Assembly (NCBI GenBank): GCA_024679065.1
Contig: JAGIQG010000009.1
Location: 109,244,001-109,308,000, forward strand
Reading direction: 5' to 3'
From: Sphyrna mokarran
Lineage: Eukaryota
Length of the DNA stretch: 64,000 nt
The number at the start of each line of letters is the position of its first letter. Position 1 is the stretch's first letter. The notes below the pieces were generated by a model. That model had not been told where the DNA came from, made no database searches, and saw nothing but the letters and a program-made list of their open reading frames with translations. This document shows positions 1-64,000 of this stretch, piece by piece. The position numbers were made by a program, and so were the translations under genes.

Positions 1-76
1 TCTATGGTGCATCTGTAAAAGCTGGTGAGAGTTGTAGCTGACATGCCAAATTTCCTTAGTCTTCGGAGAAAGTAGA
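1..76 (-). mobile_element. Rex1/Babar-like LINE RT fragment
   Basis: Reverse strand translates to YFLRRLRKFGMSATTLTSFYRCTI, typical of Rex1/Babar ORF C-terminal region. Confidence 0.6.
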
Positions 77-1611
77 ATCTGTGAAAGATGCAGGCGTAAG
101 TCACCATTTGAGATGATCTTTTTTCAGATAATCGATTAAACCAAATTAAGGGACAAAATAAGAGTTAAAGGGATATTGCATCAAAGAGACGTCACGAGAG
201 AATGATAAACGACATTGCCAGAAACTTTAACAAGGCCAGGAATGGGAACTTAACCTGACTACGTGGTATTCAGGAGAATGGCAGAAGGAGAAGTTGTTGT
301 TTGTGGCAGTATTGCTCTAGAAATTAGCGCTATTAGTAATAGAAAAGGATAATATACTGAGAGATCAAAGAATCGATCTGGCTGAAATAAAGGAGCAGCA
401 GGAACACTGTGTGTAAGCTACAAACAGCTGAATAGTGCAAAGGAGATAATGGACTAAATCTACAGACACATTGCGGAAAAATATCGGAATGATGATAACG
501 GAAGACTTCAAATATAGCTTCTGATCCTAGGATGGTTAGGGCACAGGCTGAGGGTGTTCGATCCATTATCTATGCTGCTCCTTTGCAAACTCTATCTGGA
601 TTGAATCTCCTCCCACCCCACCACCAGCCACTCTCCCCTCCTCCCGGCCATTCATTCCAAACACTGGTCCATAACATTACACTCTGGCATCACCTAAACG
701 CTTCCGAAATGTTGTGAGGATTCTCACCTCATCCACACCCCTTCAGGCAGTGAGTTCCTGATTCCCACCACCCTTTGACAAAGGGTCATCTGGACTCAAA
801 ACATCAGCTCTTTTTTCTCCTTACGGTTCCTGCTGAGGGTTTTCAGCATTTTCTCTTTTGGTCCTACCATTCTCTACCATCCTTACCTTAAATCTATGCT
901 CCCTATTGACCTCTCTATTAAAAGGAAAGATTTCTTCTGAGCCACCCTATCCATGTCCCTTATAATCTTGTGTATCCCAGTCAGGTCCCCCCCTCAGCCT
1001 CTCTGCTCCAAGGATAGCCAGCCTCTTCATAGCTGAAACCCCCTCCAGCTCAGGCAGCATCCTGGTGAATCTCCTTCTGCACCCTCTCCAGTACAATCAC
1101 ATCCTTCCTATAGAACTGCACACAGTTCTCCAGCTGTGGCTTCAGGAGTGTTTTGTACAGCTCCATTTTAACCTCTCTGCTCCTTTATTCCATGTCTCGG
1201 CTAATAAAAGGGACGGGAATACTTGGGAGATGACTGATGCAGATTCCATTTACACAGAGGCTTTGAGACATCCGCAGGCGCTGTACAAATGCAGATATTT
1301 GCTGTTTTTTTCCCCCTCCCCCCGCCTTTGGACTCGGATGTCTTTGGACTGGGTTAAATCTCACCCAGAAACCCTATCTGGATGGACGGTGTGGTGGAAG
1401 TGTAAATACAGACTGGAGTGTGTCATAAAAGACCAGTTCGGATCAGTACCACTTTTAATGCGCTTTATTTAGCGAGATTCGACCAAAACGCAGGAAAGGG
1501 CTGGCAGGGGAGCGACGGGCCGAATGGCCGTGACTAAAGCCGACATTTACATAAAATAACAATACAACAAAAAGCAAGGATGCAACTACCCCGCAGGAAA
1601 CATAACATGGA

Positions 1612-1690
1612 GGAAAGATTGAAACCATTTTCTGTCTAAATAGCTACCGTGTTTCCGGCTCCGGGGCGGATGTTTCAAAGTGAAAGTAAC
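1612..1690 (+). promoter_or_regulatory. Candidate promoter of gene A: ETS-like TTCCGG, GC box GGGGCGG, IRF/ISRE-like AAAGTGAAAGT (1677-1687)
   Basis: Motifs clustered in a CpG-containing unique patch ~130 bp upstream of a consensus donor CAG|GTAAGT. Confidence 0.55.
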
Positions 1691-1744
1691 AAAGATTAAG
1701 GTTGGGTTTTTTTTCCCCCTGTTTTGTCCGGCCTGTTTCTTCTC

Positions 1745-1809
1745 CGTTCTCCAGCTCAAACAAACCGGCAGAGAGACAGAGGGAAGAGAGGTGTTTGATG
1801 TAGCAGCAG
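1745..1809 (+). other. Candidate non-coding exon 1 of gene A (5' end approximate)
   Basis: Consensus donor GCAG|GTAAGT at 1809/1810; the ATG exon at 11039 begins with an acceptor and so needs an upstream exon. Confidence 0.5.
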
Positions 1810-2315
1810 GTAAGTGAATGAATGAGAGTGTTATCCTGGACAGTAAAAATTGGTTACATTAGGAAATTACAGCGTTCCCGGGTGGGGACCGCAGCCTCCG
1901 GGTTCAGGGTGGGATTCTCCATTTCAATCATTATGAAAAACAAGAGATCAGAGGTTCAGAAATATCTCTGGAACACTAACCACCAGATCCCTATCCAGCG
2001 CTGAACCTGACACACTCTCGTCTGTATTTACACTTCACACCACACCCTCCATCCAGGCAGGGTTTCTGGGTGAGGTTTAACAGAGGGGTGAGATTCCCTG
2101 ATCCCGAGCCCAAAAGGAGAAACAACGAATATCTGCATTTGCACAGCGCCTGCAGATGTCTCTGTGTAACCCGGTGAGGGGGGGTTGAAGTGCAGCCGCT
2201 GTTGTAGGTCTGTCCGCAACAAACTCCCCGATGAACCGATTATCTGACCTGTTACAGCTCAGGGAATAAAGCTCAAAACTGGGGAAAACACAGTCACACC
2301 CCAAACCCCACACCT

Positions 2316-4418
2316 CAGCACCCAGTATTATAGAGAGAGGGGCCCCAGCACCCAGTATTATAGAGAGAGGGGCCCCAGCACCCAGTATTATAGAGAGAGA
2401 TCCCCAGCACCCAGTATTATAGAGAGAGGGGCCCCAGCACCCAGTATTATAGAGAGAGATCCCCAGCACCCAGTATTATAGAGAGAGGGGCCCCAGCACG
2501 CCATATTATAGAAAGAGGGGCCCCAGCACCCCTATTATAGAGAAGAGGGGCCCCAGCACCCAGTATTTAGAGAAGAGAGAGATCCCCAGCACCCAGTATT
2601 ATAGAGAGAGAGAGAGATCCCCAGCACCCAGTATTATAGAGAGAGAGATCCCCAGCACCCACTATTATAGAGAGAGAGAGATCCCCAGCACCCACTATTA
2701 TAGAGAGAGAGAGATCCCCAGCACCCAGTATTGTAGAGAGAGAGAGAGATCCCCAGCACCCAGTATTATAGAGAGAGAGATCCCCAACACCCAGTATTAT
2801 AGAGAGAGAGGGGCCCCAGCACCCAGTATTATAGAGAGAGAGATCCCCAGCACCCAGTATTATAGAGAGAGAGATCCCCAGCACCCAGTATTATAGAGAG
2901 AGAGATCCCTAGCACCCTGTATTATAGAGAGAGAGAGAGATCCCCAGCACCCAGTATTATAGAGTGAGAGAGAGATCCCCAGCACCCAGTATTATAGAGT
3001 GAGAGAGAGATCCCCAGCACCCAGTATTATAGAGAGAGAGAGATCCCCAGCACCTAGTATTATAGGGAGAGAGAGCGATCCTCAGCACCCAGTATTATAG
3101 AGAGAGAGATCCCCAACACCCAGTATTATAGAGAGAGAGGGGCCCCAGCACCCAGTATTATAGAGAGAGAGATCTCCAGCACCCAGTATTATATATAGAG
3201 AGAGAGATCCCCAGTACCCAGTATTATAGAGAAAGAGAGAGAGAGATCCCCAGCACCCAGTATTATAGAGAGAGAGAGAGATCCCCAGCACCCAGTATTA
3301 TATAGAGAGAGAGAGATCCCCAGCACCCAGTATTATATAGAGAGAGATCCCCAGCACCCAGTATTATAGAGAGAGAGATCCCTAGCACCATATTATAGAG
3401 AGAGAGAGAGATCCCCAGCACCCAGTATTATAGAGAGAGAGATCCCAGCACCCAGTATTATAGAGAGAGAGAGAGATCCCCAGCACCCAGTATTATAGAG
3501 AGAGAGAGAAATCCAGCACCCACTATTATAGAGAGAGAGAGATCCCCAGCACCGTATTGTAGAGAGAGAGAGAGATCCCAGCACCCAGTATTATAGAGAG
3601 AGAGATCCCCAACACCCAGATTATAGAGAGAGAGGGCCCCAGCACCAGTATTATAGAGAGAGAGAGAGAGATCCCCAGCACCCAGTATTATAGAGAGAGA
3701 GATCCCCAGCACCCAGTATTATAGAGAGAGAGATCCCCAGCACCCAGTATTATAGAGAGAGAATCCCTAGCACCCTGTATTATAGAGAGAGAGAGAGATC
3801 CCAGCACCCAGTATTATAGAGTGAGAGAGAGATCCCCAGCACCCAGTATTATAGAGTGAGAGAGAGATCCCCAGCACCCAGTATTATAGAGAGAGAGAGA
3901 TCCCCAGCACCTAGTATTATAGGGAGAGAGAGCGATCCTCAGCACCCAGTATTATAGAGAGAGAGTCCCCAACACCCAGTATATAGAGAGAGAGGGGCCC
4001 CAGCACCCAGTATTATAGAGAGAGAGATCTCCAGCACCCAGTATTATATATAGAGAGAGAGATCCCCAGTACCCAGTATTATAGAGAAAGAGAGAGAGAG
4101 ATCCCCAGCACCCAGTATTATAGAGAGAGAGAGAGATCCCCAGCACCCAGTATTATATAGAGAGAGAGAGATCCCCAGCACCCAGTATTATATAGAGAGA
4201 GATCCCCAGCACCCAGTATTATAGAGAGAGAGAGAGATCCCCAGCACCCAGTATTATAGAGAGAGAGATCCCCAGCACCCAGTATTATAGAGAGAGAGAG
4301 ATCCCCAGCACCCAGTATTATAGAGAGAGAGAGATCCCCAGCACCTAGTATTATAGGGAGAGAGAGCGATCCCCAGCACCCAGTATTATAGAGAGAGAGA
4401 TCCCCAGTACCCAGTATT
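2316..4418. repeat. Minisatellite, unit CCCCAGCACCCAGTATTATA(GA)nT, ~30-38 bp with variable GA tract
   Basis: Tandem copies directly visible. Confidence 0.97.
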
Positions 4419-5335
4419 AGAACAAAGAACAAAACAGCACGGGAAACAGGCCCTTCGGCCCAAGAGCCTGCGCCGCCATCCTGATGTTCCCACCTCTACC
4501 TGCGATCCCTGTCCATATTTATAGGTCTATGGATTAAAAACCAAATTTGAGACAATTTAGGGAGAATTTGTTTTGCCAATTAGCCTAAGAGCACATCTTT
4601 GGGATGTGGGAGGAAACCGGAGCACCCGGAGAAAACCCATGCAAGTACGGGGAGAATGCGCAAACTCCCACAGACACAGGCCCAAATCCATGTATCTGCA
4701 CACCACAGCGATAGTCACTGAGCTGTCGTGTTGCCCATCAAATGGTCCAGGTCAAGCGTACACTAACGACGTGAAGCACTAGAATACTCTCGAAAAAAAA
4801 TCCAAGAGCAGCCCTCTCACAACCCCTCACGTGTATGCCCCTCTTTAGACAACAAGGTGGACCAAAGCACCTGTGAGATAAAAACAAGTACATCAATATC
4901 ATGTCTATTTACACACTTCCCAGGACTCCCAAGACTCATAATCGCTATTTTAAATCAGTTTTCTATACCCCTCCATTCCCATTCTGTTCACGTGCCCATC
5001 TAAGTATTTCTTAAATAACTCCAGAGTACCTGCCTCCACCACTTTACTTGGCAGCGCATTCCATACCCCCACCACCCTCTGTGTGAAAAACTCCCTCTAG
5101 CATCCAAATTATACCTTACCCCCCTCACCCTAAGCCCGTGACCCCTCGTGCTATTTGAGTCCATCTTAGGAAAAAGCTTAACCCTGTTTACTCTATCTAT
5201 ACCCCTCATAATCTTGTACACCTCTATCAGATCTCCTCTAAGTCTACGTCTTTCTAAGGAAAACAGTTCCAATTTGCCTAACCTCACTTCGTAACTCAGA
5301 CCTTCCATAACTCAGACTCTGTCCAGAGTCTCCAC
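4419..5335 (-). mobile_element. CR1-like LINE, 3' part of a minus-strand copy (host of a nested insertion)
   Basis: Reverse complement of ~5632-6575; ORF 5000-5308(-) LERRRLRGDLIEVYKIMRG; (TTTGTTC)n tail at 4419. Confidence 0.92.
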
Positions 5336-6575
5336 GATAAATGTGAGGTGATGCATTTCGGGAGAAAGAATGTAGGGGGGAGGTATATGATAAAGGATAG
5401 ACCTATTAAGAGTATAGAAACGCAGAGGGACCTGGGGGTGCAGGTGAACAAGTCTCTGAAGGTGGCAGAGCAAGTGGAGAAGGTTGTGAAGAAAGCATAT
5501 AGTATGCTAGCCTTTATAGGAAGGGGTATAGAGTACAAGAGCTGGCCTTTAATGTTGCAGTTGTATAAAACGTTGGTTAGACCTCATTTGGAATACTGCG
5601 TCCAGTTCTGGTCGCCTTGCTACCGGAAGGATGTGGAGACTCTGGAGAGAGTGCAGAGGAGGTTTACCAGGATGCTGCCTGGTATGGATGGTCTGAGTTA
5701 CGAGGAGAGATTAGGCAAATTGGGGCTGTTTTCCTCAGAAAGACGTAGACTTAGAGGAGATCTAATAGAGGTGTACAAGATTATGAGGGGCATAGATAGA
5801 GTAAACAGGGTTAAGCTTTTTCCTAGGATGGACTCAAATAGCACGAGGGGTCACGGGCTTAGGGTGAGGGGGGTAAGGTATAATTTGGATGCTAGAGGGA
5901 GGTTTTTCACACAGAGGGTGGTGGGGGTATGGAATGCGCTGCCAAGTAAAGTGGTGGAGGCAGGTACTCTGGAGTTATTTAAGAAATACTTAGATGGGCA
6001 CATGAACAGAATGGGAATGGAGGGGTATAGAAAACTGATTTAAAATAGGGATCATGAGCCTTGGGAGTCCCTGGGAAGTGTGTAAATAGATGATGATATT
6101 GATGTACTTGTTTTTATCTCACAGGTGCTTTGGTCCACCTTGTTGTCTAACGAGGGGCATACACGCGATGGGTCGTGAGAGGGCTGCTCTTGGATTTTTT
6201 TTCGAGAGTATCCTAGTGCTTCACGTCGTTAGTGTACGCTTGACCTGGACCATTTGATGGGCAACACGACAGCTCAGTGACTATCGCTGTGGTGTGCCAA
6301 TACATGGATTTGGGCCTGTGTCTGTGGGAGTTTGCGCATTCTCCCCGTGCTTGCGTGGGTTTTCTCCGGGTGCTCCCACATTCCTCCCACATCCCAAAGA
6401 TGTGCTAATTGGCAAAACAAATTCTCCCTAAATTGTCTCAAATTTGGTTTTTTAATCCATAGATCTATAAACATGGACAGGGATCACGGGTAGAGGTGGG
6501 AACATCGGGGTGGCGGCGTGAGCTCGTTGGGCCGAAGGGCCTGTTTCCCGTGCTGTTTTGTTCTTTGTTCTTTGT
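5336..6575 (+). mobile_element. CR1-like LINE, 5'-truncated, intact ORF2 C-terminus (5348-6043) plus 3' UTR and tail
   Basis: Motifs LYKTLVRPHLEYCVQFWSP, LERVQRRFTRM, RLRGDLIEVYKIM, FTQRVVGVWNALP; tail gggccgaagggcctgttt..(tttgttc)n. Confidence 0.95.
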
Positions 6576-6695
6576 CCTTCCGGTAGCAAGGCGACAAGAA
6601 CTGGATGCAGTATTCCAAATGAGGTCTAACCAATGTTTTATACAACTGCAACATTAAAGGCCAGTCTTGTACTCTATACCCCTTCCTATAAAGGC
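6576..6695 (-). mobile_element. CR1-like LINE, remaining 5' piece of the minus-strand host copy
   Basis: Reverse complement of ~5510-5630; contiguous in LINE coordinates with the piece ending at 5335. Confidence 0.88.
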
Positions 6696-7360
6696 CAGTA
6701 TTTACATGGGGTCCCTGGGGAGTGTGTCAGTTTTTACAGGGGGTGCCTGGGGAGTGTGTCAGTATTTACAGGGGGTCCCTGGGGAGTGTGTCAGTATTTA
6801 CAGCGGGTCCCTGGGGAGTGTGTCAGTATTTACAGGGGATCCCTGGGGAGTGTGTCAGTATTTACAGGGAGTCCGCGGGGAGTGTCAGTATTTACAGGGG
6901 GTGCCTGGGGAGTGTGTCAGTATTTACAGGGGGTCCCTGGGGAGTGTGTCAGTATTTACAGGGGGTCCCTGGGGAGTGTGTCAGTATTTACAGGGGGTCC
7001 CCAGGGAGTGTGTCAGTATTTACAGTGGGGGCCCTGGGGAGAGTGTGTCAGTATTTACAGGGGTGTCCGGGGAGTGTGTCAGTATTTACAGGGGGTGCCT
7101 GGGGAGTGTTAGTATTTACAGGGGGTCCCTGGGGAGTGTGTCAGTATTTACAGGGGGTCCCTGGGGAGTGTGTCAGTATTTACAGGGGGTGCCTGGGGAG
7201 TGTGTCAGTATTTACAGGGAGTCCCCGGGGAGTGTGTCAGTATTTACAGCGGGTTCCCTGGGGAGTGTGTCAGTATTTAGAGGGGGTGCCTGGGGAGTGT
7301 GTCAGTATTTACAGGGGGTCCCTGGGGAGTGTATCAGTATTTACAGGAGGGTCCCTGTTT
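6696..7360. repeat. 32-bp minisatellite CAGTATTTACAGGGGGTCCCTGGGGAGTGTGT
   Basis: About 20 tandem copies. Confidence 0.97.
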
Positions 7361-7602
7361 TGAGTACTGACAGGGGGTTAGAATTATTGAATTCTGAGTG
7401 TGGTTGACCCAGGATTTTCTGGGCTGCACATCCATTCGTGTAATCTGATCACAGGGGACACACCCATCCTCACTGCAGAACTTCCTGTTGCTTTAGCTTC
7501 CTCTAATCAGCTCGAAAAAGCCATTGAGAGACTTTGCACTCTTCGAACGCCCGTGACCTTCAGATCGAACATTCCAGCAGGCTAAATATACTGAAATAGA
7601 CA

Positions 7603-7603
<1 letters not shown>

Positions 7604-7646
<43 letters not shown>
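7604..7646. repeat. Compound (TC)n(AC)n microsatellite
   Basis: Directly visible. Confidence 0.95.
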
Positions 7647-7647
<1 letters not shown>

Positions 7648-7999
7648 GTACAAATGTCTGATAAACACTTTGTGGGGGCATGGAGTGTCTGATTAATCTT
7701 GGGCAGATACACACACACACACACCCCACTAGATATGAAAGTCAGAGTAGATTAACAAGCATTCCCAGTACTGCCAAGAGAAGGAAAATTGTTCATATCT
7801 CTGGCAGGCAAACAGATGGAGTTTGAAGTCTTCTATATTTGTATTTAAGTATTGGAAACACGATACAGTTTAAAGTGAGTTTAATTCAGTGCAGTATGGA
7901 AGGGTAAATCTTCTCATGTTAGACGAAGGTGTTTGCATAGGGAGAGGTTTGACTTCAGTTAAAACTGGGCTTTTATTGAGCTTAGAGATTGTTACAAAG

Positions 8000-9810
8000 T
8001 GAAAACTAAACAAGCTGGAGCATTGATCAAGGAGTGATTATTTTAGCAAGCTCTTCAGATGAGACCTTACGAGCAGAATTTAGAAACAGAAAGGGGGCAA
8101 TCACATTACTGGCAGTGTACTGTAGCTCTCAAAAAAGTCAGAGGGAGATTGAAAAGTAGCTATATCGGCAAGTCTCAGAGAATTGTTAGGATAATGGGTA
8201 GTAATAGTCAGGGATTTTAACTCCCCCGATACTTTGTGGGACGGTCAAAGTATGAAAGGCTTAGAAGGAGCAGAATTCTTAAAATGCATCCAGAGAGCTT
8301 TTTGACCCCATACATAGAAAATCCTACAAGAGACGGGGCGGTGCTGAACCCCATTTTAGGGAATGAATGTGAGCAGGTAGTAGAGATGTCAGAGGGGAGC
8401 ATTTCAGCAACAGTGACCATAATTCAGTAAGATTTAAGATAGTTATGGGAAAGAACAAAAGTATACAAGAAATAAGGTATCTGAATTGCGGGGGAGGCTG
8501 ATTTGAATAGGATAAGGTAGGATCCGGACAAAGAGAGCAGACGCTTGTAGGAAAATCTATATCAGAGCAGTGGGATTCATTCAGAAAGAAAATAGAGAGA
8601 GTACAGGGCCACATGTTCCCCAAGAAAGTGAAGAGCGGGAACAACAAGTCCAGAGAACCCTAGATGTCAAGGAATATCCGGGGTTGGATGAGGAAAAGAA
8701 AAGGGAAGCTTGTGGTGGGTTCAGGGAGCTCAAACTCAGGAAACCCTAGCGGAATATAGAAAATGACAGGAATGGGAGGGGGGAGGAATTAAAAGACTGG
8801 TGAGCAAAATAAAGATAGAACACTTTGGGATTTTCAAACGTAATAAGAGCAGAAGGATGACCAGGGATAGAATAAGGTCCATCAGGGATCTGAGTGACAC
8901 TCTGTATGCGGAGTCAGAAGATGTAAGTAAGGTTTTAAATGAATGTTTTCTATCTGTGTTCACAATGGAGAAGGAGGATGCGCGGAGAGAAATCAGGGAG
9001 GGTGGAGTGTGATATAATGGAACAGATTCACATTGGCGAGTGTTAGTGGGTGTAAAAGTGGATAAATCCCCAGGCCCAGATGAGATATATCCCAGACTGA
9101 TGTGTGACACAAGGTAAGAGATCACAGCAGCTCCGACGCTAACTTTCAGATCCCATCCGGCCACAGGAGAGCACTGGAGGGCAACGAAACTGGGACTGTT
9201 ATTCACTAAAAACTAGGAAATTGCAGGCCCGTGATTCTAACTTCAATGGTAGGGAAACTATTGGAAAAAATCCTGAGGGATAGAATTAATCTGCACTTGG
9301 AGAGAAAAGGATTGATGGAGAATAGTCAGCACGGCATGTCTAACATATTTGAATTTTTTGAGGAAGTGACTAGGTGTGTAGATAGTGCAGTTGGTGTAGC
9401 CTACATGGATTTTGGTAAGGATTCTGACAAGGTCCCACCTGATGAAGAAGGTGAGAGCCCACGGGATCCAGGAGAATTTGGCAAATTGGATCCAAACTTG
9501 GCTGGAGGCAGAGAGTGAGGGTCGAAGCTTGTCCTGGCGCCTGGGGAGCCTGTGTTCGGTGATGGTCCGCTGGGATCGGTGCTGAGTGTCTTGCTGTTTG
9601 TAATGACGGAGAGGAGAATGTGGGATCAGTAAGTCTGTAGCTGAGTAAATAGTGAGGAGGGAAGCCTTAGATTACAGGAGATCACTAGTTAGACCAGTGG
9701 GACATTGAATTGTACCCTGAAAAATATGATGCATTTTGGAAGCAGTAACAAGTTAGGGGAATGAATGACAGGCCACGGGGAAGTACAGAGAACCAGAGGG
9801 ATTTTGAGGT
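8000..9810 (+). mobile_element. Old degenerate CR1-like LINE ORF2 remnant (endonuclease to RT)
   Basis: Frameshifted fragments ENPTRDGAVL, SKVLNECFLSVFTME, DKSPGPDEIYPRL, LTSMVGKLLEKILRDRINLHLE, YMDFGK. Confidence 0.85.
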
Positions 9811-10619
9811 GTTAATTTTGAAACGTGTATCCATTTGTGAACCAAAGAGGGGAATAAAGAAATATTGTATTATAATCCAACTTCTCATGTGTAACAAATA
9901 TTGTTTTCTTGTTAAATGAATTAGCTGTGACTGTTTGTCTCCGTTTTCTGTAAGAAAGTACAAGTTCTGAATCTCTGAGGCAGCCTTCCATTTAGAACTC
10001 TTTCCCATTCAGTCGTGACACTAACTGGGATCGGAACAATGAGGTTGGACGTCCACCTCTGAATCCTCCTCACACACACACGAGTGGCCGTGAATCCGAG
10101 TGGGAAAGGTTCCTTGATGTGGAGTGCTGTTCCTTGAGCTATATTGATCACAGATTCCATTAGCTCACTCACCTACATTGACTCCCAGATAAGATTTTAA
10201 ATCTTTTGCCCGGGTTTACAAATCCATCCAGATCCCCCCCCCGCCCCCCCCAAATCCATCTCTATAATCTCTAATTCCAGAACTTCGGAACGCAGTGTAA
10301 GAGATTCTGCACTCCTTGAATTCTGGCCTCTCGAGCATTCATTAACTTCAATCGCTCTGTCCTTGCTTGACTTCTCTACAGTTGCTTTGGCCTAAGCTCA
10401 GAAATTCCACACCCCCCGCCCCCCCCCCCACCCCCCCCCCCCACCCTCCTCCCAACACCCTGGGCCTCTCTACCTATAGAACGCTCCTTTAGAACGCTCC
10501 TTCACACCTCCCTCTTTGACCAAGGCTTGGGACATCTGATCTAATAGATCCAGCTTTGGTTTTTGGTGGTCATACTTCACTAGTTAATTGACCCTCTCGT
10601 GAAAAGGTTGGGAAATCAG

Positions 10620-10940
10620 TGGTGACACAGTGATTAGCACCGCTGCCTCTCAGCGCCAGGACCCAGGTTCAATTCCTGCCTCGAGAGACTGTGCAGAGTC
10701 TGCACATTCTCCCTGTGTCTGCATGGGTTTCCTCCTACACTCCAAAGATGTAGAGTGGATTAGCTTTGCAAAATTGACCCTTACTGTCCAAAAAGGGTTA
10801 GGTTAGGGGAATTAGCCTTGGGAAATGTGTTTTGGGGATGGGGTGAGAGCCTGGATAAGATGCTCTTTCGGAGAGTTAGTGCAGACTTGATGGGCCAAAT
10901 GGCTTCTTTCTGCACTGTAGGGGTGTTAGAGATTCTATGT
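10620..10940 (+). mobile_element. tRNA-derived V-SINE (HE1-like)
   Basis: A/B-box head (acagtgattagcac..ggttcaattcc), body tgcacattctccctgtgtctgcatgggtttcctcc, CR1-like tail gatgggccaaatggc..ctgcactgtag. Confidence 0.8.
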
Positions 10941-11073
10941 TAAAGGAGCTATATGGAAAGAAGTTGCTCTTGCAATTGTTTCTTTCATGAGCAAAGAAGT
11001 TTAGTGTCAAACCGTAATGCGAGCCTCTTATCCTTCAGGTTTTGCACGTTCAGGCTTTGGGCTTTCACTGAAG

Positions 11074-11143
11074 ATGTCCTGGAAGATGGGGCCCTGGACC
11101 CTGTCTCTGATTCTCCTTCTCACGATCCATTCTGCACTGACAG
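11074..11143 (+). CDS. Butyrophilin-like gene A, coding exon 1: signal peptide MSWKMGPWTLSLILLLTIHSALT (exon starts 11039)
   Basis: Acceptor tccttcAG at 11038, ATG 11074, hydrophobic core, donor ACAG|GTGAGT phase 1, in frame with the IgV exon. Confidence 0.88.
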
Positions 11144-24084: not shown

Positions 24085-24355
24085 AGGGACCCGGGCTCAA
24101 TTCCGACCTCAGGTCACTGTCTGTGCGGAGTCTGCACATTCTCCCCATGTCTGCATGGGCTTCCTCCGGGGGCTTCGGTTTCCTCCTGGAGTCCAAAAGA
24201 TGTACGGATTGACTGTACTAAATTGGCCATTAGTGTTGGGGGACTAGGAAGTTAATTATGTGGGGTTGTGCAGATTGGCTCTGGGTGGGATTGTGGCCAG
24301 TGCAGGCTCAATGGGCTGAATGGCCTCCTTCTGCAGTATAGGGATTCTATGATTC
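24085..24355 (+). mobile_element. V-SINE (HE1-like), 5'-truncated
   Basis: B box, V-SINE body and CR1-like tail. Confidence 0.78.
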
Positions 24356-24776
24356 TCTCGGTTTGCACACTAGCTTCCACTGGAGTGTTGCACAACGTCC
24401 TGACTGTACCTGCACAGAGAATCCTCAACTGTCACACGTATAAATTCAGAACTTACCAATAGGAAAATGTCATTGACCCAACAAGCCTATTTCCCCCTCC
24501 CCCCCCGGCAAGATTCAAGTCACCTTCAGTCACATTCTCAATCTGGGACATCCAAAATCCTCCCTCAGTGTGTGTGGAAGGAAAGTGGCCATTGCCATAT
24601 TCCGGAATATTCTGCCCTGTGAGGTTGAACACAATAAATGAACGCGTGTCATGGTATTTATGGAGCAGTGTTGTGGTGGATTGAGGAGTGATGGGCTGAA
24701 GGGCCTCTCTCTCTCTGGACTGTAACGTTCTGCGAAATGCTTTGAAGATTCTTCATCATTGTGTCTTGTGTTTCAG

Positions 24777-24803
24777 CTGCTGAGCGAGTCATCACTGCCG
24801 CAG
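24777..24803 (+). CDS. Gene A microexon 6 (27 nt) AAERVITAA
   Basis: gtgtttcAG / CAG|GTGAGA. Confidence 0.85.
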
Positions 24804-24894
24804 GTGAGAGAAACACTTTCCCATCGCTTTACCAGGCCTCACATTGAGGAAATTGTCTCCCAGCCACTTCCTTCATGGTTTAGATTAACCCAAA

Positions 24895-25535
24895 TGGGAG
24901 GACCATCCAGTGGGTGGGAAATGAGACTGGGCGGACCATCCAGTGTTTGGGATATGAGACTGGGAGGACCATCCAGTGGGTGAGATATGAGACTGGGAGG
25001 ACCATCCAGCGGGTGAGATATGAAACTGGGAGGACCATCCAGTGGGTGAGATATGAGACTGGGAGGACCATCCAGTGGGTGGGATATGAGACTGGGAGGA
25101 CCATCCAGTGGGTGAGATATGAAACTGGGAGGACCATCCAGCGGGTGGGATTGAGACTGGGGAGGACCATCCAGTGGGTGGGATTGAGACTGGGAGGACC
25201 ATCCAGTGGGTGGGATTGAGACGGGGAGGACTATCCAGTGGGTGGGATATGAGACTGGGAGGACCATCCAATGGGTGGGATATGAGACTGGGAGGACCAA
25301 CCAGTGGGTGGATATGAGACTGGGAGGACCATCCAGTGGGTGGGATATGAGACTGGGAGGACCATCCAGTGGGTGGGATATGAGACTGGGAGGACCATCC
25401 AGTGGGTGGGATATGAGACTGGGAGGACCATCCAGTGGGTGGGATATGAGACTGGGAGGACCATCCAGTGGGTGGAATATGGAACTGGGAGGACCATCCA
25501 GTGGGTGGGATATGGAACTGGGAGGACCAACCAGT
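24895..25535. repeat. 33-bp minisatellite GAGACTGGGAGGACCATCCAGTGGGTGGGATAT
   Basis: About 19 copies. Confidence 0.96.
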
Positions 25536-25821
25536 TAAACATCATGAACCTGAGGGCACAGATTCAAAATGGTGGGTGAAAGAAGGAATAATGATGTAAA
25601 GAAAACATTTTAACCCAAAGTGTGGTTAGAGTCTGGAAGGGAAATCCCTGAGAAGGTGGAGGATGAGCTTCGATCGAGGTATTTACAGGGGAATTGGATC
25701 GTTAATTGAAACGAGAGGATGTGTGTGGTGACCGGGATAAGGCAGGGTTGTGGGACTAGATAGAATAGTCTTTCAGAGGCGTCGTCATGGTAACCGTGAA
25801 ATTGTCGTCAGAAGGGATTTA

Positions 25822-26125
25822 GCTGGGGAGGCAGTGGTATGGCGGTGTTATAATCTAGCAACCCAGTGTTCGAGTCCCACAACTTTGAATTCAGTAAATA
25901 TCTGAAGTTTGATGATCATAAAACCAGTGCCGATTGTCATAAAACCCATCTGGGTCCCTTTAGGGAAGGAAATCTGCCGTCCTTACCCTGTCTGGCCTAC
26001 ATGTGACTCCAGAGCCACAGCAAAGTGGTTGACTTTTAAATACCTTCTGAAATGGCCGAGGAAGGTCGGTTGAAGGGAAGGTAGGGATGGGCAACAAATG
26101 ATGGCCTTGCCAGCGATGCCCACAC
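25822..26125 (+). mobile_element. tRNA-like SINE (second family; further copies ~33800-34110, 57520-57870, 58210-58820, 61030-61215)
   Basis: B box gttcgagtcc; shared core tagggaaggaaatctgccgtccttacc..ggcctacatgtgactccag; tail gggatgggcaa..gccagcgatgcccac. Confidence 0.7.
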
Positions 26126-26474
26126 TCTATCTACACATTCATCACCACCACCTGCACCGAGAAGGTCTACACATTCTTCAGCCCCGGGGGGGATTATTTT
26201 CCTTCAATTATATTGAACTCATTAATTGAATCATTCCTTAATCTTCGAAAGACAATCAACTACAAAGCAGACAGGATTGACCCCTGTTAGTCTTGGTTAC
26301 ATCGGGTGGTACCCACACCAAGGCAAGGAAGGCAACGCACACATGGATTGGATGGGCCAAATGGCCTCCTCTTGTGCTGTACCGTGCCGATTCTCTTCCC
26401 CCCATCTCCTGTGTTTGTCATCTCATTCCCAGTGATTTTTGGGCCTGACCTATGATCTCCTTTTGTGTTGCCAG

Positions 26475-26989
26475 TTCCGGTGACCTTCGACCCCGAGAGC
26501 GCCAACCCCTACCTGGCAGTCTCGAAGGACCGGCTGACTGTGACGTTCAACGACGAATGGCAGAACCTTCCGGCCAACCCCAAGAGGTTCAACTCCCGCC
26601 TCTTCGTGATCGCCAACGAGGGGTACGAGGCGGGCAGCCACTACTGGGAGGTGCTGGTTGACAGCAAGCCAGACTGGGACCTGGGAGTGGTTAAAGGGAC
26701 CATCTCCAGGGACGAGTGGATCACCCTGAGCCCGGAGAACGGCTTCTGGACCATCGGGAAGCGGGGCAACAACTACGAGGTTAACTCCAACTCCCCCGAA
26801 CCCATCTCGTGCCCGGTGACCACCCAGAAAATCGGCATCTACCTGAATTACGAGGAGGGCATGGTTGGCTTCTACAATGTCGATGACATGATGCTAATCT
26901 ACAGCTTCACCACCACCTTCTCCGAGAAAGTCTACCCATTCTTCAGCCCCTGGGGATCGAAAGAGGAAATGAAAATCTCCCCCCTCTAA
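26475..26989 (+). CDS. Gene A terminal B30.2 (PRY-SPRY) exon
   Basis: VTFDPESANPYLAVS..NPKRF..HYWEV..WDLGV..PENGFW..KIGIYLNYEEG..VYPFFSP; stop at 26989; total CDS 1491 nt. Confidence 0.97.
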
Positions 26990-27162
26990 CTCCCAACGGT
27001 CCAAATCAGTGAAGACAAACAGATACCCCAGGGGCAGCTTGGGACAATCAAGATGGACGACACGAATAGGAGCAAAACCAATTCTTTTGCAAAGAGAAAA
27101 AGATGGTCCAACATTTGCCAATTTTGATACTGATTTGTATCGATGACAAAGACACTGGGTGT

Positions 27163-27168
27163 ATTAAA
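27163..27168 (+). terminator. Candidate poly(A) signal ATTAAA of gene A (alternative AATAAA 27452-27457)
   Basis: First hexamers downstream of the stop. Confidence 0.4.
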
Positions 27169-27489
27169 AGACAATTTACTGCGGACGCTGGAATCTGAAA
27201 CAAAAACAGAAAATGCTGGAAAATCTCAGCAGGTCTGACAGCATCTGCGGGGAGAGAATAGAACTAATGTCTAGAGTCTGAATGATCCTGCTTCGCTCTA
27301 TTCTCTCTCCATAGATATTTTCCTCATTTCCTCCCACGTTCTGAAGGACGTGCAGGTTAGCTGCATTGACCCAAACAGGTGCCGGAGTGTGGCGATTAGG
27401 GGAATTTCACTTCATTGCAGTGTTAATGTAAGCCTTACCAGTGACTAATTAAATAAATTTTAAAAACTTTAATATATAGTCATTGACTC

Positions 27490-28720
27490 CACAGAAGTTT
27501 ACAGCACGGAAACAGGCTATTCCTCCCAACTTGTCCTGCCACCTTTTTAACCATTAAGCTAGTCCCAATTGCCCACATTTGGCCCATATCCCTCGGTACC
27601 CATCTTACCCATGTAACTGTCTAAACGCTTTTTAAAGGTCAAAATTGGCAGCTCATTTCAGACACTCACCACTCTCTGAGTGAAAATGTTCACTCTGGAC
27701 CTTTTTCTGTCTCTCCCTTCTCACCTTAAACCTATGCCCTCTAGTTTTACACTCCCCCATTGACTATTGAACTAGGAGCAGGGAAAAGATATTGACTATA
27801 AGAACTAGGAGCAGGAGTCAGCCCTCTGGCCTCTCGAGCCTGCTCCGCCATTCAATAAGATCATGGCTTATCTTTTGGCGGACTCAGCTTCGCTTACCCG
27901 CCCGCTCACCATAACCCTTAATTCCTTTACTGTTCAAAAATCTATCTATCCTTGCCTTAAAAACATTCAATGAGGTCGCCTCAACTGGGCAGGGAATTCC
28001 ACAGATTCACAACCCTTTGTGTGAAGAAGTTCCTCCTCAACTCAATCGTAAATCTGCTTTCCCCTTATTTGACGCTAGTTCTAGTTTCAGTTATCAGCGA
28101 AAACAATTCCCTGCTTCTATCTTATCTATCTCCTTCATTATCTTATATGTTTCTATAAGATCTCCCCTCATTCTTCTGAATTCCAGCAAGTATAAACCCA
28201 GTGTACTCAGTCTGTCCTCATAAGCCAATCCTCTCAACTCCAGAATCAACGTAGTGAATCTCCTCTGCACCCTCTCCAGTGCCAGTATATCCTTTCTCAA
28301 GGAAGGAGACCAAAACTGTACACAGTAACTCCAGGTGTGGCCTCACCAGCACCTTATACAGCTGTAACATAACCTCACTGTTTTTAAGTTCCATCCTTCT
28401 AGCAATGAAAGACAAAAATTCCATTTGCTTTCTTAATTATCTGCTGTGTCTGCAAACCAACTCCTTGAGATTCCTGCATAAAGACACCCAGGTCCCTCTG
28501 CACAGCATTTAAATAACAGTCCATTTTGTTATTCCGAGCAAAATTAATGACCTCACCTTTACCAACATTGTACTCCATCAGCCAGACCCTCACTGACTCA
28601 CTTATATTATCTATATCCCTTTGCAGATGCCCTATGCCCCTCATTATTTTATGGATTTCTATAAGACCACCCCTAAGTGTTCTACGCTCGAGGGGAAAAA
28701 GTCCCAGTCTCTCCAGTTCC
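27490..28720 (-). mobile_element. Cluster of minus-strand CR1-like LINE 3' fragments
   Basis: ORFs LERVQRRFTTLI..RRMRGDLIETYKIM; MLQLYKVLVRPHLE; HLQRDIDN..MEYNVGK. Confidence 0.88.
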
Positions 28721-29119
28721 TCCTTAGACTTCAGAGCTGCTGAGATTTTCCAGCATTTTCTGATAGTGAAACAAATTTATGGGCTTGTTTTTGTTGCCCT
28801 GCTCTCCCCCACCGTCCCCTCAGGGAATGGGCTACTCACTCTTCACTTGCCTATTTCCCTCCGGAAGATATTTCCACTCGTGGGGTGAGGGGGAGTGGGG
28901 GAGAGAAATAAGAACAAAACAAGAGTTCATAAACGTAAGTTCTTCATAAATCCTGTCCCATTTTGTTTATCCAGTGGGATCGTTCAGATGCTTTGATGAG
29001 GGATGGAAAATTCCAGGTTTAAAAAAAAGGCGGCTCTCGTGCTCAGGAATCCGCTGCTCCAGGCCTTACAACCTCAGGTGGCTGGCGGAGAGGGAGGCTG
29101 TGGACGCGGTGGTGGAGGG

Positions 29120-29995
29120 GGGGACCAGGATCGGGGGAGACAGGATGGGGGAGGGGGGAGACCAGGATCGGGGCTGGGAGAGCCAGGACTGGGGTGGGGG
29201 GGGGGAGGGGGGGGGAGGGGGGAGACCAGGATCGGGGGGGGGGGAGGGGGGGGAGGGGGGAGACCAGGATCGGGGGGGGGGGGAGGGGGAGGGGGTGACC
29301 AGGATCGGGGGGGGGGTGACTAGGATGGGGGGTGACTAGGATCGGGGTGACGGTCAGGATCGGTGGGAGGGGGGTGACCAGGATCGGGGGGGGGGGGAGG
29401 GGGGTGACCAGGATCGGGGGGTGGGGGAGGGGGATTGGGGGGTGACCAGGATCGGGAGGGGTGACCAGGATCGGGGGTGGGGGAGGGGGGAGAGGGGTTG
29501 ACTAGGATCGGTGGGTGACCAGGATCTGGGGGGAGGGGGGTGACCAGGTGCGGGGGGGGGGGGGGTGACTAGGATCGGGGGGTGACCAGGATCGGGGGGG
29601 GGGGGGGGGGGTTAACAGGATCGGGGGTGGGGGAGGGGGCGAGGGGTGACCAGGATCGGGGGGGGGAGGGGGGTGACCAGGATCGGGGGAGGGGGGGAAG
29701 GGGGGTGACCAGGACGGGGGGGGGTGACGCAGGATTCAGGGGGGGGGGAGGGGTGTGACCATGATCGGGCGGGGGGAGGGGGGTGACCTAGGGATCGGGG
29801 GGGGGATGGGTGACCAGGATCAGGGGCGGGGGGAGGGGGGTGACCATGATCGGGGGGGGGGGAGGGGGGTGACCAGGATCGGGGGGGGGGAGGGGGGGTG
29901 ACCAGGATCCGGGGGAGGAGGGGTGAGATGGGGGGAGGCGTGGTGACCAGGATCGGGGGGTGGGGGAGGGGGGGTGACCAGGATTCGGGGGGGGG
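29120..29995. repeat. G-rich minisatellite GGGTGACCAGGATCG(G)n
   Basis: Many copies with variable G runs. Confidence 0.93.
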
Positions 29996-30059
29996 GGGCT
30001 GGCTGGATGGCGGGGGGAGGGCTGGCTGAGCGGGCGGGGGGGGGGCGGAGGTGGGGGTG

Positions 30060-30950
30060 TCTGTCCGGCGACAGTCATCGGAGACCTTCGGACGGTCGCG
30101 CTCGGCCCCGAAAGCGCAGGCGGGCTCGAGGCTCAGACGGAATTTCACGGTGGCCCGAAGCTGAGATCCCCCCTCCCCGGCGCCTGCCCCACTGCGCGAG
30201 CTATCTCACGGAAATGTCCTCCGTGCCTTTTCCCAGCGCGCGGAGGCGTTTCCTGTACATCACCTTCCACTGCCGCGTCCTCGCCTGTCGCCCGGATACA
30301 CCTCGGAGGGCCTTGTTACCTCCGGGTGGCGGAGGTCCCCGATGGAGGTTCCCCCCAAGGAAGGATCTCCCTCGGGGACCCGGGGTGGAGGCTGCAGCGG
30401 TGCCCGTAGGTTTTCCCGGTTCCCGGGACTGCCCTTTCTGCGGCCTCCTGGAGTCCGTGGATTATGTTTCACGTTCTAGATCGCACGCCCTTTTTGTTTT
30501 TCTGAAACCCGTTTTACTGACGTGTTGTTTGCCCTTCAGTCCCACGCTCCTGATTCCCGGACACCCGGTGCGGAGAGGGGAGGGGAGGGATGCCGACCTC
30601 TTCGTGAACCTGCTCCTGGGCCTGGCGAGATGCCGGGCAGCGGGCGATCGACAGGGTCGTCCATCCCGACCGTCTGCTCCTCTACCGCGGCTACATTCGC
30701 GGCAAAGTGTCCCTGGATAGGGAGCGTGTGGGGTCTGCGGGCACCGTTGATGCCTTCCGTGCCCGCTGGGCACACAAAGGCTGGCGTGCGTTATAAATCC
30801 CGACAATCACATTTTGATTTAACGTGTCTTTTAAGTTTCCTTTGCGATTTTTCTTTTTGTTCGGCCTGTTCCCTTTCCTTTTGGGGAGCTGCCCCTTTTA
30901 CTTTGTCCTAATTTAATTTAATTTGTCTATTTGGTTTGACCTCAAAAGAA
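30060..30950 (+). mobile_element. Tx1/L1-clade LINE 3' fragment (zinc-knuckle region)
   Basis: CPFCGLLESVDYV..FSPTLLIPGHPVRRGEGRDADLFVNLLLGLA; CpG-rich body with T-rich 3' UTR. Confidence 0.72.
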
Positions 30951-31709
30951 GGCAGGTACCTCGCAAGTGAGCAACATCCGTGGAGAGGTTAACATTTCAG
31001 ATCAGTGACCCCTCGTCAGGGCAAAAACAGACAATGCTGGAAAATCTCAGCCCCTAAGGGCAGTTAGGGATGGGGTGATAAATACGGGCCCAGCCACTGA
31101 GCCCATGAATGAATCTTAAATTACCTCTTTGCTCCTTTGTCGCCTCTTCCAGCCTTACCAGCCCCTGTTCCCCACCCCGAGATATCCAGACTCCTCGTAA
31201 TTCTGGCCCTTTTGAAAATGTTGGATTTTGATCTCTCCACCAATGCTGGCTGTACCTTCAGTGGCTCCGTTCCTGAGGTCTGTGGATCTCCCTTTCTCCC
31301 ACTGACCTCTCTCAAATCAACCTCGTTGACCAAACTTTTGGTCATGTGACCACGCATCTTGTGTGGTCGGGCGAATGTATTCAATTTGGCGATGTGCCTT
31401 CAGATTTCTTTTTCACAATGAAGGTGTTGGATTAAGAGTTTCGTTATTCCTTTGATCTCGGAGAGATTTTGCATGCCTATTTCTAATAAAACAGAAATTA
31501 ATTGTGGAAGAGTCTTCTTGTGTGCAGTCATTGTATCGCAATAGTTAGTCCAGTTCCCTGGTGAAGTTGGGTTGCTTATCCTCCAGAATTATTCCAGAGG
31601 CTTCCGGAATTGAAGATGAATTTCCGGGATAGAAACCTGTGTTGAGACCAGCATGGGGGTTAGCTCATATTGACTATGGTTTGTATATATGTACATAGCT
31701 TAGTAAAGA

Positions 31710-31920
31710 AACCCTACAGTGCAGAAGGAGGCCATTCAGCCCATCAAATCCATGCTGACAACAATTCCACCCAGGTCCTATCCCTGAAACATTTTTACCC
31801 TGCTAATCCCCCTGAGACTGGGGTCAATTTAGCACAGCCAGTGAACCTAACCTGTACATCTTTAGACTGTGGGAGGAAACTGGAGCACTCGGAGGAAGCT
31901 CACACAGATATGGGGACCAG
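31710..31920 (-). mobile_element. V-SINE fragment
   Basis: Reverse tail ctacagtgcagaaggaggccattc and body ctgtgggaggaaactggagcac. Confidence 0.75.
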
Positions 31921-33147
31921 TTGTAACAAATTGAGGGATCACAATATCACGTTTGGAGTGCTCACTCAGAATTAGAGTGGGGAAAATAAATCTTTGAGAC
32001 CAATGTTGAGAAACTGCGAATAGACTTTCTTGGGTCTGTAAAAACGTCCACTTTTGACGCCAGCACTTTCTAGGCAGCTTCAGAGAAAGTTACGTTTGAG
32101 GATTAGAAAATTCTGTCCCACGTACCATTAAGACTTAGCGAGGCACTCGAATTTCAGCAGAGCATCCATCATTTTCAAAGGGTTAGTCTACGGGTGGAAG
32201 TTGAGGGTAATGATATGGAGAGAGTAGTGGGGAAGAGATTAAAATTGCAGCAATGGAAATTTGAATTTCAGGGAAGATCAGAAAGGGAAGAGGGAGACAG
32301 TGACCCAAGCCGGGAATTGAACCCGGGTCCCTGGCACTGTGAGGCATCAGTGCCAACCACTGTGCCACCCCATTACATTGTGTTATCAATGTAACACCAG
32401 AATCCACAGGCTGATCTTTATTTAACATGAGGGTCACCTCAGGCGAGAAGGCAGCTGGTACAGGAATTGAACCCGTGCTGTTGGCATCACTCTGCATCAT
32501 CTGAAGAATCTCTTTCTTCCAAAACTGTCTGTTTGCTCATTATAAAGCTTGACATTCAGGCGAAGACTCAGTTTATTTTCTGATTGGCCATGGGCAGGTA
32601 GGTTGCCATGACAATGCATATTTTGAGTGGCCAATGGTGGGAGAGTTTTGCTGGTGGGGGGGGGGGGGGGGGGGGGGAGTCGGAGATGAGAGTGAAATTG
32701 AGGCCATGAGAAAATCAGCCATGATTTCATTGAATAGCGGAGGAGGCTCGAGAGACCAGATCGCTGACTCCTGCTCCTCGTTCTTATATTTATAAGAGAG
32801 ATTATGTAATGAAAAACCTTCAAGGATTATCTGTGCCTTCACTATCGTCTGACATCGCCCTACCTGCATTGTCGAGTAGCCTCTGAGTGGGATCATTCTG
32901 TGTCCTTGTCCTCCTCCAGCCCTCATTCCCATCCCCGTCACCCATCGACAGCAGGGGTTAGCTGTGTTTGCCCCTGTATTCCCCTCCATAAGAAAGAGAG
33001 CTTGAATTTCTATAGCACCTGTCACCATCTCAGCACTTCCCTCTTCACACCTCACAGCCTGGGAAGTATTGAATTGCCATAATGTGGAAAATAGAGAGGC
33101 ATATTTACACACAACAAGATCCCACAAACATGATGTGATTATGATCC

Positions 33148-33482
33148 GGGCAGCATGGTGGCACAGTGGTTAGCACTGCTGCTTCACAGCTCTAGGGACC
33201 TGGTTCGATTCCCGGCTCGGGTCACTGTCTATATGGAGTTTGCACATCCTCCTCGTGTCTGCATGGGTTTCCTCCAGGTGCTCCGGTTTCCTCCCACAGT
33301 CCAAAGATGTGCGGGTTAGGTTGATAGGCCATGCTAAAATTGCCCCTTAGCGTGCTGAGACATGTAGGTTAGAAGGATTAGTGGGAAAATATGTAGGGAT
33401 ATGGGAGTAGGGCGTGGATAGGATTGTGGTCAGTGCAGACTTGATGGGCCGAATGGTCTCTTTCTGCACTGTAGGGTTTCTA
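33148..33482 (+). mobile_element. Full-length V-SINE (HE1-like)
   Basis: Head gggcagcatggtggcacagtggttagcactg, B box ggttcgattccc, V-SINE body, CR1-like tail. Confidence 0.88.
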
Positions 33483-35574
33483 GGGTGATCAGATCATCTG
33501 TTTCCATGAAGCTGAATGACAGATAAATATTGACCATGATAACTCACTCCCCTTCTCTCAATCCAATTGTGGATGTATAAACTTTTCACCTAATCCCGGG
33601 AGGGAGATGGGGGTCTGGCTTCAATATCTCAGTGAAAATACAGCCATTCTGGCAGTGCTGCACTCTGGCAGTACTACACTGGGTGTCAGCTTGGATCTGT
33701 GAGTGTAATTGATCGAAGTGGAGCTCTAACCCATGATCTGACCTGGAGATTGCAGGATAAGGGGTATCCAGAATAGCCAGGGTTCATTCTGAGTGAGTAA
33801 TGGTATTGTTACTGGACTAGAATTCCAGAGATCCATAGTTCAAATCCCCTCCCAATTTTATTTCAATAAAAATCTGGAATTTGATGACCATGAAATCATT
33901 GTCGATTGTCAGAAAAACCCATCCAGCTCCCTTTAAGGAAGGAAACCTGCCGTTCTTACCTGATCTGATCTACGTGTGACTCCAGATCCACAGCAAAGCG
34001 ATTGACTCTTAAATACCCTGTGAAATAACCAAGTGAGTTACTCCATTCAAGGACAATTAAGGGTGGGGAATAAACACTGGCCAGTCATTAACACCCACAT
34101 TTCATGAATGATTTTTTTAAAAAATGTGGGATTCTTTTAAAAAAAAGTACTGCCCAATATAAGATAATAGATGAACTGAGATGAGAGAGAGTTATGAACT
34201 GGACGGAGACCTGTGTTGAGGCCAGTGTGGAGTTAGCTCATCACTTGGACTATATTTATGTAGATAGTTTTGTGCTTTCAATATAAAGTTGCTATAGCCC
34301 AAATGACCATAGAATAGTTATTAGTAACATTAGCCAATATAAGAATTGAACCCAGACTGTTAGTTTCATTCTGCATCACAAACCAGCCACCTGAGCAAAA
34401 TCAGCACCCAGCTATCAATGAATGCTTAATGTTCAACCATACAAACCTCAGAACCACTTTATCAAACCATAGAATATTAGCAAGCTAAGCATTGAGACAG
34501 GGTTAAATGACTCACCCACCAACGAAGGAAGAACCTGATTGACTGGAATATCCTGAGGATATGAAAGGCCACAAAGAGGAAGGTGCGATAATCTTTCTCT
34601 AAATTTACTGTGACTGATCTTAAAGGAAAAAAAATCAATCTCCTGTTATCAAGGAACTGCTGCGTATTTTGTAAAGAAGAAATCTGAACTTGTGAGTAAG
34701 TTTTGAGTAAATGTGAAGGAGCTGGGTAAAGGAAGATAATGATATGTTTTAACGATCCAGATATTTTGGGATCTTGAGACAGGCTCGCAATCGACTGAAA
34801 GGCAAGTTATGAATCGTAGCTGCATTTACAATGAATCATCGCATTGGCTAAAGCCTGCGTACTGGCACAATTTCATCTTCAAATAAGGAGCATAATAAAT
34901 AGGATCATGAGTAGGTCGCTTGGCCCTTTCAGCCCATTCTCTATGCAAAGACAGCTCCTAGATGATTGTACTGCACAGCCAGGATGTTCGCTGTGGGCAG
35001 GGCGAGAGAACAGGCCCTCTTGGATCACCTCAGTAAAGCTGCCCATTTCACTGAGCACACTGCAGGAAAGCCAGAGGCTCCAGAGTATTCCTGGTTCCGC
35101 AGCTTGGAATTAATGGTTGTGTACAATTAGCTTTGTAGCTGCTCCCATCAACATACTGAAAGGTGCCTCTGTGAGGGAGGAGAAAGGTGGCAAATGGGGT
35201 TCAATTTGGAAAATAGTGAAGTAAAGCATTCAGGGAGGGTGAATAAAGCCAGGGAATCCTCAGCAGATTTGCAATATTAATAAGCAGTAGTGGAGAACTG
35301 GTGGCCTGGAGGGGGCAGGGGTGGGGGGGGGGGGGGGAGGCATTTGCCACATTTGGGTTCCAAATGCAGTTCACAAGACAATCTGTTGACGGTTACCCAA
35401 GTGCAGGGTTGTTACGTTCCACTGATTGCTGTCTGTGGTGTTATTCCATAGGGAATTACTGAAGTGATACATTGATAAAGGTCAAGAGAAGTGAGGTGTG
35501 TGCTGTTTGCACACATTGACTGTGAGGGCTGTTCCCTGTGTTCAAAGTGGCAATATTTATCTTTTAACTACTTT

Positions 35575-36112
35575 GTGAGATCTTCATGAGACCACATTTG
35601 GAATATTGTGCGCAGTTCTGGTCACCTCACTACCAGAAGGATGTGGAAGCATTGGAGAGGGAGTGCAGAGGAGGTTTACTAGGATGCTGCCTGGTTTGCA
35701 AGGTAGGTGTTATGAGGAAAGGTTGAGGGAGCTGGGGCTTTTCTCTTTACAGTCGAGGAAGAGGGGCGACTTAGTAGAGGTTTATAAGATGTTGAGAGGG
35801 ATTGATAGAGTGGACATGCAGAGACTATCTCCTCGGGTGGGTATAGCTGTTACTACAGGGCATAACTTTAAGGTTCATGGTGGGAGATATAGGAGGGATA
35901 TCTGAGGTAGATTCTTTACTCAGAGAGTGGTTGGGGTGTGGAATACACTGCCTGCTGTGATAGTGGAGTCGGACACTTTAGGAACTTTCAAGCAGTTATT
36001 GGATAAGTATATGGAGCACTCCAGAATGATAGGGAGTGGGATAGCTTAATCTTAGTTTCAGACAAAGTTTGGCACAATATTGAGGGCCAAAGGGCCTGTA
36101 ATGTGTTGTACT
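35575..36112 (+). mobile_element. CR1-like LINE 3' fragment
   Basis: VQRRFTRMLPGL..YEERLRELGLFSL..RGDLVEVYKMLRG; tail gggccaaagggcctgt. Confidence 0.88.
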
Positions 36113-37499
36113 CTTATTTTGAAGTTGCTGATAGTTCTATTAAAATATAAATGATTAAACATTTTCTATAACTCGTTATGAAATATTCAGCATGTACTAA
36201 ATCTATTTAATCTTATTCATGGTGTCATGGTCAGTGAACAAGCCGCATTTCAATCTTGTAGCCCCCTTAGACGGCAGAGGACCACTCCTGTGGCCCAGGT
36301 TGGTGATCACTGGTGGTGAACAGGAATATGATTTTCATGTCCATGGGTCTCTGAAGGTAGTTGACAGGTCGATAAAGTGGTAATGAAGGTGTAACATTTC
36401 AAACGAGCACAAAGACATAGCTTGGTTAGTGGTGAGAAAGGCCCTTCAGATCCTTCCTGTGTGTTTGGAGTCTTATCCCTCTGCAGTTGGGGTTAGAGAC
36501 TGTTGCCCTATCTCCTTCTGCAATGTGTCTTTGCAAAACATTTCTGCAAATAGATGTGCTTTTTTTAAAATCGCGGTTAATCCTGAGCAGTTCTGTAACA
36601 CAGTGCCTTGTGCTGTATATTCAGTTCCCAGGGACACGTCAAAGATGGCAGGAGGAGAATGGGATACCATGTTTTTGCTCTTGGAATGGTATGTGATCAC
36701 ACAGTGAGGATTCACAGAGATTTACGAGGATGTTCCAGGACTTGTAGCTGTGAGAAGCGATTGGATTGGGTCTGGTTATTTGAAACAGGATGGTTGAGAA
36801 GATGTTGAATTGAGCTGGGACTTTCCAGACCTTCCTGCTGGTGGGATTTTCCACTCCTATCGAAGATGACTTTCCGAACAACAGTGGTTCCCCAGTGACA
36901 TGGCCAGAGAGCAATACAAATGGCTACTAACTTCGGTGGGACTGGAAGATCCACCAATGGCAAGCTGCTTCTGCCACTGGAAACCCACTGCAGGAACTGG
37001 GGCTGGAAAATCCTGGCCATAAGATCTTGGGCTGGATCCTCTGGCCTCAGCTGCAGCTAGGATTCTCCAGTGCCGCTGCTGTGAATGGAGACATCGCTGA
37101 GTGCCAAATTCTCCATTCTCATCTGCAGCAGCAGCGAGGTGAATGAGACCAGAGATTTCATTAGCAAGTGAAGGAGATTTCATGCAAAATTTTACAGTCA
37201 AAGGATTTTCCAGACTCATCTAGAGTGGGAGCTGTTGTGTGTGAGGACGGAAAATTTAGCATTCCATTCTATTGAGCCTAAATCATCACTGGCAAATCCC
37301 AACTGTAGGCAAGGATGGAAAATTTTGGTCAGAGAGAGTGGAATTTACCAGCAAGATTTTCCACTCCCGCCGAGGTCTTCTAATTGGCTCGCCGTAGTTT
37401 ACAACCCCTCCGTGATAGGGGCCACGAAATATTTAGGGCAGGATTTTCTGGCCACATTCACCCTGAGGTCAATGAAGCTTTGATGGACCATGTCCCACT

Positions 37500-38380
37500 T
37501 GCCTTTAATGTTGCAGTTGTATAAAACGTTGGTTAGACCTCATTTGGAATACTGCGTCCAGTCCTGGTCGCCCTACTACCGGAAGGACATGGAGACTCTG
37601 GAGAGAGTGCAGAGGAGGTTTACCAGGATGCTGCCTGGTATGGAAGGTCTGAGTTACGAGGAGAGGTTAGGCAAATTGGAAGTGTTTTCTTTAGAAAGAC
37701 GTAGACTTAGAGGAGATCTAATAGAGGTGCACAAGATTATGAGGGGTATAGATAGAGTAAAGTGGTGGAGGCAGGCACTCTGGAGTTATTTAAGAAATAC
37801 TTAGATGGGCACATGAACAGAATGGAAATGGAGGGGTATAGAAAACTGATTTAAAATAGGGATCATGAGCCTTGGGAGTCCCTGGGAAGTGTGTAAATAG
37901 ATGATGACATTGATGTACTTGTTTTTATCTACAGATGCTTTGGTCCACCTTGTTGTCTAACAAGGGGCATACACGCGAGGGGTCGTGAGAGGGCTGCTCT
38001 TGGATTTTTTGTTCTAGAGTATCCTAGTGCTTCATGTTGTTAGTGTACGCTTGACCTGTACCATTTGATGGGCAACACGACAGCTCAGTGACTATCGCTG
38101 TGCTGTGCAGATGCATGGATTTGGGCCTGTGTCTGTGGGAGTTTGCACATTCTCCCCATGCTTGCGTGGGTTTTCTCCGGGTGCTCCAGTTTCCTCCCAC
38201 ATCTCAAAGATGTGCTCTTAGGCTAATTGGCAAAACAAATTCTCCCTAAATTGTCTCAAATTTGGTTTTTAATCCATAGATCTATAATCACAGACAGGGA
38301 TTGCGGGTAGAGGTGGGAACATCGGGGTGGCGGCGCAGGCTCGTGGGGCCGAAGGGCCTGGTTTTGTTCTTTGTTCTTTG
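37500..38380 (+). mobile_element. Third copy of the young CR1-like LINE seen at 5336-6575, with internal deletion
   Basis: Near-identical ORF and 3' UTR; ~150-bp deletion between two AGTAAA microhomologies at ~37760. Confidence 0.93.
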
Positions 38381-38846
38381 CTATAATTCCCGAGGTGGGG
38401 GGGCGGGGAGGTGAGGGAATTCCTCCCTCAGTTGAGAAGGGTTGGGGGGTGCAGGGAATGGGACGAGTGGAGTCTGGAACTCTGCCTCAAGGGGTAATAG
38501 AGTGAGGAAAAACCCTCTTTTCATTAATAAAAACAACTACACTCTAGGTAACTGAAACAATGCCAACCCTACAGGGACCTGGATGCAGAAAGTGGGGATA
38601 AAACTTGGTTAGCACCGACACGATGGGCCGAACGGCTTCCCTCCACGCTGAGAAATGTTGGTGGAGAGTTTAAATTTGAATTGTGTTGGGGAGGTGGAGG
38701 AACAGAGACAATCTTTTAGATAATGTATTATTGCAGAGAGGGGGCTTTGAGGGTAGTTGAGGTTTGAAAAAAAAGTCCTGTTAAGTTCCGGTAAGTTTTT
38801 TGAATTTGTGACCTTTGTAATCTTCAATCGTAAGAGAAGGCGGAGG

Positions 38847-38960
38847 TGACATCAAATTGAAAGTGAAAGGCCGTCTGATTTTCCCTCCCTGCTTCTCCGG
38901 AGGCCGGAGATGGAGCTGATCCATTTCTAATTCCAGTCGGAGTTTCTTATTCATTTCAGC
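38847..38960 (+). promoter_or_regulatory. Candidate promoter of gene B: CRE-like TGACATCA (38847-38854), IRF/ISRE GAAAGTGAAAG (38859-38869), AGTTTCTTATTC (38941-38952)
   Basis: Motif cluster in a CpG-containing unique patch 1.4 kb upstream of the ATG exon. Confidence 0.6.
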
Positions 38961-39084
38961 TCCTGTCAATTTCAGTGTAAACTGAGTGAGTGCAGAGAGA
39001 GAGAGAGAGAGCGGCTGCAATCCAGACTGAGAGAGAAAAGGATTCACATCCCACAGACTGGGCAAAACAGGCCTCCGCAGCAAG
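38960..39084 (+). other. Candidate non-coding exon 1 of gene B (5' end approximate)
   Basis: Donor GCAGCAAG|GTTAGG resembling gene A's GCAGCAG|GTAAGT; GA-rich interior as in gene A's candidate exon 1. Confidence 0.42.
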
Positions 39085-39914
39085 GTTAGGGAGGGGCTGG
39101 ATCGCTGCGGTGAAAGTTCAGAGCTCTTAAGTCTTTTATTGAAGGTTTTATTGAAGGTTCCTCCACCTCCCCAACACAATTCAAATTTAAACTCTCCTGA
39201 TGTTCACCAACATTTCTCAGCGTGGAGGGAAGCCGTTCGGCCCATCGTGTCGGTGCTAACCAAGTTTTATCCCCACTTTCTGCATCCAGGTCCCTGTAGG
39301 GTTGGCATTGTTTCAGTTACCTAGAGTGTAGTTGTTTTTATTAATGAAAAGAGGGTTTTTCCTCACTCTATTACCCCTTGAGGCAGAGTTCCAGACTCCA
39401 GTTGCTTTTTATTTTGGTCGGCACAACATCGAAGGCCGAAGGGCCTGTTCTGTGCTGTATTGTTCTATGTTCTATATGTTTTGCCAAGGGATTCTCTCAT
39501 ATCCCACTCTTCCCGAGAGGAGAATCTGGGGAGAAGGTCTGGGGGGTAGTAGTGAGGGGGTAGGAAGGACCTGATTGGGATGTAGGGTAAGTAGGAGCTT
39601 CTTCCCTGCTGCTGTCAGGCTTTTGCATGGACCTGCCTCTCGTTTCCTACACTACACTCTGCACTCTCTCCTTTCCTTCTCTATACACTGTTTTCTTTGT
39701 GTACCCCCCCTCCAAAAGATACTTTTCACTGTATCCCAACACATGTAATAATTATAAATCAAGTCAATTTGAGCATAGATTCAAGGAGCTGGAGATTTAG
39801 GGGGGATTTGAGGAAAAATTTGTTCACCCAGAGGGTGCTGGAATCCAGAACTCACTGCCTGAAAGTGTGGGTGAGATGGAAACCCTCGTTTAAGAAGCAT
39901 TTAGGTGTGTGTTT

Positions 39915-40206
39915 AAAGTTGATTTATTGCTATCACAAATAGACTTACGGTGACACTGTAACAAAGTTAGTGTGAAAATCTCCAAGTCGCCACACTCAGC
40001 ACCTGTTCAGTTAAACGGAGGGAGAATTTAGCTTGGCCAATATACCTAACCGGCACGTCTTTTGGACCGTGGGAGGAAACTGGGGCACCCAGAGGAAACC
40101 CATGCAAACACGGGGAGAATGTGCACACTCCACATAGTCAGGAATCGAACCCGGGTCCCTGGTACTGTGAGGTAGCAATGCTAACCCACTGTGCCACCAT
40201 GCTGCA
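39915..40206 (-). mobile_element. V-SINE-like element
   Basis: Reverse head ccactgtgccaccatgctgc, B box ggaatcgaaccc, V-SINE body. Confidence 0.8.
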
Positions 40207-40327
40207 CTAGTGTTATTGATGTCAAATAGCCGGGATATTTTAGGATGTATAACTCCTGTGAGAGAAAGTGTGCAAGTGTCTGTACCTTACTGATCTCAGA
40301 TATTTGGGGATATTTCAGGGAACGACA

Positions 40328-40409
40328 ATGCTTCGTATCCTGCAAGGGCTGGATATCCGGATTTCCAAAATGTTTCTCCTGCTTCCGATTCTTCTTTGGA
40401 TCTTTCACG
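40328..40409 (+). CDS. Butyrophilin-like gene B, coding exon 1: signal peptide MLRILQGLDIRISKMFLLLPILLWIFH (exon starts ~40319)
   Basis: ATG in ACAATG context, hydrophobic core, donor CACG|GTAAGA phase 1, in frame with the IgV exon. Confidence 0.85.
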
Positions 40410-40577
40410 GTAAGAATGAAAAGTCTTGTACATTTAATGACAAATAATAACTTGTTTTGTATCTTTTTTTTGCCTGGTGGGATGGATTGGTAGTTTGTCC
40501 AACTCCGAACTGCTAGATGTGATAATCTGAGCGATGGATCTGATTCTTTCTCTCTCTCTGTTGGTTGGTTGTTATAG

Positions 40578-40937
40578 ACACGGCAGCGGATTTTGTGGTG
40601 ACGGCACCACCAGAGCCGGTCGTGGTTGCGGTTGGCAGGGACGTAGTCCTGGACTGCCAGCTGGTACCAGCCAAAAACTTGGACAGGATGGAAATCCGCT
40701 GGATCAGCAAATTTGGCTACGCCGCACCCGTCCACATGTACAAGAATGGGATAGAGGATCTGACGCACCAACCCCCGGAGTACCGAGACCGCACCGAGCT
40801 GTTCCTCAACCAGATCGGACAGGGGAATCTCTCCCTCAAACTCAGGAATGTCCGTGTCTCTGACAAGGACATCTACAAGTGCTTTGTGGCATTTGCCAGT
40901 AAACACGATGAGGTCAAAATATCCCTCAACGTGGCAG
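40578..40937 (+). CDS. Gene B IgV exon
   Basis: DTAADFVVTAPPEPVVVAVGRDVVLDC..MEIRW..VHMYKNG..QPPEYRDRTELF..GNLSLKLRNVRVSDKDIYKC; 360 nt, AG/GT junctions. Confidence 0.96.
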
Positions 40938-41574
40938 GTCAGTGGCCATTTTGAAAACGTGGTCTAAGGAGGTGGGGCGTGGTCTCAGGCTGAGGGGGTT
41001 TGGGGCAGAGATGGGGGGGAACGTCTTCATCTTTGGAATTCTTCACATGAGAAGACAGGAAATTGAGGCACGAGGAGGCCATTCAGCCCATCATTCAATG
41101 AAATCATGGCTGATCTCGGATAGCAGCTTCACTTGTTCGTAGTTTTATAAAGCGGAGGTGGATCTCTCCCTTCTGAGAATTGATATTGAAATACCCAGAG
41201 AGGACTAGCTCATCCCATCATCTGTAAAAAGTGTCTGAAGTGATGTGGTTAAATACTAAATAAATCCCTGACGCTCGCCTGTAAAATCAACAGGTCACAA
41301 TTTACTTATCTAACTGACATTAAACTATTAACAAGGCAAGTGAAAGAAGATTCTAGTGGAATGCTGTTGAGATAAATACAATTTCCACTCATTAACAAAA
41401 TGGAATGTAGTTCACTCTCACAATTACAACCAGGTTTTGTGCCTTCTGGGATATTCTGGGCCTTCTCTGTTGATTCTTTTGTCTGGAATGTCTTTCTTCT
41501 TTTCTACCTTTGCTATCGAAATAGTGTTTTCTCTAGGATATAAATAAACTTATGAGAGCAGGCAGCTAGCTAAC

Positions 41575-41672
41575 TATCTCCCTCTCTCTATCTATCTCTC
41601 TCTCTTTCACTATCTCTTTCTCTCGTTCACACGCTCTGTGTGTGTGTGTGTCTCTCTCTCTGTCTCTGTCTG

Positions 41673-41705
<33 letters not shown>

Positions 41706-41725
41706 ATATCTGTCTGTCTCTCTGG
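41575..41725. repeat. (TG)n/(TC)n compound microsatellite
   Basis: Directly visible. Confidence 0.9.
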
Positions 41726-43701
41726 GTCTCCCCCAAATGTCTCTTTTATACCACTGATTACATATCAATATTTCCCACAATATTGGTCCAAGGTGGTCAA
41801 TCTTTTTTGGCAAAACAATTGGATTAAATCAAATTAACTGAAGGGGCATCAGAAGTGTTACCCGCACCACCCCCAAAAAAAGAAGAGAATTGCCCAAAAT
41901 AAAACAAAGTAGAAAGGAAGCTTAAAATGTCAAATTAAAATGGGCCTAAAAGGGTTGGTAATACACTCCAGCCCCTGCGGTGCCCAGAGAGCGTGGAAGG
42001 GGTCCAAGGTTGTCAAAACCATCGGACTTAAATTTAATAGGTTCTTGGTATCTAAACACTGATTCATATTGATTGGCTAAATTCAAAAACCTGTTGTCTT
42101 GGTAACATTCCTGCTTGGCCTTTCGATAATAATGTTTCAGTCTGGCCTCTCTGTATACTTACATTTTTTTTAACACAAAAAAAGGGCCATCTTTTAATGG
42201 ACCATGCAATCTTCACTCTTAGCATTTTACAATTTAGAAACATCAGTTCGAGCTTTCAACTTCTGAATCTCCAATTACTCTACTCAGCTTTGCAACACGA
42301 GCCATTCCTAATTCCCTTTAAAATTCTGTGGAGCTCTGAGTTGAATGTAGTTGATCCCCATCCCTCTGGGATAGAGAATTCCAATGATTCACAGTCCTTG
42401 TAAATGAAGAAATTCCTCCTCAAAATGGCCAACTCATTCTGACTATATGGCCCCTCGCTTGTGTTCTGGATTCTCAATCCCGGGGCATGGGTGGATGGGG
42501 GTGGGCGGGGGTGGTAGACATTGGGTTTCCCTCCTGCCGAACCCTTTTCAGAGTCTGATGGGGGGGGGTCACCTCTTATCCTCCCAGGAGGACCAGGCAG
42601 CCCACTCAGTTTTCCCTCGTGGGATAATCCCCTCGTTCCTGGATTGTTCTGAATGAACCTTCCCGGAACTCCCTTTTTTTGGCCAAATTTCCTCAGGGAC
42701 CTGTGTATGCTCGGTTATTGGGAACGTTCAAGGAGGAGGTGGACGGAATCTTGGATAGTGGGGTGGGGGTAGAGTTCAAGATTGGCGAGGGGTAAGGGAT
42801 GTTATGGATAGTGCAGGAAGGTAGGTTGGTTATGAACTCAGTGACTGCAAGAACTGGCTTGAGGGGCTGAAGGGCCACTTTCTCTTTCAATTTTACTCTC
42901 CTTGTGACGTACGGGACTGTTGGAACTTTCTAGTAGTTTTCTGCCTCTCTCCCTGTTGGCGTTTTGAACTCTCTCGGTATTGCTGAGCTGAGGACGGTGC
43001 CAAATCCTTTGCCAGCGAGCGGCCAAGTTGAACTATTCCTGGGAATTTTGGGGCAAATCGGGTTCAGAGATTTCCCACTGGGATTGCCACCTCTCCTCTC
43101 AAAAACCTCGGGATGGAGTCTTCCAGGAACGTTACTGTCAACCCAGTCGTGATAAGTTGCCCTAAAATTGGGCTTGGTGTTTTGAGTTGACTGATGGACC
43201 GACTCCCTCACTCAATGTGAAATAACTGATCAGACCTTCCCAGCGAGGAACACATCCGTCACCAGAAAAAAGAGCTTTCAGCCAGAGAGTGGGGGGTGTC
43301 CAGCTCCTGTGAGTAACTGGCTTTCAGATCACCAGAAATATAACTTTGAAATAACAACAGAGAACCATTTAATGGTGGACATCAGGTTTTTGAACATTTA
43401 AAATGTTCTAAAAGGCGCCTGAACTAAAATATTAGTCTTTTATTATCATAGAAATAAGAGGGTTCGTTTCTGGAGCCTCATCAAAGGCCCAAGAGCTTAT
43501 ACTGTTGGCGGAAACATGCCCTAGGAATCAATTTGATCTTGGGTAGTTCTCACCTGGACTGTCCACCCTCTCCCCCCTCGACTGGGGTCCTTCCCTAACT
43601 CCTTTGATCCTGATAACCCCCTGAAGCAGTGGGAGTTAGTACAGGTAATCCAGCGCAGGCTTTGTGGCCTACTCTCCTGCCTAATGTCGATGTTGTTGTA
43701 G

Positions 43702-43986
43702 GTACGGGCCAGCAGCCGTGGATCGGGATGGAGGGTTACACGACAGATGGCGTCAGGCTGGGTTGCCGGTCAGAGCGCTGGTTCCCGCAGCCGCCCGTCC
43801 GCTGGGTAAACGGGCAGGGAGGGAATGTTAATGCCCAGCCACAGACCCAGTACCAGGAGGACCCACAGGGACTGATGGCGGTTCAAAGCTTCATCGAAGT
43901 CCCCAAACAGTCCACGAACGAGTACGCCTGTATCATCGACAACAAAGACCTGAAGGAGACACGAGAGGCCCACATCTGGATTGCAG
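43702..43986 (+). CDS. Gene B IgC exon
   Basis: GTGQQPWIGMEGYTTDGVRLGCRSERWFPQPPVRW..GLMAVQSFIEV..YACIIDNKDLKETREAHIWIA; 285 nt. Confidence 0.95.
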
Positions 43987-44029
43987 GTCAGTCACACACC
44001 AGGAGGGCTTCAAGAAAGGTGCAGCAACT

Positions 44030-46105
44030 GGGGATGGTGGGGGGGAGGGGGTTAGGGACGGGGAGGGTGGGGGAGGGGGGAGGGGGGGTTAGGGACGGGG
44101 GGACGGGGAGGGTGGGAGAGGGGGGTTAGGGACGGGGAGGGTGGGGAGAGGGGGGTTAGGGACGGGGAGGGTGGGGGAGGGGGTTAGGGACGGGGAGGGG
44201 AGGGGGGGTAGGGAGGGGAGGGTGGGAGGGGGGTTAGGGAGGGAGGGAGGGGGGTTGGAGGGGGGGTGGGGGAGGGGGGTTAGGGTGGGGAGGGGGGGAG
44301 GGGGGAGGGGGGGAGGGTGGGGGGGGGGTTAGGGAGGGGAGGGTGGTTAGGGAGGGGGGTTAGGGACGGGAGGGTGGGGAGGGGGGGGGGGGTTGGGGAG
44401 GGGGAGGGGGGTTAGGATGGGGAGGGTGGGGGTTAGGGAGGGGAGGAGGGGGGAGGGGGGAGGGACAGGGAGGGTGGGGGGAGGGGTGGGAGGGGGTTGG
44501 GGGGGGGGGTGGGGGAGGGGGTTGGGGGGGAGGGTGGGGGAGGGGGTTGGGGGGGAGGGTGGGGGAGGGGGTGAGGGGGGGGAGGGGTGGGGGGAGGGGG
44601 TTGGGGGGGGGGTGGGGGAGGGGGTTGGGGGGGAGGGGCGGGTTGTGGGGGAGGGTGGGGGAGGGGGTTGGGTGGGGGAGGGGGGGGGGGGAGGGTGGGG
44701 GGAGGGGGTTGGGGGGGAGGGTGGGGGAGGGGGTTGGGGGGGGAGGGGGGGGGGGGGTTGGGGGGGGAGGTGGGGAGGGGTGGGGGGGAGGGTGGGGGAG
44801 GGGGTTGGGGGAGGGTGGGGGAGGGGTTGGGGGGGGAGGGTGGGGAGGGGGTTGGGGGTGGAGGGGGGGGAGGGGGGTGGGGGGGAGGGGGGGAGGGGTG
44901 GGGGGAGGGGGTGGGGGGGGGGGGGTGGGGGAGGGGAGGGGTGGGAGGGGGAGGGGGTTGGGGGGGAGGGGGGGGGAGGGGGTGGGGGAGGGGGTTGGGG
45001 GGGAGGGGGGGGGGGGAGGGGGTTTGGGTGGGGGGGAGGGGGTGGGGGGGAGGGTGGGGGGGGAGGTGGGGGGGGAGGGGGTGGGGGGGAGGGTGGGGGA
45101 GGGGGTTGGGGGGGAGGGGTGGGGGAGGGGGTTGGGGGGGAGGGTGGGGGAGGGGGTTGGGGGGGAGGGTGGGGGAGGGGGTGGGGGGGAGGGTGGGGGA
45201 GGGGGTTGGGGGGGAGGGGGGGGAGGGGGGTTGGGGGGAGAGGGGGGGGAGGGGGGGGGGGAGGGTGGGGAGGGGGGTTGGGGGGGAGGGGGGGGGGGGT
45301 GGGGGGGAGGGGGTTGGGGGGGGAGGGGGTGGGGGGGAGGGGGTGGGGAGGGGGGGGGGGGGAGGGGGGTTGGGGGGGAGGGTGGGGAGGGGGTTGGGGG
45401 GGGAGGGGGTGGGGGAGGGGGTTGGGGGGGAGGGGGTGGGGGAGGGGAGGGGGGAGGGTGGGGGAGGGGGTTGGAGGGGAGGGGGTGGGGGAGGGGGGGG
45501 GGAGGGGTGGGGGAGGGGGTTGGAGGGGAGGGGGGGGGGAGGGGGTTGGGGGGGAGGGTGGGGGAGGGGGTTGGAGGGGAGGGGGTGGGGAGGGGGGTGG
45601 GGGAGGGGGGGGGGGGGTTGGAGGGGAGGGGGGGGGGGAGGGTGGGGGAGGGGTGGGGAGGGGAGGGGGTTGGGGGGGAGGGTGGGGGAGGGGGTTGGGG
45701 GGAGGGTTGGGGGTGGGGGGGGGGAGGGGGGTTGGGGGAGGGTGGGGGAGGGGGTGGGGAGAGAGGGTGGGGGGGGGGTGGGGGAGGGGTTGGGGGGAGG
45801 GGGGTGGGGAGGGGGTTNNNNNNNNNNNNNNNNNNNNNNNNNNNNNNNNNNNNNNNNNNNNNNNNNNNNNNNNNNNNNNNNNNNNNNNNNNNNNNNNNNN
45901 NNNNNNNNNNNNNNNNNNNNNNNNNNNNNNNNNNNNNNNNNNNNNNNNNNNNNNNNNNNNNNNNNNNGGTGGGGGGAGGGGGGTGGGGGGGGGTGGGGGA
46001 GGGGGGGGGGGGAGGGAGGGGGTTAGGTGTGGGGGAGGGGGTTAGGGACGGGGAGGGTGGGGTGGGGGTTAGGAATGGGGTTGGGGGAGCAGGTTGGGGG
46101 AGGGT
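44030..46105. repeat. ~2-kb G-run repeat (GGGGTTGGGGGGAGGGTGGGGGA-like) containing assembly gap 45818-45967
   Basis: Directly visible. Confidence 0.95.
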
Positions 46106-46194
46106 CACCAATTCGATTGAGGATAAATGTGAAAACAGGAAGAATTAGTGTCAGTAAACAGGGGACGCAGTGACACAGAGCTACTGTCACTGGG

Positions 46195-46390
46195 CAGGGG
46201 AGCCGGTTCCGGGACGGTGAGGGAGGGGGGAGCCGGTTCCGGGACGGTGAGGGAGGGGGGAGCCGGTTCCGGGACGGTGAGGGAGGGGGGAGCCCGTTCC
46301 GGGACGGTGAGGGAGGGGGGAACCGGTTCCGGGACGGTGAGGGAGGGGGGAACCGGTTCCGGGACGGTGAGGGAGGGGGGAACCGGTTCT
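46195..46390. repeat. 30-bp minisatellite GGGACGGTGAGGGAGGGGGGAGCCGGTTCC
   Basis: About 6.5 copies ending just before the TM acceptor. Confidence 0.95.
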
Positions 46391-46423
46391 CAAGCGACTA
46401 ACTGTTTTTCTCTTTTGATTCAG

Positions 46424-46543
46424 ACGTCTTCTTCCCCCATCCTTCTGGGTGGATGGTTGCTTTCTGGATCCTGTTCTCCCTGGTAGTTGCTGCATGCTGT
46501 CTCGTGTTTTGGTTCTATCGAAAATTACGGAGTGAGATCCAAG
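46424..46543 (+). CDS. Gene B transmembrane exon DVFFPHPSGWMVAFWILFSLVVAACCLVFWFYRKLRSEIQ
   Basis: 120 nt like gene A's TM exon; DxFFPH conserved; donor CAAG|GTGAGA. Confidence 0.94.
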
Positions 46544-46682
46544 GTGAGATCTTCAGCCTCAAACATTGAAACCGTCGGCAGAGATTAATGATCCCTGTTT
46601 GGCTCCAGTTTAATCGAGGGAGCGTGCCGGGAGAGTCACAATGCCTCTGATAACTAATTCAGTTATTATTATTTCTTTACAG

Positions 46683-46709
46683 CGTTAGAGAAATCTTCAG
46701 GCTTGCTTG
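46683..46709 (+). CDS. Gene B microexon 1 (27 nt) ALEKSSGLL
   Basis: tctttacAG / G|GTAAGT. Confidence 0.87.
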
Positions 46710-47079
46710 GTAAGTGGTGTTTAATGAGACTGCGGGATATGGACTGAAATCACAGTCTGTCTCCGTGTCGATTTCCTAGTTTGGAGGATTTCACAGTCTG
46801 GCCCAAAATGATATCGTATCTGTCCCCAGACCGTCCCACTCTACCTTACTGTGCTCACCCTCCACCCAGAGACCCTCTATCCTTACCTGTGTCACACACC
46901 GTTACTATTTCAATATCTCCTCACTGCCCCCCTCTTGCCGCCCTCGTTCCCTGATTTATTTTCCTTTCGCTGTCAGACTGAGACAGAGAGTTCCTGCCGT
47001 TTGGGATGAGGGGCAGTGGTTTGGGGGAGAGGGCGAAGGCTCTCTTCTGATTTAATGCTGTTCTTTTGTCCTGTTACAG

Positions 47080-47106
47080 AAAACCATAAGCTGCGGGAGG
47101 AAATCG
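47080..47106 (+). CDS. Gene B microexon 2 (27 nt) ENHKLREEI
   Basis: ctgttacAG / G|GTGAGT. Confidence 0.88.
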
Positions 47107-48249
47107 GTGAGTAACCATTAGTAACGGAGAGTTGAATATTGGGGGGGGAGCATCAGAAGCCGATGATGTAGAATTGCAGTTGTGGTGTTAGAGAGAAGAG
47201 GCTAGCGATATAACTCTGAACTATCTGGGTCTGAGTGTCTCCGGGGAGATTCAGAAAAATTTGCATTTGTGTAGCAGCACTCGTGTCCGCAGGATTTCCC
47301 AACCCAGTTTGCAGCCAATGTAAGAAACAGCAACAAGAGGCCATTCAGCCCCTTGACCCTGCTCTGCCATTCAATACTATCATGGCTGATCTTCTCAAGT
47401 GCACTTCTCCTATATTATCCTGGCAACTAAAATACTGTCAAGCTGTGCATTTGTCTGGATCAGTACTGAGGCAGTTGCGGCAATGCCATCCTCGTGGGGG
47501 ATTGCTGCAGAGCGCCGAGATATCCATTGTGACGAGGACTGCCCCTGGTTCAACCTCTCCGTGTGTGCCGAGTTTCTGTAGGACGTCAAGAAGCTTAACA
47601 CCATCCACTTGATGGCTACCCTTCCCATAAACATTCACTGCCTCCATCACCGATGCTCAGTGACAGCTGTGTGTACCAGCTATAAGATGCACTGTAGGAA
47701 CACACCAGTGTTCCTTAGGCACCATCTTCCAAATGTACAAATACTTCCCTGTAGAGGGACAAGGGCAGAAGCTACCTGGGAACTCCACCATCTGGAGGTT
47801 CCCCTCCAAGTCACACACCATCCTGACGTATCAGCCTTTCCTTCCTGTTGCTGGGTCAAAATCTTGGAATTCCCTCCCTCACAGCACTGTGGGTGTACCT
47901 ATTCAAAGAACAAAACAGCATGGGAAACAGGCCCTTCGGCCCAACGAGCCCGCGCCGCCACCTCGATGTCCCCTATTCCTCAGGAACTCCAGCGGGTTGA
48001 AAGAAGGCAGCTCACCAGCACATTCTCGAGGGGTAGTTAGGGATTGGCAATAAATGCTGCTCTAGCCAATGACACCCACATCCTGTGACTAACTCAGAGA
48101 TGGCAGATCCACACCTCCTGGGGAAGAGAGTTCCAAAGAATCTTAGCACTTACTGCTCTGGGAATGGGAGCAATAAATATTGGACAAGATGGGGAGCTGG
48201 GATTGGAGATGTAAAGTGGCAGGAGGATGTTAATATTGTTGGGCCCAAT

Positions 48250-48380
48250 TCGTCTGTCAGCCTGTCAGTGAGGCCCAGCCTATTGGTGAGGCCCAGCCTA
48301 TTGGTGAGGCCCAGCCTGTCAGTCAGTCAGTGAGGCCCAGCCTGTCAGCCTGTCGGTGAAGCCCAGCCTGTCTGTCAGTA
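48250..48380. repeat. Short tandem repeat GTGAGGCCCAGCCT core
   Basis: About 5 copies. Confidence 0.8.
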
Positions 48381-48399
48381 CGCAGTGACTGTGAGATTT

Positions 48400-49127
48400 T
48401 GCTGTGCAGTGTGGGATCTTGCTGTGCATTGTGGAGTCTTTCTGTGCACTGATTGTGGGATCTTGCTGTGCAGTGATTGTGGGATCTTGTACCTTAATTA
48501 TGGGATCTTGCTGTCTGTCGTGGGATCTTGCTGTGCGCCAAGGGCTATACGCCATGGGATCTTGCTGTGCGCTGTGGGATCTTGCTGTGCGCTGTGGGAT
48601 CTTGCTGTGCGCTGTGTGATCTTGCTGTGCTCTGAGGGATCTTGCTGTGCTCTGAGGGATCTTGCTGTGCTCTGAGGGATCTTGCTGTGCTCTGAGGGAT
48701 CTTGCTATGCGCTGTGTAATCTTGCTGTGTTCTGAGGGTTCTTGCTGTGCTCTGTGGGTTCTTGCTGTGCTCTGTGGGTTCTTGCTGTGCACTGTGTGCT
48801 CTTGCTGTGCTCTGAGGGATCTTGCTATGTGCTGTGTAATCTTGCTATGCGCTGTGTAATCTTGCTGTGTTCTGAGGGAGCTTGCTGTGCGCTGTGTAAT
48901 CTTGCTGTGCTCTGTGTGATCTTGCTGTGCACTGTGTGATCTTGCTGTGCACTGTGTGCTCTTGCTGTGCTCTGAGGGATCTTGCTATGCGCTGTGTAAT
49001 CTTGCTGTGTTCTGAGGGAGCTTGCTGTGCGCTGTGTAATCTTGCTGTGCGCTGCGGGATCTTGCTGTGCGCTGCGGGATCTTGCTGTGCGCTGCGGGAT
49101 CTTGCTGTGCGCCGTGGGATCTTGCTG
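48400..49127. repeat. 20-bp minisatellite CTGTGGGATCTTGCTGTGCG
   Basis: About 35 copies. Confidence 0.96.
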
Positions 49128-49280
49128 AGTGCTAATTGGCAGCTTCCTCTCCTGCTTGATGCCAGTGACTGTGGTTTTATTTCTGTGAGTGATTTGGAGA
49201 GGTTTGAACGCTGGGAGATATTGTACCAACATCGACATTTCCCCTCAGAGTTTAACACTTTTCCTTTCTTTCATTTTCAG

Positions 49281-49307
49281 AAAACGAGAAGCACAAGTCA
49301 AGCCTGG
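49281..49307 (+). CDS. Gene B microexon 3 (27 nt) ENEKHKSSL
   Basis: cattttcAG / G|GTAAGT. Confidence 0.87.
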
Positions 49308-49470
49308 GTAAGTGAACAGAAACGGGGAATTCGGGTCGTCACATTGTGCTCTGAGCTCAATAAGCAACAGGTCAAAGGTTTCAGGCTTGGGGAGTGACTC
49401 CGAAATCAGAGAATTTAATCAGATATTTAATTTATCATTGAACCGAGGAATTTCCACTTCTTTTTTCCAG

Positions 49471-49497
49471 AGTGTGAACGACTGCGACAAGAGTTAG
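49471..49497 (+). CDS. Gene B microexon 4 (27 nt) ECERLRQEL
   Basis: ttttttccAG / AG|GTAAGA. Confidence 0.88.
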   Translation, partial: SVNDCDKS

Positions 49498-50141
49498 GTA
49501 AGAATTTAAATCAACGGTGTGTCAAAGAGAAGGAGAAACCCTGTNNNNNNNNNNNNNNNNNNNNNNNNNNNNNNNNNNNNNNNNNNNNNNNNNNNNNNNN
49601 NNNNNNNNNNNNNNNNNNNNNNNNNNNNNNNNNNNNNNNNNNNNNNNNNNNNNNNNNNNNNNNNNNNNNNNNNNNNNNNNNNNNNNNNNNNNNNNNNNNN
49701 NNNNNNNNNNNNNNNNNNNNNNNNNNNNNNNNNNNNNNNNNGAGCAAAGACCCTGTTGGTGAGAGGGTGACAGAGAGAGAGAGACCGTGTTGGTGACAGA
49801 AAGAGAGAGAGAGAGAGAGAGCAAAGACCCTGTTGGTGAGAGGGTGACAGAGAGAGGGGTAACTCCATTGGGTGAGTGAATGACACAGTGAGATGGAGGG
49901 GGATGTTCTGGGTTGGGATTGGATGTGGACAGGAAGGAACCATTTGTGTATCGAGACGCTGAGTGACTGCAAATTGCTGCCCTTCACACTCTCTGGATGC
50001 ACATTGTGTCAGTGACAGAGTGAATGTGTGTGTTGTGGAGAATTGGCTGTGGACATCTCCATCACTCTGGCTGTGAGAGTGTAGGATGTGTGACTGTGGG
50101 CTGCCCTGTATCACATGTGCTGTTTATTTTTTTTGTTACAG

Positions 50142-50168
50142 ATCAAGTCAAGAATGTTGGGAAATTAG
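50142..50168 (+). CDS. Gene B microexon 5 (27 nt) DQVKNVGKL
   Basis: tttgttacAG / AG|GTGAGT. Confidence 0.87.
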   Translation: MKSRMLGN

Positions 50169-51183
50169 GTGAGTTATCCTGTGTTCAGTGAAAAACTGCA
50201 ATTATTCAGATTAGAATATTTTGATTTGGTCTCAGACTGCCTTAATGCAATTTAAAAAGCACCTTCCCTGTTTAAAGTTTATTCATTAGTCACAAGTAGG
50301 CTTACATTAACACTGCAATGAAGTTACTGTAAAAATCCCCTGGTCACCACACTCCAGTGCCTGTTCGGGTACACTGAGGGAGAATTTGTCGTGGCCAATG
50401 CACCAGCACATCTTTTAGACTGTGGGAGGAAACCCACCCAGACACGTGACATTGCACATGACAAATAATCTCCTCACCAAATCGCTCTCTTGCTCTGCAC
50501 TCCCCTCTCCTACGACCCCAGGCACCGGGACGCACACACGTCTCTTTCAGAGAGACCAGAAATCTTTATCCAGTCCTCTCACACAATCCCTGCTGTATAC
50601 AATTGGACAACGTTTTGCTTTCAAACCTGTCCGTGGCCTTGTCTCCTCCATATCTCTGCAATCTCCTCTGATATACAAACCTGCAGGAGATCTGAGTTCC
50701 TCCTCTTCCGCCCTCTCATGTATCCCCAAATTTAATCACTCTTTCATTGGTGGCTACGCCTCTGTTTTGGTCCTAAATTCTGGAATCCTCTCCAGAAAGA
50801 TCTTCTTCCCTCCTGCCGCCTCAATGCACCTCCTTTAGACATTCCTTAGCACTGACCCTTTTGCTGAACATAAACTGTGTTTTATAATGAGCTTGGACAG
50901 CACTGTGGGACTCTGCAGTTATTAATTAGAGATGAAATGTTTTCTATAAGTTGTTTCATAATAAACATAGAACATTCCCTGACAAATGAGCAAAGACACA
51001 CAGAGTAACAGGCGCTAAAAGGAAACCGTTTCTCATTTACGAAGCAGGTTCTTGTTAAAAACATTTCCCTGTTAACTGAACCGTGTTTACATTTTCAGTT
51101 CTATTTTTGGTACAGTTAATGTAATTGTCTTAAATGACCCAGCCCCCTCTGTGACAGTTTTCTCTCTCTGTTTTTCTTTACAG

Positions 51184-51210
51184 AACGTGAAGCTCTTCAG
51201 CTGGAGTTTG
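51184..51210 (+). CDS. Gene B microexon 6 (27 nt) EREALQLEF
   Basis: ttctttacAG / G|GTAAGA. Confidence 0.87.
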
Positions 51211-51427
51211 GTAAGAGAATATTGCTGAAAGCTCCAGTCACTGGAATTTTAGATCAAAACTACTTTATTTATTAATGTTGTGTGTCCATGAATGATGAAA
51301 ACTACGACACAGTTTTGGGGATGGACCTACACCTCAGGGACTGCAGCAGTTCAAGAAGGAAGCTCCCATCAGTATCTTCTCACGGGCAATTAGGGATGAG
51401 CAAGGAATGCAGTCTAGCCTTGCTTTC

Positions 51428-52482
51428 AAACCCCGTGCTGTACCTGTCCTTGGAGTGTTTGATGGGGGGGACAGTGTAGAGGGAGCTTTACTCTGTATTT
51501 AACCCCGTGCTGTACCTGTTTGGGGAGTGTTTGATGAGAGACAGTGTAGATTGAGCTTTACTCTGTATCTAACCCCGTGCTGTATCTGTCCTGGGAGTGC
51601 TTGATGGGGACAGTGTAGAGGGAGCTTTACTCTGTATCTAACCCCGTGCTGTACCTGTCCTGGGAATGTTTGATGGGGACAGTGTAGAGGGAGCTTTACT
51701 CTGTATCTAACCCCGTGCTGTACCTGTCCTGGGAGTGTTTGATGGGGGACAGTGTAGAGGGATCTTTACTCTGTATCTAACCCCGTGCTGTACCTGTCCT
51801 GGGAGTGTTTGATGGGGGACAGTGTAGAGGGAGCTTTACTCTGTATCTAACCCCGTGCTGTACCTGTCCTGGGAGTGTTTGATGGGGACAGTGTAGAGGG
51901 AGCTTTACTCTGTATCTAACCCCGTGCTGTACCTGTCCTGGGAGTGTTTGATGGGGACAGTGTAGAGGGAGCTTTACTCTGTATCTAACCCCGTGCTGTA
52001 CCTGTCCTGGGAGTGTTTGATGGGGGACAGTGTAGAGGGAGCTTTACTCTGTATCTAACCCCGTGCTGTACCTGTCCTGGGAGTGTTTGATGGGGGACAG
52101 TGTAGAGGGAGCTTTACTCTGTATCTAACCCCGTGCTGTACCTGTCCTGGGAGTGTTTGATGGAGGACAGTGTAGAGGGAGCTTTACTCTGTATCTAACC
52201 CTGTGCTGTACCTGTCCTGGGAGTGTTTGATGGGGACAGTGTAGAGGGAGCTTTACTCTGTATCTAACCCCGTGCTGTACCTGTCCTGGGAGTGTTTGAT
52301 GGGGGGACAGTGTAGAGGGAGCTTTACTCTGTATCTAACCCCGTGCTGTACCTGTCCTGGGAGTGTTTGATGGGGACAGTGTAGAGGGAGCTTTACTCTG
52401 TATCTAACCCCGTGCTGTACCTGTCCTGGGAGTGTTTGATGGAGGACAGTGTAGAGGGAGTTTTACTCTGTATCTAACCCCT
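51428..52482. repeat. 69-70 bp satellite AACCCCGTGCTGTACCTGTCCTGGGAGTGTTTGATGGGGACAGTGTAGAGGGAGCTTTACTCTGTATCT
   Basis: About 15 highly similar copies. Confidence 0.97.
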
Positions 52483-53079
52483 GTACCTTGGTTTTCTACT
52501 TCTGATAATGCGGGAGGATTTTAAGCTTTGTGCTCTGACACATGGCCACAGACTTTACGGAGGTAGTGTGAGGTTTTGTGACTGGGTTAACTATAGGTTT
52601 GAGGATGGTAGTTTGAATGTGAGAGGGCTGTTTTAGGCAGGATAGTATCAGACTGTTGGTGATGAGTTCCTGGTTTTCTGTTCTCCTGATGCAGGAGTGG
52701 GTGGGCTGAAGGATTTTGGACAATACGGATCTGTGAGAAATACAGGTTCCGCCATCACATTCCTGGCAACGAGTGTTCCTGGGGTGACCCCAGTTAAACC
52801 GGTGGTGTACCAGGCTACGCGTGGCACAGGCAGTGTGGTAGATAGGTGATACTGCGATGTGTGAGGGAGCAGACAGGAGCCCAGGGTCTGTAACTGATAC
52901 CTTCCTCTTGTGAGTGTAAACTCTTCCTGCCTAGATAAACAGTGGGAATCTCAGCAGGGGTGGGATTTCGGGGAACCACACACGGTCATATCGCCTTCCG
53001 GAAGGTTCTTTAACACCTATTTTTTAACACCTATTTTTCACCTCTTTAACACCTATTTTTTTTCCCCTCCCTTGTACAG

Positions 53080-53106
53080 AAATGGAGAAGACAGTCATTA
53101 AAGCAG
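53080..53106 (+). CDS. Gene B microexon 7 (27 nt) EMEKTVIKA
   Basis: cttgtacAG / CAG|GTAAGA. Confidence 0.87.
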
Positions 53107-53304
53107 GTAAGAGGGGCAATGGGAGTTTCCTGCTTTTTGTGAGGGGGGGAGGGGGAGTGGGGGGGGTGGGACACAGGGTCCTGGGTTGCCAACTCTGGGG
53201 TGCATTCCTGGAGGTTTCATCACATGACCTCCAACCAATCAAACGGTGCTTCCTAACCGTCATGTTGTTTTACAATGAGAGGTATTTGAAGAGGCTACAC
53301 ACAA

Positions 53305-53410
53305 CTTCTCAATGCCCCCCTCTCTGCTTCTCAATTCCCCCCTCTGCTTCTCAATGCCCCCTCTGCTTCTCAATGCCCCCTCTGCTTCTCAATCCCCCCT
53401 CTGCTTCTCT
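53305..53410. repeat. ~21-bp tandem repeat CTCTGCTTCTCAATGCCCCC
   Basis: About 5 copies. Confidence 0.85.
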
Positions 53411-53741
53411 GCTCTTGGAGACTGATTGTAGTGTCCAAATCATTGATTATTCATTGCTGGTACCAACGCCGGCATCTTTACAACATCAGCTGGTACAATG
53501 CCAGGAGAAGGTGGGCAGTGACTATTTGCTGCTTCCTGGCTGGAAGATGTCAGTGACCTCTTGGTGGTCATTGGCTTCTGGGTCACAGTCTGTGCTCAGG
53601 AGATTAATGGAAGCTACTTACTCCCCAGGCCTGACACCAGGATTGAACTGACCCAGTGGAGCTACTGAGATTCGAGTTCGTGTCTCCTAATGTGGGCGAG
53701 GTTTCACCGTGGCAACAGCTGGCACAGAGTTGGGGGGGGGG

Positions 53742-54002
53742 GGGCACAGTGATTAGCACTACTGCTTCACAGTGCCCGGGACTCGGTCTTAAATCGGGTG
53801 ACTGTTTGCACGTTCTCCCCGTGTCTGCATGGGTTCCCTCCCATGTCTGAATGAATGAAGGTTAGATGGATTGGCCGTGTTAAATATGTATGGTAAAAAT
53901 GTGGGGCTGAGTGGGAAGGAGAGCCTGGGTAAGATGCTCTGTTGGAAATTCGGTGCAGACTGGATGGGCTGATTGTCCTCCTTCTGCACTGTGGGAATTC
54001 TC
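53742..54002 (+). mobile_element. V-SINE (HE1-like)
   Basis: Head ggcacagtgattagcactactgc, V-SINE body, tail gatgggctga..ctgcactgt. Confidence 0.78.
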
Positions 54003-54167
54003 TGGTATTCCTGGATCTGGTTTTATTTCACACAGACAGCGTGAGGGCAGGTTATAAACACTGACCTGTATTCAGAGAGTGCGGCGTGGAGGGAAGCAAA
54101 TACTGAGAGGCAGGAAGTGGGAGAAATGATCTTGTTTGTAATTGATTACTTTCCTGCTCTCTTACAG

Positions 54168-54194
54168 AACACCAACTATTCAAGGCAGAAGTTG
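54168..54194 (+). CDS. Gene B microexon 8 (27 nt) EHQLFKAEV
   Basis: ctcttacAG / G|GTAAGT. Confidence 0.87.
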
Positions 54195-54249
54195 GTAAGT
54201 CAAATAATCAAAATCTACATCTGTGAGCATCTCACATTTCCCTGTAGCT

Positions 54250-55010
54250 GTGTCTCCGATACTGTCTCTGACTCTCTATCCGTGTCTCTCTATCTCTCCA
54301 TCCTTCTCTCTCTGTCTCTCCATTCATGTCACTCTGTCTTTCCATCCGTGTCTCTCTGTCTTTGTCTCTATCCTTGTCTCTCTCAATGTCTCAGTGTCTG
54401 CGTCTTTCCCGGTGTTTGCATTGCTCGCGGTGTCTGTGTCTCTCTGGAAATGTCTTTCTGGCTATGTCTCTCTTGGTGTCTCTCAGTCTCTCTGGGTGTC
54501 TGCGTTCTCAGTGTTGTGTCTCGGGGTGTGTCACCATGTTTGTCTCTCTCTGTATTTCTCGGTGTATGTCTGTCTGTCTCTGTTTCTTGGTGTGTGTGTG
54601 TGTGTCTGTCTTTGTCTCTCGGTGTGTGTTTGTCTGTCTCTGTCTCTCGGTGCGTGTGTGTCTGTCTGTCTCTGTCTCTCGGTGTGCGTGTGTCTGTCTC
54701 TGTCTCTCGGTGTGCGTCTGTCTGTCTCTGTCTCTCGGTGTGCGTGTGTCCGTCTCTGTCTCTGTGTGTGTGTGTCCGTCTCTGTCTCTCGGTGTGTGTG
54801 TGTGTCCGTCTCTGTCTCTCGGTGTGTGGTGTGTCCGTCTCTGTGTCTCTCGGTGTGTGTGTGTCCGTCTCTGTCTTCGTGTGTGTGTGTGTCGTCTCTG
54901 TCTCTCGGGGTGTGTGTGTGTCCGTCTCTGTCTCTCGGGGTGTGTGTGTCCGTCTCTGTCTCTCGGGGTGTGTGTGTCCGTCTCTGTCTCTCGGGGTGTG
55001 TGTGTCCGTC
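54250..55010. repeat. TG/TC compound repeat (GTCTCTGTCTCTCGGTGTGTGTGTCC-like)
   Basis: Directly visible. Confidence 0.92.
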
Positions 55011-55123
55011 TGAATATTCTGAATATTGTTCTTTCTGTTGACCTGTTGATAATTTTTTAATAAGACTGAATAAAGGTTGTGTGTGTTGCTGCCTGTTCAA
55101 ACTTCTTCAATCTTGTCTTCCAG

Positions 55124-55150
55124 ATAAAGAGAAAGCAGCAGTCGCAGCAA
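55124..55150 (+). CDS. Gene B microexon 9 (27 nt) DKEKAAVAA
   Basis: gtcttccAG / A|GTATGT. Confidence 0.8.
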
Positions 55151-55269
55151 GTATGTAACCCGGAAAGAGAGGGATTTCATTACTCTGTTATCTTTGCAAT
55201 GGGGGGGGGAGGTCTGTGGGACACTAACGGAGAGTAAATGGAAATTCGGGAACAAACTGCAAGTATTTC

Positions 55270-56960
55270 TCTGCACATCTTCTCTCCTTCTGTTTTTCCA
55301 CTCTCTATCTCTCATTCCCACTCTCCTACTCTCCCCATCCCCTCCATCTTCTCCTCTCAGTCTGCCACAGTCACCATCTCAATCCTCCCCTTTCCACTCT
55401 CCACCCCTCCTTCCTTTCTCTCCGTTTCTACTTTCCTATTCAGCTTTCTCTTCCCCCTCTCCATCTTTGCGATTCTCTTTTCCAAACTCCCTTATTCTCC
55501 CTGCTCTTTCTTTCTCTCCATTTCTTTCTCTCTTCCCTCTATCTCTCTATCCCCTCTCTCCACTTTCCCATCCCCTTCTTCCCCCCCTCTCTCTCTCTCT
55601 ATCTGTATCCTCTCTCCCTCTCTCTGCCCCCTCCTCCCATCCCTCAGAACCCTCTCTCTGCCCCCTCCCTCCGACTCCTCCCTCCAACCCCTCCCTCTGA
55701 ACCATTTCTCTCCAACCCCCCCACTCACTCCACCCTCAGCCATCGCTCTCCCCTTTGCCCCACCCACACCCCCTTACCCCCTCTCCTTTGCCCCATTGCC
55801 CGCTGCCCCTCGCCCACTCCCTATCTCCCTGGCCAGCCCCCCTTACCCCTTCGTCCTCCCCCTCGCCCTCTCCCTAACCCCCTCTCACTCTCCCCACCTC
55901 ATGCCCCCATCCTCCTCCCCCCTCCCTCCACCTCATCCTCTCGCTCCCTACCCCTCGACCCTTCCACTCACCTCCTTCTCTAGCCTCATGCCCCTCCCCC
56001 CTCACTCTCACTCTCCCCATCTCTCCCTCGCACACTCACCCTGACTCCTCCTTGCCATCCCCCCTCGATCCCCCGTCCGCTCCTCCTTGCTCCTCCCCTC
56101 GTCCTACCCTCTTGCACCCACCCCCTCATCCCTTTTTCTTTCCCTCATTCTTTCCCCTCCCTCTCCCCCCCAACCCCTCATTCCACCCCCTTGCTCGCTT
56201 CTTGCCCATCTCCTTGCCCCACACCCTGCCCCCGCATCTCCACACACCACTCTTGACCCCCGGCTCACCCTCTCGCCTACAGCCTCGTCTCTCCTGCCCC
56301 TTGCCCCCACCCCTCGCCTCCTCCTCCTTGCCCTCCCCCTCGCTCCCTCTCCCTTTCCCCCTTCTCCTCAGGCCCACCCCTTGCTCCTTCCGCTCACCTC
56401 CCACCCCTCTTGCTCCTGCCCCCAGCCCCTCGCCCCATATCCACCCCCCCTGCCCTGCCCCCTTATCTTGGTTCCCTCGTCCCTCCACCCCCTCCTTCTG
56501 CCCCTTCGCCATTGCCCCTGCCCCTGCCTCACCCCTACCCCCTCAGCCTACCCCCTTGCCTATGCCCCACCCCTCCCCCCAGCCCATGTCCCCATGCCCC
56601 CCCCGCCCTGCCCCTGCAGCCTCGCATGAACCCCGTTGCATCCACCCCCTCTCGTCTTCCATTTGCCCTTCCCTTTGCCCTCCCCTCTGCCCCCCTGCCT
56701 CCCTTCTCCCCGTAACCCTCGCCTGTCCTGCCCTGCCCTCCTGCGCCTCTGCCCTCCACCTCCTCTGGCCCCCTCTGCTTCTACCTCTTCTGCGTCTGCC
56801 CCCTCTCCCCTACTCCTCTGCCCTCTGGCCCTTCTGCCACCTGCCCCTTCTTCCCCTTGTATCCCCCTCTGCCCCCTTGTATCCCCCTCTGCCCCCTTTA
56901 TCCCCCTCTGCCCCCTCTATCTCCCCTCCAGCTTCTCCTACCTCTCTATCTCTCCTGCCC
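55270..56960. repeat. ~1.7-kb C/T-rich low-complexity tract
   Basis: Directly visible. Confidence 0.93.
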
Positions 56961-57139
56961 AGCTGGTAAGCTGGGCTGTTGAAGACACCATTGAGAAGAT
57001 GCTGCAGTATTGGTGGAGGGAGAGGGGAGCGGAGGGAACGTTTCCACTCAGTGTTGTCAGTCTATCACTATCTGTCAGTCATTCTGGGGACTGAATTGAA
57101 AGGGGGTATGTGTAAATGCGGATTGAAATCTGTAACTGA

Positions 57140-57275
57140 CTAAAAGCAAATTACTGCAGATGCTGGAATCTGAAACAAAGACAGAAAGTGCTGGAAAGTC
57201 TCAGCGGGTCTGACAGGCCCTGTGGGGAGAGAGAGAGAGTAGACCGAATGTTTAAATGACCCTTCCTCAGAGCTG
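57140..57275 (-). mobile_element. Penelope-like short repeat (also 770-862 +, 27172-27300 -, 30980-31052 -)
   Basis: Shared tgctggaatctgaaacaaa..tgctggaaa.tctcagc plus CTGANGA-stem-GAAA-type motif. Confidence 0.6.
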
Positions 57276-57439
57276 CAGGAAACTGACTGAGACACAGACT
57301 GAATGTTATTAACTGAAATGGGCTTCTCTCTACTTTCACTACTACTGGTGGGGGTCAGGCATTTAGTAAACCGATTAATCATTCTAAGATGTTCGCCATT
57401 TGATTTTAACCCATTTTTCTGATTACTTTTTGCCTGCAG

Positions 57440-57466
57440 AATATCAGAAGCTTCACACTGAGTTTG
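57440..57466 (+). CDS. Gene B microexon 10 (27 nt) KYQKLHTEF
   Basis: ttgcctgcAG / G|GTGAGT. Confidence 0.86.
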
Positions 57467-59215
57467 GTGAGTTGCTTGTCAGTACAAACCTAGTTTCATT
57501 TGGTTACAAACACTTAGATGCGTAGCGGTGTTGTCGTGGTAATCCAGGATTAATGCTCTGGAACACCGGTTCGCATCCCACCGTGGCTGTTAGCAGAATT
57601 TTTGTTTTACTTAAACTCAACTAATAAATCTGCTTAAATAGAAAGCTTGCCTCAGTGCCAGTGACCATGTATCACTTTACGTCACTTCGTAATAAAGGAC
57701 TAATGCCCTTCAGAGAGGGAAATCTGCCATTCTTACCTGGTCTGGCCTACCAGAGTCAAAGCAATGTGGTTGATTCTTGAATGCCCTCTGCATGAGAGTT
57801 AGGGGTCTTGCAAGGGTAGTTAATGCTGGGCAACTAATGTTGGCCATGCCAGCGATGCCTACATCGCATGTAAGTGTAGAGAAACAGTTGAGTCTGTTTT
57901 GGGCCATTACTTGTCCTCGATTGGGGATTGCGTAGCAAGCAAGGTTCTGTCTGGTGTTGCAAACAACATGTCTCCTGAACAAGAAACTTCCAGCCCCATC
58001 AGGTTCTCCCTGATGATTGGACCAGCTAATTGGACAAGGATTACCATGGTGAATGAAGGGGGCAAAATGATTTTCCTCAGACTTTTGGTTAATGCCCCTT
58101 ATGTCGGCAAAGGAGAGGGTCCTGTGTGCAGCTAAATGTAACTTCTAGCGCACATTAGTGAGCCCACACTGCATGCCTGAATGATCATCTCAAAGATAAT
58201 CGACCTGCCCGGGGGCCTCAGGTTCGAATCCCACCATTGCCGCAACAAAAATCTGGAATTAAAATTCAAGTAATGACCATGAAATGATTGTTGATTTGTA
58301 AAAACCCACTTGATCCACTAATGTTCTTTAGGACAGGCGATGGCTGAGTACTATTATCTCTGGGCCATTAACTCAGAAACTCAGCTAATGTTCTGAGGGA
58401 CCTGGGTTCGAATCCCGCCCACAGCAGATGGTGGAATTTGAATTTACAATAAAAATATCGGGAATGGAGAATCTACTGATGACCACGAAACCATTGTTGA
58501 TTGTCAGGAAAAACCCGCATGGTTTACTATTGTCATTAAGGGGAGGGAATCTGCTGACCTTACCTGGTCTGGCCTACATTTGATTTCAGATCCACACTAC
58601 AGTGGTTGACTCTTAACTCTAAAATGGCGGAGCAAGCCACTCAGTTCAAGGGCAAATAGGGATGGGCAATAAATGCTACCAGCCACAAATGAATACATAA
58701 ATGTGCCACAAATGAATACAAAAAATTCTTCTGTATTTACCTGATCTGCGCTACATGTGACTTGCATGTGGTTAACTGCTAGTCAGTTCAAGGGCAGTTT
58801 GGGATGGCACTAAATGCCGACCGATCCGCACTCTGTTCCCATGCAATACAAATTATTGTTTCTTTAATCTTAACATTTGTCCTGATGAGACAAAAACAAT
58901 CAATGCCCAAATATCATGACATTGATGGAAGAATGATAGAAACTTACTCCGTTGAACCACTGGCTGACCATGTCCAGAATTATACTGTGACTGTTGACAT
59001 GTAAAAAATTGAACAGAAAAGTGCTGAGGTAGTAATTTTATAATGGTGGTCAGAAATGGATGGCACACCGACAGAAGATTTTCTTTATTGCTGCCATGAA
59101 TTTAAAAAATCTTGTTCATGGAGAAAAGCTGTGCCATGAAGAGGAAGGTCTGTTTGTATCACCAAGTGTGTTGAGTGAGTCTTGTTCATACTTTTCAATC
59201 TCTGTTTCCTTCTAG

Positions 59216-59242
59216 AGCAATGGAGACCTCTCGTTCTGTCAG
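59216..59242 (+). CDS. Gene B microexon 11 (27 nt) EQWRPLVLS
   Basis: tccttctAG / CAG|GTATGT. Confidence 0.84.
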
Positions 59243-59269
59243 GTATGTTCCCCAGACTGAATGCACATC

Positions 59270-59557
59270 GAACTCCTACAGTGCAGAAAGGCCATTCAGC
59301 CCATCGAGCCTGCACCAACAACAATTCCACCCAGGTTGCGTCCCCGTAACCCCGCATATTTACCCTGCTACTCCCCCTGACTCTAAGAGGCAATTTAACA
59401 TGGCCAGTCCACCTAACCTGCACATCTTTGGGGTGTGAGAGGAAACTGGAGCACTCGGTGGAAACCTGTGCAGACTGCATACAGATAGTGACTTGATGCT
59501 GGAATTGAACCTGAGTCCCTGATGCTGTGAAGCAGCAGTGCTAACCACTGTGCCATT
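59270..59557 (-). mobile_element. V-SINE (HE1-like)
   Basis: Reverse head, body and tail all present. Confidence 0.82.
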
Positions 59558-59647
59558 GTGTATGGGGTATTCACTTATTGGCATTTGTGTATTACACTGA
59601 GCCAAAGAGAACAGGAAGGTGTCGAGACCAAACGTTATCAGAGCATT

Positions 59648-59657
59648 GTATATATGT

Positions 59658-59700
<43 letters not shown>

Positions 59701-59701
59701 C

Positions 59702-59734
<33 letters not shown>

Positions 59735-59750
59735 CGTGTGTGTGTGTACA
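59648..59750. repeat. (TG)n microsatellite in a triplicated TATATATGTACG(TG)n unit
   Basis: Directly visible. Confidence 0.93.
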
Positions 59751-60113
59751 CGCATATGGATATGCACACATATATTGTAACTGAATCATAGGAGTTTGGT
59801 GTGAGAATGAAGCTCACAAACATTATGGTACAATGGGTGATCCAGCCTGAACCACAGTGCCAGAGCTCAGTGTGCTGTCTTTAATCTAACCCATTGACCT
59901 GTCTTGATTGGCTGGTCCGAAAGGAAGTTATGTCCTCAGTGACTCTCAGATTCCCGGGACACAAGCCTCCTTACTTCATCAAGGGGTAGCCCCCCTATCC
60001 CCACTCCAAATCAGGTCCTTGACTCACTAAACTGGGATGTACTTTAGCTATTGTCCCGTGTTTAGAGTATTAAAGGTTACTAATCTTCTGTCTGCTGTGT
60101 GTTTTATTGATAG

Positions 60114-60140
60114 AGCGGAAGAGGATAGAGAGTTATGCAG
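60114..60140 (+). CDS. Gene B microexon 12 (27 nt) ERKRIESYA
   Basis: tattgatAG / CAG|GTAAGA. Confidence 0.86.
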
Positions 60141-60529
60141 GTAAGACATTCACACAGCAGTCTGTCCAAACTGCAATCCAGGCACCGAGGGTGGGGAGGG
60201 GGTTAGCACAATGCAACAACTTGACGTTCACTTTTACTGACTCCAGATATTTATTTTTGATTGAATTAAAATTCTCAACCTGCCCTGGTTGGGCTCAACC
60301 TTGTCTTCTCTGCATTGTGAGGCAGTAACTCAATGGCCGTATTTACACGGCGTTATTCAGAATGTCCCATTTCACAGCCAAAGGATTGCGTTTGATGTAG
60401 GCAAATGGATCATTGGGGAGCTGGTAGCGTAGTGGTGTTGTTACAGGACTAGCAATACAGAGAGCCAGGTTAATGCTGTTGGGGACGCAGGTTCAAATCT
60501 CGCTAAATTCTTGTCTCGGTGTTAATTTC

Positions 60530-61018
60530 ACGATGTGGTGATGCTGGCGTTGGACTGGGGTGGGCACAGTAAGAATTCTCACAACACCAGGTTAAAGTCC
60601 AATAGGTTTATTTAGTAGCAGGAGCTTTTGGGGCGTAGCCCCTTTATCAGGTGAGTGATGGGTTACAATGCTGAGCAGAGACTGATAGCCAAGTTCCACA
60701 CACATGAGAACAGCCTCAACTGGGATCTTGGGTTCATGTCACAATATCTTTAACCCCCCCACGACTTACTGGATTTGTAAAATCTCAATAACTATCCTGG
60801 CTTGAGACAATTTACACCTCTTTAACCTGTGCTAAACCCTCTCTTGCATTGTCTTTATCTGTCAAGATTTGATTCCAGCTATTATCTTGTGATTGATTCT
60901 GTACCTACATGTCTCCCATTTGTGAACCAAATGGTGCACTTTCCTGATGGAGGGGCAGTGCTCCGAAAGCTCATGCTACTTGCTGGACTTTAACCTGGTT
61001 TTTGTGAGACTTCTCACT
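60530..61018 (+). mobile_element. Penelope-like retroelement remnant with inverted pLTR
   Basis: Reverse pLTR 60530-60657; ORF tail EQRLIAKFHTHENSLNWDLGFMSQY; forward pLTR with CTGATGG-stem-GAAA at 60944-60968. Confidence 0.75.
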
Positions 61019-61754
61019 ATGTTAACTTCATCGAGTGTTGTAAAAACCCATCTGGTTCACTAATGTCCTTTAGGGAAAGAGGTCTGTCTGGTCTACAAGT
61101 GACTCCAGAGCCACAGCAATGTGGTTGAGTCTCAGCAACCCAATTGCCCAGCAAGCCACTCAGTTGAAAGAAATGAATACTGGCCTTGCCAGCGATATTC
61201 ATATCCCATGGAAGAATAAGGAAAAACATCACAGTAAACAGTGGAGGTTTCAGATAAGGATGAATCAGACATCGGGTACAATCCGAGCTTGGTTTTAGTT
61301 TCTCACTTGAGCAGTGTGGCATTGGGAAGGTCAGTCTGGATTTCTGTGCTAAGGTGTTAATTGGTTGCACTAATAAAATGTCTACTCATAGTTATTTGTC
61401 CACCTTATAAGCGTTAAAACAGACTGTGCGGCAGGCAACAGGTGGGATTCGAACCCACAAACCTCTGACCCAGAGGTGAGAACGTCAGCCACTGTGTCTG
61501 GGTTTCCTAACACTATGCAGCATCCAGATTGGCACTTGCCATCTCAAATCTGCTCCTGCCCTGGCATGTTGGTTAGAGGATTTGGGCAGAATGTGGGTCC
61601 AGAGAGCAGGAAAATGCGAGGTGGCCTCATTGAAAGATGTAAGGTTTTTGGGAGGCTCGAGGGGTGGGCACTGCATTGATTTGTCCCCTGGGCAAACAGT
61701 CTGGGCCGAGAGGGTCAATGCCCGAGAATGATGTTGGCCAGTTCATACAGCAAT

Positions 61755-62135
61755 GAGGAGAGATTCCTTCATCCAGAAGGGTGGTGAATCGTTGGAATTC
61801 TCTGCCTGATGAGATGGTGGAGGCTTCCTCACTGAATATGTTCAAGTCAAGAGTGGATAGGTTTTTAATTGACAAGGGAATTAAGGGTTACGGGGAGAAA
61901 GCGGGAAAGTGGGACTGAACCACTACAGATCAGCCATGATCTTATTGAATGGCGGGGCAGGCTCGAGGGGCTGGATGGCCGACTCCTGCTCCTATTTCTT
62001 ATGTTCTAATTTTTGGAATTCTCTGTCCTGGAGAACAGTGGACATTCAATTGTTGAAGATATTTCAGACAGGAATGGAACTTTTTTTTGGTATGAAGGAA
62101 ATTAAGGGATATGGAAATAGTACAGGAAGGTGGAG
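61755..62135 (+). mobile_element. CR1-like LINE 3' end fragments
   Basis: ttcatccagaagggtggtgaatcgttggaattc..gatcagccatgatc..actcctgctcct tail. Confidence 0.78.
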
Positions 62136-62212
62136 ATCAGGAAGAAAGTCAACCATGGTTGTATTGTATGGTCCACTCCATTGCCTAATGCTCACACTCT
62201 TGTCTTTGCTAG

Positions 62213-62730
62213 CTGCTGTGAAGATAGACCCCCGGACGGCCAACGCCAATCTGACCATCTCCCTGGATGGGCAGACTGTGAAAGGCGGAGAGACGCTGCA
62301 GGTCCCTGACAATCCAGAGCGGTTTGACTCTGCCCCATACGCGCTGGGCGAGGGCGGTTTCACAGAGGGCATGCACTACTGGGTGGTGCAGGTGGCGAAG
62401 AAGACCTACTGGGATGTGGGCGTCGCCAACGGGTCAGTCCAGCGGAAGGGCATGCCCAACCTGTGCTCGGACGCTGGCTTCTGGACGCTCGGGCGGGACA
62501 GCGAGCTGTACGGGATAAGTGATCCAAATCGCTCCCGCATCACTGTGACGGACAAACCTGAGAAGATCGGAGTGTTCCTGGAACTGGAGGCGGGTAGAGT
62601 GTCTTTTTACAACGCTGATACCATGTTCCATCTATACACTTTCAACGCCAACTTCTCGGACAAAGTCTACCCATTCTTTTGGCCTGGCTGGGATGACGCA
62701 CCCTTATCTGTCTGCCCGGTCAAGAGCTAA
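62213..62730 (+). CDS. Gene B terminal B30.2 (PRY-SPRY) exon
   Basis: AAVKIDPRTANANLTIS..PDNPERFD..GMHYWVVQV..WDVGV..GFW..KIGVFLELEAGRVSFYN..KVYPFFWP; stop 62730; total CDS 1689 nt. Confidence 0.97.
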
Positions 62731-63016
62731 TTGACCAATGCCTCATTGAACATTAGTCTGGTCAAGGAGAAGTTAACCAGCTCTTTAATTTGGCCTGTCA
62801 GTGATTAGTTAACCAATCCTCTGGAGAGATTTGTACTTGTTGTAAAGTACCTTCCATGTGGTTTTGCAATGGAAAACTTGGGTTTCCCATTGAAGCACTG
62901 GCCCAAAGTGAGTCTGTGTTCCAGATGCTTTGCCGTGGTAAGGAAGCAATAGCGACAAACTGCTCAGCCTCGCTGACCATTGGACGGCTGAAGTGGAACC
63001 TATTGGATTGTACTGA

Positions 63017-63022
63017 AATAAA
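63017..63022 (+). terminator. Candidate poly(A) signal AATAAA of gene B
   Basis: Canonical hexamer ~290 nt after the stop. Confidence 0.45.
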
Positions 63023-63683
63023 ATGTGACGACAGAGACTCTCCATCACTTCACAAGCCACGGAAAACCTCATCAGTGCTTTGGACAAAGTCGCCCAGCCT
63101 TTATCTCCTTGTGTGTGCCTTGAGGGAACTTTTCATACAAGAGCATTTTATTCCTGAAAAGTAAGGATTTTTTTCATGTCTGTTGAAAAAGAGAGAAAGA
63201 TAACATTGGAACGACAACAAGCACATCTCGAGTCAGATTAATAAGAGTGCCTCAGGTTAACTCAGTATTTTATATTGTGAAAAAGGGAAAGGGGACATTG
63301 AAAAGTTACAAAGTCGATCTTTCCCTACATCCTACTAATGATGGTAACACTACACTCTGCATTTTCTCATGTCCTTCTTTATGAATGGTATGTTGTCTGC
63401 ATAGCATGCAAGAAATAATATTTTTGATTGTATGCTAACACGTGACAATAATCAATCAAATCAAATCAAACTTCCTGCTAATAATATGTGGGGCACTGGC
63501 TCTTAACTTGAACTGTTTGTCATCCAGTATATTGTGAAGCATAGGACAGATTCATTAATTTATCTTGCACTTCTTACGTTGCCAAATATTAACCAGAAAA
63601 GCTGTTTTTTTCACTTGAATTGTTCATTATTTTGAATGCCTCTTTGAATTATTCCTCCAATCTCCTCTGCAAATTGCGTAGAA

Positions 63684-63839
63684 TGATATACAGATGCCGG
63701 CGTTGGATTGGGGTGGTAAGAACTCAGTAAGAATTTAGCAACACCAATTTATAATCCAACTGATTTATTTGATAGTAAAAACGTGAGCTTTCAACACTCT
63801 GTGTCTTCGTCAGGCACATTTGTTGCTAAATTCTTACTG
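63684..63839 (-). mobile_element. Penelope-derived mini-element with 12-bp flanking duplication and hammerhead core
   Basis: AATTGCGTAGAA at 63672-63683 and 63840-63851; internal 20-bp inverted repeat; reverse CTGACGA-stem-GAAA. Confidence 0.7.
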
Positions 63840-63861
63840 AATTGCGTAGAAGGCATGGAAA

Positions 63862-64000
63862 ATCTGAGAGAGATCTGGATATGCTGAGTGAGTGGGTGAG
63901 GATCTGGCAGATGGAGTATAACATTAGCAAATGTGAGGTTATCCACTTTGGTAGAAATAATAGTAGGAGGGATTATTAATTTAAAGGGTGAAAAGCTGCA
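63862..64000 (+). mobile_element. CR1-like RT fragment
   Basis: DLDMLSEWVRIWQMEYNISKCEVIHFGRNN. Confidence 0.85.

Follow-up and report, generated by a model that had tools for sequence, protein, structure and literature searches.

Inverted repeats around the likely first exons of two shark butyrophilin genes: probable scars of local copy-and-paste repair

Two butyrophilin genes lie on the forward strand of the window (the whole stretch of 64,000 nucleotides analysed here), and at each of them an IRF-type motif followed by a splice donor is bracketed by inverted arms, as the arm alignments and donor sites confirm. The question raised by this arrangement is whether the arms constitute an invertible expression switch, as proposed in the initial annotation, or are the residue of some other process. 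Both genes contain V-set, butyrophilin IgC (PF22705) and PRY/SPRY exons in the butyrophilin (BTN/BTNL) order IgV, IgC, transmembrane, B30.2. Gene 1 comprises a predicted signal-peptide exon (coding part, 11074–11143) and a body at 13966–26986 (IgV ca. 13966–14321, IgC ca. 16444–16728, transmembrane ca. 19550–19680, B30.2 26480–26986). Gene 2 extends over 40328–62727 (signal-peptide exon to 40409, IgV ca. 40579–40938, IgC 43698–43985, transmembrane ca. 46400–46530, B30.2 62215–62727). A third butyrophilin gene, overlooked in the initial annotation, is located directly upstream of the window, and its promoter candidate carries no inverted repeat.

The cassette at gene 1 (IR1, 1250–2169) consists of a single-copy, old left arm on the forward strand (1250–1425, core 1265–1425) and a right arm on the reverse strand (2008–2169), which would lie within intron 1. 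Segments 1265–1425 and 2008–2162 were aligned with blastn at 75% identity (E 4e-25) across a spacer of 582 nt; with a gap, the arms reach outwards to ca. 1250 and ca. 2169 (169 alignment columns), and their longest perfect run is 17 nt. No LINE abuts the cassette in its neighbourhood. Within the spacer, the motif (1676–1687, forward strand, AAAGTGAAAG at 1677) is followed by the donor CAG/GTAAGT (GT at 1810). Together they point to a non-coding exon 1 of gene 1 at 1690–1809 (forward strand, start approximate), which probably lies inside the spacer and would be joined from 1809 to the leader exon near 11070.

The cassette at gene 2 (IR2, 38468–39400) is far better preserved. Its left arm (38468–38703, forward strand) consists largely of the decayed 3′ end of an old LINE and is likely the parental copy, and its right arm (39157–39400, reverse strand), situated in intron 1 of gene 2, is likely the inserted inverted copy; when a LINE profile was used to identify the parental arm, both arms scored alike. 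The arms match in 236 of 244 columns, with one 8-nt indel and a perfect run of 195 nt, and enclose a spacer of 453 nt. The spacer contains the second motif (38859–38870, forward strand, AAAGTGAAAG at 38860) and the donor AAG/GTTAGG (GT at 39085). Exon 1 of gene 2 (38851–39084, forward strand, 5′ end approximate) is further supported by a contig, probably RNA-derived, because its match to the window (38851–39085) ends at the donor; read contigs were compared over 38230–40010, an interval that ends short of ca. 40319, to which 39084 is predicted to be joined. The proposed position of promoter and first exon within the spacer is thus backed by probable RNA at gene 2 and suggested by motif and donor at gene 1.

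An assembly artefact was ruled out, since IR2 is contained in read-derived contigs and the arms of IR1 are too diverged. The short-read DNA contig of the IR2 spacer covers 38674–39186 and breaks one k-mer past both inner arm ends, and the depth of the arm contig is 1.6 times that of the spacer contig (20.4 versus 12.8), in a run that may be the source of the assembly itself. The read-derived match from another species is confined to 38728–38885. Of the runs X3–X21, which have small word shares and were kept out of the evidence, X3 matched in repeats only.

The outer end of the IR2 right arm is fused to the 5′-truncated 3′ tail of a young LINE (39401–39476, forward strand, 76 nt), which we take to be CR1-like. 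The junction is flush, the arm stopping at 39400 and the tail beginning at 39401, and both arms and tail are almost free of mutations. A 34-mer of this tail occurs in 31,744 exact copies in the genome. Because this amounts to only about one per 87 kb, the flush junction is unlikely to have arisen by chance (by our estimate about 1 in several thousand for this family). A 12-nt tandem micro-duplication (39134–39157, forward strand) marks the inner junction of this arm, with 3 nt shared with the start of the arm. Inspection by eye of the sequence flanking the whole IR2/LINE insertion revealed no target-site duplication; CR1-like elements often lack one.

We consider it probable that both inverted repeats are independent scars of local copy-and-paste repair and not a switch. 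IR2 would then likely be a single recent templated insertion: a LINE would have inserted into intron 1 of gene 2, 72 nt past the donor; where the element is truncated at 5′, the growing strand may have gone on to copy ca. 240 nt in reverse from just upstream of the promoter; and closure of the break would have left the right arm and the LINE tail. The near-identity of the arms would be due to the youth of this event. IR1 probably goes back to an earlier event of this general class; its junctions have decayed beyond reading. Of each pair, the pre-mRNA would contain the right arm alone, so no hairpin RNA is predicted. Read in this way, IR2 illustrates cleanly how the insertion of a retrotransposon can leave a first exon enclosed by a near-perfect inverted repeat.

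Other young LINE insertions were surveyed for the same outcome (70 loci, of which 13 were unscorable and 2 lay at assembly gaps). Apart from IR2, unique DNA had been copied in inverted form at none of the 55 scorable 5′ junctions. A second, score-ranked set of 26 contained no long inverted copy and one 12-nt foldback. Such copies were therefore rejected as a routine product of young LINE junctions. One further young tail (L303) has the same geometry, with a 167-nt inverted copy (97%) at its 5′ junction; alternatively, the element itself could have supplied this piece in inverted form (95.7% to the best copy elsewhere). Direct exact micro-duplications of at least 12 nt numbered 9 at junctions versus 5, which is no clear enrichment, with gap artefacts in both counts. 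The empty junction survey, the ambiguity of L303, the lack of a LINE at IR1, the similar geometry of the two cassettes and the nominal excess of inverted pairs at butyrophilin promoters (2 of 6 candidates, see below) all count against the repair account.

The butyrophilin paralogues were searched for the same architecture. The sequence AAAGTGAAAG, whose sites at 1677 and 38860 we take to be IRF/ISRE-type, occurs twice in the window, compared with 5 occurrences in 600 kb of random DNA. The layout of motif followed by donor recurs in 3 of 4 other butyrophilin promoter candidates. None of these 4 has an inverted repeat (scores of 26–46 versus 174 and 460 at the two cassettes), so a family-wide promoter architecture finds no support. 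Searches of 20–30 kb at 5 further paralogues yielded no convincing promoter. The 4 candidates without an inverted repeat include that of a close paralogue, g0, whose leader exon aligns with that of gene 1; the promoters of g0, gene 1 and gene 2 did not align with one another and gave neither spacer orientation nor parental arm. The geometry of the two cassettes is alike (arms at ca. −400 and at +300 to +500 around the motif); the cassettes have no sequence in common (z 0.5), and their arms differ in age, 75% identity as opposed to 236 of 244 columns, so that the claim of unrelated arm pairs of different age stands. Among the matches listed in a whole-genome search, no second locus was found for the arms of either cassette, and the idea that some dispersed element had them as its terminal repeats was rejected. 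The window gave no match in Rfam, and a literature search of incomplete coverage on shark butyrophilins and vertebrate invertible promoters returned nothing on this locus.

The window also holds a third, larger inverted pair (4419–6571), which, like the LINE tail on the right arm of IR2, had escaped the initial annotation. It consists of two head-to-head LINE 3′ fragments (4419–5309 and 5683–6571, 94%) that resemble copies elsewhere (95%) no less than they resemble each other, and it brackets no promoter.

Background frequencies were determined in 600 kb of random DNA, in which 53 close inverted pairs were found, 6 of them with non-repeat arms; pairs similar to the two cassettes occur at ca. 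1 per 120 kb. Random positions were bracketed by a non-repeat pair in 0.96% of cases (0.40% with a spacer of at most 1 kb) and by any pair in 10.6%. Inverted pairs were not in excess of direct ones at random loci, save for zero-spacer palindromes (11 versus 1). As promoter controls, 70 YY1-motif loci were fetched and 66 retained after 3 overlapping loci and 1 presumed, unchecked duplicate were dropped; 57 of these have non-repeat centres. A non-repeat inverted pair was found at only 1 of the 66 (2 if L167, whose minisatellite arms are found in 1–2 other loci, is counted), and a general promoter feature was rejected. An ISRE-specific feature was likewise rejected on finding none at 60 ISRE-pattern loci, a weak control in which most loci are probably not promoters, the patterns being little or no more frequent than their reversed forms (132 versus 88; 231 versus 943). 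Against the YY1-motif loci, 2 of 6 butyrophilin candidates gives a Fisher p of 0.02 (computed with 58 controls), and the binomial p is 1e-4 to 4e-3 at background rates of 0.3–1.7%; the excess is nominally significant and post hoc. Roughly 0.2–6 neighbouring pairs of this kind are expected genome-wide. Extrapolation from 5 in 600 kb gives about 20,000 non-repeat inverted pairs in the genome, so that such cassettes will recur in scans.

These frequencies bear on whether active promoters are themselves prone to breaks or LINE insertion, with the segment upstream of the promoter as preferred template and the inverted repeats as by-products without switch function. We regard this as unlikely. The 2 of 6 exceeds the background prediction, and both copied segments end ca. 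150–250 nt upstream of the motif, yet the YY1-motif loci and, as a weaker control, the ISRE-pattern loci show no such tendency. The initial annotation had offered break hotspots repaired by inverted duplication as its own alternative; the repair part fits the IR2 junctions, and the hotspot part finds no support in the same controls. Possibly, in a variant, the LINE reverse transcriptase went on from the tail to copy an upstream antisense transcript. The inserted arm of IR2 has the sense that such an RNA would have and shares its direction with the tail, and template switches of L1 between RNAs are known (PMC11702581, available part); however, no antisense transcript was seen in the contigs, which cannot show strand. 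Far less probable is one ancient inverted repeat, older than the gene duplication and kept by arm-to-arm conversion as a useful switch or structural element. Conversion would erase similarity between paralogues and the cassettes are alike in geometry, but IR2 has fresh-looking junctions linked to a young LINE tail, the 75% identity of the IR1 arms implies that conversion is not maintaining them, and no repeat is present at the closer paralogue g0.

The invertible switch itself is unsupported: IR1 is too decayed, IR2 looks like one young event, similar pairs recur about once per 120 kb of random DNA, and the 4 other butyrophilin candidates lack them. Perfect runs of 17 nt (IR1) and 195 nt (IR2), set against the thresholds in the available part of PMC2583991, do not provide usable recombination arms at both genes. 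Efficient recombination is not expected at IR1 because its arms are too decayed, and its inversion is predicted not to occur. At IR2, ordinary recombination could invert the spacer on rare occasions, so that flipped alleles, probably null ones, may occur at low frequency. That IR2 is a working substrate, of whatever origin, flipping often enough for segregating or somatic off-alleles of gene 2 is very unlikely, and that one LINE insertion created a phase-variation-like cassette with segregating or somatically mosaic on/off alleles is marginally less likely again. Exon 1 of gene 2 does lie entirely within the spacer, and 195 nt of perfect identity 453 nt apart falls among the lengths that can sustain mitotic recombination, which drops 20-fold from 232 to 134 bp and can need less for close repeats; meiotic recombination, however, needs ca. 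300–500 bp (all PMC2583991, available part). In the accessible portion of 10.1101/2021.12.20.472354, repeats of at least 200 bp flank the majority of resolved balanced inversions in humans, but the recurrent ones have repeats mostly of at least 10 kb and rates of 3.4e-6 to 2.7e-4 per generation. No flipped IR2 appeared in the short-read contigs, which collapse the arms and so cannot display one; no recombinase site was recognised in the IR2 arms, and IR1 is unable to participate. If IR2 did flip at useful rates, a vertebrate immune gene would be under reversible control at the level of DNA in a setting other than antigen-receptor rearrangement.

In bacterial phase variation, an invertible promoter facing its gene likewise sits in the spacer between inverted repeats, and is turned at short specific sites by a dedicated recombinase. 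The present arms, by comparison, are long, unrelated between the genes and partly transposon-derived, and no recombinase was noticed among the listed reading frames of the window. The human BTN3A promoter, which contains an ISRE (PMC11257985), resembles the present ones in belonging to an IgV-IgC-transmembrane-B30.2 gene with an IRF-type motif near the start, and the available part of that account does not mention an inverted repeat. Recurrent (toggling) human inversions (10.1101/2021.12.20.472354; PMC3961182, both in part) share a spacer between inverted repeats that homologous recombination can turn. Their repeats, however, measure mostly kilobases to tens of kilobases, compared with 0.24 kb at IR2 and no long perfect run at IR1, and they flip both ways, whereas the locus described here is known in one orientation. 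Closer to the preferred reading of templated repair are the insertions at L1 junctions (PMC11702581; 10.1101/2024.08.27.596794, both in part), in which sequence templated from a nearby segment of less than ca. 250 bp can be joined to a truncated LINE. A local segment is joined directly to a truncated LINE 5′ end at IR2, and not at IR1. The human templates usually lie at most 15 bp from the site (10.1101/2024.08.27.596794, available part), as opposed to an inverted source 453 nt away at IR2, whose element, unlike the human one, is not an L1 and shows by eye no target-site duplication. The mutation class is thus already known, from these junctions and from the 'Inverted Dup' variants of 1000 Genomes phase 3: according to the available text of PMC4617611, human 'inversions' are mostly inverted duplications of less than 1 kb, inserted in reverse within 5 kb of their source, as in both cassettes. 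The human events are typically without a link to retrotransposition, whereas IR2 is fused to a LINE tail, and here, unlike there, each pair happens to enclose a first exon.

The two butyrophilin-like genes each carry V-set, butyrophilin IgC and PRY/SPRY exons, as identified by domain search, together with transmembrane exons; their leader exons are predicted at 11074-11143 (gene 1) and 40328-40409 (gene 2). The duplication that separated them is old, because their domains are only ~33-38% identical. A third butyrophilin gene (g0) is located 5-20 kb ahead of the window start, and the IgV search gave 11 matches among those listed on this contig. A CpG-rich stretch between the two genes (29950-30900, observed/expected ~0.9, no Pfam or Rfam match) possibly marks the start of another gene or a retroelement 5' end.

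Self-comparison of the window placed inverted arms around the IRF-type motif and splice donor of each gene: IR1 at 1265-1425 and 2008-2162 (75%, E 4e-25), and IR2 at 38468-38703 and 39157-39400 (236/244 columns, one 8-nt indel). This bears out the architecture described in the initial annotation, IR2 being present in read-derived contigs as well, and also the statement that the two arm pairs have no sequence in common, as the cassettes (arms plus spacer) did not align with each other. When the whole 2.77-Gb genome was searched (match counts being lower bounds), the only match for each arm was its own locus. Within the window, the sequence AAAGTGAAAG is confined to the two spacers, with one copy in each, versus five copies in 600 kb of random DNA. 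The names ISRE and YY1 used here for motifs, and CR1-like for the LINE, are those that we take to apply. A third, larger inverted pair (4419-6571) consists of LINE ends and has no promoter inside; no Pfam family was found for its LINE reading frame (5282-6037). LINE 3' fragments facing each other in this way, with at most a few hundred bases between them, recur in the genome (window 4419-6571, L014, L028, L063, L271, L302 and L328). Between IR1 and the LINE pair, the start of the putative intron 1 of gene 1 is filled by a minisatellite of 2.1 kb whose AG core varies (2313-4419).

Read-derived contigs were compared with the window over 38230-40010. In X2, a probable RNA run, a 1117-nt contig agrees with 38851-39085 at every base and then, for its other 882 nt, diverges at the GT donor (39085), where the DNA run continues; the one extra G at that point is compatible with splicing to an acceptor before 40319. 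The contig begins 8 nt ahead of the motif, a contig end not being a transcript start. Sequence from a second species covers 38728-38885, with nine differences and one gap in 159 nt. For gene 1, the motif, the consensus donor and the like layout at g0 and at two further paralogue candidates point to a putative exon 1. ISREs in butyrophilin promoters are described for human BTN3A (PMC11257985).

The initial annotation had proposed that both promoters and first exons form invertible expression switches, and this found no support. The longest perfect arm-to-arm run is 17 nt in IR1 and 195 nt in IR2. Mitotic recombination is reviewed as dropping 20-fold from 232 to 134 bp of identity, and human meiosis as needing ~300-500 bp; for close repeats, exceptions below 50 bp are noted (PMC2583991). 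Measured against these lengths, IR2 is borderline as a substrate for rare inversion and IR1 no practical one; a paired, regulated switch of both genes is therefore improbable. A rare inverted IR2 allele is possible; with promoter and exon 1 then facing away from the leader exon, gene 2 would likely be silenced. The short-read DNA run X1, possibly the source of the assembly itself, gave a spacer contig (38674-39186) and an arm contig at 1.6x its depth, as expected if the two IR2 arms collapse into one node; these contigs are uninformative on flipping, because a crossover within the 195-nt perfect stretch leaves them unchanged.

Most likely, IR1 and IR2 are two independent repair scars, one of them tied to a young LINE. 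Background was taken from sixty random 10-kb stretches (arms >=80 nt, spacers up to 1.5 kb), which contained 53 inverted pairs, six with mostly non-repeat arms as judged against the fetched sample; inverted and direct pairs were about equally frequent. Some inverted pair brackets 10.6% of random positions, a non-repeat pair 0.96%, and a non-repeat pair with a spacer up to 1 kb 0.40%. The pattern did not extend to promoters at large: the YY1-motif pattern (185 matches versus 2 for the reversed pattern) had a non-repeat inverted pair at 1/66 loci (L200:916-2635; 129 nt, 75%, spacer ~1.5 kb) and any pair at 9/66, and ISRE-pattern loci, a weak control, had a non-repeat pair at 0/60. Nor did it extend to four further butyrophilin promoter candidates, which scored 26-46 versus 174 and 460 at the IR1 and IR2 genes. 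Against repair scars count the similar geometry of both cassettes and their presence at two of six butyrophilin promoter candidates, which is nominally significant (Fisher p 0.02; binomial 1e-4 to 4e-3). The gene pair was, however, chosen post hoc, and about 0.2-6 adjacent pairs are expected given an assumed 20,000 genes.

Repeats were also seen near related loci. Another butyrophilin paralogue has its ISRE-bearing promoter candidate situated where a 353-nt direct duplication ends (L071:3758-4917, 97.7%). A near-perfect inverted pair (L040:8747-9384, arms ~255 nt and mostly low-copy, spacer ~130 nt) lies ~10.5 kb upstream of the g0 IgV exon, apart from the g0 promoter candidate. Between 45 and 100 kb upstream of the window lies a duplicated segment (L034:1827-5571 and L037:5022-8759) with two inverted pairs per copy (438 nt at 96-97%, 123 nt at 82-84%); it adjoins minus-strand B30.2 exons that have no Ig exons close by. 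Elsewhere, 8-9 clustered repeats of triple ISRE-type motifs (G000:C446:6.39-6.82 Mb and G000:C668:9.83-10.14 Mb) probably mark tandem families of interferon-inducible genes.

The start of the IR2 right arm falls within a tandem duplication of 12 nt (39134-39157), which has three letters in common with the arm, and its end is at 39400; flush with it, from 39401, runs a 76-nt LINE-family 3' tail identical to many other copies (31,744 exact genomic occurrences of a 34-mer of the tail). A chance origin of this flush junction is unlikely, and the arms are as young as the tail. In the simplest reading, a single event would have inserted the LINE into intron 1 and joined to its truncated 5' end a segment that was copied in reverse from a local template and became the right arm. 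Most of the arm sequence derives from an older, decayed LINE end (profile E 3e-5), and the LINE profile did not show which arm is parental. Events of this type are rare, as none of 55 other scorable young-LINE junctions carried an inverted copy of unique DNA; L303, which shares the geometry but has arms derived from a LINE (identity 97% with the local copy versus 95.7% with the best copy elsewhere), is ambiguous as a second example. Short direct duplications at LINE junctions were not clearly above control. No LINE was found at the IR1 ends, and a putative repair origin of IR1 is suggested by its class. In four of 27 score-ranked tail copies (L007, L008, L009 and L022), as in that of the window (39401-39476), truncation falls at a near-identical position 76 nt from the 3' end. 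This may be a preferred reverse-transcription stop; ranking by score enriches for such copies, and the unbiased junction set has none cut at this position.

No account of this locus was found in the portion of the literature covered by the search. Both repeats appear to belong to known kinds, namely 'Inverted Dup' variants and templated LINE-junction insertions. The bacterial invertible promoter is like the cassettes in layout only. 'Inverted Dup' variants are given as 54% of sequenced human inversions, and their sizes, as there presented, match both cassettes (PMC4617611). The LINE junction of IR2 is like the templated insertions outlined at L1 sites (PMC11702581; 10.1101/2024.08.27.596794), its source being more distant than is usual there.

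Follow-up and report, generated by a model that had tools for sequence, protein, structure and literature searches.

Twelve 27-nt microexons encode the length-conserved stalk of a butyrophilin gene in Sphyrna mokarran

Gene B and its microexon ladder

We analysed a 64,000-nt stretch of the Sphyrna mokarran genome (contig JAGIQG010000009.1, positions 109,244,001–109,308,000; hereafter the window), in which two genes, A and B, adjoin. Pfam searches and the open frame gave gene B the layout IgV-IgC-transmembrane (TM) segment-stalk-B30.2, which supports its identity as a butyrophilin (BTN). Spliced together, its exons form one open frame of 562 aa (signal peptide, IgV, IgC, TM segment, twelve microexons and B30.2), with 479 of 560 residues identical to a Mustelus protein. 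The gene is linked to the MHC: all 53 MHC_I matches fall on the window's contig, at 85.8–95.8 Mb, the window lying at 109.3 Mb. RefSeq already contains gene B under generic BTN names.

All gene B exons are on the + strand. Contigs from four runs (X1, X2, X6 and X11), in which exons are joined at GT..AG, served as putative RNA (they are not recorded as RNA). The signal-peptide exon (40328–40409, ATG at 40328) was located by tblastn with the ortholog N-terminus and by the open frame. The extracellular part consists of an IgV exon (40578–40937; Pfam V-set, 4.9e-11; boundaries from the open-frame model) and a BTN-type IgC exon (43702–43986; Pfam C2-set_3, BTN3A2-like IgC, 2e-19), both above the Pfam cut-off. 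An alternative acceptor of the IgV exon, at 40587, also keeps the frame. The 120-nt TM exon (46424–46543), covered by contigs of X1, X6 and X11, is joined to the IgC exon by the loose end of an X1 contig and to microexon 1 in both X1 and X6; the signal-peptide exon and the single TM exon agree with the ortholog and leave the frame intact. The B30.2 (PRY-SPRY) exon with the stop codon (62213–62730; Pfam PRY 9.1e-13, SPRY 6.6e-20) is supported by an X1 contig that shows 1 mismatch in 990 nt.

The TM exon and the B30.2 exon flank a ladder of twelve 27-nt microexons, which an earlier note, based on the sequence letters, had described as encoding the nonads ALEKSSGLL, ENHKLREEI, ENEKHKSSL, ECERLRQEL, DQVKNVGKL, EREALQLEF, EMEKTVIKA, EHQLFKAEV, DKEKAAVAA, KYQKLHTEF, EQWRPLVLS and ERKRIESYA. 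We recovered all twelve peptides on the + strand, at 46683–60140, each preceded by AG and followed by GT; all the exons are symmetric (phase 1-1). Microexon 1 (46683–46709; splice sites and contig joints) encodes a linker nonad with a predicted helix break. Ladder intron 1 (46710–47079, 370 nt) separates it from microexon 2 (47080–47106; same evidence), an even-type exon with a strong hydrophobic core. Splice sites and orthologs support the next eight: the odd-type microexons 3 (49281–49307, weak core), 5 (50142–50168), 7 (53080–53106) and 9 (55124–55150), and the even-type microexons 4 (49471–49497), 6 (51184–51210), 8 (54168–54194) and 10 (57440–57466). Microexon 11 (59216–59242; splice sites and ortholog alignment), with Trp and Pro, shows the highest conservation of all nonads (column mean 0.92). 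Microexon 12 (60114–60140; splice sites), proximal to B30.2, aligns without gaps to the segment that precedes B30.2 in human BTN3A3.

Splice scoring of the 15,918-base sense ladder returned 14 candidate exons, 12 of them 27 nt long; in 414,000 antisense bases it returned 25 candidates of 15–40 nt, none of 27 nt. A 197-nt run of N lies inside ladder intron 4; the 324-nt spacing in contigs of relatives and the 108-aa orthologs exclude that it conceals a thirteenth exon.

Inclusion and retention in transcript-like contigs

The putative RNA supports inclusion of these exons rather than omission of most of them: contigs of X6 and X11, from two related organisms, have exactly 324 nt (12 × 27) between the TM and B30.2 exons, a spacing obtained by subtracting record coordinates, with records paired by length and depth. 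An X1 contig extends 271 nt (10 × 27 + 1) upstream of the B30.2 exon. We found no joint skipping exons 1–2 in the four runs; the table of exon 10–12 joints was filled by repeats, so the joint evidence on skipping concerns exons 1–2. No skipped form of gene B occurred among ortholog proteins or transcript-like contigs, which drop rare isoforms. Ladder intron 1 is spliced in X1, X2 and X6 and retained in one X1 contig; retention of introns 1 and 2 was seen in this run only and may reflect unspliced RNA. Read-through of intron 1 reaches a stop after 12 aa, and retention of either intron would yield a chain devoid of B30.2.

An 18-residue repeat with a 3.6 period

Exons separated by an even lag resemble each other more than those at odd lags (nucleotides 0.415 vs 0.330, amino acid score 7.1 vs −0.6; p 0.004 in both permutation tests) and adjoining exons are the least alike, so that the repeat unit is 18 residues, not 9. 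The proposed motifs, x-x-x-x-L/F-x-x-E-hydrophobic in even exons and x-x-E/V-K in odd ones, each occur in five of five window exons. A profile matrix showed exons 1 and 11 to be unlike the repeat, which restricts the periodic part to exons 2–10. In six of the seven orthologs the odd/even split of nonads 2–10 was the best among 126 splits; in Callorhinchus it ranked fifth.

The best hydrophobic period was 3.59–3.61 in 7 of 7 orthologs, which are not independent; in the window sequence alone the signal is weak (p 0.33 with the Kyte-Doolittle scale, 0.043 with a binary scale), and the former scale also gives a period-9 peak. The 18-residue alternation and the 3.6 (not 3.5) period hold in the orthologs tested. 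The hydrophobic stripe is conserved on one face, as in 18/5 (7+11) coiled coils, with L/F at position 14 of the 18-mer in all rows and I/F/V/L at position 18 in nearly all. E, K and R make up 43% of nonads 2–10, and the odd nonads are barely hydrophobic.

Nine residues, the length of one exon, rotate the helix face through 180 degrees. The 3.6 moment stays at 0.136–0.148 (0.134 for the full stalk) when any one of seven of the eight exon pairs is deleted, whereas single deletions of exons 5–10 lower it to 0.008–0.067, both partly by construction. With one exon deleted, the period of best fit shifts to about 3.5 (moment 0.10–0.12), so a long coil might absorb a single loss.

The AF2 monomer model of the Mustelus ortholog (overall mean pLDDT 57, pTM 0.31) contains one helix, continuous at 288–386 (pLDDT 71–83 over 291–370) and broken inside nonad 1. 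The stalk is therefore predicted to be helical as well as periodic. Of the nearly unsupercoiled rod of 108 aa (~16 nm) proposed in the earlier note, the helix and the 3.6 period stand; the break in nonad 1 makes the rod nearer 99 aa (about 15 nm).

Stalk length and exon pairs in cartilaginous fishes

A survey of chondrichthyan butyrophilins, suggested to look for variation in microexon number, gave a divided answer: paralogs vary, and the gene B stalk has 108 aa in 12 species (Sphyrna and 11 others, including skates and Callorhinchus) and 90 aa in five rays (four myliobatiforms and Narcine), exon borders outside the window being deduced from protein length except at contig joints. In rays the best fit is the deletion of two adjacent exons: 8 and 9 or 7 and 8 for the myliobatiforms, 5 and 6 or 4 and 5 for Narcine. 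These shorter stalks are best explained by the loss of exon pairs, a case that comprises two inferred events. B30.2 trees group the 108-aa orthologs in one clade (14 rows, 100/99; with Callorhinchus 99/98). Seven of seven listed single-gene skate proteins of gene B have 553 aa (15 of 21 cluster members listed). Two rows were dropped, a draft Chiloscyllium model with 8 nonads and a fused Scyliorhinus canicula model devoid of the TM segment and nonads 1–5. A stalk-region word search yielded no further orthologs.

Butyrophilin stalks in the S. mokarran genome are usually built of 27-nt exons. Of 11 predicted paralog ladders, 8 contain even-numbered runs of these exons and 3 odd-numbered ones, so we rejected constant pairing as a family rule. 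A 7-nonad stalk is conserved in paralogs, a Stegostoma paralog model has 5 nonads, and a Mustelus paralog has two RefSeq isoforms, one of them a nonad shorter. The microexons of gene A (27,27,21,21,27,27) encode 50 aa. Genes A and B are fused in single models of Narcine, Scyliorhinus canicula, Carcharodon and Amblyraja, which implies conserved adjacency.

The alternation of two nonad types fits the suggestion that a two-exon unit was repeatedly duplicated, but this is not seen at the DNA level: the alternation resides in codon positions 1–2 (third positions rank 34/126 splits), and the ladder introns retain no trace of tandem duplication other than short stretches shared by introns 7 and 11. 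A paralog at 111.63 Mb has a pair of identical 33-nt exons; we discarded these as evidence of recent duplication because they lie within a 711-bp, 100% identical duplicate adjoining a 100-N gap, likely an assembly artefact. Derivation of the 27-nt unit from neighbouring TRIM-like genes was not supported either; those examined have 23-nt and 33-nt candidates before B30.2.

Comparison with known stalks

Mammalian butyrophilins (BTN3A1/A3, BTN2A1) share with gene B the IgV-IgC-TM-helical stalk-B30.2 layout, the MHC linkage and, according to PMC6790196, a stalk split over several very short exons. They are its best PDB matches (E 1e-80 to 1e-74, among 60 of 90 matches listed, none being a structure of the gene B stalk); the likeness concerns domain layout and structure matches and is not a statement of orthology to any human BTN. 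Gene B likewise has a juxtamembrane helical region in short exons, with a unit of 27 nt rather than 21 nt; its twelve exons and 3.6 period differ from the few heptad exons of mammals, and its stalk, counted on the alignment from the TM end, has about 117 aa against about 68 aa in BTN3A3. The difference from other vertebrates had nevertheless been overdrawn at the outset, since some mammalian models have stalks of at least 99 aa and chicken BG genes contain 13–36 microexons (PMC4046983). Among the top-ranked papers of a mainly open-access literature, no main text was found that lists human BTN exon sizes in nt or describes the gene B ladder.

As described in PMC4046983 and PMC5938342, chicken BG resembles gene B in its cytoplasmic coiled-coil tail built from a ladder of phase-split microexons, with the true repeat offset from the exon borders, and its tail can be truncated by intron read-through. 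However, BG exons are 21-nt heptads (some 18/24-nt) whose number varies between genes and haplotypes, whereas all twelve of gene B are 27 nt and are used in pairs with a period of 3.6, not 3.5, and the length of its stalk is conserved. BG also has a single IgV domain and neither IgC nor B30.2, both of which gene B keeps; gene B is BG-like in layout, not a BG member. The closest structural parallel in period is the delocalised-stutter coiled coil (14+4 = 18), with 3.6 residues per turn, just below the 3.63 of a straight helix (PMC9369452, PMC4786415), although in gene B the period is matched by the exon structure (2 × 27 nt).

A probable fixed spacer and its alternatives

We consider it likely (probability roughly 0.7) that the twelve exons encode a length-conserved, 108-residue cytoplasmic stalk, probably a nearly untwisted paired coiled coil (18 residues per five turns), which would act as a fixed spacer for B30.2. 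Nonad 1 would be a flexible joint and nonads 2–10 the rod, in which even nonads may supply a strong core (18-mer positions 11, 14 and 18) and odd nonads a weak Ala/polar one; nonads 11–12 would dock B30.2 about 15 nm off the membrane. Such pairing is a prediction, the AF2 model being a monomer. A 180-degree turn per nine residues would make the exon pair the working module, and the stalk would have changed length by pairs, and rarely.

The earlier note favoured instead a stalk set by the cell in 9-aa steps through skipping of single exons. Their symmetric phases would preserve the frame, and the Mustelus paralog isoforms, a macaque BTN3A isoform lacking one heptad (reported in PMC6790196) and the 8-nonad Chiloscyllium draft could be read in this way. 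Yet the nonads missing from that draft make up two pairs rather than single exons, and the species has 12 in its RefSeq model; one nonad flips the hydrophobic face, the putative RNA showed no skipping joint over exons 1–2, the listed skate proteins are uniform, and species lengths differ by an exon pair. Adjustment by skipping is thus unsupported for gene B and we hold it to be unlikely; if the cell does vary this protein, intron read-through dropping B30.2 would be the likelier route. Also improbable is a monomeric stalk of the SAH lever type, a charged single alpha-helix whose 3.6 period merely reflects helix geometry: the E/K/R content, the weak odd-nonad core and the single long helix of the monomer model are compatible with this, but the conserved stripe on one face and the coiled-coil dimers modelled for human BTN stalks (PMC10665462) speak against it. 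Nine-residue repeats can also form beta-layers in alpha/beta coiled coils (PMC4786415), to which the Kyte-Doolittle period-9 peak could point. This is very improbable here, as the unit is 18 residues, the predicted helix runs without breaks at 288–386 and reported beta-layer proteins are nearly all homotrimers.

Less clear-cut, though still somewhat doubtful, is the proposal that the stalk serves mainly for heteromeric pairing with the gene A product or a truncated gene B chain. Conserved A–B adjacency, the frequency of BTN heteromers in mammals (PMC11969061, PMC10665462) and the intron-retaining X1 contigs favour it; however, the 50 aa of gene A could not match B along the whole rod, and retention appeared in one run and may be unspliced RNA. 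Heteromers would, moreover, be compatible with the fixed spacer. Speculatively, and with considerable doubt, gene B may have been kept as a single-copy butyrophilin ever since all cartilaginous fishes shared an ancestor, its stalk serving as a ruler and its exon sizes (7, 11 or 9+9 residues, all whole turns) coding for the geometry of the helix; retention of ladder intron 1 or 2 would provide a B30.2-less partner by splicing in place of the separate human gene BTN3A2. Genes A and B together would be the foremost candidate for the ancestral butyrophilin pair of gamma-delta T cells.

Butyrophilins evolve fast, the length of their stalk tends to be regarded as a variable trait of little weight, and heptad number has been called unlikely to affect BTN function (PMC12841164). 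That 108 residues persist in holocephalans, sharks and skates speaks for selection on the length or register of the stalk. Mammalian juxtamembrane coils govern dimer pairing and have been proposed as spacers (PMC10665462 and PMC11969061), and the gene B stalk offers a natural test case for the spacer model. The surprise is limited by the generic RefSeq entries and by the precedent of chicken BG, of whose 21-nt microexon-built tails the ladder is a 27-nt version; in gene B, exon size follows a coiled-coil period other than the heptad. The MHC-linked, conserved pair of genes A and B is a place to seek shark gamma-delta T-cell ligands.

A ladder of twelve 27-nt exons in gene B

All twelve ladder peptides of gene B, the butyrophilin under study, were placed on the forward strand of the window (46683–60140), each in a 27-nt exon preceded by AG and followed by GT. 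Using a simple splice score, 12 of the 14 candidate exons of 15–40 nt in the sense ladder (15,918 bases) measured 27 nt, versus none of the 25 candidates in an antisense control of 414,000 bases. Combining the ladder with five larger exons on the same strand (40328–40409, 40578–40937, 43702–43986, 46424–46543, and 62213–62730) left the frame open over 562 aa; the protein carries Pfam V-set, BTN-type IgC, PRY, and SPRY domains and is identical to a Mustelus asterias butyrophilin at 479 of 560 aligned residues. The splice flanks, the antisense control, and the open frame bear out the ladder proposed in the earlier note, which is real and well supported. The IgC-TM intron contains a low-complexity G-rich stretch of ~2 kb (44060–46100), and the introns hold many further minisatellites. 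Position 2 of the nonad (the 9 aa from one 27-nt exon) of exon 12 (60116–60118) is Arg in the window and Trp in 15 of 15 ortholog proteins checked, with Trp also in Callorhinchus and at the aligned position of human BTN3A3; this may be a species change, an allele, or an assembly error.

Ladder exons in transcript-like contigs

None of the sequencing runs from related organisms with contigs matching gene B (X1, X2, X6, and X11) is labelled RNA on record; the contigs nevertheless behave like transcripts. Those of X1 (99%+ alike) have GT..AG joints from the TM exon to exon 1 and from exon 1 to exon 2, with the TM intron uncovered, and the exon 1–2 joint is also present in X2 and X6. By subtraction of match-record coordinates, 324 nt separate the TM exon from the B30.2 exon in X6 (2881 nt) and X11 (2352 nt) contigs, and an X1 contig (1736 nt) continues for 271 nt on the 5' side of its B30.2 exon, a length that suits exons 3–12. 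The 324-nt spacing speaks against transcripts that omit most of the ladder, the outcome named beforehand as fatal to it.

Retention of ladder introns 1 and 2 is a lead only, as unspliced RNA would appear identical. Within the single run X1, where contig depth is a poor measure, one contig comprises exon 1, all 370 nt of intron 1 (46710–47079), and exon 2 at depth 14.2, versus 18.3 for the spliced joint; another passes from exon 2 into intron 2 (over 47107–47880) at depth 13.5, and the intronic contigs listed around exons 10–12 have depths of 2.5–4.4. Read-through is predicted to reach a stop after 12 aa (intron 1) or 2 aa (intron 2), and two AATAAA motifs occur at 48049 and 48172.

Periodicity and predicted structure of the stalk

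Ladder exons at even lags resemble each other more than those at odd lags (p 0.004). The odd/even split of nonads 2–10 ranked 1 of 126 in the window and in six of seven orthologs (5 of 126 in Callorhinchus), nonads 1 and 11 falling outside the repeat. The alternation, from which repeated duplication of a two-exon unit had been proposed, thus stands, but it is carried by codon positions 1 and 2 (position 3 ranks only 34 of 126) and, because position 3 lacks signal, descent by pair duplication and selection for a single helix face are indistinguishable. Taken by itself, the window sequence gives a weak hydrophobic period (p 0.33 or 0.043 depending on scale). The mean of five sequences peaks at 3.60 (power 11.3, versus 0.4 at 3.5) and the best period is 3.59–3.61 in all seven orthologs, in line with the 3.6 residues per turn anticipated earlier; positions 7, 11, 14, and 18 of the 18-mer all lie at most 40 degrees from one face. 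An 18-residue period is described as a known delocalised stutter in PMC9369452, and a straight helix, according to PMC4786415, has 3.63 residues per turn, just above 3.6. An AlphaFold2 model of the Mustelus ortholog, built on an alignment of 9 rows and with a mean pLDDT of 57, has a break within nonad 1 and one predicted helix at 288–386 (pLDDT 71–83 over 291–370), which agrees with the expected helical stalk.

Nine residues make 2.5 helix turns. In-silico removal of any one of exons 5–10 lowered the 3.6 moment from 0.134 to 0.008–0.067, whereas it was 0.136–0.148 for seven of eight adjacent pairs, a contrast that partly follows from arithmetic; after single-exon deletion, a period near 3.5 still gives 0.10–0.12. 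Our preferred reading, with a probability of about 0.7, is that the gene B stalk is a fixed, nearly straight predicted coiled-coil spacer, assembled from pairs of exons and kept across the cartilaginous fish; tuning of its length by splicing in 9-aa steps is unlikely.

Stalk length across cartilaginous fish

Length adjustment in 9-aa steps by exon skipping, also anticipated, did not appear among gene B orthologs, whose stalks, with exon borders inferred from protein length and the faulty or draft models P0003 and P0008 left out, have 108 aa in 12 species and 90 aa in five. Besides the window's species, the former are the sharks Mustelus asterias, Scyliorhinus torazame, Cetorhinus, Carcharodon, Heterodontus, Hemiscyllium, Chiloscyllium punctatum, and Chiloscyllium plagiosum, together with Leucoraja, Amblyraja, and Callorhinchus milii; the latter are Hemitrygon, Hypanus, two Mobula, and Narcine. 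Of the skate gene B proteins, all seven single-gene ones among the 15 cluster members listed (of 21) have 553 aa. Gene B formed one clade in the B30.2 tree (14 of 28 rows, support 100/99), as it did with Callorhinchus included (9 of 15 rows, 99/98). Twelve nonads are likely ancestral, since holocephalans and elasmobranchs, which split >400 million years ago, share 108 aa. Among 66 possible two-nonad deletions, adjacent pairs fitted the 90-aa rays best: 8+9 or 7+8 in the four myliobatiforms and 5+6 or 4+5 in Narcine, different pairs that point to two probably independent losses.

Paralogs and other butyrophilins

The paralogs show the limit of the exon-pair rule. The 11 predicted ladders, 8 of them with even-numbered runs of 27-nt exons, read 27,27,21,21,27,27 in the neighbouring butyrophilin gene A (13970–26989, forward strand; microexons at 20620, 21166, 21969, 22908, 23873, and 24777) and its upstream neighbour; 27,27 in four genes; 33,27,27; 33,27; seven exons of 27 nt; one exon of 27 nt; and the twelve of gene B. 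The seven-exon paralog (L032–L034, G000:C1548:97.35-97.38 Mb on the window's contig), whose 7-nonad stalk is kept in other sharks, is a counter-example; a Stegostoma model has 5 nonads, and a Mustelus paralog has two RefSeq isoforms one nonad apart. At L030 (G000:C1548:111.627-111.630 Mb), a 33-nt exon occurs twice, identically, inside a 711-bp perfect duplicate adjoining a 100-N gap, likely an assembly artefact. Three carpet-shark models (P0018, P0042, and P0049; stalks of 35–45 aa) group with carpet-shark gene B by ectodomain and with a TRIM-like neighbour of the S. mokarran genome by B30.2; they are likely chimeric genes.

Among 83 IgC-TM-stalk-B30.2 units from 150 best representatives, the median stalk was 44 aa. 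Stalks of at least 100 aa occur in 11 units, of which two are gene B orthologs and several more seem to be faulty models. Two mammalian BTN2-like models have long repeat-built stalks, with periods of 3.48 in Dromiciops (P0125, 509 aa) and 3.54 in Chinchilla (P0146, 99 aa), versus ~3.6 in gene B. Chicken BG tails are described, in PMC4046983 and PMC5938342, as ladders of 13–36 microexons (21 nt) that show read-through into introns. In mammalian BTNs the stalk is reported to control dimer pairing (PMC10665462) and has been proposed as a spacer (according to the review PMC11969061). Our literature search found no description of a 12 × 27-nt ladder; the main text of PMC12841164 contains neither 'exon' nor 'shark', and its supplements may list gene B-type proteins.

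Genomic neighbourhood

Four gene models in public databases (from Narcine, S. canicula, Carcharodon, and Amblyraja) fuse the gene A ortholog to that of gene B, which implies conserved adjacency. PMC12841164 places cartilaginous fish BTNs on the MHC chromosome. The window's contig holds 11 of 33 IgV matches, the majority of 150 listed B30.2 matches, and all 53 MHC class I matches of the genome, the latter at least 13 Mb away. A very large B30.2 gene cluster (G000:C1548:91-113 Mb) adjoins and is interleaved with MHC class I-like genes (85.8–95.8 Mb).
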